A stretch of DNA of 64,000 bases from an uncultured Gemmatimonadales bacterium. Its GTDB lineage: Bacteria > Gemmatimonadota > Gemmatimonadetes > Gemmatimonadales > Gemmatimonadaceae. Location of the stretch: positions 288,001 through 352,000 of the forward strand of contig CAWKNZ010000007.1 of assembly GCA_963851265.1 (NCBI GenBank), given 5' to 3'. The notes under the pieces are model-generated. The model worked only from the letters and a program-made list of their open reading frames with translations, did no database searches and was not told where the DNA came from. This document shows positions 1-64,000 of the stretch, piece after piece; the stretch's first letter is position 1, and the number at the start of each line of letters is the position of its first letter. Made by a program: the position numbers and the translations under genes.

Positions 1-679
1 GCCAGTCGGACAGCACCTTCGTCCCGCCGGTCACGGCGGAGCGGTCGCCGCCGCTCTCGCGCACCACGGGCGCGCTCTCGCCGGTGATGGCGCTCTCGTC
101 CACCGACGCGACGCCGTCGACCACCTCGCCGTCGCTCGGGATCACGTCGCCGGGGACGAGGGCGACGAGGTCGCCCTTCCGGAGCGTCTCGGCGCCGACC
201 ATCTCGGTGCGGGTCCGGTCGTACGGCGCGGCCCCCGCGCCGACGAGCTTGCGCGCCGTCGTCTGCGTGCGGCTCTTGCGCAGCGTGTCGGCCTGCGCCT
301 TGCCGCGCCCCTCGGCCATCGCCTCGGCGAAGTTGGCGAAGAGGACCGTGAACCAGAGCCAGACCGTGAGCTGCAGGATGAAGCCGGTGCCCGGGCGGCC
401 GACGGCCACGTCGCGCACGAGGGTGACCGTCGTGTACGCCGAGCCGACGAGCACGACGAACATGACGGGGTTCCGCACCATGTGGCGCGGGTCGAGCTTG
501 GCGACCGCGTCGCGGAGCGCGCGCCGCACGATCGGGCCGTCGAACAGCGCGCGCGAGCGCGCCTCGGACTGCCGGCCCCGCGCGACCGGCGAGGCCGGAC
601 GCGGAGCCTGCGGCGGCGCGGGCGACTGCGGCGCGGGCGACGGCGGCGCCGGCGCGGGGGGAAGCTGGGTGGTGGCCAT
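1..679 (-). CDS. kdpB: K+-transporting ATPase subunit B, 5' part (runs off window start)
   Basis: Manual minus-strand translation from ATG at 679: Pro-rich N-terminus, then KLDPRHMVRNPVMFVV...LWFTVLFANFAEAMAEGRGKAQADTL...GDVIPSDG...VDESAITGESAPV; directly downstream of kdpA. Confidence 0.95.
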   Translation of the reverse strand, partial: MATTQLPPAPAPPSPAPQSPAPPQAPRPASPVARGRQSEARSRALFDGPIVRRALRDAVAKLDPRHMVRNPVMFVVLVGSAYTTVTLVRDVAVGRPGTGFILQLTVWLWFTVLFANFAEAMAEGRGKAQADTLRKSRTQTTARKLVGAGAAPYDRTRTEMVGAETLRKGDLVALVPGDVIPSDGEVVDGVASVDESAITGESAPVVRESGGDRSAVTGGTKVLSDW

Positions 680-703
680 GTGGGCGTGTGGACTCGGGGT
701 CGG

Positions 704-2428
704 TCAGAACAGCGTGCCGCGGGCCATCAGGAAGTGCTCGACGATCGGGCCTAACGCGAGCGCGGGGAAGAACGTGAGGGCGCCGACGATGAGCACCACG
801 CCGACGAGCAGCCCCGTGAACAGCGGGGTCGTCACGGGGAACGTGCCCGACGTTTCCGGCGCGATCTTGCGGTCCGCGAGGAACCCGGCCAGCGCGAGCA
901 TCGGCACGATCAGGGCGAAGCGGCCGACGAGCGTCGCCGCGCCGAGCATCGTGTTGTAGTAGTACGTCGAGCCGGTGAGGCCGGCGAACGCGGAGCCGTT
1001 GTTCCCCACCGCCGACGAGAACGCGTACAGGATCTCCGAGAGCCCGTGCGGCCCGGCGTTGTTGAGTCCCGCCAGTCCGGGCTTCGCGACCACCGAGATG
1101 GCGGAGAACACGAGCATCGCCCCCCCCGAGATCAGGACGTAGAGCATCGCCATCTGGACCTCGCGCGCCTGGATCTTCTTGCCCAGGTATTCGGGCGTCC
1201 GCCCGACCATCAGCCCCGCGATGAACACCGTGAGCACGACGAAGATCAGCATGCCGTAGAGCCCGGCGCCGACGCCGCCGAACACCACCTCGCCGAGCTG
1301 GATGTTGAGCATCGGCACGAGCCCGCCGATCGGGGTGAAGCTGTCGTGCATGCTGTTGACGGCGCCGCACGAGGCGTCGGTGGTCATCGTGGCGTAGAGC
1401 GCGGAGTTGGCGACGCCGAAGCGCACCTCCTTCCCCTCCATGTTGCCGCCCGGGTTCGTCGCGCTCGTGACCACGTCGACCCCGCGCGCGGCGTGGATCG
1501 GGTTGCCGCGCGCCTCGGCCCAGTAGGCCGTCGTCACGCCCGCGAAGAAGAGCGCGAACATCGCCCCCCACACCGCCCAGCCGTGCCGCTGCCGCCCGAC
1601 CATGCGCCCGAGCAGCCACGTGAGCGCCGACGGGATCGCGAAGATGAGGAACATCGACCACCAGTTGGTCCACGGCGTCGGGTTCTCGAACGGGTGCGCC
1701 GCGTTGGCGTTGAAGAACCCGCCCCCGTTGGTCCCGAGCTGCTTGATCAGCTCCTGGCTCGCCACCGGCCCCATCGCGAGCGTCTGCCGCGCACCCTCGA
1801 GCGTGGTGAGCGAGACGTACGGGCGGAAGGTCTGGATCACGCCCTGCTGCACGAGGAGCAGCGACAGCACGATCGAGAGGGGCAGCAGCACGTAGAGCGT
1901 GCCGCGCACCAGGTCCGCCCAGAAGTTGCCGAGGCGCCCCCGGGCCTCCTCGCCCCGGCGCGCGATGCCGCGCACGAGGCCGACCGCGACTGCCATGCCG
2001 ACGGCCGCGGACGCGAAGTTGTGGAACGCGAGCTGGGTCATCTGCGAGAAGTACGACATCGTCGTCTCGCCCGAGTAGCTCTGCCAGTTGGTGTTGGTCG
2101 TGAAGCTCGCCGCCGTCTCGAACGCCTGCCGGTCGGGCACGGCGCCCAGGTGCTGCGGGTTGAGCGGCAGCAGGTGCTGCACGCGCAGCACGGCGTACGT
2201 GAGCAGCATCGACGCCACGCTGAACAGCAGCATGCCCGCGGCGTAGCGCGTCCAGTGCTGATCCTCCGCCGGATCGACGCCGCCCGCCGCGTAGAGCGCG
2301 CGCTCGACGGGCGCGAGCCACCGTACCCGGCCCTCGTACACCGCGACGAGGTACTGGCCTAACGGTTTCGCGACGAGGAACACCGCCGCGCACATGAGGA
2401 GGATCTGCAGCCAGCCGTTGATGGTCAT
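704..2428 (-). CDS. kdpA: K+-transporting ATPase subunit A
   Basis: 574 aa polytopic membrane protein with TNTNWQSYSGE, KQLGTNGGGFF, GNMEGKEVRFG and NNGSAFAGL motifs. Confidence 0.97.
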   Translation of the reverse strand: MTINGWLQILLMCAAVFLVAKPLGQYLVAVYEGRVRWLAPVERALYAAGGVDPAEDQHWTRYAAGMLLFSVASMLLTYAVLRVQHLLPLNPQHLGAVPDRQAFETAASFTTNTNWQSYSGETTMSYFSQMTQLAFHNFASAAVGMAVAVGLVRGIARRGEEARGRLGNFWADLVRGTLYVLLPLSIVLSLLLVQQGVIQTFRPYVSLTTLEGARQTLAMGPVASQELIKQLGTNGGGFFNANAAHPFENPTPWTNWWSMFLIFAIPSALTWLLGRMVGRQRHGWAVWGAMFALFFAGVTTAYWAEARGNPIHAARGVDVVTSATNPGGNMEGKEVRFGVANSALYATMTTDASCGAVNSMHDSFTPIGGLVPMLNIQLGEVVFGGVGAGLYGMLIFVVLTVFIAGLMVGRTPEYLGKKIQAREVQMAMLYVLISGGAMLVFSAISVVAKPGLAGLNNAGPHGLSEILYAFSSAVGNNGSAFAGLTGSTYYYNTMLGAATLVGRFALIVPMLALAGFLADRKIAPETSGTFPVTTPLFTGLLVGVVLIVGALTFFPALALGPIVEHFLMARGTLF

Positions 2429-2456
2429 CGGCCGGATCCCGCGTCGGCACGGCGCA

Positions 2457-2546
2457 TCAGAACCGCTCCGGCCGGAGGAGCGTGTACGTGAGGTACACGA
2501 GGAGCGCCGCGGCGAGCAGCCCGGCGACGGCGGTCTCAGCGCTCAT
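2457..2546 (-). CDS. kdpF: KdpF subunit (29 aa)
   Basis: MSAETAVAGLLAAALLVYLTYTLLRPERF, with the typical YL..LLRPERF end; just upstream of kdpA. Confidence 0.9.
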   Translation of the reverse strand: MSAETAVAGLLAAALLVYLTYTLLRPERF

Positions 2547-2652
2547 CGCCCCCCTCCGCTGGCGCCGCGCCGAGGCGCGCGCACCCGCCGACGTACGCGA
2601 GCATGAGGGCGAAAAAGCCGATCGATCCGGCGACGTAGAGGAGGTCGAGCAT
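2536..2652 (-). CDS. 38-aa single-TM peptide upstream of kdpF
   Basis: MLDLLYVAGSIGFFALMLAYVGGCARLGAAPAEGGDER; its 3' end overlaps the kdpF RBS and start. Confidence 0.7.
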   Translation of the reverse strand: MLDLLYVAGSIGFFALMLAYVGGCARLGAAPAEGGDER

Positions 2653-2767
2653 CGGGCGAGGACTGGAGTGGGTCGGCGCACCGGACGCCGGCGCGGCCGG
2701 AGGCGGTGCAACGCTCCCAAGTGTGCGCGCCCGGGCGTGGCGGGCGCACAAACGTCCAGTCGACGGC

Positions 2768-2784
2768 CGTTAAGAAGCCATGAA
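2768..2784 (-). promoter_or_regulatory. Putative KdpE-binding direct repeat
   Basis: Minus strand TTCATG-N5-TTAACG, the same half-site geometry as the E. coli KdpE site (TTTATA-N5-TTTACA), ~115 bp upstream of the kdp structural genes. Confidence 0.4.
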
Positions 2785-4443
2785 CACCGGATCGGCGAAC
2801 GCGTCGTCCCCGAGCCGCGCGCCCGGCAGCCAGAGCGTGAACACGCTCCCGCCGCCCTCGCGGGCCGCGTACGACACGGTCCCGCCCTGCCGCTCCGCGA
2901 GCCCGCGCGCGATCGCGAGCCCGAGCCCCGCGCCGCCGGCGTCCACCCGAGCGCCCGGCGCGCGATAGAACGGCGCGAAAATCCGCTCGCGCTCGGTCGC
3001 CGCCACACCCGGGCCGCGGTCGCACACGTCGATGCACAGCCGCGGCGGCGCGCCCTGGTCGGCGGCGTCCTCTTCTAGCGCCTCGCGGACCAACACCTCC
3101 ACCGCCGTGCCCGCGGGCGCATACTTGTGCGCGTTCTCGACGAGGTTGACGAGCGCCCGCGCGGCCTGGTCGACGTCGAACCGCCCGAGCAGGAGCGGCG
3201 CGCCCGCCGGCAGCGACACCTCGACCGCCCGACCGCCGCTCGCGGGATCGCCGAGCGCGCCGGCGACGCGCTGCAGCACCACGTCGAGCAGGTCGTCGAC
3301 CGCGACCACCTCGGTCGCGACGGGCATCGCGCCGGCCTGCAGGCGCGACAGGTCGAGCAGCGCGCCCACCAGCCGCGCCAGCCGGTCGGCCTCGGCCTCG
3401 ATCGTCGCCGCCTCCTCGACGGCGTCGGGACCGTTGGGCGACGTGCGGAGGGCGTGCGCATGCGCCTTGATCGACGTGAGCGGCGTGCGCAGGTCGTGCG
3501 ACACCGCCGCGAGCACCGCGTCCTTCGCGCGCGCGGCTTCCTCGAGCGCGGCGGCGCGTTCGGCCGCGCCGGCGAGGCGTTCGCGGTCGGCCGCGAGCGC
3601 GGCGTACGCGGCGAGCGCGTCCAGATACCGCCACCGCTCCGCGGGCACACGCAGTCCGTCGCGCGCGGAAATGCGCAGCACGCCCACGAGTCGCGCTGCC
3701 ACCGGATCACGGCGCGCGTCCTCCGCCGCGAGCGGCGCCCCGTCGGCGGCTCCGTGGCGCTCCGCCGCCGTCAGCGGGACGGAAACCGCGCGCAGCTCCG
3801 ACGGGTCGAGCGGCGTCAGCGCGCGCAGCAGGCTCGCGTTAGGCGCGCGCGCCAGCCGCGTGGTGCCGTCCGTTCGTTCGGCGACGACGGTCCGCTCGCG
3901 CGCGGCGAGCCTCGCGTCGAGCGGCGGCGGGTGACCGTCCTCGGGCAGCGATCCCGTGTCCGCCAGCAGGCGAAGGATTGGGTCCACGCCCGTCAGCTCG
4001 TCCACGGCCCAGACGGCGCACGCGTCGAGGCCGACCGTGTCGCGGATCGCGGTGGCCACCGCGCCGGCCGCGTCGCGCGCGCGGGCTGCCGTGAGCGCGC
4101 GCGCGCCGAGCGCGGCCAGGCGGTCCACCTCCGCGGCACGCGCGCGTGCCGCGGCCGCCTCCTCGCGCGCGGCCGACAGGAGTCGCGCCGCGACCACGCT
4201 CGTGATCAGGAAGGCGACGAGCACGAACCAGTCGCGCGGGTCCGCGATGGCGAGCGTGCCGTACGGCGGGAGCAGGAAGTAGTCGAACGCGACGAACGCC
4301 GCGCCCGCGACGGCGAGGCCGAGCGCCCACCCGCCTCCCGCGCTCGCGCCGAGTACGACGAGCAGCAGGACGAGCGCATCGTGTGCCTTCTCGAGTCGGC
4401 CGCGAACGGCGACGAGGAGTCCGACCGCGACCGCGAGGTACAC
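2770..4443 (-). CDS. kdpD: KdpD-like sensor histidine kinase (TM/DUF4118, GAF-like, HisKA, HATPase); lacks the N-terminal KdpD and Usp domains
   Basis: Four TM helices with AFDYFLLPPYGTL, H-box VSHDLRTPLTSI, NLVENAHKY, DRGPG, GAGLGL. Start uncertain: first in-frame GTG downstream of kdpE is at 4443, but coding may begin near 4512. Confidence 0.85.
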   Translation of the reverse strand: MYLAVAVGLLVAVRGRLEKAHDALVLLLVVLGASAGGGWALGLAVAGAAFVAFDYFLLPPYGTLAIADPRDWFVLVAFLITSVVAARLLSAAREEAAAARARAAEVDRLAALGARALTAARARDAAGAVATAIRDTVGLDACAVWAVDELTGVDPILRLLADTGSLPEDGHPPPLDARLAARERTVVAERTDGTTRLARAPNASLLRALTPLDPSELRAVSVPLTAAERHGAADGAPLAAEDARRDPVAARLVGVLRISARDGLRVPAERWRYLDALAAYAALAADRERLAGAAERAAALEEAARAKDAVLAAVSHDLRTPLTSIKAHAHALRTSPNGPDAVEEAATIEAEADRLARLVGALLDLSRLQAGAMPVATEVVAVDDLLDVVLQRVAGALGDPASGGRAVEVSLPAGAPLLLGRFDVDQAARALVNLVENAHKYAPAGTAVEVLVREALEEDAADQGAPPRLCIDVCDRGPGVAATERERIFAPFYRAPGARVDAGGAGLGLAIARGLAERQGGTVSYAAREGGGSVFTLWLPGARLGDDAFADPVFMAS

Positions 4444-4508
4444 CGGCCAGAGTACGCGCGGGTCGGTGGCGACGCGCCACGCCGACCGGCGCCCCGGCGT
4501 CGTGCGCG

Positions 4509-5252
4509 TCAGAGTGCGAACCGGTATCCGACCCCCGCCTCGGTCTTCAGGTGGCGCGGGCGCACGGGGTCGGCCTCGAGCTTGCGCCGCAGGTGGGCCA
4601 CGTGCACGCGGAGGTACGCCTGCGCGTCGCCGTACGCGCGTCCGGGCCAGACCGCGGCGAACAGTTGACGATGCGTGAGTGGCCGGTCGGCGTGCGCGAC
4701 GAGCGTCGTCAACAGTGACCACTCGATCGGCGTGAGGTGGACGGCCTCGCCCGTCCGCTCGACCACGCGGCGTCCGTAGTCGATCAGGAGGTCGCCGGCC
4801 ACGACGCGGGTCGTGTCGATCGCGACCCCGTCGGCGCCCGTCTGCTCGGCGCGCGCGCCGGCCCCGCGGGCCGATCGCCGGAGCAGCGCGCGGGCGCGCG
4901 CCTGGAGCTCGACGACCGAGAACGGCTTCGTGAGGTAGTCGTCCGCACCGCCGTCCAGCAGCTCGGCCTTTTCCGTGTCGGCGTGGCGTGCGGAGAGCAC
5001 GAGCACCGGCACCGTCGACCACGCGCGCAGCTCGCGGAGCACCGCGCGCCCGTCCATGTCGGGCAGGCCGAGGTCGAGGATGATCAGCGCCGGCCGCTCG
5101 GCCGCTGCGTGTGCGAGCGCCGCCTCGCCGGTGCCCGCCTCGCTCACGCGCGTTGCGATCGGCGGGTCCGATTCGACCAGCGCGTGACGAACGGCCCGCC
5201 GGATCGGAAGCTCGTCGTCCACGACGAGCACCGTGACCGGCGGGCCGTGCAT
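4509..5252 (-). CDS. kdpE: OmpR-family response regulator KdpE
   Basis: VLVVDDE, ILDLGLPDMDG, GADDYLTKPF, YLRVHVAHLRRKLEADP..P....TE.GVGYRF. Confidence 0.93.
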   Translation of the reverse strand: MHGPPVTVLVVDDELPIRRAVRHALVESDPPIATRVSEAGTGEAALAHAAAERPALIILDLGLPDMDGRAVLRELRAWSTVPVLVLSARHADTEKAELLDGGADDYLTKPFSVVELQARARALLRRSARGAGARAEQTGADGVAIDTTRVVAGDLLIDYGRRVVERTGEAVHLTPIEWSLLTTLVAHADRPLTHRQLFAAVWPGRAYGDAQAYLRVHVAHLRRKLEADPVRPRHLKTEAGVGYRFAL

Positions 5253-5272
5253 CGGCGCCAGGCCGTCGCGGG

Positions 5273-5479
5273 TCAGCTGTTGCCGAGCGACGGGTTCTTG
5301 TTGCGGCCGCCGATCGCGTCCTCGTCGGGCTCTCCGTCACTCGCGCGCAACGGCGCCTCGGTCGAATCGGGCGACGTCATGCCCTTGCTCATCCCGCCGT
5401 GCTTCTCGGCGAGCTCCTTGAGGCGGTCGGCGTTGGGGCCGGTGAGGTCGTGGTGCTTGTCGTTGCTCTGGTCAGCCAT
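5273..5479 (-). CDS. Small hydrophilic hypothetical protein (68 aa)
   Basis: MADQSNDKHHDLTGPNADRLKELAEKHGG...; non-shadow composition; GAGG upstream. Confidence 0.65.
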   Translation of the reverse strand: MADQSNDKHHDLTGPNADRLKELAEKHGGMSKGMTSPDSTEAPLRASDGEPDEDAIGGRNKNPSLGNS

Positions 5480-5670
5480 GGACGGGTGTCCTCGGTGTGC
5501 GTGATCTCGGTGCGCAAACGCGCGCGTGTCGCGCGCCTGTCGCGCGCTCCACGCCACGCGCGACGTGCACGCGGCGTGCCTTACGGCCGGCGGCGTTCCG
5601 CGCCCGCTCGCTGGGGAACCGATCGTGCGAGCGCGCGCCGCCCGATTCACCCGGGGTTGCGGGGTCCGCC

Positions 5671-6747
5671 CTACTCGCCGGCCGCGTGCTCCGCGCCGGC
5701 GTACTCGGCGGACGGGCTCGGGACCGACGCGACGTTGACGTCGATCGGGAGTCGCACGCCACCGTGGTTTTCGACCACGTCGAGCAACCCCTGCCACACG
5801 CCCGCGAACGCCTGGCCGACGTCGCGCGGGAACTTGTCCGGCGAGAACCCGCGCCCGCTCGCGACCCAGACGGGCGGTTCGACGTGCAGGCCGGCGGCGA
5901 CGTACGCGGCCGCGAGGTCGTCGTGCACGGCGGGCGCGTTGTGCGCGTGCACGTACACCCCAGGGCGGTAGCGCCCGTCGGCGAGCACGCGGCCGGCCCA
6001 CGCGCGGTAGTAGTCGCGCATCGCGGGCGGCATCTGCTCCATCCGCTCGATGTCGAGGAACACGATGGTGCCGCGCGCGAACCCCTCGCCGGCCGTCGCG
6101 CGGACCGCGTCGTCGCCGTCCGCCGCGCCGCGTGCCGCGGTGACGAGGTCGGCGTTGCAGGTCAGGCCGCGCCGTGCCGTCGCCTGCGCGCCGCGCGACC
6201 CGGGGTGCGGCGTACGCCCCCACGTCTGTTCGCCCACGTAGATCACGGCCATCCCGAAGCCGAGCCCGTCGATCGTCGCGCGCTGTCCGGTCCACGAGCG
6301 CTCGCGGTGGCAGGGCGAGGGGAGGTAGTACCCCATCCACTCGTACCGAACGCCCGACGTCTTCCAGGCGCGGAGCGCGGCCTGGCCGGGGAACGTGTGC
6401 GTGTCGAAGCCGAGGTGCCGACCGGCGACTCGCGGCAGGCCCGGCGCGCCGCCCACGCTCACCACGCTGCCGTCCGTGTGGTCGAGGTGGTCGGCCGCGT
6501 CCTGGTCGAACGCTCCGGCGATCGCGCCGCCGGGCGCCGTCTGTTCCACCGCGGTGAGCTGGCCCACGCCCCGCCGAACCACCCACGGTGCGGCGACGAG
6601 CGCGACCGCAACCGTGGACACGGTGGTCGCCCAGGACCGGCGCGCACGCCAAAGGAGCGTGCGGACTCGGCCGCGCTCGAGCGGCGCCCGTCGGTCCTGC
6701 GGCCGGTCGTCGGTTCTCGAGTCTGATGCGGGCGATACGGCTGACAT
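5671..6747 (-). CDS. DUF1906 / Rv2525c-like GH25-related glycoside hydrolase, probably exported
   Basis: GFDT...GYYL...G..DG..A..A...GF..GT.VFLDIE...Y.PGVY; N-terminal hydrophobic stretch; start uncertain. Confidence 0.8.
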   Translation of the reverse strand: MSAVSPASDSRTDDRPQDRRAPLERGRVRTLLWRARRSWATTVSTVAVALVAAPWVVRRGVGQLTAVEQTAPGGAIAGAFDQDAADHLDHTDGSVVSVGGAPGLPRVAGRHLGFDTHTFPGQAALRAWKTSGVRYEWMGYYLPSPCHRERSWTGQRATIDGLGFGMAVIYVGEQTWGRTPHPGSRGAQATARRGLTCNADLVTAARGAADGDDAVRATAGEGFARGTIVFLDIERMEQMPPAMRDYYRAWAGRVLADGRYRPGVYVHAHNAPAVHDDLAAAYVAAGLHVEPPVWVASGRGFSPDKFPRDVGQAFAGVWQGLLDVVENHGGVRLPIDVNVASVPSPSAEYAGAEHAAGE

Positions 6748-7121
6748 CCGGGCGGGCAGTGCGTCGCGTCGTGAGTTCGGGCGCCGGCACGCGGCCGCCC
6801 ACAAACATCTGATTACAGCGCCGCGGTGCATGGCGCGCGCCGACGGCGCCAGCGGCGGTCGACCCGAGGGTGCGACGCGCGTCACACGTTCCTACACGCG
6901 AGACGGCCGACGAGTGCACGGAACTTGCCTTTGGGTGCCATGAATCGTGCGCGTCCCTGAGCGGGAGCGAGCCGTCGACGGTCCGGTTGTCGACCAGCAG
7001 TAGCCGGATCGCCGTTCGCGGCGATCGGCGTCGGGGCGCAACGAGTCGCGGGAGCACGTCGCTTCCGCCTGATCCGCGCGAGTATCGCGCAGACTCACCG
7101 AACATTTCGAGAGGCTTACAA

Positions 7122-7817
7122 ATGCGGAACGCGACGCGACTGGGTGTGGTGATCGCCCTCGGCACCAGCACGGTGCTCGGGGCATGCGGAAAGACGGGGA
7201 ACACCGCGTCGACCGACACGGCTGCGGCGGCGGCCACGAACGCGCCGTCATCGACGGCGAGCACGAACGGCACCGCGGCCGCGGGCGCCGGTGGGCCGAC
7301 GACCCCGGCCGACTCGGTGCACGGCGGCGGTAGCCCCGTCCCGGCGAGCACCGGCAAGATGACCGACCCCGAGATCGTCTCCCTCACGCAGGCCGCCAAC
7401 GAGGGCGAGATCATGACGTCCAAGGTCGCGCTCACGAAGGCGACCAACCCCGACGTCCGGAAGTTCGCGCAGCAGATGATCGCCCAGCACACGGCCCTCA
7501 TCTCGCAGGGCAACGCGCTCAGCAAGGCGCAGAACCTCGTCCCCGCCGCGGGTGCCAAGGACTCGATCGAAGGCGCGGGCAAGAAGATGACCGCCATGCT
7601 CGATGCCGCGCCCAAGGGTGTCGCGTTCGATACGGCCTACATCAACGGCCAGGCGATGGCGCACTCCAACACGCTCGCCATGATCCAGAAGGCCGAGGGT
7701 GAGGCGCAGAACGCCGGGCTCAAGGCCATGCTGACCAAGGCCGCGCCGATCGTGCAGCAACACCTCGACGAGGCGAAGGCGCTCCAGGCCAAGCTGGGCG
7801 GGGGAGCGGCGCAGTGA
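7122..7817 (+). CDS. DUF4142-domain lipoprotein
   Basis: Lipobox LGAC; ANEGEI..SK.A...A....VR.FA..MI..H, FD.AY...Q...H, P.V..HL..A; RBS GAGAGG. Confidence 0.85.
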   Translation: MRNATRLGVVIALGTSTVLGACGKTGNTASTDTAAAAATNAPSSTASTNGTAAAGAGGPTTPADSVHGGGSPVPASTGKMTDPEIVSLTQAANEGEIMTSKVALTKATNPDVRKFAQQMIAQHTALISQGNALSKAQNLVPAAGAKDSIEGAGKKMTAMLDAAPKGVAFDTAYINGQAMAHSNTLAMIQKAEGEAQNAGLKAMLTKAAPIVQQHLDEAKALQAKLGGGAAQ

Positions 7818-8197
7818 GCCGACTCGGCGCCCCTCGGGCGTTCGCGGTCGTAGGAATCGTCGCCGCCGCAGGCCTCACGGCCTGCGGCGGCGACGTGAAC
7901 ACGCAGAAAGGTGCGATGAAGACGCCCTACGCGAACAACGGCGACAGCGGGGCGGCGTCACCGGGCACCCAGCAGACGCTGAGTCCCAACCCCTCGATGG
8001 GCGACAGCACCGTCGGGATGTCGCGCGGGACGGGCGTCGCCAACGCGGCGGGTGACACCGCGGGGGCGTTCGGGAAGGCGGCGGGCTCGCACGGGCTCGT
8101 GCCGGGCCACCCGACCTCCGGTCCGGCGGGTTCGGGAATGCAGAACGCGGGCGGCGCGCCGCAGTCCTCGACGCCGGCACGCCCCAAGACCCCCTGA
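7814..8197 (+). CDS. Low-complexity lipoprotein
   Basis: GTGA overlap with the previous gene; lipobox LTAC. Confidence 0.7.
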   Translation: MSRLGAPRAFAVVGIVAAAGLTACGGDVNTQKGAMKTPYANNGDSGAASPGTQQTLSPNPSMGDSTVGMSRGTGVANAAGDTAGAFGKAAGSHGLVPGHPTSGPAGSGMQNAGGAPQSSTPARPKTP

Positions 8198-8259
8198 CCG
8201 CTCCGTCGCCACACATCGGGACGGCTCGGCACATGCCGGCCCGACGTGTGGGAGCGGTC
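8196..8259. terminator. Long hairpin between convergent genes
   Basis: GACCGCTCC/GGAGCGGTC outer stem and CCACACATCGGG/CCCGACGTGTGG inner stem. Confidence 0.55.
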
Positions 8260-8261
8260 GG

Positions 8262-10736
8262 TCACTGCATAGCGGCACGCCCCGCGCGCGCAGGCTTCAC
8301 GTACGTGTCGAGCCAACTGACCATCTCGGCCAGCGTGTGCCCGATGCTCTCGCGCGCCCGGTACCCGTGCGCCTCCGCGGGCAGCTGGACGTAGCGGACC
8401 TTCGCGCCGTTCCCCTTGAGCGCCGCGTAGTAACGCTCGCTCTGGATCGGAAACGTCCCCGTGTTGTCGTCGGCCATGCCGTGGATCAGCAGCAGCGGCG
8501 TGTGCACCGAGTCGGCGAAGGTGAACGGCGACATGGCCGTGTACAGACCCTGCGCGCGCCAGTAGTCGCGCTCCTCGCCCTGAAAGCCGAACGGGGTGAG
8601 CGTGCGGTTGTACGCCCCACTCCGCGCGATCCCGGCCCGGAAGAGGCTGGTGTGCGACAGCAGGTTGGCGGTCATGAACGCTCCGTACGAGTGCCCGCCC
8701 ACCGCCACACGGTCGCGGTCGCCGACGCCTAACGCGACCAGCTCGTCCACCGCGGCCCGCGCGCTCGACACGAGCTGCTCGACGTACGTGTCGTTCGGCT
8801 CGCGGCCGTCCCTGCCGACGATCGGCATCGTCGGGTTGTCCATCACGCCGTAGCCCTGCGTGAGCAGGAACAGCTCCGACGCGCCGGTCGGCCGCGTGAA
8901 CCGGTACGGCGAGCCGATCACCTGCGACGCGGCCGCGGCGGAGCCGTATTCCAGCGGATAGGCCCACAGGAAGAACGGCAACGGACCGTCACGCTTGGCG
9001 TCGTACCCGGCGGGCAGGTACACCGTCGCCGACAGGTCGACGCCGTCCGCGCGCTTGTACGTGACGAGCCGCGACGTCACGCCCGCAAACTGCGGTGCGG
9101 GGTCGCGGAAATTCGTCAGCTGCACGGGGGCCATCCGCCGCACCGCCTCGCGACGCCAGTAGTTGGGGACCTCGGTGACTCCCTCGCGCCGCGTGAGCAG
9201 CGTCGCGGCATCGGGATCGACGACGGCGACGGTTTCTTCGTAGTAGGGCGCGGCCGACCGGAACAGGCGCTCGGTCTTGCCCGTCGCGAGCTCGTACCGG
9301 TCGACGAACGGCCGGTCCCCCTCCGCCGACGCGCCCGTCCCGGTGAGGAACGCGTGGCGGCCGTCGCTCGACGTGAGCAGCACCGGACGCCCATTCGCGT
9401 TCGGCGCCGTCTCGAACCGGCCGGGGTCGGCGTACCGGTCCTCCGACGACCGGTCGAACACGAGCCGTGGCGCCTTGCTCGGGTCGCTCGGGTCGAACGC
9501 CCAGGTTCGCGTGCGACGGGTCCGCCGCCAGTTCTCGGTCACGAACGCGAGGTCGGTGCGCGCCCAGACGACGCCGGCCCCGCGGTAGCCGAGACGGGCG
9601 TGCTCGACCGGCGCGCCCGAGAACGGGGCCGAGAGCGAGCGGAGCACGTCGTGTGCGGCCACCTTGGTCTGCGGGTCGCCGCCGTCCAGCGCTTCGACCC
9701 AGGCGACCGTGGCCGGCGCGTCCGATCGCCACGCCACGTTGCGCGGCCCCACCGGCACCGCGTCGAACCGGCGCGACGCCTGCTCGTCGAGCGGGGCGTC
9801 GTCCACGACGCGCGCGACGCGCCCACTCAGCTCCCACACCTCGGTGCGGCTCGCGAACGCGCCGAACGGGACGAGGTACGAGTACGGCCGGTGCGCGGTC
9901 TCGACCAGCAGCCACCGGCCGTCGGGCGACGGCGCCACTCGCGTCCGCACCGCGGGCGTACCAACCGGCGTCCAGTGTCCGTCGAGCGTGGCGATCGCGA
10001 CCTGCGCCGTGGCGTAATGATCGAACTGCGCCTCGTCGTCCGGACTCTTGAGCAGGTCCTCGAACGTCGGGTTAGGCGCGGCCTTGCCGTCGGACTCCTG
10101 GACGATCGGGCCCGTCGGGACGGCCGACGCGGCCGGCGCCGGCCCGCGCGCCGCGGGCACGGTGAGGCACGCGACGCGCGCCGGCGACACCCAGGCGCAC
10201 GGCGCCGCGGTGGTCGCGGCGTTCAGCCGCGTGGCGCCCAACGCGCGCGCGACCACCGGCCCCGACGCGCCCGACACGGGCGCGTCGGCGACGAGCAGCG
10301 AGATGCCCGTCGGGCGCGTGAGCGTGAACGCGACGTGCCGCCGGTCGGGCGCCCACAGCGGCGCGCCGAGCCGCAACTCGCCCGCCACGCCCGGTACCAC
10401 CAGGGCGCGTGACGCCCCACCGTCGAGCGGTGTGAACGTGACGCCCGTGTAGGTCACGTCGCGCGACGGACCGTTGGTGCGCGGATTGATGCGCAGACCG
10501 GCGAGACGGAGTTCGGGCGCGCCGACCTCGCTGATCGGCGGAAGGCCGCGCCGCCGGAGCTGAACCAGCCACCGCCGGTCGGGACTGACGACCGCCGCCG
10601 GGAGGGGCTCCGCGTCGAGCATCTGCGCGATCGGCGCGGGGGGCTGCCGGTAGCCGGTCTGCCCGACCACTGGCGTTGCGGCCAGGGTCGCGAGTGCCGC
10701 CGCAACCGCGGGCGGTGTCGAGGGATGGAGGCGCAC
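8262..10736 (-). CDS. Secreted S9 prolyl-oligopeptidase-family peptidase
   Basis: Signal peptide, propeller-like region, nucleophile GHSYG, DDN, EAHGY. Confidence 0.92.
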   Translation of the reverse strand: MRLHPSTPPAVAAALATLAATPVVGQTGYRQPPAPIAQMLDAEPLPAAVVSPDRRWLVQLRRRGLPPISEVGAPELRLAGLRINPRTNGPSRDVTYTGVTFTPLDGGASRALVVPGVAGELRLGAPLWAPDRRHVAFTLTRPTGISLLVADAPVSGASGPVVARALGATRLNAATTAAPCAWVSPARVACLTVPAARGPAPAASAVPTGPIVQESDGKAAPNPTFEDLLKSPDDEAQFDHYATAQVAIATLDGHWTPVGTPAVRTRVAPSPDGRWLLVETAHRPYSYLVPFGAFASRTEVWELSGRVARVVDDAPLDEQASRRFDAVPVGPRNVAWRSDAPATVAWVEALDGGDPQTKVAAHDVLRSLSAPFSGAPVEHARLGYRGAGVVWARTDLAFVTENWRRTRRTRTWAFDPSDPSKAPRLVFDRSSEDRYADPGRFETAPNANGRPVLLTSSDGRHAFLTGTGASAEGDRPFVDRYELATGKTERLFRSAAPYYEETVAVVDPDAATLLTRREGVTEVPNYWRREAVRRMAPVQLTNFRDPAPQFAGVTSRLVTYKRADGVDLSATVYLPAGYDAKRDGPLPFFLWAYPLEYGSAAAASQVIGSPYRFTRPTGASELFLLTQGYGVMDNPTMPIVGRDGREPNDTYVEQLVSSARAAVDELVALGVGDRDRVAVGGHSYGAFMTANLLSHTSLFRAGIARSGAYNRTLTPFGFQGEERDYWRAQGLYTAMSPFTFADSVHTPLLLIHGMADDNTGTFPIQSERYYAALKGNGAKVRYVQLPAEAHGYRARESIGHTLAEMVSWLDTYVKPARAGRAAMQ

Positions 10737-10781
10737 GAGAGGTTGGCCGGTTGAGTTGCGGGGAATCGAACGCAGGTGACC

Positions 10782-11570
10782 TCAATACGCCTGAAGTGCC
10801 TCGAGCGCTCCGGTGCAACACCCACCACCGCAGGCCCCCCACACCGACATGTAGCCTTGGACCTGCGCGAACGCGAGCGTCCCGAGAACGGCCGACTTGC
10901 CACCGTGGCTGCCTCGCTCCGTCGGTGCACTCACGAAGTCGAAGCGTACGGGCGGATACGGGCGCACCGCCGCCGAATCGCTCGGGCGCTCCTGCCGCGA
11001 CAGAAACGGAACCGCGGCGCTCGCCGGCGACGCCGGCTTCGACAGATCGTACAGGAACATCTGCCACCGTCGCGGCTCGTACGTGTCGCGGTCGGTGGTC
11101 GCACCGTCTGAGTGGTACGCCAACACGAGGCAGTACCGACCCGCCGCCAAGCCGTTGTGCCCGTGCTCGAAGTCGATCTGTGCAAGCGCCTGTGGAGCAG
11201 ACTCGAACTCCTTCAGCGGCACCTCGTCCAGATCGCGACGGCCCACCATGATGACTTTCGTGTCGGCGACCCGAAACGACCGGCCGTCCAACCGCAGGGG
11301 CTGAGAGAGAATCGTGCTCTGTTGCTCCCAATGTGGATGCGCCGAGGCCGGCCCTTTGAACTCAGCGCAACTCGCCGGCTCACCGCCCGGTGGACGCGAC
11401 GGGCGGCGAAAGGGTGCAGGCACGGGCATCCGCGGCGTCGGTTGCGCCGCCGCCCTCTCGTACGCGGTCGACGTCGCGGTGAGCAGGATCATGGCCGGGG
11501 TCGCACACAGCCGGGCGGTCGCACGCACACGCGACCTGGACCCACCGCTTCGCCAAGCACGGTCCGCCAC
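10782..11570 (-). CDS. Hypothetical, possibly exported protein ending in WGACGGGCC
   Basis: Globular-looking composition, hydrophobic N-terminal segment before AAAQP; start uncertain (alternative ATG at 11492). Confidence 0.55.
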   Translation of the reverse strand: MADRAWRSGGSRSRVRATARLCATPAMILLTATSTAYERAAAQPTPRMPVPAPFRRPSRPPGGEPASCAEFKGPASAHPHWEQQSTILSQPLRLDGRSFRVADTKVIMVGRRDLDEVPLKEFESAPQALAQIDFEHGHNGLAAGRYCLVLAYHSDGATTDRDTYEPRRWQMFLYDLSKPASPASAAVPFLSRQERPSDSAAVRPYPPVRFDFVSAPTERGSHGGKSAVLGTLAFAQVQGYMSVWGACGGGCCTGALEALQAY

Positions 11571-11667
11571 ACGAGCCTCCGCCGTTCGAGGATGTCACTC
11601 ACGCCGGTGCCGGGTGCACGTGCGAGCGGCGACACGATGCAGTCGTCAGCCCCGGAGCGCCAGAGTG

Positions 11668-14600
11668 CTAGGATGGCGCCGCCGTGATCGGCACGACACC
11701 GTTTGCGCGCAACACGCTCGCGTCGGCATCCCGCCACAGCGCGGCGGCGCCGGCCGACGCGGCGCGACGCGCGTCGGTGTCGCCGACGTCATGACCCACG
11801 AGCCGCGCGCGCAACGCGAGCGCGCGCCCGACCGCCGCGGCGCGCGGCACGTCGTCCAGCATGTGCGTGTTCTGATTCGGCAACTGTCCAATCGCGCCAC
11901 CGAGTGTCGCGATCGCGGTGGCGGTGTCGCCAGCCCATGCCTGCAGCCAGGCCTCCTGAAACACCGCGTCGAGCGTCGCTACGATCCCGACCGACGCGCG
12001 CCGTCGCGCCACCGCGGCGAGTGCCGTGCGTGCCGCATCGGCATGGCCCCGAGCGGCCGCTCGTTGGGCCACGAGCAGGTACCATCCGGTGGTGTCGTCG
12101 GGGAGCGCCTCGTGCAGTTCCGGGAACGACAGCACGACGAGCCGCCGGAAGAACCCCGCCCGCACGTCGGCGCTCGTGAGCGCGCCCACCTGCGTGAGCA
12201 ACGCCGCGCCGCGATCGCGAGCGGCGACCACGCTGTCGTGTGGCGCGCCGAGGCTCGCGTACGCGACGCCGGCGGCGAGCGCCGCGCGACCCGCTCCGAC
12301 GGGAGCGGGCAATTCGTCGTCGGGCGTCACGCTTCTATCGCGCGCGGCGATCCGAAGGAGCGCGGCCGAATTGTTCGCACGCCCGATGAGCGCGTTCGCG
12401 ACTGCGAGCGCGGCCGCCGTCGCTGGGGTCGGCGTGGGAACGTCGGCCATCATCCGTTCGGCGGCCACGCGAGCGTCCACGAACCGCTGGAGCTTCACCA
12501 GCAGGCGCAACTCGGCCAGCCCGAGGCGCATGGCCGGCATGCTGTCGCGCGGCGCATGAAGCCGCGCCGCGCGGACGACGTCGAGCGCTCCGGGGCCGCC
12601 GTCGTTCGCCAGACGCCCGAGCGATTCGAGCGCCACCGCGCGCAACTCGGCCGCGTCTACGCTTCGCGGAAACGCGTCTGCCCATCGTTCGGCCACGTCG
12701 AGCAGCACGCGGCGGTTGCTGGCGAGGGCGGCGGCCGTGGTCGTCGGCATCGTCCACGGACGCGCAGCGGCATGGTCGGCGCGCGGGTAGGGGGTGAACG
12801 CGAGCGTGTCCGCGTTGACCGCGGGCAGCGCGGCCATCGACGTCGTATCGCCGCCGTTCACCGCGTACCCCGCTCGCCATTGCGTGCCGCTCGTCATGAG
12901 CAACCGCGGGAGGTAGGTCACCGCGCGCCCGCCGAACGCGAGGTGGACGCTCGGTACGCTGCTGAGCACGCGCCGGTACGCGTCGATCGCGCCGCGATAG
13001 CTCGACCGGAACCGCCACCCGCTCGGGCTCGCGGGGTCGCGCACGACGAGCGAGTCCTTGGCCTGGCAATCGCCGAGTCCATACCACGACGCGAAATCCA
13101 TCGAGTCACGGCGCACGAGTGCCAGATACCGCCTGCACGCGTCCGGATACCGCCCGTCGGCGAGCGCCGCGAGTGCGCGCGCCGCCTCGCCGTCGGCCGG
13201 CGCCATGCGCTGCGCCAGTGCCGTGGCGCGAGTCGCGGCGCGCTGCCACTCGACACGCGGCGCGTCGAGCATCCACGCGTACGCCTGCGCACGCCACCGG
13301 TGCGCGAGGGCGTACTCCGGGTCGAGCGCCGCCGCCTCCCCGAACGCCTGCGCCGCCCCGTCGAGGTCCCAGCGCGCGAGCAAATCGTGCCCGCGGTCGT
13401 ACGCGCGCCACGCACCGAGCGACGTCGTGCCTAACGCGCCCGGAACCGACAATCGGCTCCGCGCCGTCCCGAGCAGCAGCGAATCGGCGAGCTCGGCGAA
13501 CCCGCGACTCAACTCGTCCAGCGCGATGGCCGGCCGGATCGTATGCTCGCGCCGCGTGCTGTCCGGGCGCGCGACGTCGTAGAGCGCGGCCCGCACTGCG
13601 ACGCGCACCGGAGGCCGGCCTTCCGCGGCCGTCCGTTCACCCGACTCCGCGCGGGGCGCGCGAGCGATCGTTCCCCATGCGAGCCGGCCGGCTCCCAACT
13701 CTCGCGCGATCGCCACCGCCTCGGCGAGCGACCGCGGCGCTCCGATCCCGCGTCGCGTGAGCGCGTCGTTCACGCGCGTCGCGTTCACGACACGCAGGTC
13801 CGTCCACCGAGTCATTGCGTCGAGCAGCAGCTGCTCGGCGTCGCGACCGTCGAGCGCCGTGCTCGCGGGCGGCCGCGCGCCGCCTGCAGTCTCCTCCGCC
13901 GGCGCTGGCGAGGTTCGCTCGTCAGCGAATGGCAGCACGACGACGAGCGCGGGGTCAGCGGCACCGGTCGCGCTCGACAAACCCGGAATCAATCCCGCCC
14001 ACACGCCGGCGGCGGCGACCACGGCGAGCACCGCCGTGCCAGCCGCGACGAGCTGCAGGCGGACGCGGCGACCGCCGCGCGACGCGCGCTCGCCGGCAAG
14101 CAGGACGGCCGCGGCGCGCACGTCCGCCCCGAACGCATCGACCGTGTGATATCGCTCGGCCGGATCGAGCGCGAGCGCCCGCCGGAGGATCGCGTCCACC
14201 GCACGCGCGACCGACGCGGAGAGTCCGACCCGCGCGCCGATCTGCGGCGTGGGGATGGTGAGACGGCGCCGCAGCGCTTCGCCGGGCGTCGGCGCGTCGG
14301 CGTGCGGCGGCGTGCCGGCGAGCATCTCGTACAGCACGACGCCGAGCGACCACACGTCCACGCGTGAGTCGACACTCGGGTCCCCCGTCACCTGTTCTGG
14401 TGCCATGTACGCCGGGGTGCCGACCGCGTGCCCGGCGCGCGTCAGCTTCGTCGCGGCCCCGCGCTCCCCGGAGCTGTCCAACGTCATGCCACCCGCGTCC
14501 GGCTCGGTCCAGCGCGCGATTCCAAAATCGCAGACCAGCGTGTGCCACCGCGCCGGCCCCCCGCTGGTCGGGGTGCCCGGTCCCGTGTAACCGGAGAGCA

Positions 14601-15045
14601 GAACGTTTTCCGGTTTGATGTCGCGGTGCACGACGCCAGACGCGTGCGCATAGGCCAGCGCTTCCGCCAACTCGCCGGCAATCCGGAGTGCATCGACCGG
14701 TGGCAGCGCGCCCTCGCGCACTAGCCGCGCGCGCAGCGTGACGCCCTCGACGTAGGGCATGGCGAAATACAGCGCCCCGCCGGCCTCGCCCGAATCGTAC
14801 AGCGCCAGGATATGTGGGTGCTGCAGGCGCCCCACCATCTCGATCTCGCGCCTGAACCGGCGCGCGGCGTCCGCGGGGCGGGTGTGCGCGGCAAGAACTT
14901 TCAGCGCGACCCGGCGCCGGATCTTGCGGTCTCGTGCGAGGAATACCACCGCGGAGCCACCGCGGCCGATCTCGCGCTCGACGACGTACCGAGCCGCGAG
15001 ATCGGCCGCGAACTGCGCCTCGACGGCGTTTGACTCAGCCTGCAC
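11668..15045 (-). CDS. Hanks-type Ser/Thr protein kinase with TM helix and a TPR-like C-terminal region
   Basis: IGRGGSAVV, VALK, HRDIKPEN, DFG, GTPAYMAPE, DVWSLG; TM helix; TPR-like AAALDPEYALAH; GTG start at 15045. Confidence 0.9.
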   Translation of the reverse strand: MQAESNAVEAQFAADLAARYVVEREIGRGGSAVVFLARDRKIRRRVALKVLAAHTRPADAARRFRREIEMVGRLQHPHILALYDSGEAGGALYFAMPYVEGVTLRARLVREGALPPVDALRIAGELAEALAYAHASGVVHRDIKPENVLLSGYTGPGTPTSGGPARWHTLVCDFGIARWTEPDAGGMTLDSSGERGAATKLTRAGHAVGTPAYMAPEQVTGDPSVDSRVDVWSLGVVLYEMLAGTPPHADAPTPGEALRRRLTIPTPQIGARVGLSASVARAVDAILRRALALDPAERYHTVDAFGADVRAAAVLLAGERASRGGRRVRLQLVAAGTAVLAVVAAAGVWAGLIPGLSSATGAADPALVVVLPFADERTSPAPAEETAGGARPPASTALDGRDAEQLLLDAMTRWTDLRVVNATRVNDALTRRGIGAPRSLAEAVAIARELGAGRLAWGTIARAPRAESGERTAAEGRPPVRVAVRAALYDVARPDSTRREHTIRPAIALDELSRGFAELADSLLLGTARSRLSVPGALGTTSLGAWRAYDRGHDLLARWDLDGAAQAFGEAAALDPEYALAHRWRAQAYAWMLDAPRVEWQRAATRATALAQRMAPADGEAARALAALADGRYPDACRRYLALVRRDSMDFASWYGLGDCQAKDSLVVRDPASPSGWRFRSSYRGAIDAYRRVLSSVPSVHLAFGGRAVTYLPRLLMTSGTQWRAGYAVNGGDTTSMAALPAVNADTLAFTPYPRADHAAARPWTMPTTTAAALASNRRVLLDVAERWADAFPRSVDAAELRAVALESLGRLANDGGPGALDVVRAARLHAPRDSMPAMRLGLAELRLLVKLQRFVDARVAAERMMADVPTPTPATAAALAVANALIGRANNSAALLRIAARDRSVTPDDELPAPVGAGRAALAAGVAYASLGAPHDSVVAARDRGAALLTQVGALTSADVRAGFFRRLVVLSFPELHEALPDDTTGWYLLVAQRAAARGHADAARTALAAVARRRASVGIVATLDAVFQEAWLQAWAGDTATAIATLGGAIGQLPNQNTHMLDDVPRAAAVGRALALRARLVGHDVGDTDARRAASAGAAALWRDADASVLRANGVVPITAAPS

Positions 15046-15101
15046 GAAAGTCCGGGTGCGAGTGGCGCCTATTGTACTACCGCCGGCGCGCAGCGGCAAA
15101 G

Positions 15102-18100
15102 CTACGCGGTCGGAACCGCTCCGCCCCCCCGCTCCGCCGCGCGCACCCACGCCTCGAGCACCCCGTCGCGCACGTCCTCCGCGCGGCGCCGGACGAGCGG
15201 CACGAGCTGCGTCAGCGCCTGACGCGCCCCCGCCACGTCCCCCGACCGCAGCGCGGCGACGACGCCGCCGTCGAGTAACAGCTCCGCGTCTACCCACCGG
15301 TCGCCGCGCGCCGCGTCCTCGCGGAGCGCCCGCCCGGCCATGTTCGCCTCCGCCCAGTCGTACGCCGCGAGCCCGTGCACGAAGTGCAGTGCCGCGAGCG
15401 CCTCGGGCGGCGCGCCGGCCACCTGGACATACGCGAACGTGCGCGCGTAGAACGCCGAGTCCGCCACGCCGGCCGTCCCGCCGTGCAGGTCCGCCTCGCA
15501 CTCGAGCGCCTGCGCAATGAACCGGCGCCAGTCGGCGGGCGCGCGCCGCGTCGCGAGCACCGCCTCGTACGCCGCGCGGCGGTACACCGCGTCGCGCGTC
15601 CACCCCTCGTCCTCGCGCGACAGGCCGAGCATCGGTGCCTCGCCGCCACCGCCCGGCGAGCGCGCCATCGCCTCGCGCGCGTCCCACGCCATCCGCACCG
15701 CGGCGCCGCGGGCCAGCGCGAGGTGCCGCGGCATCGCGATCGGCGACACCGGCCGGGTCGTGAACCCGAACCGCCACCCGCGCATGCCGGCGACGGGGTC
15801 GAACCGGCCTAACGGCAGCCCGCGGTAGCCCGACGCGCTCCGCCGCTGGTACCGCGTCCGCTCGGCGCCGAGGTCGAGCACCGGGTGGTAGTCCGAGTTC
15901 ACCGGCGCGTAGCCCGCCAGCAGCGGCGCGAGCGCGGCGCGGTCGGCGAGGATCGCCGCGGCGAGCGTGGCCGAGTCGAGCGGGAGCGCGTGCCGGAGGT
16001 CGGAAACGAGCGCCGGCGCGTTCACCACGCGCCAGTCCGGCGCCGGCAGCGTGCGGCCGTTGGTCGCGACGACGAGAATGTCGGCCGGCGACACCAGGTA
16101 GACGGCGTACGCCGGAAAGTGCCGGTGCAGCGCGGCCAGTACCGACGTGACGAGCGGGTCGTCGATCTCGTAGAGGTGCAGCCACTGGCCGAACACTCCC
16201 CCCGGCGCGAGGTACCGCGTGACGCGCGCGTAGAACTCGTCGGTGAACAGCCCCGACACGCCGCTCACCCACGGGTTGCTCGGCTCGCTCAGAATGAGGT
16301 CGAACCGCCGCCCGGCGCCGGCGAAGTACGCCTTCGCGTCGTCCAGCACGAACGCCGAGCGGGGGTCGTCGAAGACGCGCCGGTTGGCCGGGTAGAACTG
16401 CCGCGAGCCGCGAATCATCATCGGCTCGATGTCGACCGTGCGGAGCGCGCGCAGGGCGGGGGAGCCTAATAGCAAGTGCGACGTCATCCCCGACCCCTCG
16501 CCGATCACCACGCCCGTACGCGCCGCCGGCGCGTAGGCGAGTGTGATGAGCGGCAGCAACACCTGCGTCACCTGATCGCCCTCGATCGGGCGCCGCGCGG
16601 TGTCGCCCGCGGGCGGACGTATCCAGTCGAGCGAGAGCGACGCGTCGGGCTTGCCGTTGGTCGCGAGCGAGAGCATCCGCGACTCGACGTGCCGGCGCAC
16701 GCTCACCGTCGCCGTACGCCCGTCGGCGTAGAACGGGATCGCGAAGTCCTTCGGATCGGACACCTGCGCGTAGCGGTACACCCCGCTCGTGAGCACCGCG
16801 GGGTCGAACGACGTCGACGCGGCCAGCAGGACGAGAATCACCGTTCCCGCGGCCGCGACGGGGAGGTAGGCGCGCGCCTGCGCCTCCACCCCCGCGAGTC
16901 GCGGGCGCCGCGGGCGCGCCTCGGCCCCACTCGTCCGGACGAGGGGCGTCGCGCGTTCCGGCGCGCCGTCGGCGCGCTCTCCGTCGTCCTCGGCGTCGGC
17001 CGCGCGCGCCAGAGCCGGGCCCTGGACGAGCAGCCACACCCCGAGCCCGACGTCGACGAGCGCACCGAACACGAGCAGCCACTTGAGTCCGAGCAGCGGC
17101 AGCAGCACGAGCCCGGCCGCGGCCGCCCCGACGATCGATCCGAGCGTGTTGACCGCGTACACCTGCCCGATCGCGCCCTCGCCGGCACCGCGCGCGAGCA
17201 GCACGCGCGTGATGAGCGGCAGCGTGATCCCCGCGCAGAAGGTCGCCGGGAGCATCACCGCGAGACACAGCCCGTAGCGCGCGACGCTGAACGCCGTGTA
17301 CCCCTCGGGCGTGAGGTCGAGCGCGGCGAGCAGCCACGCCATCGCCCGGAAGCTCCACAGGTACACGGGGAGCGTCGCGATCGCGAGCGAGCCCATGACC
17401 CACTGCGTGAGTCCGAGCGCCGCGACCGGGTCGCTGAACCGGTCGGCACGCGCACGCACCCACCACGCCCCGAGCGCGAGTCCGAGAATGAACGCCGACA
17501 GCATCAGTTCGAACGAGTGCGTCGCCGAGCCCACGACGAGCGACAGCATGCGGATCCATGCGATCTCGTAGACGAACGACGACGCGGCGGTCCCGAACGC
17601 GACCGCGAGAAGCGTGCGCAGAACCAGGCGCGACACGCCGCCGCGCGTCGGCAGGGTCGGTGGCGCAGGTGCGGCGCCCTCCTCCTCGTCCCCGCGGGCC
17701 ACGCCGAACGCACCGACCGCGACGATCGCGTTGCAGGCCGCCGCCGCCACGAGCGTGCCCGGCAGTCCGACGCGCGCCAGCAGGCTGTACCCGGCGACCA
17801 GCACGCCGCCGGCCGCGCCTAACGAGTTGGCGAAGTAGAGCAGCGCGAGCACGCGTCCCGGCGCGCCCGGGGCGCGTCGCAGCGCCCCCGCGCTCATGAG
17901 CGGGAACGTCGCCCCGAGCAATACGCTCTGGGGCAGGATGAGCACCGCGGCGAGCGTCCATTTCGCGACCGTGACGAGCGCGCCGCCCCCGGCCGCGCCG
18001 AGCGCGGGGAAGAGCCCGTCGTACGCGCCGTTGGTGACGGCGACGAACAGCGGATGGAAGACGAGGCCGATCGCGCCGACCGCGAGCTCGACGCCGGCGT

Positions 18101-18314
18101 ACCAGAGCAGCGGCTCGCGGAGCCGGGCCGACCGCCGCCCGACGAGGTGAGCGCCGAGCGACATGCCGCCCAGGAAGATGACGAGCACGAGCAGCTGCGC
18201 GTACGCGCTGTGCCCGACGAACAGGCCGAGGTACCGCGTCCAGATCGATTCGTACATCAGGCCGGCCGCGCCCGAGAGCACGAACAGCGCGACGAGTGCG
18301 GGAAGAACCGGCAT
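15102..18314 (-). CDS. Fused MFS-like membrane / spermidine-synthase-like SAM-binding protein
   Basis: Two repeated membrane halves (SGAAGLMYE..W.R.L; YEIAW.R.L; Y..NTLG), IGEGSGMT, VDIEP, DDAK, ILSEPSNPW. Confidence 0.88.
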   Translation of the reverse strand: MPVLPALVALFVLSGAAGLMYESIWTRYLGLFVGHSAYAQLLVLVIFLGGMSLGAHLVGRRSARLREPLLWYAGVELAVGAIGLVFHPLFVAVTNGAYDGLFPALGAAGGGALVTVAKWTLAAVLILPQSVLLGATFPLMSAGALRRAPGAPGRVLALLYFANSLGAAGGVLVAGYSLLARVGLPGTLVAAAACNAIVAVGAFGVARGDEEEGAAPAPPTLPTRGGVSRLVLRTLLAVAFGTAASSFVYEIAWIRMLSLVVGSATHSFELMLSAFILGLALGAWWVRARADRFSDPVAALGLTQWVMGSLAIATLPVYLWSFRAMAWLLAALDLTPEGYTAFSVARYGLCLAVMLPATFCAGITLPLITRVLLARGAGEGAIGQVYAVNTLGSIVGAAAAGLVLLPLLGLKWLLVFGALVDVGLGVWLLVQGPALARAADAEDDGERADGAPERATPLVRTSGAEARPRRPRLAGVEAQARAYLPVAAAGTVILVLLAASTSFDPAVLTSGVYRYAQVSDPKDFAIPFYADGRTATVSVRRHVESRMLSLATNGKPDASLSLDWIRPPAGDTARRPIEGDQVTQVLLPLITLAYAPAARTGVVIGEGSGMTSHLLLGSPALRALRTVDIEPMMIRGSRQFYPANRRVFDDPRSAFVLDDAKAYFAGAGRRFDLILSEPSNPWVSGVSGLFTDEFYARVTRYLAPGGVFGQWLHLYEIDDPLVTSVLAALHRHFPAYAVYLVSPADILVVATNGRTLPAPDWRVVNAPALVSDLRHALPLDSATLAAAILADRAALAPLLAGYAPVNSDYHPVLDLGAERTRYQRRSASGYRGLPLGRFDPVAGMRGWRFGFTTRPVSPIAMPRHLALARGAAVRMAWDAREAMARSPGGGGEAPMLGLSREDEGWTRDAVYRRAAYEAVLATRRAPADWRRFIAQALECEADLHGGTAGVADSAFYARTFAYVQVAGAPPEALAALHFVHGLAAYDWAEANMAGRALREDAARGDRWVDAELLLDGGVVAALRSGDVAGARQALTQLVPLVRRRAEDVRDGVLEAWVRAAERGGGAVPTA

Positions 18315-18321
18315 GCCCCCC

Positions 18322-19776
18322 TCAGCGCGCGTGGAGTGTCACGCGCACGCCGCCCACCGGACGGAGCGTGACCGCGCCGTGCGGCCTGGGTTCCGCGCCG
18401 GGCACGAGACGCACGGCCCACCGGCTCGCCAGCGTCGCGAGGACCAGCGTGGCCTCCGTCCAGGCGAACTGCTCGCCGATGCAGATGCGCGAGCCGCCGC
18501 CGAACGGGAAATAGGCGAACCGGGGGCGCGCGGCGGCCTCCTCCGGGTCGAGCCAGCGCTCCGGGCGGAAGCGCGCCGCCTCCGGCCACCAGCGCGGGTC
18601 GTGGTGCGCGAGCCACGGCGACGTCAGCACGCCCCACCGCGGCTCCACCGCGTAACCGCCTAACGTGGTGCGCTCCACGCACATCCGCCCGATCGCGTAC
18701 GCGGGCGGAAAGAGGCGCATGCTCTCGGCGATCACCGCCCGCGCGTACGGCAGCGCCGCCAGGTCGTCCATCGACGGCGCCCGCCGGGCGGCACCGGTCC
18801 CGAGCACCGCGTCGAGCTCGCCCTGTAGCCGCGCGGCGGCGTCGCGGTTCTGCGCGAGGAGGTACCACGTCCAGCTCAGCGCCGATGCCGTCGTTTCGTG
18901 GCCCGCGAGGAATATCGTCATCGCCTCGTCGCGCAGCTCGTCGTCGCCGAGGGCGGTTCCGGCCGCGCCGCCCGCCGACACGTCGGCGCCGGGCGCGTCC
19001 TCGTCGTCGCGCGCGGCGAGCAGCATCGAGAGCAGGTCGCCCCGGTCCGCGGGTTCGCCGCGCGCCGCCGCCGCCCGACGCTCCGCGATCATTCCGAACA
19101 CCACGCGGTCGAGCCGCCGGCGGGCGGTTCGGAACCGTCGCGCGAGCGGGATCGGCAGGCGCATCGCCCACTTCCCGAACGGGAGGAACGCGAGCGGGGC
19201 CGCGTGAAGCGCGTCGCCGAGCGCGTCGGCCACCTCGGCCGCACTCCCGCCGACGTCGACGCCGAACAAGGTCTCGCCGGCGATGCCGAGCGTGAGGGCC
19301 ATCATCTCGGCCGCGACGTCGATCGGCGCCGTCCGGTCCGCGCGCGCGCGCCACCGCGCGTCCCACGCCTCGGCCGCCGCGACCATCGTTCGTGAGTAGC
19401 CGACGACGCGCTCGCGATGGAAGGCGGGCTGCGCCATGCGCCGGTGCCGCCGGTGGTGCTCGCCCTCGCTCGTGAGCAAACCCTCGCCCAGGAACAGCTT
19501 GAGCCCGCGATGCGCGTACCCGCGCGCGAAGCGCTTCTGCTGGGTGACGAGCACCTCGCGCGCGAGCTCCGGGTGCCCGACGACGACGAACGTCCTGCCG
19601 AGCGCGCGCACCCGCACGACATCGCCGTGCGCGGCGTGCAGCGCGCGCACCGTGCCGAGCGGGTCGCGCGCGAGCGCGACGCCCCACGCGCCCGGCCACG
19701 GCGCGCGGACCAATGGCGGGTAGGGTGCCACGGCCGGGGTCGGCACCGGGGCCTCGGGAAGGGCGATGGTCGTCAT
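18322..19776 (-). CDS. Cytochrome P450
   Basis: AGHETT, ESMR (ExxR), PERW, heme ligand motif FGGGSRICIG. Confidence 0.95.
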   Translation of the reverse strand: MTTIALPEAPVPTPAVAPYPPLVRAPWPGAWGVALARDPLGTVRALHAAHGDVVRVRALGRTFVVVGHPELAREVLVTQQKRFARGYAHRGLKLFLGEGLLTSEGEHHRRHRRMAQPAFHRERVVGYSRTMVAAAEAWDARWRARADRTAPIDVAAEMMALTLGIAGETLFGVDVGGSAAEVADALGDALHAAPLAFLPFGKWAMRLPIPLARRFRTARRRLDRVVFGMIAERRAAAARGEPADRGDLLSMLLAARDDEDAPGADVSAGGAAGTALGDDELRDEAMTIFLAGHETTASALSWTWYLLAQNRDAAARLQGELDAVLGTGAARRAPSMDDLAALPYARAVIAESMRLFPPAYAIGRMCVERTTLGGYAVEPRWGVLTSPWLAHHDPRWWPEAARFRPERWLDPEEAAARPRFAYFPFGGGSRICIGEQFAWTEATLVLATLASRWAVRLVPGAEPRPHGAVTLRPVGGVRVTLHAR

Positions 19777-19902
19777 ATCCCCGTACGATCGCCGCGCGCG
19801 CCTCGGCGCGGCTAGTGCGCGCCGAGGCGTGCCCGCGGTGGCCGAAACAGTCTGGCCCGCCTCGCGTAGGCAACACGCGTGACGTACGGTGACCGTGGCG
19901 GC

Positions 19903-19949
19903 ACGCAAGCAAGTGATTACTTGCGTAGCACCTTCGCCCGCTGTAACGT
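19903..19949 (+). promoter_or_regulatory. sigma70-type tetR promoter with overlapping palindromic operator
   Basis: TTGCGT(19921)-N17-TAACGT(19944); inverted repeat GCAAGT-N4-ACTTGC at 19909-19924 overlaps the -35. Confidence 0.7.
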
Positions 19950-19958
19950 GGCCCCGCA

Positions 19959-20618
19959 ATGTCGATCCGTGAACAGATCCTCGACGCGGCCACGCGCGTC
20001 TACGCCGAGCACGGATTCCGCGGTGCGACCACGCGGCGCATCGCCGACGCGGCCGGCGTGAACGAGGTCACGCTCTTTCGCACGTTCGGCTCGAAAGCGT
20101 TGCTGATCGAGGCGGCGCTGCGTCATATCGGCGCCGTCGATGCGTCGGCGCCACACGCCCTGCCCGACGTCCCGCGCGACCCGGAGCGCGAACTCTTCGC
20201 CTGGGCCGCCGAGCAGCTCGACGACCTCCGCAGCAGACGGTTTCTCATCCGGCACGCGATGAACGATTTCGAGCGCCGCCCCGACGCCGCGTGCGCGGCG
20301 CAGGGGTGGAACGCGGCCGACGTCGAACTGCACCGCTACCTCGTGCGCCTCGGCGAGCACGGTTTCGTCGCCTGGGACGCGGCCGGCACCGACGAACGCG
20401 CGTCGCCGGTCGCACCCGACTCACGGCGCGAGGACGTGCTCGCCGCGGCGGCGATGTTCATGGCCGCGCTGTTCAGCGACGCGATGGGGCGCGACATGAT
20501 GCCGCACCTCTACCCGCAGCCCGCCGACCGGGCCCCCGCCCTCTACGTCCGCCTGTTCCTGCGCGCGCTCGACTGCGCCGGCTCACGCCCCGCCCCGTCC
20601 TCGACCGAGGCAGCCTAA
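19959..20618 (+). CDS. TetR/AcrR-family regulator
   Basis: ILDAA..VYAEHGFRGATTRRIADAAGVNEVTLFRTFGSK helix-turn-helix. Confidence 0.93.
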   Translation: MSIREQILDAATRVYAEHGFRGATTRRIADAAGVNEVTLFRTFGSKALLIEAALRHIGAVDASAPHALPDVPRDPERELFAWAAEQLDDLRSRRFLIRHAMNDFERRPDAACAAQGWNAADVELHRYLVRLGEHGFVAWDAAGTDERASPVAPDSRREDVLAAAAMFMAALFSDAMGRDMMPHLYPQPADRAPALYVRLFLRALDCAGSRPAPSSTEAA

Positions 20619-20622
20619 CCGA

Positions 20623-22545
20623 ATGCCCAGCTTTTCGTGGCGCGCCCCGCGCGCCGCCGCCGCCTTCGCAGTCGCATTCCTGCTCGCGCCCGCGCCGGCG
20701 CGCGCGCAAACCGCCGGCGTCGCCGGCAGCAGTACGACGCGCACCGCCGCGCGCCCCCCGCGCCCACTGTCGCTGGACGCGGCGCTCGAGCTCGGCGTCC
20801 GGCAGAGCGAGAGCGTGCGGATCGCCGACGCGGCCGTGACCCGCGCCCGCGGCCAGGTCGTGCAGGCGCGCTCCGCCTACTTCCCGCAGCTCAGCGGTAC
20901 GGGCTCCTACCAGCGACAGATCCAGAGCCAGTTCCAGGCGCTCGCCAACCAGTCCGCGGCCTCGTCGCCCGCGTTCACGGCGACGACCCCGGTCGCGCTC
21001 TGTACGCCGACGCTCGCGGCCAACGCCACGCCCGACCAGCGCGCCGCGGCCCTCGCCGCAGCCCAGACGTGCCCGACGGCCGGCGGCGGCGGCATCAGCA
21101 GCCTCACCAAGGCCTTCGCCAACCCCAACACGATCGTCCTCGGCGTCAGCGGCTCGCAGACGCTCTACTCCGGCGGCCGGCTCGGCGCATCGCGGACGTC
21201 GGCGGCGGCCGGCCAGCGGTCGGCCAACATCGGGCTGACGAGCACGCGCGCCCAGGTGCGCCTCGACGTCGCCACGGCGTACTACGACGCGTCCCTCGCC
21301 GACGTGCTGGTCGGTATCGCCGAGAGCACACTCGTCCAGGCCGAACGCGCCTACCGGCAGACCGCGCTGGGCCGCGAGGTCGGCAACATCAGCGAGTTCG
21401 ACCTGCTGCGTGCGCGCGTGTCCCGCGACAATCAGCGGCCGGTGCTCGTGCAGGCGCGTGGCAACCGCGACATCGCCTACTTGCGCCTCCGCCAGCTGCT
21501 CAACGTGCCGCTCGACGAGCCGCTCCGCCTCACGACTCCGCTCCCGCTCCCGCCGGGCGGGCAGGCGGTGGGCGCGCCCAGCTCCCCGCTCGCCGGTGGC
21601 GCCACGGGCACCGCGCCGGCCGGCGCCCGCAGCGACCGCGTCGCGCGCACCGTCGTACGCGGCGACACCGTCGTCGTCACCCGCGTCGACTTCGACCCCG
21701 CCGAGGTACTCGGCGACGACCCGCAGGTGACCGCCTCGGTCGACAGCGCCGTGGCCCGCGCCGACACGGCGGGGCGCTCGCGCGCGACCGCGCGCCAGTC
21801 GCGCGAGAACCTCGTCGTGCAGCAGAGCCTGTTGCGCATCGCGCGCGCCGAGCGGCTGCCGTCACTCGCGCTGCAGGGGAACTACCAGCGCTACGGCTAC
21901 CCCGTGGGCAACGGCATCTCGTTCCCGACGGCGCTCAACCAGTACTACCCCAACTTCACGGTCGGCCTCGGCCTCTCGATTCCCGTCTTCACCGGCGGGC
22001 GCATCGGGGGCGACGTGCTCGTGGCGGAGGCCAACCTGCGTGAGGCCGAGGCCACGTCGCGGCAGGTCGAACAGCTCGCCTCGCTCGACGCACAGCTCGC
22101 GGTCACCCAGTTCGCACAGGCCGAAGCGCAGCTCCGCTCGACGGCGGGCACCTCCGAGCAGGCGGCGCGCGCGTACCAGATCGCCGAGGTGCGCTACCGC
22201 GAGGGCCTGTCGACGCAGATCGAACTCTCGGACTCGCGCGTGCAGTTGCAGCAGGCGCAGGCCAACGCCGCGCAGGCGGCGCGCGACCGCGAGGTCGCGC
22301 GGTTGCGCCTCAGCTTGCTACGCGACCTCCCGCTGTCGTCGACCGTGCAGGCCGGTGCGCAGAGTGGCGCCGGCAGTACCGTCGGCAACACGACACGGTC
22401 CGGCGTGAGTTCGGGCGTGGGTTCGAGCGCGAGCGGCACGACGACCACCACCGGCGCCGCGGGTACGACCACGACCACCACCACGACCGGCGCCGTCCCG
22501 GGCACGACGACCGGGCAGCCGCAGACCGGGACCGGCACGCCATGA
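20623..22545 (+). CDS. TolC-family outer membrane efflux protein
   Basis: Signal peptide, two OEP repeats (ARSAYFPQLS; ERLPSL..; RYREGLSTQIEL.D), Thr/Gly-rich tail. Confidence 0.9.
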   Translation: MPSFSWRAPRAAAAFAVAFLLAPAPARAQTAGVAGSSTTRTAARPPRPLSLDAALELGVRQSESVRIADAAVTRARGQVVQARSAYFPQLSGTGSYQRQIQSQFQALANQSAASSPAFTATTPVALCTPTLAANATPDQRAAALAAAQTCPTAGGGGISSLTKAFANPNTIVLGVSGSQTLYSGGRLGASRTSAAAGQRSANIGLTSTRAQVRLDVATAYYDASLADVLVGIAESTLVQAERAYRQTALGREVGNISEFDLLRARVSRDNQRPVLVQARGNRDIAYLRLRQLLNVPLDEPLRLTTPLPLPPGGQAVGAPSSPLAGGATGTAPAGARSDRVARTVVRGDTVVVTRVDFDPAEVLGDDPQVTASVDSAVARADTAGRSRATARQSRENLVVQQSLLRIARAERLPSLALQGNYQRYGYPVGNGISFPTALNQYYPNFTVGLGLSIPVFTGGRIGGDVLVAEANLREAEATSRQVEQLASLDAQLAVTQFAQAEAQLRSTAGTSEQAARAYQIAEVRYREGLSTQIELSDSRVQLQQAQANAAQAARDREVARLRLSLLRDLPLSSTVQAGAQSGAGSTVGNTTRSGVSSGVGSSASGTTTTTGAAGTTTTTTTTGAVPGTTTGQPQTGTGTP

Positions 22546-23726
22546 CCAGCACCGCCCCGCACCCTCACTCCAGGCCGACCCGCATGCCCCGCACGACCAC
22601 GCGCGCCGTCGCGATCCTCGCCACCGGCATCGGCCTCACGGCGTTCGGCGCCTGCAAGCGCGGCGCGGCCCAGGCGGCGCAGGATTCGGCCGCGGCCGCC
22701 AACGCGCCGACCGTGGTCGGCCCCGAGAACGTCGCCGTGGTCGCGCAGGACCGCCTGTCGAGCGGGCCGACGCTGTCGGGCGCGCTCACCCCGGAGCGCG
22801 TCGCGACCCTCCGCGCGCAGGCCGGCGGCACGGTCACGGCCGTCTTCGCCGAGGCCGGGCAACGCGTCACGCAGGGCCAGCCGCTCGCGCGCGTCGAGAC
22901 CACGGGCCTCCCCGACCAGGTCGCGAGCGCACGCGCCCAGCTCACCGCCGCGCGCGCGAACGCGGCGGTCGCCTCGCGCAACGCGGAGCGCAACGACCGC
23001 CTGCTCGCCGCTGGCGCCATCGCGGCGCGCGACGCGGAGGCGTCGCGCGCGCAGGCCACCGCCGCGCAGGCTCAGGTCACTTCGGCGGAGGCGCAGCTCG
23101 CCACCGCACAGCGCCAGCTCGGCAACACGAGCGCCGCCGTGCCGTTCACGGGCATCGTCGGTACCCGCTCGGTCAACGTCGGCGACGTCGTCGCGCCCGG
23201 CGCGGCGCTCTACACCGTCGTCGACCCGTCGAGCATGCAGCTGACGGGGAGCGTCAACGCCGACCAGCTCTCGCAGGTGCGGCTCGGCCAGGCGGTCCGG
23301 TTCACGGTCACCGGGTATCCCGGGCGCGACTTCACGGGCCGCATTACGCGCGTCGCGCCCGTGGCCGACCCCACGACGCGGCAGGTGCAGATCATCGCCT
23401 CGATTCCCAACGCCAGCAACACGCTGGTCGGCGGCCTCTACGCCGAGGGGCGCGTCTCGAGCGAGACGCGCGACGCACTCGTCGTTCCGGCCGACGCGGT
23501 CGACCAGCGCGGTGTCGCGCCCACGGTCGTGCGCGTGCGCGGTGGGCGCGCCGAACGCGTGCCCGTCCAGCTCGGGCTGCGCGACGACGCCACCGAGCGC
23601 CAGGAGATTCGCGGCGCGGTCGCGGTCGGTGACACCCTGCTGCGCGGCGCGGCCCAGGCGATCACGCCGGGCAGTCTGGTCAAGGTCGCCGCGGCCGCGA
23701 ACGACCGCCCCGTCGCGCCCCGGTAG
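22542..23726 (+). CDS. RND-type periplasmic adaptor (membrane fusion protein)
   Basis: Lipobox FGAC, lipoyl half-motifs (V..GQ.V..GQPL; PFTGIV...VNVGDVV), P.AD..TR; ATGA overlap with tolC. Confidence 0.92.
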   Translation: MTSTAPHPHSRPTRMPRTTTRAVAILATGIGLTAFGACKRGAAQAAQDSAAAANAPTVVGPENVAVVAQDRLSSGPTLSGALTPERVATLRAQAGGTVTAVFAEAGQRVTQGQPLARVETTGLPDQVASARAQLTAARANAAVASRNAERNDRLLAAGAIAARDAEASRAQATAAQAQVTSAEAQLATAQRQLGNTSAAVPFTGIVGTRSVNVGDVVAPGAALYTVVDPSSMQLTGSVNADQLSQVRLGQAVRFTVTGYPGRDFTGRITRVAPVADPTTRQVQIIASIPNASNTLVGGLYAEGRVSSETRDALVVPADAVDQRGVAPTVVRVRGGRAERVPVQLGLRDDATERQEIRGAVAVGDTLLRGAAQAITPGSLVKVAAAANDRPVAPR

Positions 23727-23785
23727 CGCTCGTGGCCGTGCGCGAAAGCGGCGCGCGCGGCCGGCCACCGATTCAGTAGCGGATG

Positions 23786-23814
23786 TTGCGTACTCCCGAT
23801 CCGGAGCGTATGAT
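23786..23814 (+). promoter_or_regulatory. sigma70 promoter of the TA operon with a palindrome in the spacer
   Basis: TTGCGT-N17-TATGAT; CTCC-N6-GGAG inverted repeat within the spacer. Confidence 0.7.
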
Positions 23815-23841
23815 TGCGGCATCACTCGCACCCGGAGCGCC

Positions 23842-24282
23842 ATGGCCGCCCCCCGCCTCGCCTATCCGATCACGCGGTACAGCCCCTCGCCGCTCGTCGA
23901 CCTCACGCAACGCGACGAGCGCGAGCGGCTGAGTCCGTCCGCGCTCCGCGGGTTCTTCAACATCATGGGGCGGTGGCAGGTGCGCGACGAGGACGCCCGC
24001 GCGCTCCTCGGCGGGGTGTCCAACGGCCCCTACTACGAGTGGAAGCGCCGCCCCGACCGCACCCTCGACCAGGACACGCTGCATCGCGTCTCGTACCTGG
24101 TAGGCATCTTCAAGGCGTTGCACATCCTGCACGGCGAGGCGCTGGCCGACGAATGGGTGCAGCTGCCCAACGCCAACGGCCTGTTCGGCGGGCAGACGCC
24201 GCTCGAATTCATGCGCCGCGGCGGCATCCCGGCCATGCAGACGGTCCGCCGGCTACTCGACGCGCGCCGCGCAGGGCTGTGA
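23842..24282 (+). CDS. Xre/MbcA/ParS-family antitoxin
   Basis: HTH (W......A..LLGG.S...YY.WK), R.SYL.GIFKAL, W...PN....FGG.TPL..M..GG....V...LDA.R; GGAG RBS. Confidence 0.9.
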   Translation: MAAPRLAYPITRYSPSPLVDLTQRDERERLSPSALRGFFNIMGRWQVRDEDARALLGGVSNGPYYEWKRRPDRTLDQDTLHRVSYLVGIFKALHILHGEALADEWVQLPNANGLFGGQTPLEFMRRGGIPAMQTVRRLLDARRAGL

Positions 24283-25016
24283 CCGATGCCGCGGACGCCG
24301 CACGCAACGACGCCGACGCGCTGCCGTTCTGCAGCCTCGTCCGCCGCGACGACACGCACCGCCTGATCGCGTCGCGGTACCGTCCGGGCGCGGAGAGCGT
24401 GCTCGCGCTGATCGCCGACGACGTCGCGCATCTGGACGATCTGTTCGACCTCGACCACGCGACCAACGACCGCCTGCTGGCCGAACACGACCTGCTGCCG
24501 GGGATCGGCGTGCACGAACTCGTCTTCGGCCTCCCCAACTACCGCGTCGTCAACGCCGCGTTCACGCACGCGCACCCCAGCGGCAGTCGCTGGAACGGTC
24601 CCGACCGGGGCGCGTGGTACGCCGCGTACGAGCTCGAGACCTCGCAGACCGAGGTCGCCTGGCACAAGGCCGTGGCGCTCGCCGAGATCGACCGCTTCGA
24701 GGACAGCGTCACGTACGACGATTACCTGAGCGACGTCCGCGGCTTCTTCCACGACGTCCGCCCCGACGCGGACCCGGATCGGCGCTTCGCCGCCTGCCTG
24801 GCGCCCGACAGCTACGTCGCATCGCAGCTGCTGGCCGAGTCGCTGCTCGCGCGCGGATCGCTCGGCGTCGTGTACCCGAGCGTGCGGCACGCCGGCGGCA
24901 CCTGCGTGGCGTGCTTCCGCCCCGCGCTCGTCGCCGACGTGCGCCGCGATCTGACGTACCGGTTCACGTGGAACGGCGAGCCGACCCCGGTTATTACCGT
25001 CGAGCGCGAGCGCTGA
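24279..25016 (+). CDS. RES-domain toxin (NAD+ phosphorylase / ADP-ribosyltransferase family)
   Basis: HRLI.SRY, SRWN...GAWYA, E, SY..SQ, G..YPSVR...G.C...FRP; GTGA overlap with the antitoxin. Confidence 0.9.
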   Translation: MTDAADAARNDADALPFCSLVRRDDTHRLIASRYRPGAESVLALIADDVAHLDDLFDLDHATNDRLLAEHDLLPGIGVHELVFGLPNYRVVNAAFTHAHPSGSRWNGPDRGAWYAAYELETSQTEVAWHKAVALAEIDRFEDSVTYDDYLSDVRGFFHDVRPDADPDRRFAACLAPDSYVASQLLAESLLARGSLGVVYPSVRHAGGTCVACFRPALVADVRRDLTYRFTWNGEPTPVITVERER

Positions 25017-25040
25017 CGCCCGGGCGCTCACGCCCGGGCG
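25017..25040. terminator. Hairpin after the RES gene
   Basis: CGCCCGGGCG-CTCA-CGCCCGGGCG (tandem self-complementary decamer). Confidence 0.4.
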
Positions 25041-25113
25041 CTGACGTTCGCCGCGGTCGCGCCCGCGGGCCGTCGCTCTACATTGCGCGCGTCCCCTCTC
25101 ACCGAGGTCGCAC

Positions 25114-25722
25114 ATCCCGCTCTGGCTCCCGCCGTACGCCGGCACGCTCACGCCTCTCGAGCAGCTCTCGGCGTACCTGACCCTCGCGGTCACCCCGATC
25201 ATCACCGAGGAGTTCGCGCCGATCCTCGGCGGGATCGCGGTGTCGCAGGGGCAGCTCGGGCTCGTCCGCGTCATCGTCGCCGTCACCGTCGGCGGGTGGA
25301 TCGCGACCGGCCTGCTCTACGTGCTCGGGACGTGGCGCGGGCCCTGGGTGCGGCGCCGCTTCCCGCAGGCCGGGCGCGCGATCGACGCGCTCACGCGCGC
25401 GGTGTGCAAGCGCCCGTGGCGCGCGTCGTTCGCGGTGCGCATCGCGTTCGGCGCGCGGCTGCTGCTGCCGCTCGCGTGCGGCGTGGCGCACGTGCGCCCC
25501 GCGACGTACTTCGTCGGCTCGCTCGTCGGGTCGGCCGCGTGGTCGACCGTCTTCGTACTCATCGGTTACGAATTCGGCGAGACGGCCATCCACACGCTCG
25601 AGCGCGTGCGCTCGTACGACCGGTACGCGTACGCACTCGTCGCGGCCGCCGTCGTGATCGGCGCGGGCGTCCTGTGGCGCCGGCGCGCGCGGCGCGAGGG
25701 CGCAGACGCGCCTCCCGGGTGA
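25114..25722 (+). CDS. DedA/VTT-family membrane protein
   Basis: TEE.APILGG, LLY.LG.W.G, R..FG.R...P.ACG, W...F...GY.FG; reading frame open upstream of GTG 25240; start uncertain. Confidence 0.8.
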   Translation: MPLWLPPYAGTLTPLEQLSAYLTLAVTPIITEEFAPILGGIAVSQGQLGLVRVIVAVTVGGWIATGLLYVLGTWRGPWVRRRFPQAGRAIDALTRAVCKRPWRASFAVRIAFGARLLLPLACGVAHVRPATYFVGSLVGSAAWSTVFVLIGYEFGETAIHTLERVRSYDRYAYALVAAAVVIGAGVLWRRRARREGADAPPG

Positions 25723-27290
25723 GCGCCCGGACGCGCCGCGTCGCGGCGCTGTGCTGCGCGGCACTCACCGGCGCGTGCGAGACGGGTGCGACGCACGGCA
25801 CGTCGGGCGACGGGTCTGCGCGTGACGGCGCGTCCGCGGCCGGCGTCGCGACCGCGCACGCGCTCCCGGCGCCAGCCGCACCGACCACCGTGAGCGAGCA
25901 GACGTTGCGCTTCGACGCGTTCGGCACGGTGCACGTGCTGCACGCCGGCGCGGGCGCACTCGCCGGCAGCGCGCCCGCACGCACGGTCGTCTTCGCCGCC
26001 GGCGACGGTGGATGGGATACGGCCGCGGCGTCGGTCGCACGTCGCATCGCGGCGAGCGGCGACGTGCTCGTCATCGGTGTCGACGGCGCCGCGTACCGGC
26101 GGCGCGAGATGCGCGGGCGCGGCTGCGCATCGCCGGCCGGCGACTTCGAGGCGGTGAGTCAGTACACGCAGCACCGTCTCGGCCTCGCGCGCTACACGCC
26201 GCCGGTGCTCGTCGGCCAGGCGGCGGCGGGCGCGCTCGCGTACGCCACGCTCGCCGGAGCGCCCCGGGGCACGTTCCCCGGCGCGATCGCGCTCGGGCTC
26301 TGCCCCGGCGCCACCGCGCCGAAGGCGTTCTGCGCCGCGTCCCGCCGCCAGACGTTAGGCGCGCGCCGCGGCGCCGGTTACGCCCTGACGCCCGACACGA
26401 CGCTCCGTCTCCCGGTGACGATCCTCCGCCCCGCCGACGAGCCGGCCGCGTGTTCCGCGGCGGACGTGGAGCGGTTCGCGCGCGCGATGCCGGGCGCCGA
26501 GGTGGTGGCCGTGCCGGGCGGCGTCGATTTCGCCGGCGACGGCTGGCTGCCCGCGTTCACGCGCGCCCTCGCGCGCGCCGCACCGGCCGCGCCGCGAGCC
26601 GTGGTCACGCCCTCGGCCGCCCCCGCGGGCGCGAACGTCGCCGACCTGCCGCTCGTCCAGATCGCGCCCGCCGCCAACGCCGCGGGGCCGTCCGACCTGG
26701 TCGCGGTCGTGCTCTCGGGCGACGGCGGCTGGGCGAGCATCGACCGCGAGGTCGGCGAGACGCTCGCGTCCGACGGCGTTCCGGTGGTGGGGCTCAACAC
26801 GCTGCAGTACTTCTGGACGCCGCGGAACCCCGACGGCGCCGCCGCCGACCTCGCCCGCATCGTCGCGCACGCGACCACCTCGCCGCCCGGCGGCGGCACA
26901 CGGCGGCGCGTCGTCCTCGTCGGCTACTCGCGCGGCGCCGACGTGCTGCCGTTCATGGCGCGCCGCCTTCCGCCGGAGTTGCGCGCCCGCGTCGCGGAGG
27001 TCGCGCTGCTCGGCCTCGAGACGTCGATCGCCTTCGAGTTCCACGTCAGCGACTGGCTCGGCGGCTCGGCGCCTAACGAGCGCCCCACCATCCCCGAGGT
27101 CGCCGCGCTCCGCGCCGCGCTGCCCGTCGCCGTGCCCGTGGTCTGCCTGTACGGCACGGGCGAGGACGACAGCGCGTGCCCCGCGGCGGCGCGCCAGGCC
27201 GGCGCACGCGCGATCGCCATGCCCGGCGGACACCACCTCGGCGGCGACTATCCCGCACTCGCGCGGCAGATCCTCGCGGCGCTGCGCTGA
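25719..27290 (+). CDS. AcvB/VirJ-family (lysyl-phosphatidylglycerol hydrolase-like) two-domain protein
   Basis: Two GDGGW motifs; C-domain GYSRGAD, F.FHVSDWLG, C.YG..E.DS.C, GGHH.GGDY; possible lipobox TGAC. Confidence 0.88.
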   Translation: MSARTRRVAALCCAALTGACETGATHGTSGDGSARDGASAAGVATAHALPAPAAPTTVSEQTLRFDAFGTVHVLHAGAGALAGSAPARTVVFAAGDGGWDTAAASVARRIAASGDVLVIGVDGAAYRRREMRGRGCASPAGDFEAVSQYTQHRLGLARYTPPVLVGQAAAGALAYATLAGAPRGTFPGAIALGLCPGATAPKAFCAASRRQTLGARRGAGYALTPDTTLRLPVTILRPADEPAACSAADVERFARAMPGAEVVAVPGGVDFAGDGWLPAFTRALARAAPAAPRAVVTPSAAPAGANVADLPLVQIAPAANAAGPSDLVAVVLSGDGGWASIDREVGETLASDGVPVVGLNTLQYFWTPRNPDGAAADLARIVAHATTSPPGGGTRRRVVLVGYSRGADVLPFMARRLPPELRARVAEVALLGLETSIAFEFHVSDWLGGSAPNERPTIPEVAALRAALPVAVPVVCLYGTGEDDSACPAAARQAGARAIAMPGGHHLGGDYPALARQILAALR

Positions 27291-27384
27291 CCGCCCCGGC
27301 GCCGCCGCACGGGGATTCCTCGCGGCGCGTCGAGCGTCTAGGATATTTCGTCCCGCACATTCTGCCCGCCGAACGCGCCCGCCC

Positions 27385-28146
27385 ATGTCGTTCGCCCGCC
27401 CACACCCGCCGTGTGCACGCGCCCTCGCGGCCGCGTGCACCGCAATCGCCGCGCTCGCCCTGACGAGCGACGTCGCTGCCGCCCTGCCGAGCGCTCGCCG
27501 CGGCGCGAGTCGCACCACGCACCGCGCGCACTCCACGGCGCGCGCGCGGCTGCACGCGTCGTCGCACGCGTCGTCGCACGCGCATGCCAAGGCGCGTGCA
27601 CGCTGGCACACGCGCCGCCACGCGCTCGCGACCGTCGCGTCCGCGTCAGCGGCGTCGGAGGCCGGGTTCGGCGGTGCGTCGCTCCGCGGGTCGCACGAGG
27701 CGGTCGACCGGGCGTACGACGCGGCGGTGCGCGACGGAATTCCGTTCGTGCACTCGAAGGGCGAACTCGAGCAGCGTGCGAACGCCGGGGAGTACGTCGC
27801 GCTGCAACGGTCGACCGGGACGTACCAACTCAAGGGCGTCGGCTCGCCGTATGTCCGTGCGGCCACGCGCAATTTCGTGACGAGCTTCGCCGCGAACTAC
27901 GCACGCACGTGTGGCGAGCCGCTCACGGTGACGAGCGCCATGCGGCCGACCACGGTCCACCTGCGCAATTCGGTGCAGAAGTCGGTACACCCGACCGGCA
28001 TGGCGGTCGATCTTCGCGCGTCACGCACCGGTTGCCGTGATTGGATGCGGACGGCGCTCCTCGGCCTCGAACGCCAGGGCATGATCGACGCGACCGAGGA
28101 GCACCATCCGGCGCACTTTCACGTGGTGGTGCTCCGCAATCCGTGA
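27385..28146 (+). CDS. DUF5715-like exported protein (M15/Hedgehog peptidase-like fold)
   Basis: Signal peptide, VTSA.R, SVHPTGMAVDL, E...P.HFHV. Confidence 0.75.
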   Translation: MSFARPHPPCARALAAACTAIAALALTSDVAAALPSARRGASRTTHRAHSTARARLHASSHASSHAHAKARARWHTRRHALATVASASAASEAGFGGASLRGSHEAVDRAYDAAVRDGIPFVHSKGELEQRANAGEYVALQRSTGTYQLKGVGSPYVRAATRNFVTSFAANYARTCGEPLTVTSAMRPTTVHLRNSVQKSVHPTGMAVDLRASRTGCRDWMRTALLGLERQGMIDATEEHHPAHFHVVVLRNP

Positions 28147-28194
28147 CCGCGGCCCGGGGGCCTCGCGCCCTCGGACCCGTGCCCGGGCACCCCG

Positions 28195-29571
28195 TCAGGC
28201 AGCGTGCGAAGGCGCGTGCACCTCGCGGTTCCCGACCGCCTGCATAGCCGCCGCGTGCGCTGCGGCCGCTCGCACGGCCGCGTGCCGGCGCCGCGGAACG
28301 TCGCCGTGCACGTGGCGTGCGTCGACGAGCGCGCGCACGTGGGCCCGCTGCAGATGATAGATCCAGCCCCCGTACGCGGCGCAGACCGCACGCGCCGCGA
28401 TCTCGACGAGCGCGGGCCCGGCCGCGGCCTCGTCGCCGTGGGCCAGCAGTGCCTGCGCGAGCGCCGCCACACCCGCTGCCGCCGCGACGCGCCAGACCGA
28501 ATGGCGGTAGCGCAGCTCGCGCCGCCCCCAGGCCTCGCCGAGCAGGTAGCCGAGCACCGCGAAACCGCACAGGCCCTCGAGTGAGCGCAGGATGTCGCCG
28601 TCGGTGAGCCCGGGGCCGCCCGCATCCTGGCCGAAGGCGAACAGGGCGAGGTAGAGCGCGAGGAACGGTGCCGCGCGGCCGATGGCCTCGCCCTCGAACC
28701 GGCGCTCGTCGCGCGAACTCCCGATCGCGCGCGTGCTGACCGCCGCCGCGGCGATCGCGGCGAGCGCGAGCCCGACGCCGAACGCCCGCGGCGCACTGCC
28801 GAGCGCCGGCAGCGCGCCGAAGCCGAACCAGAGGGCCGCTGCGCCCGCGGCCGCGGCGGCGCGGCGCGCCACGGCGGACCGCATGCGCGACGGGGCTCGA
28901 CGGCGCCGCTGCACGGTGCCGACGAGCGCCGCGCCGAACAGGCCGAGCGCGACGAGTCCGGCGGAACGCGGCGCGAACACGACATCGCCCGGCGGTCCGC
29001 CGCCGACGGTGAGCGCCGCGAGCGTCACGAGCGGGAGCGCGACGTACACGAGCCCGGTGACGGGCAACTCGAGCGCGAGCCCGCCCGCGAGCAACGCGTC
29101 GGCGCGCAGATGTCGCGCGAGCCGGCGGTGGAGCCACGCGCCGACGAGGGCGCCGAGCGCGTTGCTCGCGACGTCCGTCGGCGACGAATACCGCGCGGGC
29201 TCGAACAGCTGCGTCGTCTCGATGCACATGCTCAGCAGCAGTCCCGCACCACCCGCGCGCCAGAGCGTGCTGCGCGCGTCGGGCACCACGGCGGACCGGG
29301 TCAGCGCGTAGAGGAATCCGAGCGGCGCGAACAGCGCGATGTTGGCCACCGGGTCGAACACGCCGTTCCACCGGCTGTCCGACGCCCAGTAGGTGAGGTG
29401 AATGCCGTCGGGGACGCGGAAGTCGAAGGGCGCGAGCGTCACGACCAGCACGACCACCACGAGATAGCCGAGCACGGCGTGCCCGAGTTTGACGCCGGTG
29501 GAGGCGTACGGAGCGCCGTACGGACGTAGGGCGGGGCGGGGGCGACGATCGCGCCGGGTCGAGGTGCGCAT
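28195..29571 (-). CDS. VanZ-like membrane protein
   Basis: TL.PF.F, D.VANIALF.PLGF, S..IE..Q.F.P.R..S.TDV.SN.LG; multiple TM helices. Confidence 0.8.
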   Translation of the reverse strand: MRTSTRRDRRPRPALRPYGAPYASTGVKLGHAVLGYLVVVVLVVTLAPFDFRVPDGIHLTYWASDSRWNGVFDPVANIALFAPLGFLYALTRSAVVPDARSTLWRAGGAGLLLSMCIETTQLFEPARYSSPTDVASNALGALVGAWLHRRLARHLRADALLAGGLALELPVTGLVYVALPLVTLAALTVGGGPPGDVVFAPRSAGLVALGLFGAALVGTVQRRRRAPSRMRSAVARRAAAAAGAAALWFGFGALPALGSAPRAFGVGLALAAIAAAAVSTRAIGSSRDERRFEGEAIGRAAPFLALYLALFAFGQDAGGPGLTDGDILRSLEGLCGFAVLGYLLGEAWGRRELRYRHSVWRVAAAAGVAALAQALLAHGDEAAAGPALVEIAARAVCAAYGGWIYHLQRAHVRALVDARHVHGDVPRRRHAAVRAAAAHAAAMQAVGNREVHAPSHAA

Positions 29572-29737
29572 GGGTACCGGCGAGTGTCGACCGCCGCGGG
29601 AGTCTCCCTGAGGCAGGTGCGCCCGAGGTGTGGCGGAACCCGCGGCGGCGCGGGCACGTAGGGTGCGCGTCCGTGCGCGGCGCACGCGTCACGTGCGCCG
29701 CATGGACGGTCATCGCGTCCTCAACCCGGTACTCCGC

Positions 29738-29959
29738 ATGTCGTCGCGGTTCTCTGCGAAGGGCTCGTCGGGCAACGTCATTGCCGCCGTGTGCTCGTTC
29801 CTCATCCCCGGCCTGGGCCAGCTCGTGCAAGGGCGGGGCGGGAAGGCCATCCTGCATTTCGTCCTGGGCGCGGTGCTCTGGGCGGCGTCTTTCGGCACGC
29901 TCGGGTGGGTCATGCACCTTTGGTCCGCGTACGAAGCCGCTCGCTGGGACGGGGTGTGA
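29738..29959 (+). CDS. Small membrane protein (TM2-like)
   Basis: AAVCSFLIPGLGQLVQGR..KA...F. Confidence 0.8.
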   Translation: MSSRFSAKGSSGNVIAAVCSFLIPGLGQLVQGRGGKAILHFVLGAVLWAASFGTLGWVMHLWSAYEAARWDGV

Positions 29960-31101
29960 GCGCAGCGCCGACGGCCGACACCGCGGCCGCACCGCTCGCG
30001 GTCGCGATGCCGGCCGCGCGCGAGGCGGTTGAGACGTTTCTGGCCGACGTGCCGCGCACCGGTCGCCTGGTCGTCTTCTGTCACTTCGACGCCGACGGGC
30101 TCGCTGCCGGAGCCGTCGCGGGGCGCGCCCTCGCCCGACTCGGGTTCACCGGCGTCGAGGTCGTGCCGTCGCGGCGCGGCGAGAGCGCGTTCAGTGACGG
30201 CGCCCGCGCGCGGCTCGCGGCCCTCGCCCCGGACGCGCTCGTCGTGACCGACCTCGGCGTCAAGGGGACCGGAGTACTGCCGGGCGTTCCCACGCTCTAC
30301 GTGGACCACCACCAGCCCGACGGACTCCCGACCGGCGCCGCCGTCGTGGTGTCCGGGTATGGTTGGGACCCCGTGCCCAACTCGGCGTGGATGATGTGGG
30401 AGCTGCTGGCGCCCCGCGCCGCCGCCGCCGGCGCGCCGATCGACGACCTGCTCTGGGTGGCGGCCGTGGGCACGATCAGCGACCTGGGCGAGAAAGCGCC
30501 GTGGGAGCGACTGCCCGACGTCCGCAAGCGGTACACGGCGAAGTGGCTGAAGGAGGCGGTCGCGCTCGTCAACGCGGCGCGGCGCGCGACGGCGTTCGAC
30601 ATCGACACGCCGCTCGAACTCCTGATGACGGCGGACGGCCCGCGGGCGGTGAGCGAGGACGATGCGTCAGGCGCCGGCCGGCTGCGCGCGTACCGGGCGG
30701 AGGTCGGCGCCGCGCTGGCCGAGGCGCGGAAGCGTGCGCCGTTCTTCGCCGGCGGCGGCAGTCCGTGGGCGATGGTGCCCGCCGCGAGCGGGTGCCAGAT
30801 CCACCCGCTCATCGCGCAGCAGTGGCGCGGTCGGCTGCCGAAGCACGCGGTGATGGGCGCCAACGCGGCCTACCTGCCGGGGGTGGTCGCATTCTCGTGT
30901 CGCACGGCGCGCACCGACCTCAACCTGCCGACGACGTTGCGCGGCGCGATCGACCTCGGCGCGCTCAACGCCGATTTCGGCAACGGACACGATCAGGCGA
31001 GTGGCGGGCACCTGCCGCCGGAGCCGTTCGACCGTCTGCTCGCGGCGCTCGGTTTCGACGCGCGGGCGCGCGCCGCGCTCGGGCACGGGGGCCTGGGGTA
31101 G
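29956..31101 (+). CDS. DHH-family phosphoesterase (RecJ/NrnA-like)
   Basis: HFDADG, TDLG, VDHH, GTISD, GHDQASGG; GTGA overlap. Confidence 0.85.
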   Translation: MSAAPTADTAAAPLAVAMPAAREAVETFLADVPRTGRLVVFCHFDADGLAAGAVAGRALARLGFTGVEVVPSRRGESAFSDGARARLAALAPDALVVTDLGVKGTGVLPGVPTLYVDHHQPDGLPTGAAVVVSGYGWDPVPNSAWMMWELLAPRAAAAGAPIDDLLWVAAVGTISDLGEKAPWERLPDVRKRYTAKWLKEAVALVNAARRATAFDIDTPLELLMTADGPRAVSEDDASGAGRLRAYRAEVGAALAEARKRAPFFAGGGSPWAMVPAASGCQIHPLIAQQWRGRLPKHAVMGANAAYLPGVVAFSCRTARTDLNLPTTLRGAIDLGALNADFGNGHDQASGGHLPPEPFDRLLAALGFDARARAALGHGGLG

Positions 31102-31193
31102 AGCGGGGGTGAGTTGTGGCCGGGCTTCGTTTGGCCGCGGCCGGATCGTGTCCGGGTGGCCGGTCTTGCCCCTCGCGGGTACGTTCTCCACCT

Positions 31194-31234
31194 TTACCGA
31201 ACGCTGTTCGTCGTCGGTTACCGAACAACGTTCG
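31194..31234. promoter_or_regulatory. Tandem operator TTAC-CGAAC-N3-GTTCG (two copies)
   Basis: TTACCGAACGCTGTTCG at 31194 and TTACCGAACAACGTTCG at 31218, 24-bp period, upstream of the acyl-CoA dehydrogenase. Confidence 0.65.
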
Positions 31235-31277
31235 CCGCGCGCGATCGTCACGTCTCGCACCCGAGAACCCCGCCCCG

Positions 31278-33086
31278 ATGCCGACCTACAAGGCCCCACT
31301 CGACGACGTCCGCTTCCTGCTCAACGACGTGCTCGCCGTCGAGGAGCTGAGCAAGCTCCCCGGCTACGAGGAGGCGACCCCGGACCTGCTGCTCGCCGTG
31401 CTCGAGGAGGGAGGCACGCTGTGTGAGGACGTGCTCCAGCCGATCAACCAGAGCGGCGACGCCGAGGGGTGCCGGATCGAGGGCGGGCAGGTGTTCACGC
31501 CGACGGGGTTCAAGGAGGCGTACGCCGAGTTCGTGCAGGGCGGCTGGCCGGCGATGACCGGCGACCCCGCGTACGGCGGCCAGGGGCTGCCGCACCTGAC
31601 GCGCTTCATCTTCGACGAGTTTCTCTGCTCGGCCAACCTGTCGTTCTCGATGTACCCGGAGCTCGGGCACGGGGCGGCGATGACGCTCGAAAAGTGGGGG
31701 GATGCGGCGCTCAAGGACCGCTTCCTCGCCAAGATGACAGACGGCACGTGGGGCGGGACGATGTGCCTCACGGAGGCGCACGCGGGCACCGACCTGGGCA
31801 TGATCCGCACGAAGGCCGTCCCCGCCGGCGACGGCTCCTACGTGCTGACCGGGCAGAAGATCTTCATCTCGGCCGGCGACCACGACCTCGCCGAAAACAT
31901 CTGCCACCTCGTGCTGGCCAAGCTGCCCGACGCCCCGGCCGGCACGCGCGGCATCTCGATGTTCCTCGTGCCCAAGTTCGTGCCTAACGAGGACGGCACG
32001 CCCGGGGCCTTCAACAACGTCTCGTGCAGCTCCATCGAGCACAAGATGGGGATCAAGGCGAACGCGACCTGCGTCATCAACTTCGACGAGGCGCGCGGCT
32101 GGCTCGTCGGCGAGGTGAACCGTGGCATGCGCGCGATGTTCACGATGATGAACGGCGCGCGGCTCGGCGTCGGGATGCAGGGCCTCGGGCTGGCCGAGGT
32201 GAGCTACCAGAACGCGCTGGCCTACGCCAAGGACCGCGTGCAGGGGCGCGCGCTCACCGGCCCGAAGAACCCGGCCGGCGACGCCGACCCGATCGTCGTG
32301 CACCCCGACGTCCGGCGCATGCTGCTCACGATGAAGGCGTACGTCGAGGGCGAGCGTGCGCTCGCGTACTGGGTCGGCAAGATGATCGACGTCGAGGAGA
32401 AGTCGACCGACCCCGAGCAGAAGGAGGAAGCCGGCGACCTCGTCGCGCTGATGACGCCGATCATAAAGGCGTTCCTCACCGACACCGGCTTCGAGGTGAC
32501 CAACCTCGGCCTGCAGATCTACGGCGGTCACGGCTACGTGCGGGAGTGGGGGATGGAGCAGTTCGTGCGCGACGCGCGCATCGCACAGATCTACGAGGGG
32601 ACGAACGGGGTGCAGGCCATGGACCTCATCGGCCGCAAGGTGCCCGAGGGCGGCGGGCGGCTGCTGCGCCGCTGGCTCAAGCTCGTGCAGGACGACGTGA
32701 AGGCGGCGGCGGGCGACGGGCGCGTGGCCGACCTCGCGAAGTCGCTCGGCGAGGCGCTCCGCACGCTTCAGGAGACCACGGCGCACGTCATGCAAGCCGC
32801 GATGAAGAACCCGGACGAGGCGGGCGCCGCGGCGGCCGACTTCCTCCGACTCATGGGCACCGTCGCGACGGGGTGGATGTGGCTGAAGATGGCGCGGGTC
32901 GCGCTCGAGAAGTTGCCGACCGCCAACGGGGACGCGGGCTTCTACGACGCGAAGGTCAAGACGGCGCGGTTCTACATGACCAAGCTCCTGCCGCAGGTGC
33001 AGGCGCTCAGCGCATCGATCAGGGCGGGCGCGGCGCCGGTGATGGAGCCGATGCTGGACTTCGAGGGAGCGCTCACGCTGGCGTAA
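31278..33086 (+). CDS. Acyl-CoA dehydrogenase (~600 aa type)
   Basis: MCLTE..AGTD, G.KIFIS.G, EHKMGI, GG.GY..E.G.EQ..RD.RI..IYEGTNG.QA. Confidence 0.95.
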   Translation: MPTYKAPLDDVRFLLNDVLAVEELSKLPGYEEATPDLLLAVLEEGGTLCEDVLQPINQSGDAEGCRIEGGQVFTPTGFKEAYAEFVQGGWPAMTGDPAYGGQGLPHLTRFIFDEFLCSANLSFSMYPELGHGAAMTLEKWGDAALKDRFLAKMTDGTWGGTMCLTEAHAGTDLGMIRTKAVPAGDGSYVLTGQKIFISAGDHDLAENICHLVLAKLPDAPAGTRGISMFLVPKFVPNEDGTPGAFNNVSCSSIEHKMGIKANATCVINFDEARGWLVGEVNRGMRAMFTMMNGARLGVGMQGLGLAEVSYQNALAYAKDRVQGRALTGPKNPAGDADPIVVHPDVRRMLLTMKAYVEGERALAYWVGKMIDVEEKSTDPEQKEEAGDLVALMTPIIKAFLTDTGFEVTNLGLQIYGGHGYVREWGMEQFVRDARIAQIYEGTNGVQAMDLIGRKVPEGGGRLLRRWLKLVQDDVKAAAGDGRVADLAKSLGEALRTLQETTAHVMQAAMKNPDEAGAAAADFLRLMGTVATGWMWLKMARVALEKLPTANGDAGFYDAKVKTARFYMTKLLPQVQALSASIRAGAAPVMEPMLDFEGALTLA

Positions 33087-33160
33087 CCACTGCCCCGATC
33101 GTCGAGCACGCACGGGGACCCGCGCCGGCACCGGCGCGGGTCCCCGTACTGCTGCTCGCA

Positions 33161-34315
33161 GTGGCCGGCGGGCTCGTCGTCGCCAATCTGTACTACAACC
33201 AGCCGCTGCTGGCGAGCATGGCGCACGACCTCGGCGCCTCCGAGACGGCAATCGCGCCCGTGGCGACGCTCACGCAGGTGGGGTACGCGCTCGGGCTGTT
33301 CGCGGTCGTGCCGCTGGCCGATATCGCCGAGCGGCGCCGTCTCCTCGTCGTGCTCGTGCTGGGCGCGGCCGTCGCACTGGTCGGCGCGGCGCTCGCGCCG
33401 AACGCCGCCCTCCTCTCGGCGGCCAGCCTCGCGATCGGGTTACTCTCGGTCGCGCCGCAGGTGATCATGCCGATCGCGGCGGATCTCGCGCCCGCGGCCG
33501 AACGCGGGCGCATCGTCGGCACGGTGCTGAGCGGCCTGCTGATCGGCATCCTCATGGGGCGTGTCGTGAGCGGCGCGGTGGGCGAACGGTTCGGATGGCG
33601 CCCGGTGTTCTGGGCCGCGGCGGCGGCGATGGTCGTGCTGGCCGCCGTGCTGCGCGCGCGGCTCCCGCTGAGCCGTGCCGCGTCGACGCTCTCGTACCGC
33701 GAACTCCTCGTGTCGCTGCCGGCCGTCGCGCGGCAGTGGGCGGCGCTGCGCGAATCGGCACTATTCGGAGCACTCGCCTTCGCGAGCTTCTCGGTGTTCT
33801 GGACGACGCTGCCCTTCCATCTCGCCGCGCTTCCCGGCCACTACGGCAGCGGCGCGGCGGGCGGGTTCGGACTCGTCGGCGTGGTCGGCGCGCTCGCGGC
33901 GTCGTTGGTCGGGCGCCGCAACGATCGCGGCGATCCGCGCCAATCGATCGGCGTCGGTCTGGCCGCGACGATGGTCGCCTGGCTCGCGCTCGGTCTGCTC
34001 GGCAACTCGCTGGCCGGCATCGCCGCCGGTGTCATCCTGCTCGACCTCGGCGTCCAGGCAGCTCACGTGAGCAATCAAGCGCGCATCTTCGCGCTCGACG
34101 ACGCGGCGCGCGGGCGCATCAACGCGGTCTACATGGTCGCGTACTTCGTCGGCGGCGCGCTCGGGTCGGCGGTCGGGGCCGCGGCGTGGGTGCGCGGCGG
34201 GTGGCCGGCCGTGAGTGGCACCGGCGCCGCGTTCGCCGCACTCGCGCTCGGCGTGTGGGCCGCGCGCCGGCCAGCCATGCTCCGCGCCGCCATGGCGCAA
34301 CGCGCGCATGGCTGA
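33161..34315 (+). CDS. MFS transporter
   Basis: VANLYYNQPLL, TQ.GYA.GL...PL.D..ERRR; ~12 TM helices; start uncertain. Confidence 0.88.
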   Translation: MAGGLVVANLYYNQPLLASMAHDLGASETAIAPVATLTQVGYALGLFAVVPLADIAERRRLLVVLVLGAAVALVGAALAPNAALLSAASLAIGLLSVAPQVIMPIAADLAPAAERGRIVGTVLSGLLIGILMGRVVSGAVGERFGWRPVFWAAAAAMVVLAAVLRARLPLSRAASTLSYRELLVSLPAVARQWAALRESALFGALAFASFSVFWTTLPFHLAALPGHYGSGAAGGFGLVGVVGALAASLVGRRNDRGDPRQSIGVGLAATMVAWLALGLLGNSLAGIAAGVILLDLGVQAAHVSNQARIFALDDAARGRINAVYMVAYFVGGALGSAVGAAAWVRGGWPAVSGTGAAFAALALGVWAARRPAMLRAAMAQRAHG

Positions 34316-35060
34316 GCCCAACGGGGCGACGCCGGCGATGCCGGCGACGGCGGTGCTCCTTCACTTCTTCGGCGGCACCTCGCGCACCTGGACCGAAGTG
34401 CGCGCCCGTCTCGACGCGCGCGGCGTGCGCTCGATCGCCCCCGACCTGCGCGGGTTCGGGACCGCGATGGACGCGCCGGGCCCGTACACGGTGGACGCGT
34501 ACGCCGACGACGTGGCGGCCCTCGCAGAACGCGAAGCCGGCGATCGCTGGGTGCTCGTCGGACACTCGATGGGTGGTAAGATCGCGTTCGCGGTCGCCGC
34601 GCGCCGACTGGCGGGGCTGGTCGCGCTCGTGCTCGTGGCGCCCTCGCCGCCCTGGCCGGAGCCGATGGCGGAGGCGGATCGCGCGCGGCTGCTTGCGGCG
34701 TACGGCGACCGCAGCGCGGCCGCGACCACCATCGACCGCATAACCGCACACCCGCTCGTCGGCGCCGTACGCGAGCGGACCCTCGACGACGAACTGCGCG
34801 CGGGCGCGGATGCGTGGCGCGCGTGGCTCGAGTGCGGCAGTCGCGAGGACCTGTCGGCGCGTGCGCCCGACGTCGCGGTCCCGGTGCTGGTGTTGGCCGG
34901 GGAAAGGGACGGCGGGATCACGCCCGCCGTTGCTGGCGCGGTCGCCGCGGCGCTTCGTGGAACGGCGCGCACGGTGCCCGACGCAGGTCACCTGCTGCCG
35001 CTCGAGGCGACCGACGTCGTGGCGGCGGCGATCACCACCGCCGCCACGACTGGTCGTTAG
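34308..35060 (+). CDS. Alpha/beta hydrolase
   Basis: LLHFFGG, DLRGFG, GHSMGG, G.RD, GHL.PLE. Confidence 0.9.
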   Translation: MAEPNGATPAMPATAVLLHFFGGTSRTWTEVRARLDARGVRSIAPDLRGFGTAMDAPGPYTVDAYADDVAALAEREAGDRWVLVGHSMGGKIAFAVAARRLAGLVALVLVAPSPPWPEPMAEADRARLLAAYGDRSAAATTIDRITAHPLVGAVRERTLDDELRAGADAWRAWLECGSREDLSARAPDVAVPVLVLAGERDGGITPAVAGAVAAALRGTARTVPDAGHLLPLEATDVVAAAITTAATTGR

Positions 35061-35419
35061 GAGCCGCCGACCTGCGTCGACACCGCCGCGAGGCGGTCAG
35101 CCAGCTGGTTCAGCCCACCACCGAGCGGGCCGGCGCCGCCGGCGATCGTCCGCGTCTGCGACGCGAGCTGCGACAGCAGGCTGCCGATGCTCGTGCCGCC
35201 CGACGTCGCGTTGGAGCCGCCGGCCGACGCACCGCCCGACAGCTGCTGGTGCAGGGCGGTGAGGGTGCCGCCGATCTGCTCGGTGCCGGGGACGCCCTTG
35301 AGCGCGCCGAGTACCTGCTCGATCGCGCTCGCGCCCTGCTTCGGGTCGAGCGTGGTGAGCGCATCCGTGACCGACTGGACGATCGCGGTGATCCCGCCCA
35401 TGCCGCTATTCTGTGTCAT
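35057..35419 (-). CDS. Small Gly-rich helical hypothetical protein (120 aa)
   Basis: MTQNSGMGGITAIVQSVTDAL...; non-shadow composition; stop overlaps the hydrolase stop. Confidence 0.7.
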   Translation of the reverse strand: MTQNSGMGGITAIVQSVTDALTTLDPKQGASAIEQVLGALKGVPGTEQIGGTLTALHQQLSGGASAGGSNATSGGTSIGSLLSQLASQTRTIAGGAGPLGGGLNQLADRLAAVSTQVGGS

Positions 35420-35500
35420 GACTCGTAACCCCGTGCTGAAATGAGAGATCGGACCGGTTACACGTCCGCTGGTAGGCGCGTAGGTCCGGGTCGCGAATGC

Positions 35501-37291
35501 ATGGCGCGGGCGCGCGGTTCCTGCCGCGCGCGATCGCGCGCCTCGCGAATCGCGCGGCTCGCGTGCGCCGGCGTGTTCGCCGCCATCGCCGCGTGCGTTC
35601 CATACCGCGCGTCGGGCGCGCAGGCGGGGGGCGGTGCGGTGCCCGCGGCAGATCGCTGGTGGCGCGAGGGCGTCGTGTACCAGGTGTACCCGCGATCGTT
35701 TCAGGACAGTAACGGTGACGGCGTCGGTGACCTGAAAGGCATCACGAGCCGCCTCGATTACCTGCGCTGGTTCGGCGTCGACGCGATCTGGATCTCTCCG
35801 TTCTTCGCGTCGCCGCAGCGCGACTTCGGCTACGACGTCAGCGACTACCGCGCGGTCGACCCACGCTTCGGCACGCTCGCCGATTTCGACGCGCTCGTCG
35901 CGGCGGCGCACGCGCGCGGCATCCGCGTGATACTCGACTTCGTCGCCAACCACACGTCCGACCAACACGCGTGGTTTGCGGCGTCGCGGAGCGCGCGCAC
36001 AAATCCCAAACGCGACTGGTACGTGTGGCGCGACCCCGCCCCGGGCGGCGGGCCGCCCAACAACTGGCGGTCGGTGTTCGGCGGCAGCGCGTGGACGCGC
36101 GACTCGGCGACGGGGCAGTACTACTTCCACCAGTTCCTCGCGGCGCAGCCGGACCTGAACTGGCGCAACCCGGCGGTGCGTCAGGCGATGTACGCCGTGA
36201 TGCGGTTCTGGCTCGACCGCGGCGCCGACGGATTTCGGCTCGACGCGTTTCCGCACACCGTCGAGGATTCGCTCTTCCGCGACAACCCGGTCGCCGCGCA
36301 CCCCGACGCAGGGCACGGCGACTACGACCAGCTCGACCCGGTCTACACGACGCACCGCCCCGAGAACTACGCGCTGCTCTGCGAGATGCGGCGCGTGATG
36401 GATGCGTACACGACCCGCGGCGCGCGCCCGAGCGCGCGCATTCTCCTCCCCGAGGTGTTCACGACGCCGCAGCGCCTCACGCGCTACTACGGCGACCGGG
36501 GATGCGGGGCGCAACTGCCGTCCAACTACGCTCTCTCGGGTGTCCCGTGGTCGGCCGACACCGTGTTTCAACGCGTGTCGGCGTACGAGGGCGCGCTCGC
36601 GCCGTGGATGGCGCGGGATTGGGCGCTCGGCAACCACGACACGAAGCGCCTGGCGACGAGCGTCGGACCGGCGGCCGCGCGCGCGGCGGCCGTGTTGCTG
36701 CTGACGCTCCGTGGAACGCCCACCATCTACTACGGCGACGAGATCGGGATGCACGACGTGCCGATTCCGCCCGAGTTGGTGCAGGACCCGGCAGAAAAAC
36801 AGCAGCCGGGCATCGGCGTGGGGCGCGATCCGGAACGCACACCGATGCAGTGGGACGGCACGCCGGGTGCGGGATTCACGAACGGCCGCCCGTGGCTCCC
36901 GATCGCGCCGGACGCGCGCACGGCCAACGTCGGGGTCGAGCGCGCGGACTCCGCGTCGATGCTCACGCTCTACCACGACCTGCTCACCTTGCGCCGCGGG
37001 GAGCCCGCGCTCGCGCGCGGGAGCTTCCGCATGCTGCCGCGGCAGGGCGACGTGCTCGCGTACGTGCGCGACGACTCCGCGGGCGGACGGCGATTCCTCG
37101 TGGTCGTGAACTTCGGGGCGACGCCGGCGACGTACGCGCCCGGGCAGGATGCGGCGGGCCTGACCGACGGCGGGCGCCGGACGGCGGCCGTTGTCGCCGG
37201 CACGCACCGGGGTGCGTCGCTCACGTCGGTCGATCGCATCGCGCTCCGGCCGAACGAGGCCGTGGTCGTGCGCCTCGCGCGTCGGGGCTGA
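35501..37291 (+). CDS. GH13 alpha-glucosidase / oligo-1,6-glucosidase-like, with putative signal peptide
   Basis: YQVYPRSFQDSNGDG.GD, NHTS, DGFRLDA, LLPE, GNHD, YYGDEIGM. Confidence 0.93.
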   Translation: MARARGSCRARSRASRIARLACAGVFAAIAACVPYRASGAQAGGGAVPAADRWWREGVVYQVYPRSFQDSNGDGVGDLKGITSRLDYLRWFGVDAIWISPFFASPQRDFGYDVSDYRAVDPRFGTLADFDALVAAAHARGIRVILDFVANHTSDQHAWFAASRSARTNPKRDWYVWRDPAPGGGPPNNWRSVFGGSAWTRDSATGQYYFHQFLAAQPDLNWRNPAVRQAMYAVMRFWLDRGADGFRLDAFPHTVEDSLFRDNPVAAHPDAGHGDYDQLDPVYTTHRPENYALLCEMRRVMDAYTTRGARPSARILLPEVFTTPQRLTRYYGDRGCGAQLPSNYALSGVPWSADTVFQRVSAYEGALAPWMARDWALGNHDTKRLATSVGPAAARAAAVLLLTLRGTPTIYYGDEIGMHDVPIPPELVQDPAEKQQPGIGVGRDPERTPMQWDGTPGAGFTNGRPWLPIAPDARTANVGVERADSASMLTLYHDLLTLRRGEPALARGSFRMLPRQGDVLAYVRDDSAGGRRFLVVVNFGATPATYAPGQDAAGLTDGGRRTAAVVAGTHRGASLTSVDRIALRPNEAVVVRLARRG

Positions 37292-37293
37292 CC

Positions 37294-37761
37294 TCAGCGC
37301 AGCAGGTCGGGGGGCAGGCGCTTCACCCACCCGGCGCCGAGCACGCCCCACAGGCCGACGAGAATGGCCTCGGCCGCGTCGTGGCGGAGCGACGTCGGCC
37401 GCGGCCCGCCGGCCCACGCGATCACCCGGCGCGCGAGGCGGTCGGCGACCGCCTTCATCTGCGGCCCGGTGCCGTGCTCGCGCGGAAGGAGGAAGAGCGG
37501 GCGCCACAGTTCGGCCGACACGACCTGTACCGTGAGCGCGCGCCGCTCGCCTTCCGCGACCCACGGCGTCGCGAGCGGTCCGCCGCCCTCCACGACGACG
37601 CGCGCGAGGTCGAGCGGGTCGGCGAGCAGTGCCGGGACGGCGCGGCGCATCCGCGCCGCGGCGCCGAAATTCTGGGAGCGGTACCACCGCAGTCGTCCGT
37701 CGTCGCCCCAGCAGGCGAATCCGGCGCGGACGCCGAGGTCGACGGCGAGGAGGGCGGCCAT
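37294..37761 (-). CDS. Small RNase H / RuvC-like fold protein
   Basis: LLAVDLG...G, VVVEG, ...W, K, HDAAEA acidic motif pattern. Confidence 0.6.
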   Translation of the reverse strand: MAALLAVDLGVRAGFACWGDDGRLRWYRSQNFGAAARMRRAVPALLADPLDLARVVVEGGGPLATPWVAEGERRALTVQVVSAELWRPLFLLPREHGTGPQMKAVADRLARRVIAWAGGPRPTSLRHDAAEAILVGLWGVLGAGWVKRLPPDLLR

Positions 37762-37971
37762 GCGGGGGCGGGAGTGCAGGGCGCGTGCGCGCAGCGGCGC
37801 GGGGATGCCTGGGCGGGTGCGTGCGTTTGGTCACACTCGGGCCATAAGTCGCGCCGCGTGCTGCGCGGGCGGTGACACGCGCCACGGACCGGGCGGCGGC
37901 CCGTCGGCACCATTCTCTCCAGGCGCCGACAGCGACGTCGGCCGCCAGCGTCCTCATTCCATGGTGCTCGT

Positions 37972-38193
37972 ATGCGTCGAATCCACACCGCCGCGCTCGC
38001 CGCCGCGCTCGCCGTCAGCGCAGCGTCCCTGGCGGCCCAGCAGCCGCCGTCCCCGTCGCGCCCCGACACGGGGCGGACCGACACCACGCGCACCGACTCG
38101 ACGCGCGGGCGCAGCCCGCGCCGGCGCGTGCCCGGCGACAGCAGCCGACGCGACACGTCGTCGACGCCGCGCCCGACCCCGCCACGGTCTTGA
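37972..38193 (+). CDS. Small secreted low-complexity protein
   Basis: Signal peptide ending AAQ; DT/DS-rich repeats. Confidence 0.6.
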   Translation: MRRIHTAALAAALAVSAASLAAQQPPSPSRPDTGRTDTTRTDSTRGRSPRRRVPGDSSRRDTSSTPRPTPPRS

Positions 38194-38331
38194 TTGCGGG
38201 CGGCCGGAACGGGCCATGCGCTAGGCGGCGCTGACGGACGTCGGACCACGTCCGTCCTGCCGGCTCGTCCCGAGGCGCGAAGGCGGCCGGGCACGAGCCT
38301 CGTCGCGCGCCACCCTCGTCCCGGACCGCCC

Positions 38332-38730
38332 GTGCTTCCACCCGGCATTCGTTCCCGCCTCACCCGCGCCATCCAGAGTGCCGGTTTCGCCGCCGTGTTC
38401 GTGGTGATGACCGGCGCGTCCACCGGGTGCGTGCACAACACGTCGCGTGACCCGAATGCGGAGGCCGACGCCGCCGGCCCAACCACGGTGCGCGTGCAGA
38501 ACCAGGGATTCCAGGACGTCGTGATCTACGTCGTCAAGAGCGGACTTCGTTCGCGACTCGGGATGGTGACCGCGAGCAGTTCCGCGGTTCTCACCATCCC
38601 GAAGACGCTCGTGCAGCCGCTCACGCCGCTGCAGTTCATCGCGAGCCCGATCGCCGGCACGCGCTCCCCCATCAGCCAGGAGATCACCGTCTCACCGGGG
38701 GACGAGGTCGGACTCATCATTCCGCCGTGA
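38332..38730 (+). CDS. Small beta-rich lipoprotein
   Basis: Lipobox-like STGC; V.VQN....DV.IYV...RLG.V; start uncertain. Confidence 0.65.
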   Translation: MLPPGIRSRLTRAIQSAGFAAVFVVMTGASTGCVHNTSRDPNAEADAAGPTTVRVQNQGFQDVVIYVVKSGLRSRLGMVTASSSAVLTIPKTLVQPLTPLQFIASPIAGTRSPISQEITVSPGDEVGLIIPP

Positions 38731-38760
38731 CGGCGTCATATCGGCCCCGACGGACGCGCA

Positions 38761-39873
38761 TCACCCCCACCACACGGCCGCGGCGAACATGACGTACAAC
38801 CCGATCAGCGCCACGCCCTCGAGCCAGATCGATTCGCCGTCGTAGACGACGAACGCGGACGCGAGCGTGCCGAGCGTGAGCGCCGCGAGCAGGATCGGCG
38901 GAAGGACGAGCGTCATCGGCGCGGGCCCAATGAAGAACGAGGCGATGACGAGCACCGGCGTCAGTGCCAACGCGACCTGGAGCGGCGAGTTGAGGATCAC
39001 GGAGAGCGCGTAGTCGGGCTTGTTCTTGGCCGCGAGCGACACGCCGACCGCGTTCTCGACCGCGTTCCCGGCGATGGCGACGACCACCAGACCGGTGAAC
39101 GTCTGCGACAGGCCGAGGCCGCGCGTTGCCGGCAGCAGCGCGTCGACGAACCAGTCCGAGACGAGCGCGGCGCCGAGTCCTGCCGCGGCCAGCACGCCGA
39201 CGCTCTGCGCCGTCGACCAACCGTGCGGAGCCGCCTCGCGCGTCACCACGCCTTCGAAGTCGTCGGCCGACTCCGGTGGGCAGGGAAGCACCGACGGGTG
39301 ACCCGCGAGCGTGAACCGCAGGCTCGCGCCGAACACGATGAGCAGCACGACCGCGCACGCGGCACTGAGCGCCGCCTCGTGCGGTTGCGCGGGCGTGTGC
39401 AGCGTCTGCGCCAGCGTCGGGACGGCGAGGGCAGTCACGGCGAGCAGCATCAGCGTCGCGGCGGTGCGCGGCGGCTGCGAGTCGAAGCGCTGCGTTCCGT
39501 GTTTGAGGCCACCGACGAGGATCGCGAGGCCGAGGACCAGCACCGCGTTGGCGAGGATCGATCCGACGAGTGCGGCGCGCACGACGTCGCGCAGCCCGGC
39601 TCTCAGGCTGAACAGCGACACGAAGAGTTCGGGCAGGTTGCCGAACGCGCCCTGGAGAACGCCGGTCGCGCCCGCGCTCATCCGCTCGCCGAGCTGCTCG
39701 GTCGCGGTGCCGACCGCTCGGGCGAGGAGCGCGAGCGCGACGGCGGCGACGGCGAAGCGAGCCATCGCGGGCGCGTGCGTCAAGGCGAGCGCGCCGGCGG
39801 CCACCGCGGCGGCCAGCGCGGCCCCGAGCCACCGGCTTTCGCCGGGCGTGAACTGAAGCGAGGTCGACGGCAT
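38761..39873 (-). CDS. Ca2+/H+ antiporter (CAX family)
   Basis: Alpha-repeat motifs FGNLPE and IAGNAVE; ~11 TM helices. Confidence 0.92.
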   Translation of the reverse strand: MPSTSLQFTPGESRWLGAALAAAVAAGALALTHAPAMARFAVAAVALALLARAVGTATEQLGERMSAGATGVLQGAFGNLPELFVSLFSLRAGLRDVVRAALVGSILANAVLVLGLAILVGGLKHGTQRFDSQPPRTAATLMLLAVTALAVPTLAQTLHTPAQPHEAALSAACAVVLLIVFGASLRFTLAGHPSVLPCPPESADDFEGVVTREAAPHGWSTAQSVGVLAAAGLGAALVSDWFVDALLPATRGLGLSQTFTGLVVVAIAGNAVENAVGVSLAAKNKPDYALSVILNSPLQVALALTPVLVIASFFIGPAPMTLVLPPILLAALTLGTLASAFVVYDGESIWLEGVALIGLYVMFAAAVWWG

Positions 39874-40041
39874 GACGAGCGCGCAGCGCAAGAGCAGCAC
39901 CGGCGCGCCGACCGCGGCAGGTATGGCGCGAAGATTTCTTCATCTCCGATCGCGGGAATCGGCGTTAACTCCCGCGCGGTGGGAGCGTCCTCGATGCGCG
40001 GCTTCGCGCCGCTCGGCCGCCCCACACGACCTCCTCCCACG

Positions 40042-40959
40042 ATGCACAAGCTTCCGTCCTGGCCCACCTCGACGCGCGCCCGCGAGGCGCTGCGACTCGG
40101 CGCACTGCCTGCCGCGCTCCTGATCGCCGCGCTCCTCGCGGGTTGCGGCAGCAACGACAAGAGCCCGGTCGCACCGTCGTCGGCGAGCACCGATGCGAGC
40201 ACCACCGCGGCCATCACGGCGGACGTCGCCGGCGATGCCGGGGACGCGTCTGCCACGCTGAACGAGACGTTCGGCGCCTCGGAAACCGCGTCGGGCGCCT
40301 CGGCATCGCTCGCCGTGCCCGTGCCCGGCCTCGCCTTCTCCGCCGCGCCGTGGGCCGCCGCGTCGACGGCGTGCAGCGGTCCGGACGCAACAGGCTTCTA
40401 CACCTGCACCAAGGCCCAGGAGAACGGCTTCACGATCACCCGCGCGTACCGCTACTGGGCGGGCGGGAGCATCGCGGTGCGCTACGCCGAGGCGTCCACG
40501 GACTCGGTGAACCACCGTTGGGCGCAGACGGGCGTCCGCGCGGCGACGGATACGAGCAACGGCGGCACGACGCGCAGCGTCAGCGTCAACCGAACGGACA
40601 CGTCGACGATGAAGGTCGTTCGCGGCACGACGCCGCAACACGTGTGGAACGGGACCGGAACCCGCACCGACACGTCTACCGCGGGTGACCGCAACGGGAC
40701 GCGTCGCTACGTGCTGACCGCCGTCGACACCGCCCAGGCGGTGACCTACGCCCTCCCGCGCAGTTCCAACGCGTGGCCGATCTCGGGCACGATCACGCAC
40801 GACGTCCGCGCCGTGTGGACCAGCGCCAAGGGGGCCACCACCACCACGACGCGTCACGCGGTCGTGACCTTCAACGGCACGTCGACGGCCTCGGTGCAGG
40901 TCGGCGGCATCACCTGCTCGCTCGACCTCAAGACGCACGCCGTGTCGGGGTGCAAGTAA
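40042..40959 (+). CDS. Beta-rich lipoprotein of unknown function
   Basis: Lipobox LAGC; Thr-rich; WPISGTIT...VTFNG. Confidence 0.75.
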   Translation: MHKLPSWPTSTRAREALRLGALPAALLIAALLAGCGSNDKSPVAPSSASTDASTTAAITADVAGDAGDASATLNETFGASETASGASASLAVPVPGLAFSAAPWAAASTACSGPDATGFYTCTKAQENGFTITRAYRYWAGGSIAVRYAEASTDSVNHRWAQTGVRAATDTSNGGTTRSVSVNRTDTSTMKVVRGTTPQHVWNGTGTRTDTSTAGDRNGTRRYVLTAVDTAQAVTYALPRSSNAWPISGTITHDVRAVWTSAKGATTTTTRHAVVTFNGTSTASVQVGGITCSLDLKTHAVSGCK

Positions 40960-41133
40960 CGGCCGTCGGTCAACGCGACCGCTCGTCCTTGCCTGCGACG
41001 GAAGGGCAGTAGGGGGACGGCACCCGCGCGGTGTCCTGATTGCAGACGAAGCACTCGGAACGGCGTCGGACTCGGAGGGGCGTGGCGGATACACCGCGCG
41101 TCGCGCTCCCCGAGACCGGCGCCGTTTCGTTCA

Positions 41134-42213
41134 TCAGTCGGCCAGCCAGCGGTCGCGTCGCTCGGCGACGAACAGGTCGTCGGTGAGCTCGGGGTAGAGG
41201 CGCAGCACGCGGTCGATCTCCTGCGCCTGACCGGGCGACAGGCGTTCACGCGGGTCGAGCGTCCACGTGCCGCGCACGAGGTGCTGGCGTCGCAGCACTT
41301 CGTGAATGCCAGGGATGCACCCGGCGAAGTTGTGGTGCGGGTCGAAGATCGCACCGTTCGCGTCGACGAGCGCCGCCGCATGCGCGAGCCAGCGTGGGTC
41401 GAGCGAGCGACCGGACGCGACACTCCGCTGCACGTCGGCCAGCAACTCGACCGCGCGCCGCGTCCAGACCGCCCACTGGCCGAGCAGGCCGCCGACGATC
41501 CGGCGCGTCTCGGGACGGCCGCCGACGGTCACCGGGAACGGCGTGAGCAGGTCGGCGACGATGTTGTCGTCGTTGCCCGTGTAGAGCGCCACGTCCTCGC
41601 GCCCCGATTCGGCCACCGCGCGCACGACGTCGAGCGTGCGGTATCGGTCGAAGGGCGCGATCTTGATCGCGACGAGGTTGGGCACCTCCTCGGCGAGTGC
41701 GCGCCAGAACCGGTATCCGAGCGCGCGGCCGCCTACGGCGGGCTGAAGGTAGAAGCCGACGAGCGGGATGACCTCGCTGACCGCGCGCGCGTGGCGGACG
41801 AGCGCCTCGTCACCGGGGTCGCCGAGCGCGCCGTCGGGGCCGCCCAACGAGAGCAGCCCGGCGTGGTACCCGAGCGCGCGCGCGACCTCGGCTTCGTGCA
41901 CCGCCTGCCGCGTGTCGCCCAGCAACCCGGCGACGAGCGCGAACGGGCGCGGCTCGCGCGCCGACTCCCGCGCGCACCACGCGCGCGCCGACTCGGCCGC
42001 GAGTTCGAGCACCGGACGGTACAGCCCGATCTTCGCGTCGTGGATGGCGAACTGCGTGGTGTGGACGCCCACCGCGACGCCGCCAGCACCTGCGTCGACG
42101 TAGTAGCGGGTGAGGCCGCGCTGCGCGCGCTCGTCCAGGGTTCGGAGCGGCGTGAGAGCGAGCGGATGCGCGGGGATGACCTGCCCCGCGAGCAGGTGAC
42201 GGCGCACGTTCAC
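41134..42213 (-). CDS. DHDPS/NAL-family class I aldolase-like protein
   Basis: VIPAHPLAL, GVHTTQF, FYLQ, IKIAPF (Schiff-base Lys), YTGNDD. Confidence 0.85.
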   Translation of the reverse strand: MNVRRHLLAGQVIPAHPLALTPLRTLDERAQRGLTRYYVDAGAGGVAVGVHTTQFAIHDAKIGLYRPVLELAAESARAWCARESAREPRPFALVAGLLGDTRQAVHEAEVARALGYHAGLLSLGGPDGALGDPGDEALVRHARAVSEVIPLVGFYLQPAVGGRALGYRFWRALAEEVPNLVAIKIAPFDRYRTLDVVRAVAESGREDVALYTGNDDNIVADLLTPFPVTVGGRPETRRIVGGLLGQWAVWTRRAVELLADVQRSVASGRSLDPRWLAHAAALVDANGAIFDPHHNFAGCIPGIHEVLRRQHLVRGTWTLDPRERLSPGQAQEIDRVLRLYPELTDDLFVAERRDRWLAD

Positions 42214-42279
42214 GGCGCCCTCGTCATCGCGGCATCATCTGCGGCGGCCCGTCTCGGTCACGACGTGCGGGCGCTCGGG

Positions 42280-43326
42280 TCAGAAGCGGCCATCGCGCAC
42301 CTCGAACTTCGTGGGCTTGCCCAGCGTCGGCCCACCCGCCTTGAGCCACTCGGACACCCACTCCACGAGTTGCGCGGTGGGGACCGCGGGCGCGCCGAAT
42401 ACCCGGCGGGCGAGCGACGTGTCGCTCAGCAGCGCGTCGCTCGCCGTCGTGCCGACGAGATGTGTTTCCCGGCGAAACGCGCGCCCGTACCGGCGCGCGA
42501 GGTCGGCGACGGCGAGTGGCTCGGGGCCGGTGACGTTGACGACGAACGCGGGCGTCGCCGCGACGGCGAAGCACTGGAGCGCCTGCGCGTTCGCGTCGCC
42601 CTGCCAGATCACGTTCACCCACCCCGTGCGCACGTCCACCGGCTGACCGGCCTGCACGCGCTGCGCGAGATCGACCAGCACGCCGTAGCGAAGATCGACG
42701 GCGTAGCTCAGCCGCACGAGCGCCAGCGGACTGCGGCTCCGTTCGCACGCCCACTCGAGCACGCGCTCGCGGCCGACGCACGCGTTCGCGTACTCGCCGA
42801 GCGGGGTGAGCGCGTGATCCTCCGCGGCCCCGCGTCCGGGGGCCGGCGTGCGCGGGTACACGTTCCCCGTCGAGAACGCGACGACGCGGGAGCCCGCGAA
42901 GCGCTCGGCCACGAGCGACGGCGCAACCGTGTTGGTCGCCCACATGCGCGCCGGCGCGTCGCTCGCGCCGAATTTGAGCCCGGCCATGTAGACGACGAGC
43001 GCGGCGTCGGGAAGCGCGTCGACCGACCGCCGGTCGAGCAGGTCGACGGTGGTCGTCTCGACGCCGTGCGCCTCGAGCTGGCGCCGGGCCGCCCCGTCGG
43101 TGAAACGCGACGCGGCGACGACCCGCCGCCGCGCGTGCGTGTCGCCCAACGCGTCGAGCGCGCGGCGGGCCATGCGTGCGAGCGACGGGCCCATCTTCCC
43201 GCCCGCCCCCACGATCACCAGGTCGCCCGCGGTGCGCGCGAGGACGCCCCCGACGCCGTCGGTCGGGCGAGAGAGTCGCTCCTCGAGTCCCTCGACGTCG
43301 CGCGGCGGTTCCGCGAGCTCGGTCAC
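42280..43326 (-). CDS. NAD-dependent epimerase/dehydratase
   Basis: GAGGKMG, STGNVY, YANACVGRE; GTGA overlap with the upstream gene. Confidence 0.88.
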   Translation of the reverse strand: MTELAEPPRDVEGLEERLSRPTDGVGGVLARTAGDLVIVGAGGKMGPSLARMARRALDALGDTHARRRVVAASRFTDGAARRQLEAHGVETTTVDLLDRRSVDALPDAALVVYMAGLKFGASDAPARMWATNTVAPSLVAERFAGSRVVAFSTGNVYPRTPAPGRGAAEDHALTPLGEYANACVGRERVLEWACERSRSPLALVRLSYAVDLRYGVLVDLAQRVQAGQPVDVRTGWVNVIWQGDANAQALQCFAVAATPAFVVNVTGPEPLAVADLARRYGRAFRRETHLVGTTASDALLSDTSLARRVFGAPAVPTAQLVEWVSEWLKAGGPTLGKPTKFEVRDGRF

Positions 43327-44072
43327 GGCGCCGCGGCGCGGAGCTCGGCCGCGAGTTCGCGGCGCGCGGCGTCGATCAATCCGCGCACCCGTTCGCGCAG
43401 CGCAGGCACGTCATCGGTCGTGAGGCCGACCGTCTCGATGGGGTCGAGCACGCGGCACGCGGCAGTCGTGCGGCCGACGAGAAACGAGTGCTTGGCCATC
43501 GCGTCGCGCGTGCCCGCGATCGCGATCGGCAGCACCGGCGCCTGCACCTGCACCGCGAGGTGGAACGCGCCGTCCTTGAACGGCAGGAGTTCGTCGGTCG
43601 GCGACCGCGTTCCCTCGGGGAAGACCATCACCGACACACGCTTCCGCAGGCGGTCACGGCATTTGGCGAGCGCGCCGAGTGCGCTCTCCCGGTTGCCTCG
43701 CACGAGCGGCACGTCGCCGGCCATGCGCATGATCCACCCCATGAACGGGATGTTGAAGATGGTCTGCTTCGCCAGCCATTTCATCTCCCAGGGCAGGAAG
43801 CAGAGCAGGAAGATGTCGGCGTACGACTCGTGGTTGCTCACCGCGACATACGGACGTCGCGGGTCGCGGATGCGCACGCCGGCCGTGCGGAAGTGCCACC
43901 ACGGGTTGAGCGTCGCACCCGTGAAGCCGAGGAGTCGGAGAAAGCGCCCGACGACGTAGCGCCCGGGGTCGAACGGCGCCGTACAGACGAACAGCACGCA
44001 CGCGATCGGGAAGCCGACGACGACGAGTGCGATCCAGACGACCCAGACCCACGCCGTGACGAGCCGTTGCAT
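43323..44072 (-). CDS. Lysophospholipid / 1-acyl-sn-glycerol-3-phosphate acyltransferase (PlsC-like)
   Basis: NHESYAD (HX4D), FPEGTRS, FKDGAF. Confidence 0.93.
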   Translation of the reverse strand: MQRLVTAWVWVVWIALVVVGFPIACVLFVCTAPFDPGRYVVGRFLRLLGFTGATLNPWWHFRTAGVRIRDPRRPYVAVSNHESYADIFLLCFLPWEMKWLAKQTIFNIPFMGWIMRMAGDVPLVRGNRESALGALAKCRDRLRKRVSVMVFPEGTRSPTDELLPFKDGAFHLAVQVQAPVLPIAIAGTRDAMAKHSFLVGRTTAACRVLDPIETVGLTTDDVPALRERVRGLIDAARRELAAELRAAAP

Positions 44073-44368
44073 CACCGCGCCGCGTCGCCGGGCTGGGCGT
44101 CCGGCGGCGGCGCGTCGGTGGTCTGCCCGGCACTGCCCGCGTCGAACGCCTGCTGCGCCGCCTCGGCACCGCGGAACCCGATCTTCGAATGGGTGCCGTC
44201 GCAGAACGGCTTCTTGGTGCTCGCGCCGCACCGGCAGAGCGAGATCGCCTTTCGCCCCTCGGTCGAGATGGTCTGTCCCTGCGCGTCGACGAGGCGCACG
44301 CGGGCGATGTCGTCGCCGGCGATGACGAACGGACCGTTCTCGCGAACGGTGATGGTGATCGGGTCCAT
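44072..44368 (-). CDS. CDGSH iron-sulfur (NEET) domain protein
   Basis: NGP...LCRCGASTKKPFCDGTH. Confidence 0.92.
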   Translation of the reverse strand: MDPITITVRENGPFVIAGDDIARVRLVDAQGQTISTEGRKAISLCRCGASTKKPFCDGTHSKIGFRGAEAAQQAFDAGSAGQTTDAPPPDAQPGDAAR

Positions 44369-44508
44369 GGTCTCGGATGGTAGAGTCGGATGACGCCGCG
44401 GCCGGGGTCGTCCCGAGCGCGGCGAGGCGCCCCCGTCACGTGCGAGGATCGCGCCCTGTCACCTCGGAACGTACGTCCCCGGCTGCGGCCGGGACGACTG
44501 ACGGCCCC

Positions 44509-44991
44509 TTACGAGGATGCGTGGCCCTGCGCGTCGCGCGCGTGCCGCTTGAGGCGCTCGACCATCGCGTTGAGCCCGACCTCGCGTGCCGCCAACCCGA
44601 GCCCACCCATCAGCTGCCGCACGTAATCGGGGGGGATGGCGAGCGTCGCCGACGGCGGCTGATCGTTCACGGCCTGAAAGGTCAGCGCCAGCACGGCCGC
44701 GATGGTCGGCGACTGGCGCGCATTCACGTCGGCGTAGAAATGGAGCGTGCCGTCGTCGCGCCGCTCCGGAAACAGGTCGACGCGCGTCTGACACTCGGAG
44801 ACGGTGAACGCGGCGCGGTCGACTTCGGCGTAGCGCGCCGGCACCGGCTCGAGCTGCTTCGCGTAGCCGACGAGCGCCTGCATCTTCTCCTCGCGCCCGA
44901 GCGAGCGGAAGCGGTTCAGCACCCGCTCGAGCTTCGGCGGCAGCACGGCGGCCGCGACGCCCACCACGGTGGTGTCCGTGTCGGTAGCCAC
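44509..44991 (-). CDS. sufE: SufE-family sulfur acceptor
   Basis: V.ECQT.V, F.AD....SP, L...R..GL..M..RLK. Confidence 0.8.
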   Translation of the reverse strand: MATDTDTTVVGVAAAVLPPKLERVLNRFRSLGREEKMQALVGYAKQLEPVPARYAEVDRAAFTVSECQTRVDLFPERRDDGTLHFYADVNARQSPTIAAVLALTFQAVNDQPPSATLAIPPDYVRQLMGGLGLAAREVGLNAMVERLKRHARDAQGHASS

Positions 44992-44997
44992 CCGCGC

Positions 44998-46332
44998 CTA
45001 CTGGAAGTCGACGGTCAGCCCGGGCTGCAGCACCGGCGTGAGCCAGCGCGCGTCCCAGTTGGCCATGCGCACGCAGCCGTGCGACATCGTGTAGCCGACG
45101 TCTTCGGGGCTCGGCGTGCCGTGCAGGCCGACGTGCGGCCGCGAGAGCTGCGCCCAGAGCACGCCGACCGGAGAGTTGGGGCCGGCCGGCAGCAGGGCGT
45201 TGGGCCCGGCGCTCCGGTCCTCGCCGAGCACGACGGGGTCGTAGCGGTAGTGTGGATACGGCGTCGTGCTCACCACGTGGAGTCGGCCCGTCGGCGACGG
45301 GAGCGACGTGGAGCCGACCGTCGCCGGCAGCCAGAAGCGCGTCGCTCCGCGCGCGTCGAGGCCGCGGATGGAGCCCTCGCGCTTGTCGACGACGAGGCGC
45401 GCGACCGCGGGTGCCGCGCCGCGCTCGACGTTGGGCACGACGAGCCGCGTACCGACCGGGGCGCGTGCAACGTTGACGTCGGGGTTGAGGCGCTGGATCA
45501 CGTCGGTGGTCGCGTGGAAGCGCTCGCCGAGCATCGCGAGCATCGACGTGTAGCAGAGGCAGCTCGCCTTGGCCTTCGCGTACATGCCGTTCGGCACGGG
45601 GCGGTACGGCCCACGGACGTCGGCGGCCGTGACCACGTACTCCGTGACCGGCGCGCGAGGTCCGGCGATCCGCTCCAGGCGCGCAACGACGTCGGCGTCG
45701 GCGCTGTCTCCCATCGGAAGGCGCGCCGCGCCGCGGAACGCGCGGATCGCGAAGACCGTGTTCTCGTTCCACACGCCGCTGACCGCGCCCGGGCTGAACC
45801 GGGCGACGTCGAGCAACACCTGCAGGTGCAGCACGGCGCCGCCGCTGCCGCCGCTCACCGTTTCGGTCAGCGGAGCGGTCACGTCCTCGCGCGCGAGGGC
45901 CGTGGTGAGACGGCCCGCGTAGTTCGGCGCGCCCGCTACGTTAGGCGCGGCGGTGACGGCCGGCGGCGCCGGCGGGGGCGCGGGAACCGTCGGTGGCCCG
46001 ATCGGGACGGCACCGGGCACGATGTCGCTGCCGGCGGTGTCCGCCATCGCGCGCGGTGGCGGAGCCGCCGCGTCGAGCGCGGTCGGCGCGAGCGAGTCGA
46101 GCACCGGCGTCGGCGCCGCGCTCGCGCGACCCGTCCGGGCGCCCTTGCGACCGATCGGGCGGGCCGAGGGGCCCAGAGCCGCGCGGGGCGTCGCCTGCGC
46201 GCCCACGTCCGGGGCCGCGGCGAACGCGCTCGCGATGACCAGGGTGACGGCTGCCCGGCGCCACGCCGACGTGCGCGACGTCGCGCCTGCGGACGCGACC
46301 GGCGTCGTGCGAACAATCAGCCCGAACGGCAT
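44998..46332 (-). CDS. L,D-transpeptidase with PG-binding/LysM-like region
   Basis: GPNSPVG..W, GLHGT...SHGCVRM.NWD. Confidence 0.9.
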   Translation of the reverse strand: MPFGLIVRTTPVASAGATSRTSAWRRAAVTLVIASAFAAAPDVGAQATPRAALGPSARPIGRKGARTGRASAAPTPVLDSLAPTALDAAAPPPRAMADTAGSDIVPGAVPIGPPTVPAPPPAPPAVTAAPNVAGAPNYAGRLTTALAREDVTAPLTETVSGGSGGAVLHLQVLLDVARFSPGAVSGVWNENTVFAIRAFRGAARLPMGDSADADVVARLERIAGPRAPVTEYVVTAADVRGPYRPVPNGMYAKAKASCLCYTSMLAMLGERFHATTDVIQRLNPDVNVARAPVGTRLVVPNVERGAAPAVARLVVDKREGSIRGLDARGATRFWLPATVGSTSLPSPTGRLHVVSTTPYPHYRYDPVVLGEDRSAGPNALLPAGPNSPVGVLWAQLSRPHVGLHGTPSPEDVGYTMSHGCVRMANWDARWLTPVLQPGLTVDFQ

Positions 46333-46477
46333 CGGGCGGCGGCGGTGATGCATGCAACTCCTCGTCGGACGTACCAGACTCAAGCGTGTCGTCCGCGGTC
46401 GCGGCGGCGATTGCCACGGGCGGGAGTCGGAACATGGCAGCGGCCAAGCCACATCGCGAGTGCCTTCGTCGGAATCG

Positions 46478-47650
46478 TCACGATTCGTTTCGACTGGCCG
46501 GGTCCGGTGCGGTGGTTCCCGCCCCGGTCCCGGGCTCCCCGGCGAGGGCGGCCGGCAGCTCGCGCGCGCTTCCCGGGGCCGCGACGAGCACCGTCTCGCG
46601 CCCCGAGAAGGCGAGCTGCACGTGCTCGGCCCGCAGACGCTCCAGCAGGGCCAAATTGATGCGCTGCTGGATATCCATGTAGAGGTTGTAGTCGGCCGAC
46701 GTGACGTAGTACACCGTTTCGACGACGAGTGCCGCGTCGGTGATCGCCGAGAAGTTCGAGCGGTCGAGGCGCGTCTGCGGAATGTCCGTGACGATCCCGC
46801 GCAGCACGTCGGGTACCTTCGCGACGAGGTCCGGGCTCGTCCCCGGGTCGAGCGCGATCTGGAACGACACACGCCGCTCGCTCTGCCGCTGGAAGTTGCG
46901 GATCCGCGCCTTCAGCAGCTCCGCGTTGGCGATCACGATCTGCTCGCCCGAGAGCGACCGGATGCGCGTGGTCTTCAGGCCGACGTTCTCGACCGTTCCC
47001 TGGTACTGATCGACGACGATGTAGTCGCCGACGACGAACGGCTTGTCGAGCGCGATCGCCAGCGAGGCCAGCAGGTCACCGAGGGTGCTCTGGACCGCGA
47101 GCGCGACCGCCACGCCCGCGACGCCGAGCCCGGTGATGAGTGCGGTGACGTTGATCCCGAGCGCGTCGAGCGCGAGCAGGATCAGCACCACCCACAACGT
47201 CATCCGCGCGATGATGCCGAGCAGGTTGAGCGACGTGATCGCCGCCTTGTCGTGCTCGACGCGGTTGGCGCGAGCGCGCGCGAGCCAGAACGCGACCGCG
47301 CCGTTCCCCCAGCTGACGAGCTGGAGGTAGAACGCGATGCGTGCCAACACGTCGACGCGGTGATCGTAGCGCTCCGACAGGTCGAGCCCCGCGCGCGCGA
47401 TCGCCACGGCGATGACGGCGAGAAACAGTATCCGCGTGCGCCGGATCGCCCCGAGCGCGAGGTCGTCGACCTCGGTGGGCGTGCGCGGCGCGCTCACCGC
47501 GAGGCGGCGGATCAGCTCGCGGCGGACGAGCACGAGCACCGCCAGCGCGACGACGAAGATGGCCGCCGCGGTCAACCACGCGCTGAGAGAGTTGCCGAAG
47601 TAGATCGCGTCGAGCACGCCGTCGACGCGCGAGACCGCCCGCGCCCTCAC
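46478..47650 (-). CDS. MscS-family mechanosensitive channel
   Basis: GLGV.GVAVALA.Q..L.DL.AS..I..DKPF.VGD, G.VE.VGLKTTR.RS..GE. Confidence 0.92.
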   Translation of the reverse strand: MRARAVSRVDGVLDAIYFGNSLSAWLTAAAIFVVALAVLVLVRRELIRRLAVSAPRTPTEVDDLALGAIRRTRILFLAVIAVAIARAGLDLSERYDHRVDVLARIAFYLQLVSWGNGAVAFWLARARANRVEHDKAAITSLNLLGIIARMTLWVVLILLALDALGINVTALITGLGVAGVAVALAVQSTLGDLLASLAIALDKPFVVGDYIVVDQYQGTVENVGLKTTRIRSLSGEQIVIANAELLKARIRNFQRQSERRVSFQIALDPGTSPDLVAKVPDVLRGIVTDIPQTRLDRSNFSAITDAALVVETVYYVTSADYNLYMDIQQRINLALLERLRAEHVQLAFSGRETVLVAAPGSARELPAALAGEPGTGAGTTAPDPASRNES

Positions 47651-47687
47651 GGGGCGGCCATGCCGCGCCCGCTCGCCCCGCGCCTGC

Positions 47688-49205
47688 TCACGCCGCGGCC
47701 GCCTTCCGCCGCGTCCACGCCTCCATCGCGTCGCACGCGTCGCAGTTGCCGCAGTGCCACTCGGGATCGACCGCCTCGCCGAAGTACTCGAGGATGTAGC
47801 GCGTGCGACACCGCGCCGTCTGCGCGTAGTCGACGACCGCCTGCAACTTTTCCTGGTCGCGCGCGCGGCGCTCCTCGTAATCCATCAGGTCGAGGCTGAG
47901 GTCGACCTGCGTGAGCGGCCCCGCGCCCGGCAGCCGCTCCCACTCGCCGCCCCTGTGCTCGCGCACCAGGCCGTGTCGCTTGAGGAGCATGAGCGTGATG
48001 CGTGCCTTCCGCCGCGGAACGCCACTCCGTTCGGCGAGTTCGTCGAGCGGGACGGGGGTGTGCTCGTCGTAGCCCTGGAGCACGATCGCGACCTTCGCCG
48101 CCTCCTCGACTTCGGGGTACTTGCCGCCGAGGAAGTAGCTCTGGATGCGCCGGTCCTCGACGCGGTAGAGCAGGGTGCAGGTGGAGGGTTCGCCGTCGCG
48201 CCCCGCGCGCCCCGCCTCCTGGTAGTACGCCTCGACCGACCCGGGAAAGTGGTAGTGGGCGACGAAGCGCAGGTCGGGCTTGTCGATGCCGAGGCCGAAG
48301 GCGTTGGTCGCGACGATCGCCTTGAGCTCGTCGGCCATGAAGCGCTCCTGCGTGAGCTTGCGCTCGGCCGGCGCGAGCTTGCCGTGGTACAGCCCGAACT
48401 CGTGCCGGCGATGGTACTTGTCCGCCAGGAAGGCGTGGATCCGCTCGGCCTCCTTGATCGTCGCCACGTAGATGACGCCGACGCCCGACGTGGTATCGAT
48501 CAGCTGGCGCAGCGCCTCGTCCTTGGCCGTGTCGTTGACGGTGCGTTTGACCTCGAACCGCAGGTTGGGGCGCGCGAAGCCGGTGATGGTGACGTGCGGG
48601 TCGCGCATGCCGAGCTGGCGCACGATGTCGTCGCGCACCTCGGCCGTCGCCGTCGCCGTGAGCGCGAGCACCGGGGGTCGCCCGAGCCGCTTCACCACCG
48701 AGCCGAGGGTGAGATAGTCCGGACGGAAGTCGTGCCCCCACTGCGAAACGCAGTGCGCCTCGTCGACGACGAACAGGCTCACCGTCCGCTGCAGGAGCAT
48801 GTCGAAGAACTCGCGGTCCTTGAACCGCTCGGGGGTGACGTAGAGGATCTCGCCCTCGCCGTCGTGGATCGCGCGCTCGGTCTCACGCGCCTGCCGCGTG
48901 GTCTGGTGCGAATGCACCGCGAGCGCGTCGACGCCCTGCGCCTGCAGCTTGTCCTGCTGGTCCTTCATGAGCGCGATGAGCGGACTCACCACGAGCGTGA
49001 GGCCGGGCAGGACGAGCGCCGGGAACTGGTAGATGAGCGACTTACCGCTGCCCGTAGGCATCACGACGAGGGTGTCCTCGCCGCGCAGGACGTGCTGGAT
49101 TGGCTCGAACTGGCGGTACTGAAAATCTTCGAAGCCGAAGCGCTCGGCCAAAATGGCTTTCGCCCGCGCGCGTGTGAGCGACGCGGGGACGTCGGAGGTC
49201 GTCAT
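47688..49205 (-). CDS. recQ: RecQ-family helicase with C-terminal Zn-binding region and no HRDC
   Basis: [34 protein letters not shown]...YFGE...CGNCD.C. Confidence 0.93.
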
Positions 49206-49370
49206 GCCGGCGGTCTGGGCATGATTCGGACCCGCCGGCGTGCCCGCGCCATGGCCTTCGCATTGCACCGGCGCGACCCGCGGCGGGCGCACGGGCGCGC
49301 GCCGACGGGGGGCGCCGCCGTGCGGGCGCGGCCCCCCGACTCTCACCGCGTCCCTGATTCTGGAGTGGAG

Positions 49371-50057
49371 ATGGCCGAGGACTCTGCCGCACGTGGTGCG
49401 CACGACTTGCAGCCGCTGAGCGACCTGCGGTACTCCGTCGCGGAGGATGAGGCGGACGTGCGCGGATGGCCGGTGGTGTCGTCCGCCGGTGATGCCGTCG
49501 GGACGGTCGCCGACCTGCTGGTGGACGCGAATGCCGGCGAGGTCGTCGCGATGGACATCGCGCGCGCGAACGGCGGACCGCGTACGCTCGCGCCGGTGCG
49601 CGACGCGTACATCGACCGCGGCGCGCGCCGCGTCGTGCTCGACGCGCGTTCGCCCGGCGTGAGCGCGGTCGGCGGGGGAGTGCCGCTCGTCGAGCGGCGC
49701 GCCGATCGCGTCGACGATGCGAGCATGCTCGACGACGCCGCGGGCATCGATCCGCGCGAGTTGGACGCGCAGGTCCGCATCGAAGAAGGCGCGACCGTGG
49801 ACGACGAGGCACCGGTGGCCGGGGTGCGCTACGAGAGCGCCGAGCACACGCCGCACGACTACGGGCGTCCTGACGAAGCGTACGGGCCGGAGTACGGCGA
49901 TGGACGGATCGGCTTCGACAAGGTCGTGGGCCGCGACCCGGCGCTCGCGGGTGCGCCCGACCTCGAGGGCGCGACCGGCGGACGGACCGACGCCCGACGC
50001 GTCGTGCGCTACCGTCGCTACCCGGACGCCTACGCCGGGCCCGACGCGTCGGGCTGA
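49371..50057 (+). CDS. PRC-barrel domain protein
   Basis: DVRGWPV....G..VGTV.DLLVD; GGAG RBS. Confidence 0.8.
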
Positions 50058-50132
50058 GGGGACGGGCTCAAGGGACGGAAGCGATCGGCGAGCGGCACGG
50101 ACCCCGTGACGCCGCGGCGCGTACCAGTGCGC

Positions 50133-51080
50133 ATGCTCATCCGCCGATCGCTCGACCTCGCCTCGTCAGACATCACGCCGGAACCGTCATACCTCGATCG
50201 TCGACGATTTCTCCGGGACGTGGGGCTTCTCGGACTCGGCGCGTCGGGGATCGTCGGCGCGATGGGCGCGGCCGGCCTCGCGGCGTGCACCGGGAGGGAC
50301 TCGGTGCCCGCCGGCCCCGCGGCGCCCGACCGCGTGACTGCGTACGACGACGCGACGGGGTACAACAATTATTACGAGTTCGGCACGGACAAGGACGACC
50401 CGAAGGCGAATGCGGGGTCACTCCGCACGCACCCGTGGAGCGTCGCGGTCGAGGGACTGGTCCGACGCCCCGCGACGTACGCGCTCGACGATCTGTTGAA
50501 GGGAATGACGCCGAGCGAGCACGTGTACCGCCACCGCTGCGTCGAGGCGTGGTCGATGGTGATTCCGTGGATCGGCTACCCCCTCGGCGATGTGCTGCGC
50601 CGCGTCGAGCCGCAGCCGGGCGCGCGCTGGGTGGAGTTCACGACGCTGTTCGACCCGGCGCAGATGCCGGGTGAGCGGTCGAGCGTGCTTCCCTGGCCGT
50701 ACGTCGAGGCGCTGCGCCTCGACGAGGCGATGCACCCGCTGACGCTGCTCGCCACCGGCATGTACGGCAAGACGCTGCCGAATCAGAACGGCGCACCGTT
50801 GCGGCTCGTCGTGCCGTGGAAGTACGGGTTCAAGGGCGCGAAGGCGATCGTCAAGATCCGCCTCTCCGACACGCAGCCGCGGACGACGTGGAACGCCGCG
50901 GCGCCGGACGAATACGGCCTCTACGCCAACGTCAATCCGGCCGTCGACCATCCGCGCTGGTCGCAGGCGAAGGAGCGGCGAGTCGGCGAGTTCCGTCGGC
51001 GCGCGACGCTGCCGTTCAACGGGTACGCGGACCAGGTCGCGTCGCTCTACAGCGGCATGGACCTCGTGCGCAACTTCTGA
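50133..51080 (+). CDS. msrP: Protein-methionine-sulfoxide reductase catalytic subunit
   Basis: [12 protein letters not shown] Tat motif, [32 protein letters not shown]. Confidence 0.96.
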
Positions 51081-51183
51081 GCAGCCGATGCGTGCTCCGC
51101 CCGTCTGACGCAACGCCGACGCTCGGTCCGCTCGCTCGTCCTCTCGCTCGGCTCCGCACGACACGCGTCGCCCATCGCTCTAC

Positions 51184-51897
51184 ATGACAACGCTGACCTC
51201 TGCTCGTCCCACGGTTCCGCTCGCCCGTCTCCGTCCGTGGTTCGACCGTGCGGGCGGTCCGCTCGGGCGTGTGTTCGGTCGCGACTGGGGGCGCGGTCTC
51301 GTGTGGATCGCGTCGTTCGTCCCGGCCGTGTACCTCGCCTGGCAGCTCTGGCTCGCGTTTCAGGGCGAGCCGCACGACCTCGGCCGCGAACCCGTCAAGG
51401 GACTCGAGCATGCGACGGGCGAGCAGTCGATCCGATTCCTGCTCATCACGCTGGCCGTCACGCCGGTGCGCCAGCTGACCGGGTGGAACTGGCTCGCGAA
51501 ATACCGGCGCGTGTTCGGCCTCGTGATGTTTGCGTATGCGACCGCACACCTCGTCACCTACGCCGCGCTGGACCTCGAACTCAACCTCGGCGACCTCGGA
51601 CGCGAAATCGTGAAGCGGCCGTATCTCGTGGTCGGGTTCATCGCGTGGCTCGTGCTCGTCCCGCTCGCGGTCACGAGTACGACGGGGTGGATCCGCCGCC
51701 TGGGCGGACGCCGGTGGAACGCGCTACATCGGTTCACGTACCTGGTCGCGGTGCTCGGCATGATCCACTACTGGATGAGCCAGAAGCGGGATCACACGGA
51801 GCCGATCCTCTGGGGCGCCGCGTTCCTCGCCGTGTTCGTGTGGCGATGGTGGCGCCGAACGCCGGCGGTCCCGGTCGCGACGGCAGTTCGCGGCTGA
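51184..51897 (+). CDS. msrQ: MsrQ heme membrane subunit
   Basis: TLAVTP, RR..GL..F.YA..H, PLA.TS, W..LHR..Y, H. Confidence 0.93.
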   Translation: MTTLTSARPTVPLARLRPWFDRAGGPLGRVFGRDWGRGLVWIASFVPAVYLAWQLWLAFQGEPHDLGREPVKGLEHATGEQSIRFLLITLAVTPVRQLTGWNWLAKYRRVFGLVMFAYATAHLVTYAALDLELNLGDLGREIVKRPYLVVGFIAWLVLVPLAVTSTTGWIRRLGGRRWNALHRFTYLVAVLGMIHYWMSQKRDHTEPILWGAAFLAVFVWRWWRRTPAVPVATAVRG

Positions 51898-52142
51898 CGC
51901 TACCGCGCCCGACGGGGCGACGGGAAGGTCTCCGTTCCGACGCCGCGCGCGATCCGGTCCTTGGCGGCCCGCGGGACGCGGGGGTAACGGCGGTGGAACG
52001 GGTCGGCCCGCAACCCGCCGGGTTCGTCGGGCATACGCGGCGCACCCGGGGAGTCGAAGTGGTCCGGCCGTAGGCGCGGGTAGGTCGCGACCCCGGTTCG
52101 TGTGCGAGACCGCACACATCCCGCCTGCACCGCGCGACGTCA

Positions 52143-52158
52143 TGTGACGCCGATCACG
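52143..52158. promoter_or_regulatory. CRP/FNR-family-like site
   Basis: TGTGA-cgccga-TCACG (9/10 match to TGTGA-N6-TCACA). Confidence 0.5.
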
Positions 52159-52301
52159 GCAGGTGACCGGCGCGCAATTCTGATGTTGCCCGAACGTCAC
52201 GAATCGTGCTGAAAATCGCGCGTCGTGGAACGCAATCCGCAATGTGGTACGCCGGCGCCGCGCGCTGACGCGGGCGGCGTGTTCACTCACAGGAGGCAGT
52301 T

Positions 52302-52910
52302 ATGACCAAACTCATTACGACGCTCGCGACTCTCGCGATTCTTCCCGTAGCAGCGTTCGCCCAGACCACGCCGACGCAGCAGCCCGCGACGGGCGCTGGC
52401 AGCAGCAGCACCGGCGCGATGTCGGGGATGCAGGATAGCGCGGCGCGCCCGCGTGCCCGCGCGCGCACGCACCGTCACGTCACCCGCGTGAGTCACACCC
52501 GCGTCGCCAACACGAACGGCGACACCATGAGCGTGTCGACGATGAGCCAGAGCTCGTCCGTCGGTCGCCCGGGACATCGCACCACGCGGAGCCGGATGAC
52601 CGACAGCAGCAGCATGTCGTCGGGCTCCATGAGCGGGGCGTCCGGCAGCATGGGCGCAGGTTCGATGAGCGCCGGCTCGATGAGCGCGGGCTCCACCGGC
52701 TCCGGTTCGATGACCGGCGGGATGTCGCCGCGGCCGTCGCGCGGGGCGCGGAGCCGCGGCGCACGCAGCCGGACCGATACGACGCAGGCATCGCCCTCGG
52801 CCGACATGAGCGGCGGGACGACCGGTGCCGCGACCGGCTCGACCGGGACCACGGCGTCGCCGCCGCGTACCGGCGGGACGACGCCGTCCAGCACGACGCC
52901 GCCGCGCTGA
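52302..52910 (+). CDS. Secreted Met/Ser/Gly-rich low-complexity protein
   Basis: AGGAGG RBS; signal peptide ending AFA-Q; 14 Met; MSxGS-like pentapeptide repeats. Confidence 0.85.
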   Translation: MTKLITTLATLAILPVAAFAQTTPTQQPATGAGSSSTGAMSGMQDSAARPRARARTHRHVTRVSHTRVANTNGDTMSVSTMSQSSSVGRPGHRTTRSRMTDSSSMSSGSMSGASGSMGAGSMSAGSMSAGSTGSGSMTGGMSPRPSRGARSRGARSRTDTTQASPSADMSGGTTGAATGSTGTTASPPRTGGTTPSSTTPPR

Positions 52911-53017
52911 ACGAGGGGGTAGTCCGCGCGCGATCGGCGTGCGGACGGCTCTCCCCCCTCGTCCCGCCCGTACGACCGCGTGATGACGCCCCGCCCGGCA
53001 CACCCGGGCGGGGCGTC
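52911..53017. terminator. Two GC hairpins after the Met-rich gene
   Basis: ACGAGGGGG...CCCCCTCGT (52911-52962) and a perfect 14-bp stem GACGCCCCGCCCGG-CACAC-CCGGGCGGGGCGTC (52985-53017); no U-tract. Confidence 0.55.
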
Positions 53018-53056
53018 GTGCGTCCGCGTGCACGATCGCCGGGTTACGTTCACCCC

Positions 53057-54250
53057 ATGCCGACCCCTGCCGCGCACCGACTCGCCTGCTACGCCGTGAC
53101 CGCGCCCGGCCTGGAGACGATTGCGGCCGACGAGATCCGCCCGCTCGTCGCGGCGCCGCTCACCCCGGACGTCGGCGGCGTGGCCTTCGCCGCGACGCCC
53201 ACCGAGCTGTACCGCGTCAATCTGTGGTCGCGCGTGGCGAGCCGCGTCCTGGTACGCCTCGCGGACTTCGACGCGGCGCACTTCTCCGAGCTGCAGGCGG
53301 GGTGCGAGCGGATCGCGTGGGAGCGCTTCGTGGGACCGCGCGACGGCGTGCGCGTGCGGGTCACGTGCCGGAAGTCGCGCCTCTACCATTCCGACGCGGT
53401 CGCCGAGCGCGTGGGTGAGGCGATCCGCCGCCGCACCGGTGCCGTCGTGGTCGATGCGGGCCGGGAGGAGGACGACGAAGCGGGAGCGGCACAGTTGATC
53501 GTCGTGCGTCTCTTGCACGACCGGTGCACCGTCTCGGCGGACAGCTCGGGCGAGCTGCTGCATCGCCGTGGGTACCGACAGGCGGTCGCGAAGGCGCCGC
53601 TGCGCGAGACGTTGGCCGCCGCGCTCCTACTCGCGGCCGGCTACGACGGCGACGGACCGGTGCTCGATCCGCTCTGCGGGTCCGGAACGATCCCGATCGA
53701 GGCGGCGCTCATCGCGCGCCGGATCGCGCCGGGTCGTCACCGGGCGTTCGCGTTCGAGCGCTGGCTCGACTTCGACGCGCCGGCGTGGCACGCGCTCCGT
53801 GCGCGCGCGGACGAGGGGGTGCGGTCGTTCGCGCTCCACGCGATTGCCGGGAGTGACCGCGATGCTGGGGCGGTTCAGGCCGCACACGCGAACGCCGAGC
53901 GTGCCGGGGTGTCGGACGACGTCACGTTCGAGCACCGGGCACTATCCGCGGCCGTCCCGCCCGGGACGAACCACGGGTCGGACGGTACGCCGGGATGGCT
54001 CGTCACGAACCCGCCGTATGGCAAGCGGCTTGGCGAGCACGACGCGCTCCGGGACCTGTGGGCCCGGCTCGGTCAGTTCGCCCGGGTGCGCTGCCCGGGC
54101 TGGCAGATGGCCGTGCTCGCGCCCGGCGGACTCGTCGGCGCACGGCTCGACGTGCCACTCGAGGTCGCGGCGGACACGCGTAACGGCGGCCTCGCCGTCG
54201 ACATCGCCGTGGGTCGCGTGCCCGGCGCGACGCCCGCGCCTGTGCCGTGA
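53057..54250 (+). CDS. THUMP-domain class I SAM RNA methyltransferase (RlmL-like)
   Basis: PGLE, DSSG..LHRRGYR, APLRETLAAA, DPLCGSGTI.IEA, NPPYG.R. Confidence 0.92.
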   Translation: MPTPAAHRLACYAVTAPGLETIAADEIRPLVAAPLTPDVGGVAFAATPTELYRVNLWSRVASRVLVRLADFDAAHFSELQAGCERIAWERFVGPRDGVRVRVTCRKSRLYHSDAVAERVGEAIRRRTGAVVVDAGREEDDEAGAAQLIVVRLLHDRCTVSADSSGELLHRRGYRQAVAKAPLRETLAAALLLAAGYDGDGPVLDPLCGSGTIPIEAALIARRIAPGRHRAFAFERWLDFDAPAWHALRARADEGVRSFALHAIAGSDRDAGAVQAAHANAERAGVSDDVTFEHRALSAAVPPGTNHGSDGTPGWLVTNPPYGKRLGEHDALRDLWARLGQFARVRCPGWQMAVLAPGGLVGARLDVPLEVAADTRNGGLAVDIAVGRVPGATPAPVP

Positions 54251-54328
54251 TCGCGCGCTACCCGCGCGCTGATCGTCCGCCACGATCGTCCGCCGCGCAC
54301 CGCAGCGTCGTGCGGGGTGACCGCGAGC

Positions 54329-54532
54329 TCAGCTCCCGTCGGCGGTCACGGTCGCGCCGCGGCCACGGCGACACCGGTCGCTGCAGTAGCGAACCTCGTC
54401 CCATGAACGCTCCCACTTCTTCCGCCAGGTGAACGGGAGCCCGCAGCGAGCACAATGCTTGGCCGGCCGTTCCGAGGGTGGCCGGGCCCGGGTCGGACGC
54501 GGTGTATCGGGTGACCGCGGGCGACGCGACAT
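54329..54532 (-). CDS. DUF2256 zinc-binding small protein
   Basis: [12 protein letters not shown]...[11 protein letters not shown]. Confidence 0.9.
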
Positions 54533-54598
54533 GGCCGGTTCAACGCCGCCCGCGCGCTCGGCGTTCCGGCGCATGGCACGGCCGGTGTAGGTTTTGGT

Positions 54599-56572
54599 GT
54601 GAACACGAGCGGCGCTGCGGACAGCACATTCGACCCGTCGCAGGTACTCGCCGATCTCGACGTCGGTGTGGCCTACATCGCGCGCGACTGGCGCATCGTC
54701 TACGCCAACGCGGTGTGGGCGGAACTCGCGGGCGGTCACGACCCCGCGTCATACACCGGACGCGAGCTGTGGGACGCGCTCCCCGGACTGGCTGCGACGC
54801 CCGAAGCGGCGGTAATTCGCGCGACGCAGGCCGACGGCGTTCCACGCGCATTCCGGGTGAGGCGCTCTGGCACGGCCAGGACGTCGGCGGGGGCCGCGTC
54901 CTCCGGCGGCGCGCTGCACGTTGCCTTGCGGCGCGTGCCCGGTGACTACGGACTCGTCTGCTCGTTACGCGACGTCACGGCCGAGGACCGGCTCGAGCAG
55001 GTGCAGGACCGCGTGCTCGAGAGCATCGGCGAGGGGCTGCTGGTGATCGGGCGCGACTGGGTGCTGACGTACGTCAACGCCGCCGCCGAACGCGTGGCGG
55101 GGGTGCCGCGCGCGCGCGCGCTGGGGCGCGCGGTGTGGGACGCGTACCCGGCGCTGCTGGGGACGCACGTCGAAGCGATCTGCCGCGCGGCGATGACGGA
55201 GCGGGTGCCACACGCTGCCCGAACGACGCCCGTCGCGAGACACCGGGAGGGCAAGCCCGCGCTGTTCGACGTGCAGTGTTACCCGGTGGTGGGCGACGGC
55301 CTCGTGCTCCTGTTCAACGAGGTGAGCGTGCGGGAGCGGCAGGCGCGCGCGTTGGCCGAACGCAGCGCCGAGAACGAGCGGCTACGCGAACTCGCCCGAG
55401 CGATGGCCGCCGAACGCGACGCGCCCGCGCTATTGGAAACGCTCTGCGGCGCCGCGGTCGACCTGTGCGGCGCGGTGGGCGCGACCGTCGCCGAGGTACA
55501 AGACGGCCACGGCACCATCGTGACGAGCGTCAACTACCCGTCGTACGTACACGCGCACCGCTTTCCGCTCGACGACACACCCACGGGACGCGTGTTGGCG
55601 CTCGTCGAGCGGGGTGCGCCCTCGGCCGTGCTGCGCGCCGACGCTGACGAAAACGCGGGCGCGAGCGACGAAACGCCCGTGTTCGCCGACGGGCGCATGG
55701 TCGGCGCGCGAATGCTCGCCGTCCTGGCCGCCCACGGCACGCCGCTCGGCGTGCTCGAGGTCGCGCGCGCCGCGGGTGCGGCGCGGTTCACCGTGCGTGA
55801 CGCGGAGTGTCTACGCGTGGTGGCCGATCACGCGGCGCTGGCCCTCTGGAAGGCGCGGCTGGTGGACGAGGCCCGCGCGGCGAATGAGACGAAGACCGGC
55901 TTCCTCGCCACCGTCAGCCACGAGTTGCGCACCCCGCTCACGGCACTCACCGGTTACGGCGAGCTGGTGGCGGACGAGATCCTCGGCCCGCTCACGCCGG
56001 CACAGGCCGACGTGATGGAGCGCATGCGCGTCGTGACGCACCAGCTCACGGCGATGATCGAGGAGATCCTCACGTTCTCGGCGCTCGAGGCCGGGCGCGA
56101 ACTCGTGCGTCCCGTGCCGACGAGCGTCGAGGAGGTCGTCGCGGCGGTCGTGGCCGTCGTCGAGCCGATCGCGGCGCAGAAGGCGCTCGCGTTCGCGGCC
56201 GTGGTCCCGCGCGAGGGCCCGCCGCTCGTGACCGACCCGGACAAGCTGCGCCAGATCCTCGTGAACCTGTGTGGGAACGCGGTGAAGTTCACCGAGCGAG
56301 GCGGCGTGCGGCTCGTCGTCGGCGCCGATCGGCAGCACGTGACGTTCGCGGTCGCCGATACGGGGCTCGGCATCGCGACCGGTGACATCCCGCGGCTGTT
56401 TCAGGCGTTCGCGCAGCTCGACACCGGGCTCACGCGTCGCTTCGGGGGTACCGGCCTCGGGCTCTACATCTCGCAGCGGCTCGCCGTGCTGCTCGGCGGG
56501 CGCATCGAAGTCGAGTCGCGGCTCGGTGAGGGGTCGACGTTCACGCTCCGTCTGCCGCTCCGGGCGGAGTGA
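54599..56572 (+). CDS. Cytoplasmic PAS-PAS-GAF histidine kinase
   Basis: Two PAS segments (YAN; YVN.AAE), GAF-like region, [24 protein letters not shown]; no TM. Confidence 0.92.
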
Positions 56573-56591
56573 GGAAGCTTAGATTGCGGGC

Positions 56592-59432
56592 ATGACTGCG
56601 ACCGCGATCACCAGCGTGTTCAACGACGCGTACATCGCCGAGGTCTTCGAGGCGTACCGCCAAGACCCGGCCTCCGTCGACGCTTCCTGGCGCCAGTTCT
56701 TCGGCATGGCGGAGGCGATGTCCGGGCTCGTCCAGGCGGGTGCGGCCGCGCCCGCGCCCGGCGCCACCGACCCGGATCTGCTGCGCAAGGCGGGCGCGGC
56801 CGCGGCGCTCGTGCACGCGATCCGCGAGAACGGCCACCTCGCGGTCGCCCTCGATCCGTTAGGCAGCGCGCCGCCCGGCGCGCGCGAGTTGACGCCCGAG
56901 TTCCACGGGATCGTGGAGGCCGACCTGGCCGGCGTGCCCGCGGCGGCGATCGGCTTCGCCGACGGGCGCTTCGCGACGGCCGCCGACGTGGTCGCGATGC
57001 TGCGGCGCCGGTACTCGGGCGCGCTCGGGATCGAGTACTCGCACCTGACGACGGACGTCGAGCGCGAGTGGTTCCGGACGACGCTTCGCGAGGAGCGACT
57101 CACGGCGCCGCTGTCCGACGACGAGAAGCGGGCGATGCTCGAGCGGCTGACCGAGGTCGACGGGCTCGAGCGATTCCTGGGCTTCGCGTTCCAGGGCAAG
57201 AAGCGCTTCTCGATCGAGGGCACCGACGCGCTCGTGCCGATGCTGGACGAGGCGATCACGCAGGGGGCGGCGCGCGGCGCGCGCGAGATCGCTATCGGGA
57301 TGGCGCATCGCGGGCGGCTCAACGTGCTCGTGCACGTGATGGGCAAGCCGTACGAGGCGCTGTTCGCCGAGTTCGAGGGGCGCCACGCCGATCCGGCGAG
57401 CGACACCGAGACGGGCGACGTGAAGTACCACATGGGGTACGACGGGCGCCGGACGGTGGCCGGGCGCGAGGTGGCGGTGACGCTCGCGCCCAACCCCAGC
57501 CACCTCGAGTTCGTCGGCGCGGTCATCGAGGGAGAGGCGCGGGCGCGGCAGCGCGTGGAGGGCGCGCCCTGGGAGCGCGACGAGTCGCGCGTGCTGCCGA
57601 TCGCGGTGCACGGCGACGCGGCGTTCATGGGCGAGGGCGTCGTGGCCGAATCGCTCAACATGTACCGGCTGCGCGGGTACCGCGTGGGCGGCACGCTGCA
57701 CATCATCACCAACAACCAGGTCGGCTTCACGACCGACCCGATCGACTCGCGCTCGACGCACTACGCGAGCGACCTCGCGAAGGGGTTCGACATCCCGGTG
57801 CTGCACGTCAACGGCGACGACGCCGAGGCGTGCGTGATCGCGGTGCGGCTCGCGACCGCCTACCGCGCCGCCTTCGCGAAGGACGTGCTGATCGACCTCG
57901 TCGGGTACCGGCGCTGGGGGCACAACGAGACCGACGAGCCCGCGTTCACGCAGCCGATGTTGTACGACGCGATCCGCGCGCACCCGACGCCGCGCCAGGT
58001 GTGGGGCGCGCGACTGGTACGCGACGGCGTGCTCGCGGCGGCCGACGTGGAGCGCGTCGACCGCGAGGTGCGCGCGCGGTTCGAGGCGGCGTACGAGCGC
58101 ACGAAGCGGGGCGCGGGCATCGGGGAGGCGCACGCCGCGGCCTCCAACGGCACGGCGACCCACGGCGAGGAGCGCAACGGCGCGGAGAGCAACGGCGCAC
58201 ACGCGGTCGCCACCGCGATCCCCGCCGACCGGCTCGTCGCGTTGCAGACCGAGCTGCTGACGTACCCCGACGGCTTCCAGCCGCACCCGAAGCTCGCGAA
58301 GATCCTCCAGCGCCGCGGCGACGCGTTAGGCGACCGGGGCGGGATCGAGTGGGGTCAGGCCGAGCAGCTCGCGTTCGCGTCGCTGGTGACCGAGGGCGTG
58401 AGCGTACGCCTGACCGGGCAGGACGCGGAGCGCGGCACGTTCGGCCACCGGAACGCGGTGCTGCACGACCCGCGCGACGGGCGGACCTACACTCCGCTCG
58501 CCAACCTCCGGGAACGGCGTGGCGCGTTCGAGGTCTACAACTCGCCGCTCACCGAGACGGCGGTGATGGCGTTCGACTACGGCTTCTCGGTCGCCGCGCC
58601 CGACGCCCTGACGCTCTGGGAAGGGCAATACGGGGACTTCGTCAACGTCGCGCAGACGATCATCGACCAGTTTCTCGTCGCCGACCGCGCGAAGTGGGGG
58701 CAGGATTCCGGGCTCGTGCTGCTCCTGCCACACGGCTACGAGGGTGGCGGCCCGGAGCACTCCTCGGCGCGACTCGAGCGGTTCCTGCAACTCGCGGCGG
58801 AGGGAAACATGACCGTCGCGTACCCGGGCACGCCCGCGCAGTACTTCCACGTCCTGCGGGCGCAGGCGCACCGCGCGTCGCGGCGGCCGCTCGTCCTCAT
58901 GCAGCCCAAGTCGCTGCTCCGACTGCCGACGGCCGCGTCGCGACTCGCGGAGCTGAGCGAGGGCGCGTGGCAGCCCGTGGTCGACCACGGCGCGCTCGAC
59001 GGGCGCGACGCCGGCGCGGTCCGACGTGTGGTGCTGTGCACGGCAAAGACGTTCTACGACCTCACCCAGCAGGAAGTACCGTCGGCGGTGGCAGTGGTAC
59101 GCGTCGACCAGCTCTATCCGTTCCCGGACGCGGAGCTGCGGACGGTCCTCGCGCGGTACGCCAACGCGCGTGAGGTGGTGTGGGCGCAGGAGGAGCCGCA
59201 GAACATGGGCGCGTGGGGGTTCGCCGCGCCGCGGCTCACGGCGGCGCTGTCGGGCAGGGCGCGGCTGCGCTACACGGGTCGTCCGGAGCGGGCGAGTCCG
59301 GCCGAAGGGTACGAGTCGGCGCACAAGGCCGAGCAAGCGCGGATAGTGGCCGAGGCGCTCGCCGTACCGCAGGAGGCGGTCGACGGCGAGGCCGTCTCCT
59401 CTCCGATCGAGGTCGAGGCGGCGAGCGGCTGA
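56592..59432 (+). CDS. sucA: 2-oxoglutarate dehydrogenase E1
   Basis: GKKRFSIEG, GMAHRGRLN, GDVKYH, NPSHLE, HGDAAF, LPHGYEG.GPEHSSAR.ER. Confidence 0.95.
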   Translation: MTATAITSVFNDAYIAEVFEAYRQDPASVDASWRQFFGMAEAMSGLVQAGAAAPAPGATDPDLLRKAGAAAALVHAIRENGHLAVALDPLGSAPPGARELTPEFHGIVEADLAGVPAAAIGFADGRFATAADVVAMLRRRYSGALGIEYSHLTTDVEREWFRTTLREERLTAPLSDDEKRAMLERLTEVDGLERFLGFAFQGKKRFSIEGTDALVPMLDEAITQGAARGAREIAIGMAHRGRLNVLVHVMGKPYEALFAEFEGRHADPASDTETGDVKYHMGYDGRRTVAGREVAVTLAPNPSHLEFVGAVIEGEARARQRVEGAPWERDESRVLPIAVHGDAAFMGEGVVAESLNMYRLRGYRVGGTLHIITNNQVGFTTDPIDSRSTHYASDLAKGFDIPVLHVNGDDAEACVIAVRLATAYRAAFAKDVLIDLVGYRRWGHNETDEPAFTQPMLYDAIRAHPTPRQVWGARLVRDGVLAAADVERVDREVRARFEAAYERTKRGAGIGEAHAAASNGTATHGEERNGAESNGAHAVATAIPADRLVALQTELLTYPDGFQPHPKLAKILQRRGDALGDRGGIEWGQAEQLAFASLVTEGVSVRLTGQDAERGTFGHRNAVLHDPRDGRTYTPLANLRERRGAFEVYNSPLTETAVMAFDYGFSVAAPDALTLWEGQYGDFVNVAQTIIDQFLVADRAKWGQDSGLVLLLPHGYEGGGPEHSSARLERFLQLAAEGNMTVAYPGTPAQYFHVLRAQAHRASRRPLVLMQPKSLLRLPTAASRLAELSEGAWQPVVDHGALDGRDAGAVRRVVLCTAKTFYDLTQQEVPSAVAVVRVDQLYPFPDAELRTVLARYANAREVVWAQEEPQNMGAWGFAAPRLTAALSGRARLRYTGRPERASPAEGYESAHKAEQARIVAEALAVPQEAVDGEAVSSPIEVEAASG

Positions 59433-59700
59433 GGCGTCGGCTCGACGGTCGCGCCGCGAGGGCGGCGCGGGCGGCGACGTCGAGGCTCGCTTCGGCCCCG
59501 CGCTGCCGCCCGCGCCGAGTGCGATCGCGAGGGAAGTGCGTGCGGGCGTCGCGGCGGACCTCGTGGCGACGACGGGGAGCCCGCCGCATCGAGGAACGAG
59601 CGTCGATCCCTCGGCGCGCACTCGCGCCGCGTAAAGCCGCGTATACTCGACCCGTGCGTCCCTCCGCGCCTCGCATCATGGATCTTTCGCTCCGCTACGC

Positions 59701-62448
59701 ATGACCTGTTTCTCTCTCGCTCGGGCGGTCCGGCATCGACGCGGACTCCTCGCCGCCGCGGCCGGCGTGGTCGTGGCGGCGCCGACGGTGCGCGCGCAAA
59801 CGTCCACGGCGTATGAGCCGCGCGGGGCGGCGGAGCTGTCCCAGCTCGTCGACGGGCTCGGCATGACCGCGCGGGTGCTGGTGATCGGCGCGCACCCCGA
59901 CGACGAGGACACGCGCCTGATCGCGTACCTCGCGCGGGGGCGGCACGCGGAGACGGCGTACCTGTCGCTCACGCGCGGCGACGGCGGGCAGAACCTGATC
60001 GGCAACGAACTCGGCGAGGCGTTAGGCGCGATCCGGACCGAGGAGCTGCTCGCCGCGCGGCGGATCGACGGCGGGCACCAGTACTTCACGCGGGCATTCG
60101 ACTTCGGGTTTTCGAAGACGGCGGAGGAGACGTTCCGGCACTGGCCGCGCGACACGGTGCTGGGCGACGTGGTGCGCGTGGTGCGCGCGTTCCGGCCGCA
60201 GGTCGTCATCGCGATCTTCTCGGGCACGCCGGCCGACGGACACGGACACCACCAGGCGAGCGGGATCCTCGCGCGCGAGGCGTACGACGCGGCGGGCGAC
60301 ACGGTGCGGTTCCCGGCGGCGCAGTTCGGGCCCGCGTGGTCGGTCGGGAAGTTCTACCGGAACACGAGCTACCGCGGCGGCGAAACGGCGACGCTGCGGT
60401 ACAACGCCGGGGCGTACGACCCGGTGTTAGGCAGGAGCTACGCGCAGGTCGCCGCGATCAGCCGGAGCCAACACAAGTCCCAGGGGCAGGGCGGCCTGGA
60501 GCGGAAGGGCGTGTCGATCGTGAGCATGCGGCGCGAGGCGACGCGCGTCAACGAGGGCACGCCCGCGAACGCCGAGCGCGACCTGTTCGACGGAATCGAC
60601 ACGACGGTGTTCCGTGGACAGGCGCTCTCGGCGCCGGACCGTCCGCGCGCCCGCGTCGACGCGCTCGCGGCGGCGATCGAGGAGGTCCAACGCACGCTGG
60701 ACCTCCGCCGCCCCGAGCGCGTCCTCCCCGCGCTCCTGCGCGCCCGCGCCGACGCGGCCGCACTCAACGTCTCCCGGCCGGCGGCCGGTCCGCGTCCGAG
60801 CGACGGCCCGGGTTACGACGACGCGCCGCAGCAGGTGCCCGGACGCATCGACCGCGCGATCGTGCTCGCTTCGGGGTTGGCCGCGGAGGTCGAGATGTCG
60901 CGCGAGGTCGTCGCCGCCGGCGACAGCGTGCCGCTCACGGTCGCGGTCTACAACCGCGGACGTCAGCCGATCGCACTGACCGGGTTGACCTTCGGCGGCT
61001 GGTCGCACGGCTTTGGACGCAGCGGCCCCGGCGTGTTCGGCGTCTCGGGCTACCCGATCATCCTGCCGGATAGTTCGTTGCGAATCGCCATGAAGGCGTC
61101 CGCGGCGGGGCCGACGGGCGCGGGCGACCGCCCGTCGTACGCGTACACGCAGCCGGGCTGGCTCCTCGGCGGCCGAAACGGCGACTTCTATCGCGACCCG
61201 CTGTCGTTCTCGCAAACCGACGCCACGTTCAACGGACAGGTACTCAACGCGGCCGCCGTGCTCGTGAGTTTTGCGATCGCGCCCGCGGAAGGTGCGTCGG
61301 CACTGCGGACCGATGCCATCGTCACGACGCTCGTCCCGGCGGTGTTCCGCGAGGTGGATCCGGTCCGCGGCGAGGTCGACCGGCGCGTCGCGCTGGCCCC
61401 CGCACTCTCCGTTACGCTCGACCGCGCGGTCGAGTACGCTCGCGCCGACGTTCCACTCGATCGCGTCGTCACCGTGCACCTGCGGTCGGCGTCGACTGCC
61501 GCGCGCACCGCGACCGTCCGCCTGGCGCTCCCGGCCGGACTGACGGCTGACTCCGCGGCGCGCACGGTCACGCTCCCTGGATACGACGCGCGGGCCGCGG
61601 TCGACTTCCGCGTACGCGGCACGCTCCGCCCCGGCCGCGTCGTGGTGCGGGCCTCGGCCGAGTCGAACGGCGACCGGTTCGCGACCGGCTACCAACTCCT
61701 CGACTACGACCACATCCGCGCGCAGCGCCTGTACCGCCCGGCCGAGACGGCGATCGAGGCCGTCGACGTCGCGCTCCCGGCGCACGCGACCGTGGCCTAC
61801 GTGCCGGGCGTGGGCGACAACGTCGCGCCGACGCTCGCCGACCTCGGCATCCCGGTCACGGTACTCGACTCGACCGCGTTAGGCGCCGGCGACCTCTCGA
61901 AGTACACGCACGTCGTGATCGGCCCGCGCGCCTACGAGAGCAACGCCGCGCTCGCCGCCAACAACGGCCGCTTGATGGACTGGGTGGCCCGCGGCGGCAC
62001 GATGGTCGTCCAGTACGGGCAGTACGAGATGACGCGCCCGGGCGTGATGCCGTACCCGATCACGCTCGGGAGACCGGCGCAGCGCGTGACGATCGAGGAG
62101 GCGCCGGTGACGGTGCTCGACCCGGCGGCGGGGGTGCTCGGAGTGCCCAACCGCATCGGCGCGGCGGACTGGCGGGGGTGGGTACAGGAACGGTCGACCT
62201 ACATGCCCGAGACCGCCGACCCGCGCTACCGCACGGCGATCGCGATCCACGACCCGGGCGAGGCGCCAAACGCCAACGGCATCCTCCTCGCGCCCGTGGG
62301 GCGCGGGACGTACGTGTACGTCACGCTCGCCCTCTTCCGCCAGCTGCCGGCGGGGGTGCCGGGCGCGGCGCGCCTGATGGCAAACCTGCTCGCGGCACGC
62401 GCGCCGGCGGTGAATGCGGAGGCGACGCGCCCGGCGACCGGGCGCTGA
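59701..62448 (+). CDS. Exported PIG-L/LmbE-family deacetylase with Ig-like (NEW3-like) and C-terminal GATase-like regions
   Basis: AHPDDE, TRGDGGQN, RT.E, DFGFSK, HGHH; TATACT -10 box at 59642. Confidence 0.9.
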   Translation: MTCFSLARAVRHRRGLLAAAAGVVVAAPTVRAQTSTAYEPRGAAELSQLVDGLGMTARVLVIGAHPDDEDTRLIAYLARGRHAETAYLSLTRGDGGQNLIGNELGEALGAIRTEELLAARRIDGGHQYFTRAFDFGFSKTAEETFRHWPRDTVLGDVVRVVRAFRPQVVIAIFSGTPADGHGHHQASGILAREAYDAAGDTVRFPAAQFGPAWSVGKFYRNTSYRGGETATLRYNAGAYDPVLGRSYAQVAAISRSQHKSQGQGGLERKGVSIVSMRREATRVNEGTPANAERDLFDGIDTTVFRGQALSAPDRPRARVDALAAAIEEVQRTLDLRRPERVLPALLRARADAAALNVSRPAAGPRPSDGPGYDDAPQQVPGRIDRAIVLASGLAAEVEMSREVVAAGDSVPLTVAVYNRGRQPIALTGLTFGGWSHGFGRSGPGVFGVSGYPIILPDSSLRIAMKASAAGPTGAGDRPSYAYTQPGWLLGGRNGDFYRDPLSFSQTDATFNGQVLNAAAVLVSFAIAPAEGASALRTDAIVTTLVPAVFREVDPVRGEVDRRVALAPALSVTLDRAVEYARADVPLDRVVTVHLRSASTAARTATVRLALPAGLTADSAARTVTLPGYDARAAVDFRVRGTLRPGRVVVRASAESNGDRFATGYQLLDYDHIRAQRLYRPAETAIEAVDVALPAHATVAYVPGVGDNVAPTLADLGIPVTVLDSTALGAGDLSKYTHVVIGPRAYESNAALAANNGRLMDWVARGGTMVVQYGQYEMTRPGVMPYPITLGRPAQRVTIEEAPVTVLDPAAGVLGVPNRIGAADWRGWVQERSTYMPETADPRYRTAIAIHDPGEAPNANGILLAPVGRGTYVYVTLALFRQLPAGVPGAARLMANLLAARAPAVNAEATRPATGR

Positions 62449-64000
62449 CCAGCATCCCCACGGCCAGCACCACCAGCGTGCCCACCACGTTGTGCCAGAG
62501 GAACGACACGCTCGGCGCGCCGAAGTTCACCGCGGCCACCGCGCCCATCCCGGCGAGGAGACCGGCGAACGCCCCCGCCGCGCGCGCGCGCGGCAGCATC
62601 GCCAGGAAGAACACGCCGAGGATCGAGCCGTAGAAGAACGAGCCGAATCGGTTCACGACTTCGATGAGCGAGCCGAGCGTGGCCGCGTAGACCGCCACGC
62701 CGCACGCGAACGCGCCCCAGAGCGCGGTCGCGACGCGCGACGCGTTCAGGTAATGCGCGTCGCTCGCGCCGGCGCGCACCCACCGGCGGTAGAGGTCGAT
62801 CACGCTGGCCGTGGCGAGCGAGTTCAGTTCCGCGGCGACGGCCGCCATCGCCGCCGCGATTACGCCGGCGACGAACAGCCCCGCGAGCCCCACCGGGAGC
62901 TCGCGCGTGACGAAGTGCGGGATGATGTAGTTGACGTCCTTCGCGGGCGAGCCACCGGCCGCGCGCCCCGCGAGGGATAGCGCCTCGTTGCGGACCTGGC
63001 TCACGGCCGAATCGCGCGCCCGGAAGGTCGCGACCGCCGCAGCCGCGCGCGGCTCGCGGGCCAATGCCGCCGCCGCGTCGCGCCGCGCCTGCCACGCCGC
63101 GCCGTAGCGGGTCTCGAGCGCCGCGTAGGACGCGGGCGCGGCGGCGCGCGCCTGCTGCGCGTGGGCCGGGTTGTAGTAGAGCGGGGGGCGCTGAAACTGG
63201 TAGAACACGAACACGAGCACGCCGATCATCAGCACCGCGGCCTGCAGCGGGATCTTCCAGTACGCGCTCACGAGCAGCGACCGGCGCGCCTCGTCCACCG
63301 AACGCGCGGCGAGGTAGCGCTGCACCTGGCTCTGGTCGGTGCCGAAGTACGACAGCATCAAGAAGGTGCCGCCTAACACTCCGGACCAGAACGTGTAGGT
63401 GTTGGTCAGCGAGAACGAGAAGTCGAACGCGCGGAGCCGCCCCGCGGCCCCGGCCACGTGGAGCGCCGCCGCCGGTGACACCGGGATGCGGTGGAGCAGC
63501 ACGAGCACCACGCCCGCGACGGCGACGGTGATGAGCCCCATCTGCTTGACATCGGCCCACGCGACGGCCTGGACCCCGCCAGCCACGGTGTACAGCACGG
63601 CCGGCACGCCCACGAGGGCCACGCACCACGGCAGCGGCCACCCGAAAACGGCGGAGAAGACCACGGCTGGCGCCGCGATGATGGTGCCGCACGACATCCC
63701 CCGCGAGAGGAGGAAGAGCGTCGCCGTCAGCGTCCGCGTCCGCGCGTCGAACCGCCGCTCCAGATACTCGTAGGCAGTGTAGACGCCGGCCCGTCGAAGG
63801 AACGGGACGAGGGTCACGCCGAGCACCACCATCGCCACGGGCAGGCCGAAGTAGAACTGCACGAACCGGAGGCCGTCGACCGCGCCCTGCCCGGTGGTGC
63901 CGATCATGGTCACCGCCGAGAGCTGCGTGGCCATGACCGACAGGCCTACCGCCCACCACGGGAGGCTGCGTCCGGCGAGCAGGTAAGCTTCGAGATCGCG
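62321..64000 (-). CDS. Sodium:solute symporter (5' end outside window)
   Basis: LPWWAVGLSVMATQLSA, TAYEYLE.RF, GG..AV.W.D, YFGTDQSQVQRY. Confidence 0.93.
   Translation of the reverse strand, partial: RDLEAYLLAGRSLPWWAVGLSVMATQLSAVTMIGTTGQGAVDGLRFVQFYFGLPVAMVVLGVTLVPFLRRAGVYTAYEYLERRFDARTRTLTATLFLLSRGMSCGTIIAAPAVVFSAVFGWPLPWCVALVGVPAVLYTVAGGVQAVAWADVKQMGLITVAVAGVVLVLLHRIPVSPAAALHVAGAAGRLRAFDFSFSLTNTYTFWSGVLGGTFLMLSYFGTDQSQVQRYLAARSVDEARRSLLVSAYWKIPLQAAVLMIGVLVFVFYQFQRPPLYYNPAHAQQARAAAPASYAALETRYGAAWQARRDAAAALAREPRAAAAVATFRARDSAVSQVRNEALSLAGRAAGGSPAKDVNYIIPHFVTRELPVGLAGLFVAGVIAAAMAAVAAELNSLATASVIDLYRRWVRAGASDAHYLNASRVATALWGAFACGVAVYAATLGSLIEVVNRFGSFFYGSILGVFFLAMLPRARAAGAFAGLLAGMGAVAAVNFGAPSVSFLWHNVVGTLVVLAVGMLVSARSPGASPPHSPPARVPRAGLPSGAPRPAPPPAAGGRGRA

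What the first reader, a model, noticed from the sequence alone, without database searches (positions are those of the whole stretch)
749..63377. Over-represented non-palindromic heptamer (C)GTTAGGC embedded in coding sequence across the whole window
Seen: 20 exact copies, about one per 3 kb. GTTAGGC on + at 3838, 10071, 26354, 45940, 56858, 58325, 60021, 60426, 61878; GCCTAAC on + at 749, 2357, 8727, 13429, 15807, 17817, 18658, 20613, 27071, 31982, 63371. Near-variants occur at 16464 (GCCTAAT) and 35056 (GTTAGGA). 16 of 20 extend to CGTTAGGC. By eye these account for nearly all TTAG/CTAA tetramers; I found only one unrelated, at 56579. Every copy lies in a gene: 14 as Leu-Gly using the very rare TTA codon, 5 as Pro-Asn using CCT-AAC, and 1 supplying the TAA stop of tetR. 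The motif is therefore kept against strong GC codon bias, in both orientations and in unrelated genes (kdpA, sucA, P450, transporters), which points to a DNA-level signal. A naive base-composition estimate gives ~5 copies, and TA depletion should lower that. Established analogues are cyanobacterial HIP1, Neisseria/Pasteurellaceae uptake sequences, Chi and KOPS, but the 11:9 strand split argues against a polarised Chi/KOPS role. It also fits the integron recombination core GTTRRRY. Inference: a lineage-specific genome-marking motif such as an uptake sequence, a nucleoid/partition protein site, or a methyltransferase/repair-driven iterated motif.
Basis: partly seen in the sequence, partly recalled or inferred. 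Interest (0 to 1): 0.85.

Follow-up and report, generated by a model that had tools for sequence, protein, structure and literature searches.

The report
Genome-wide DNA word GTTAGGC, Gemmatimonadaceae
A soil bacterium of the Gemmatimonadaceae writes the exact DNA word (C)GTTAGGC about 1,800 times into its genes, stop codons and spacers against its own codon habits, evenly spaced and on both strands, much like the "self tags" that Neisseria and Haemophilus use when taking up DNA, but what reads the word is still unknown.

Summary
The window has 20 exact copies (2.0 expected) and the 4.6-Mb genome has 1,762. In coding sequence that is 18 times a protein- and codon-preserving null. This scan has already reported the same word many times, in this genome and in others.

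The word is a duplex-DNA signal, Y-GTTAGGC-V.
- It fills sense (Leu-Gly), antisense (Pro-Asn), stop-codon and intergenic places at similar rates per opportunity.
- It shows no clear replication polarity.

- Copies avoid each other within about 300 bp, against an opportunity-aware null.
- Density rises with gene GC3 and with cross-species identity.
- Density is bimodal across 201 family genomes: 64 are rich, in 23 of 64 genera.
- Richness is independent of integron integrase.
- Two poor relatives show no replacement word.
- A ComEA-PilB-PilT-PilC locus is order-wide.

Best reading: an uptake-sequence-like self tag spread by recombination-coupled drive (about 0.45). No reader was found. IntI, a conserved IIG-like methylase and three pilins do not track the trait.

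The parts
749..755 (-). Word copy in kdpA, read as Leu-Gly (G|TTA|GGC) on the coding strand
   Evidence: The aligned site in G004 reads GCCGAGC; unaligned in G001.
2357..2363 (-). Word copy in kdpA, Leu-Gly
   Evidence: Differs in G004; unaligned in G001.
3838..3844 (+). Word copy antisense in the KdpD-like histidine kinase gene; the gene reads G|CCT|AAC, Pro-Asn
   Evidence: Differs in G001.
8727..8733 (-). Word copy in the S9 peptidase gene, Leu-Gly
   Evidence: Kept in G001.
10071..10077 (+). Word copy antisense in the S9 peptidase gene, Pro-Asn; the -1 base is G (atypical)
   Evidence: G001 has the one-off GTTGGGC here.
13429..13435 (-). Word copy in the Ser/Thr kinase-TPR gene, Leu-Gly
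   Evidence: G004 reads GCCGAAC.
15807..15813 (-). Word copy in the 1070-aa spermine-synthase-domain gene, Leu-Gly
   Evidence: Kept in G004 and G001.
17817..17823 (-). Word copy in the same 1070-aa gene, Leu-Gly
   Evidence: Kept in G004 and G001.
18658..18664 (-). Word copy in the cytochrome P450 gene, Leu-Gly
   Evidence: Kept in G001, lost in G004.
20613..20619 (-). Word copy supplying the TAA stop of the TetR gene (GCC|TAA|C)
   Evidence: Kept in G004 and G001. Genome-wide, 119 of 423 TAA stops have this context.
26354..26360 (+). Word copy in the VirJ-domain gene, Leu-Gly
   Evidence: Kept in G004; GTTGGGC in G001.
27071..27077 (-). Word copy antisense in the VirJ-domain gene, Pro-Asn; present only in G000 among the three congeners compared
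31982..31988 (-). Word copy antisense in the acyl-CoA dehydrogenase gene, Pro-Asn; G000 only
45940..45946 (+). Word copy antisense in the YkuD L,D-transpeptidase gene, Pro-Asn; G000 only
56858..56864 (+). Word copy in sucA, Leu-Gly
   Evidence: Kept in G004 and G001. The same alignment column carries the word in G003 and in G012, another genus at 58% protein identity.
58325..58331 (+). Word copy in sucA, Leu-Gly
   Evidence: Kept in G004 and G001, and in G003 and G012.
60021..60027 (+). Word copy in the PIG-L-domain 893-aa gene, Leu-Gly
   Evidence: Kept in G004 and G001.
60426..60432 (+). Word copy (T at -1) in the PIG-L-domain gene, Leu-Gly
   Evidence: Kept in G004 and G001.
61878..61884 (+). 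Word copy in the PIG-L-domain gene, Leu-Gly
   Evidence: Kept in G004 and G001.
63371..63377 (-). Word copy (T at -1), in frame as Leu-Gly in ORF 62321..63934(-), a gene my caller missed
   Evidence: ORF GC3 0.93. Kept in G001, lost in G004.

Best explanation
GTTAGGC, or more exactly (C>T)GTTAGGC(not T), is a signal in double-stranded DNA. A protein present in only some Gemmatimonadales lineages reads it.

Most likely it works like the uptake sequences of Neisseriaceae and Pasteurellaceae. A component of the type IV pilus / ComEA / ComEC DNA-import route would prefer fragments that carry the word. Imported fragments replace chromosomal alleles by homologous recombination, so alleles that happen to spell the word are over-transmitted (molecular drive). 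The word then piles up wherever it costs least: synonymous Leu-Gly and Pro-Asn codon pairs, TAA/TAG stops and spacers.

Because one tag per fragment is enough, copies end up spaced apart. Because the drive needs recombination, copies concentrate in the most recombining, best-conserved, highest-GC3 genes.

Shown here: the anatomy, statistics, phyletic pattern and turnover of the word, and the presence of import genes. Inferred: that import is biased towards the word, that recombination spreads it, and which protein reads it.
For: 1. The signal is at DNA level and strand-symmetric.
- Saturation per amino-acid opportunity is similar in every class: sense Leu-Gly 990 of 12,585; antisense Pro-Asn 194 of 1,837; Ala-stop 119 of 846; [CSRG]-stop 83 of 1,329.
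- About 297 copies lie in non-coding DNA.
- The flank preferences (-1 C/T, +7 not T) are the same in sense, antisense and intergenic copies.
- Strand totals are 885 against 877.

2. The word is extremely sharp. Coding sequence holds 1,279 copies against 70.5 +/- 8.7 under the codon-shuffled null. Of 21 one-base variants, only GTTGGGC is clearly enriched (1,254 against 506), alongside a smaller 1.4-fold excess of GTTCGGC (2,646 against 1,884). GTTGGGC is the synonymous TTA-to-TTG neighbour.

3. Placement minimises cost. Saturation falls to 24 of 3,373 where two rare codons are needed (Val-Arg).

4. Copies repel each other at short range, against a null that redistributes them over real opportunities.
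- Spacings of 200 bp or less: 46 against 136 +/- 11.
- Pair density is 0.30-0.46 of the null below 300 bp and about 1 beyond 600 bp.
- The same deficit appears in the hyper-rich genus, against a plain exponential: 4 against 16.9 spacings of 100 bp or less in 120 kb of G012.
- Fairly even USS spacing is described as an expected consequence of molecular drive (PMC7811141, passages read; PMC1939737, passages).

5. Saturation rises with gene GC3, from 6% (GC3 0.85-0.90) to 22% (GC3 0.96 or more). It also rises with identity to congeners: 17 of 86 opportunities in the top tertile against 4 of 94 and 2 of 67, among 69 genes.

6. Turnover is active, with retention above background. In the window, 9 of 17 aligned sites are kept in G004 and 11 of 17 in G001, against 26% and 24% of phase-matched 7-mers (p = 0.017 and 0.0004). 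A further 16 and 20 sites are present only in the relative.

7. The trait is bimodal and patchy.
- Of 201 family genomes, 64 have 40 or more copies of the 8-mer per Mb and 137 have fewer, most of them 1-18 per Mb. Rich genomes fall in 23 of 64 genera.
- Outside the family, rich genomes were seen only in one genus of f2 and one of f3 (G030).
- None was seen in 62 genomes of nine other families of the phylum.

8. Import genes are present: ComEC and a ComEA-like HHH_3 protein next to PilB-PilT-PilC. PilT was found in 31 of 31 relatives and ComEA-like in 28 of 31. At least six pilin-like genes were found.
Against: - No uptake experiment exists, and no reader was found.
- The import genes are just as present in word-poor genomes, so they explain nothing about the patchiness.
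- Three pilin candidates do not track the trait.
- Two word-poor relatives showed no alternative 'dialect' word in 200 kb each: top z was about 8.6, against 37 for the word in G000. DUS and USS families do show dialects.
- The GC3 and identity gradients could equally mean slower decay in slowly evolving genes, or younger age of low-GC3 genes. They rest on my own crude gene calls, and for identity on only 69 genes.
- Short-range repulsion is also expected for spaced binding sites of a chromosomal protein.
- A weak leading-strand excess cannot be excluded: Leu-Gly saturation is 13.5% in leading-strand genes against 8.8% in lagging-strand genes, p = 0.04, from 6 of 38 blocks.
Confidence: 0.45

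Rival explanations
1. The word is the binding site of a lineage-specific intracellular protein, and selection keeps about one site per few kb. Possible roles are nucleoid structuring, a 'self' mark that protects the chromosome from a nuclease, or a non-polar Chi-like site for the AddAB-type enzyme.
For: - A sharp 8-9 bp asymmetric word suits a single protein reader.
- Short-range repulsion fits spaced sites.
- Site retention is above background.
- An AddAB/AdnAB-like pair of PD-(D/E)XK proteins exists at C3:244523-248949.
- In genus g1 a 45-kb zone around gidA-parA-parB-mnmE is almost free of the word. G000 has 0 copies there. G004 and G001 have 2 copies each in about 37 kb aligned, where roughly 20 would be my rough expectation at their genome-wide density.
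Against: - Intergenic copies show no polarity (29 against 33), and lagging-strand genes still carry mostly sense copies (41 against 16).
- RecC was not found.
- Sister genera, and even one member of genus g50, lack the word, and no replacement word was seen in the two word-poor genomes checked (G006, G015). This is hard to square with a housekeeping role.
- Density ranges 30-fold among rich genomes, from about 40 to 1,340 per Mb, more like an open-ended drive than a set requirement.
- The parAB-zone depletion is not seen in G012, which has 98 copies in the 80 kb around parB.
Confidence: 0.25
2. The word is created and maintained by a methylation-linked or sequence-specific mismatch repair bias, as was proposed for HIP1 in cyanobacteria. 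In that case it has no reader in the functional sense.
For: - The patchy distribution would fit a mobile methylase/repair pair.
- The main one-off variant differs by a single transition at the A.
Against: - G000 has no match to Vsr (PF03852), C5 methylase (PF00145), N4/N6 beta-class methylase (PF01555) or Dam-type methylase (PF02086).
- Its type I hsdM-like genes are broken across frames in low-GC islands.
- The one intact large Eco57I/MmeI-type methylase is conserved in 30 of 31 relatives, rich or poor, and no segment of it groups by trait.
- A repair process acting independently at each site does not predict the roughly 300-bp repulsion.
Confidence: 0.08
3. The word is there because of integrons. 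It is the R-box / core site (GTTRRRY) bound by integron integrase, and serves as a genome-wide landing or binding site for IntI or a relative.
For: - The word is spelled exactly like the attC ends used in this order. In word-poor G021, one 20-kb stretch holds 26 GTTAGGC and 22 GCCTAAC arranged as GCCTAAC-about 85 nt-CGTTAGGC cassette ends.
- The general GTTRRRY/RYYYAAC rule is given in PMC3053210 (passages read).
- G000 carries an interrupted intI (C6:3005-6044) and a few attC-like pairs.
Against: - IntI (TIGR02249, E <= 1e-60) is found in 45 of 64 rich and 82 of 137 poor genomes (Fisher p = 0.16).
- The richest genus, g9 (1,199-1,340 per Mb), has it in 0 of 4 genomes.
- Only 11 of 1,750 neighbouring pairs in G000 have the GCCTAAC-then-GTTAGGC arrangement within 200 bp, and 8 of those are 66-149 bp apart.
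- The copies arise by synonymous point changes inside conserved genes, not by insertion.
- Cassette insertion into such sites would break genes.
Confidence: 0.07
4. The pattern is a translational or mRNA-level feature of the TTA-GGC codon pair, or a by-product of composition.
For: 991 of 1,762 copies are sense Leu-Gly.
Against: - Antisense, stop-codon and intergenic copies are as saturated or denser, and share the same flanks.
- The codon-shuffled null gives 70.5 against 1,279 observed.
- Dinucleotide shuffles give 2.0 against 20 observed.
- tRNA-Leu(UAA) is present.
Confidence: 0.01

Closest known systems
DNA uptake sequences: USS of Pasteurellaceae and DUS of Neisseriaceae
   Same: - A short exact word in hundreds to thousands of copies.
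- Both orientations, with no replication polarity.
- Mostly inside genes, in the frames that cost least.
- Relatively even spacing.
- Positions partly conserved between species.
- Patchy at genus and family level.
- A type IV pilus, ComEA and ComEC are present.
(literature passages.)
   Different: - A different phylum (Gemmatimonadota) with 73% GC.
- The word is only 7-9 bp, with no extended flanks.
- No 'dialects' were seen in two word-poor relatives.
- No ComP-like receptor was identified.
- No uptake bias has been measured.
- The word coincides with the integron core site.
HIP1 (GCGATCGC) of cyanobacteria
   Same: A hyper-abundant short word written into coding sequence through synonymous sites, patchy among relatives, function unknown (recalled).
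   Different: HIP1 is a palindrome tied to cognate methylases (recalled). This word is asymmetric, and no cognate methylase gene was found.
Chi and KOPS/AIMS polar chromosome words
   Same: A 7-8 bp asymmetric word at about one per few kb. An AddAB-like enzyme is present.
   Different: - No clear co-orientation with replication.
- Enrichment is far sharper than is usual for Chi.
- The word is missing from sister genera, with no replacement found in the two poor genomes checked.
Integron core site GTTRRRY / inverse core RYYYAAC (attC R' and R'')
   Same: Identical spelling. Relatives' cassette arrays end in CGTTAGGC and begin with GCCTAAC (PMC3053210).
   Different: The genomic copies are single, unpaired and embedded in conserved genes, and they are independent of IntI presence.

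Membership tests
Uptake sequences (DUS/USS) | Short exact word vastly over-represented genome-wide | tested here: met
   1,762 copies in the genome. In coding sequence, 1,279 against 70.5 +/- 8.7 under the codon-shuffled null.
Uptake sequences (DUS/USS) | Both orientations about equal, with no replication polarity | tested here: met
   885 against 877 overall. Intergenic copies 29 against 33 on the leading and lagging strand. Only a weak, marginal leading-strand excess.
Uptake sequences (DUS/USS) | Relatively even spacing | tested here: met
   Pair density is 0.30-0.46 of an opportunity-aware null below 300 bp. The deficit is also seen in G012.
Uptake sequences (DUS/USS) | Under-representation in recently acquired or atypical DNA | tested here: inconclusive
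   Saturation is 6% in genes with GC3 0.85-0.90 against 22% at 0.96 or more. My gene caller misses the most atypical genes, and other causes are possible.
Uptake sequences (DUS/USS) | Host has DNA-import machinery | tested here: met
   ComEC; ComEA-like-PilB-PilT-PilC locus; pilins. The same genes are present in word-poor relatives.
Uptake sequences (DUS/USS) | Preferential uptake of word-bearing DNA | not testable with these tools
   Needs uptake or transformation competition assays.
Uptake sequences (DUS/USS) | Cognate receptor co-distributed with the word (ComP in Neisseria) | tested here: inconclusive
   Three pilin candidates were tested on 31 genomes. None tracks the trait. At least three other pilin-like genes were not tested.
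Uptake sequences (DUS/USS) | Related lineages carry variant words (dialects) | tested here: not met
   No comparable word in 200 kb each of G006 and G015. Only two genomes were sampled.
Chi | Co-orientation with replication, and a conserved cognate helicase-nuclease | tested here: not met
   No clear polarity. RecC was not found. An AddAB-like pair is present, but the word is lacking in most genera.
HIP1-type iterated palindromes | Palindromic word with a cognate methylase | tested here: not met
   The word is asymmetric. No match to PF00145, PF01555, PF02086 or PF03852.
Integron attC / attI sites | Inverse core and core paired across a 57-141 bp imperfect palindrome, next to IntI | tested here: not met
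   Only 11 of 1,750 neighbouring pairs are GCCTAAC-then-GTTAGGC within 200 bp. There is no association with IntI, and g9 has it in 0 of 4 genomes.
Restriction-modification target | Cognate enzyme co-distributed with the word; targets usually avoided | tested here: not met
   The word is enriched, not avoided. The only intact IIG-like enzyme is order-wide and does not group by trait.

The most novel reading that the evidence does not exclude
The word is a true DNA-uptake tag, and it is the same word that ends every integron gene cassette in this order. Cassette DNA carries two words per roughly 0.6 kb, so it would be the most 'uptake-ready' DNA in soil for these bacteria. This would link the specificity of natural transformation directly to traffic of integron cassettes. 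The genome-wide copies would be the footprint of that import bias.
Probability: 0.12. Interest if true: 0.9.

Novelty: new variant of a known kind. Interest (0 to 1): 0.7.

Why it matters
Sequence-specific DNA uptake is firmly known from only two proteobacterial families. If this reading is right, it adds a third, independent case.

- **Where it occurs.** Gemmatimonadota are an abundant soil phylum with few cultured members. An uptake tag here would show that 'self-tagging' of genomes is a wider strategy.
- **A new handle on gene flow.** The word could serve as a marker for gene flow, and possibly as a genetic tool, in these bacteria.
Rich and poor genomes sit side by side: sister genera, and one poor genome in a genus where the five others sampled are rich.
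- **Link to integrons.** Whatever reads the word, its identity with the integron cassette core raises a testable link between transformation and cassette acquisition.
- **If uptake is not the answer.** A 7-9 bp word that overrides codon usage thousands of times still implies an undescribed, strong DNA-level force.

Tried and rejected
- **Integron integrase as reader or driver.** There is no association with the trait across 201 genomes, and it was not found in the richest genus.
- **Conserved 1,141-aa Eco57I/MmeI-type methylase with an SNF2 helicase (C7:579720-585511).** It is present in 30 of 31 relatives. Identity follows phylogeny, and no 60-residue segment groups rich genomes together.
- **Pilin-like proteins C7:452369-452890, C3:173442-174677 and C9:34212-35204.** None tracks the trait.
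- **PilT and ComEA.** Both are order-wide, so they do not discriminate.
- **Search for an alternative word in poor relatives.** None was found in G006 or G015.
- **Replication polarity.** None is clear.
- **The parAB-centred word-free zone as a general rule.** It is shared within genus g1 but absent in G012.
- **Using G106, the poor member of g50, to tell loss from gain.** It is only 72-76% identical to its congeners at the sucA locus, so synonymous sites are saturated and no direction can be read.
- **sucA tree to test whether rich genera form one clade.** Deep nodes are unresolved. It shows only that rich G008 is sister to poor G006 (support 100/99). G013 and G026 were dropped because the wrong ORF was picked, and five genomes had no usable locus.
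- **Type I hsdM fragments** (C7:771-772 kb, C9:0.9-1.9 kb). They are broken across frames, lie in low-GC islands, and are not candidates.
- **Literature searches.** Searches for the word itself, for Gemmatimonadetes with uptake sequence or natural transformation, with integron/attC, and with over-represented oligonucleotides found nothing describing this. Hits for the bare word were primers.

Full report
**Status.** This scan has already reported the same word many times. It appears in other windows of this genome and in other Gemmatimonadaceae genomes, always read as DUS/USS-like with an unknown reader.

**Taxon.** The best relatives of the window's SucA (59-65% identity) are all titled Gemmatimonadaceae, Gemmatimonadales or Gemmatimonas MAGs. 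This agrees with the earlier notes. The assembly has 4.60 Mb in 12 contigs at 73% GC.

Dinucleotide shuffles give 2.0 +/- 1.35, and none of 100 exceeds 5.
- 16 of 20 have C at -1.
- The two near-variants and the single unrelated TTAG at 56579 are as stated: 23 TTAG/CTAA in all, 20 of them inside the word.
- Contexts are 14 Leu-Gly, 5 Pro-Asn and 1 TetR TAA stop.
- The host genes are KdpA, a KdpD-like kinase, an S9 peptidase, a Ser/Thr kinase, a spermine-synthase-domain protein, P450, TetR, a VirJ-domain protein, an acyl-CoA dehydrogenase, a YkuD transpeptidase, SucA and a PIG-L-domain protein.

**Genome-wide anatomy.**
- There are 1,762 copies, 885 on one strand and 877 on the other, about one per 2.6 kb on every contig.
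- The word accounts for 1,762 of 1,925 TTAGG and of 2,470 TTAG.
- Outer-position variants are nearly absent: ATTAGGC 14, CTTAGGC 10, TTTAGGC 8, GTTAGGA/G/T 36/23/27.
- The -1 base is C in 79% and T in 14%. The +7 base is T in only 83 of 1,762 copies. Both preferences hold in sense, antisense and intergenic copies alike. Beyond that the flanks show only codon periodicity.
- Placement, using my own gene calls (3,663 genes, 87% of the genome):

| Placement | Copies |
|---|---|
| Sense G\|TTA\|GGC | 991 |
| Antisense G\|CCT\|AAC | 194 |
| Antisense GC\|CTA\|AC | 75 |
| Sense GTT\|AGG\|C | 24 |
| Sense, G of the word at codon position 2 | 9 |
| Overlapping a stop codon | 172 |
| Truly non-coding | about 297 |

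.
- 119 of 423 TAA stops read GCC-TAA-C, and 83 of 731 TAG stops read GT-TAG-GC.

**It is a duplex-DNA signal, not a codon effect.**
- Per amino-acid opportunity the word fills 7.9% of Leu-Gly, 10.6% of Pro-Asn, 14.1% of Ala-stop, 6.3% of [CSRG]-stop and 3.7% of [SGRC]-Leu-Thr. It fills only 0.7% of Val-Arg-x, where two rare codons are needed. The sense excess is therefore just the abundance of Leu-Gly.
- TTA is used for 8.1% of Leu before Gly, against 0.65% or less before any other residue. tRNA-Leu(UAA) is present.
- Twelve shuffles that keep every protein and each gene's codon usage give 70.5 +/- 8.7 copies in coding sequence, against 1,279 observed.
- Among the 21 one-base variants, only GTTGGGC is clearly enriched (1,254 against 506). 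GTTCGGC shows a smaller excess (2,646 against 1,884). GTTGGGC is the synonymous TTA-to-TTG neighbour, and I read its excess as a pool of decayed or nascent copies.

**No clear polarity.**
- Word orientation follows gene strand (rho 0.55), not GC skew (rho 0.06).
- On contig C2, gene orientation and cumulative skew place a terminus near 1.34 Mb. There, intergenic copies split 29 to 33, and lagging-strand genes still carry mostly sense copies, 41 to 16.
- An opportunity-normalised test was possible in only 6 of 38 blocks. It gives a marginal leading-strand excess for Leu-Gly (13.5% against 8.8%, p = 0.04) and nothing significant for Pro-Asn.

**New: copies repel each other.**
- I redistributed the observed number of copies of each class over the real opportunities, 300 times. 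Observed spacings of 100, 200 and 500 bp or less number 26, 46 and 193. The null gives 69 +/- 8, 136 +/- 11 and 316 +/- 15.
- The all-pairs density is 0.37, 0.30 and 0.46 of the null in the first three 100-bp bins, 0.83-0.89 up to 600 bp, and about 1 beyond.
- The 120 kb I hold of hyper-rich G012 shows the same deficit against a plain exponential: 4 against 16.9 at 100 bp or less, and 17 against 31.9 at 200 bp or less.
- A process acting independently at each site, such as biased repair, does not predict this. A benefit or drive that saturates per DNA segment does.
- Relatively even USS spacing is described as an expected outcome of uptake-biased molecular drive (PMC7811141, passages; Karlin's even spacing is cited in PMC1939737, passages).

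**New: density follows GC3 and conservation.**
- Saturation of Leu-Gly plus Pro-Asn opportunities climbs from 6.2% in genes with GC3 0.85-0.90 to 10%, 16.7% and 21.9% in the higher classes. This happens although the word itself lowers GC3.
- I could align 69 genes to two congeners (the window plus C1:170-240 kb). Saturation correlates with identity (rho 0.33, p = 0.006) and with GC3 (rho 0.44). By identity tertile it is 4 of 94, 2 of 67 and 17 of 86.
- This fits a recombination-coupled drive, because recombination also raises GC3 and homogenises species. That step is inference. Slower decay in slow genes, or younger age of low-GC3 genes, would give the same pattern.

**A word-poor zone.**
- The largest gap is 45,086 bp at C1:182876-227962, against a null maximum of 33 kb in 300 trials.
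- It has native GC3 and roughly 150 Leu-Gly pairs by rough tally. It holds gidA/mnmG, parA, parB and mnmE.
- In the aligned roughly 37 kb, G004 and G001 have only 2 copies each, where roughly 20 would be my rough expectation at their genome-wide density. Identity there is 77-78%, against about 85% in the flanks.
- In G012 the parB neighbourhood is as dense as the rest, with 98 copies in 80 kb. It is therefore a genus-level feature and not a rule. dnaA lies 185 kb away on the same contig.

**Turnover.**
- In the window, 9 of 17 aligned sites are kept in G004 and 11 of 17 in G001. Phase-matched 7-mers that span three wobble positions are kept at 26.3% and 23.9% (binomial p = 0.017 and 0.0004).
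- G004 and G001 carry 16 and 20 copies at aligned places where G000 has none. Five of these are shared by both, which implies loss in the G000 line.
- Three copies are private to G000 (27071, 31982, 45940).
- Both sucA sites are shared with G003 and with G012, at 58% protein identity. With so few Leu-Gly opportunities this may be convergence.

**Distribution.**
- Of 201 family genomes at 85% completeness or better, 137 have fewer than 40 copies of the 8-mer per Mb (most have 1-18) and 64 have 40-1,340. The rich genomes fall in 23 of 64 genera.
- Genus g50 holds five genomes at 870-974 per Mb and one, G106, at 13 per Mb. At the sucA locus the count is 6-7 copies against 0. G106 is also the most divergent member, at 72-76% identity against 81.5% between two of the others.
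- On a sucA tree, rich G008 is sister to poor G006 (support 100/99). Deeper nodes are unresolved.
- In a phylum-wide sample of 201 genomes, the only rich genomes outside the family are the five of genus g100 in family f2 (46-180 per Mb). None of the 62 genomes in nine other families exceeds 15 per Mb.
- G030, from family f3, has 345 copies in 2.9 Mb.
- The tallies include genomes flagged unpublished: G011; G045; G255, G282 and G351. Each is one word-poor row, and no conclusion rests on them.

**No dialect.** In 200 kb each of the poor genomes G006 and G015, the most over-represented 6- to 8-mers reach z of about 8.6. CGTTAGGC reaches z = 37 in 200 kb of G000 under the same third-order Markov test.

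**The integron coincidence.**
- In poor relatives the few copies sit in one-strand arrays about 0.55-0.65 kb apart. In G021:C95 they are plainly attC sites, GCCTAAC(A)...about 85 nt...CGTTAGGC. This matches the RYYYAAC/GTTRRRY rule (PMC3053210, passages).
- G000 has an interrupted intI and a handful of attC-like pairs.
- IntI is nonetheless found in 45 of 64 rich and 82 of 137 poor genomes (p = 0.16), and in 0 of 4 genomes of the richest genus. The recombinase neither drives nor reads the genomic copies.

**Search for a reader (all negative).**
- G000 has no match to Vsr, C5 methylase, beta-class N4/N6 methylase, Dam-type methylase or RecC.
- The hsdM-like genes are fragmented.
- A 1,141-aa Eco57I/MmeI-type enzyme next to an SNF2 helicase looked promising for a 7-8 bp asymmetric word. 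It is present in 30 of 31 relatives with identity that follows phylogeny, and no part of it groups by trait.
- An AddAB-like pair exists.
- DNA-import genes are present: ComEC and a ComEA-like HHH_3 protein directly upstream of PilB-PilT-PilC. They are order-wide, with PilT in 31 of 31 and ComEA-like in 28 of 31.
- Of at least seven pilin-like genes, I tested three on 31 genomes. None tracks the trait.

**Verdict.** A real, strong, DNA-level feature that I could not find described in print.
- The searches were made, over PMC Creative Commons papers and bioRxiv. Subscription journals were not covered.
- The evidence best fits an uptake-sequence-like tag spread by recombination-coupled drive (about 0.45).
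- A spaced binding site for a lineage-specific chromosomal protein remains a serious rival (about 0.25).
- Repair-driven and integrase-driven origins are weakened.

**Sources.**
- The HIP1/methylase model and the attG work are recalled from memory. attG sites are mentioned only in the abstract listing of PMC12901181.
- PMC2817400, PMC2397512 and PMC3868556 were seen only as listings with abstract starts.

Noticed in passing
G000:C7:579720-585511 (outside the window; locus L045 4720-10511): A 1,141-aa Eco57I/MmeI-type (type IIG-like) methylase sits next to a 759-aa SNF2/DrmD-like helicase. The pair has native GC. It is conserved in 30 of 31 Gemmatimonadales searched, with identity that follows phylogeny, so it is a core gene pair rather than a mobile defence island. 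Several relatives show one in-frame TGA.
   Followed up: partly
G000:C1:182876-227962: A 45-kb stretch around gidA-parA-parB-mnmE has no copy of the word, despite roughly 150 Leu-Gly opportunities by rough tally and native GC3. The aligned regions of congeners G004 and G001 have 2 copies each and lower identity than their flanks. G012 (another genus) shows no such zone.
   Followed up: partly
G000:C7:759615-764498 (locus L099 9615-14498): A ComEA-like HHH_3 protein lies directly upstream of pilB-pilT-pilC. ComEA-like and PilB/PilT hits lie close together on the same contig in many of the relatives searched, which suggests that natural competence may be general in the order.
   Followed up: partly
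G000:C6:1014-6044 and C10:188935-203785: Integron remnants are present. One is an intI open frame interrupted by about 2 kb (matches at C6:5244-6044 and 3005-3166). There are also attC-like GCCTAAC...GTTAGGC pairs 66-149 bp apart on C6, C9, C10 and C11.
   Followed up: partly
G000:C2:116118-116147: A perfect 30-bp palindrome is built from two inverted copies of the word (GCCTAACG...CGTTAGGC). It lies about 60 bp downstream of a 703-aa gene and recalls the DUS-pair hairpins of Neisseria. Only three such close inverted pairs exist in the genome.
   Followed up: no
whole genome G000: Under a maximal-order Markov model, the top 7-mers are AGGCGCT (2,075 against 1,040), AAGCGCT (635 against 234), AGCGGCT and similar. 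This points to an anomaly around AGCGCT-like words, possibly avoidance of a restriction site.
   Followed up: no
G000:C7:771474-772495 and C9:923-1858: Type I hsdM-like N6-methylase genes are broken across reading frames. They lie in lower-GC (0.67-0.69) islands at contig ends. They may be pseudogenes or assembly indels.
   Followed up: no
window 16464-16470: The near-variant GCCTAAT aligns to a perfect GCCTAAC in congener G004. It is therefore a decayed (or not yet completed) copy rather than an unrelated sequence.
   Followed up: yes
G000:C9:33278-35204: A pilin-like gene pair is poorly conserved even within the genus: no match in G001, and 34% identity in G003 and G004. Its best hits are in other genera, so it looks like a variable accessory pilin cluster.
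   Followed up: partly
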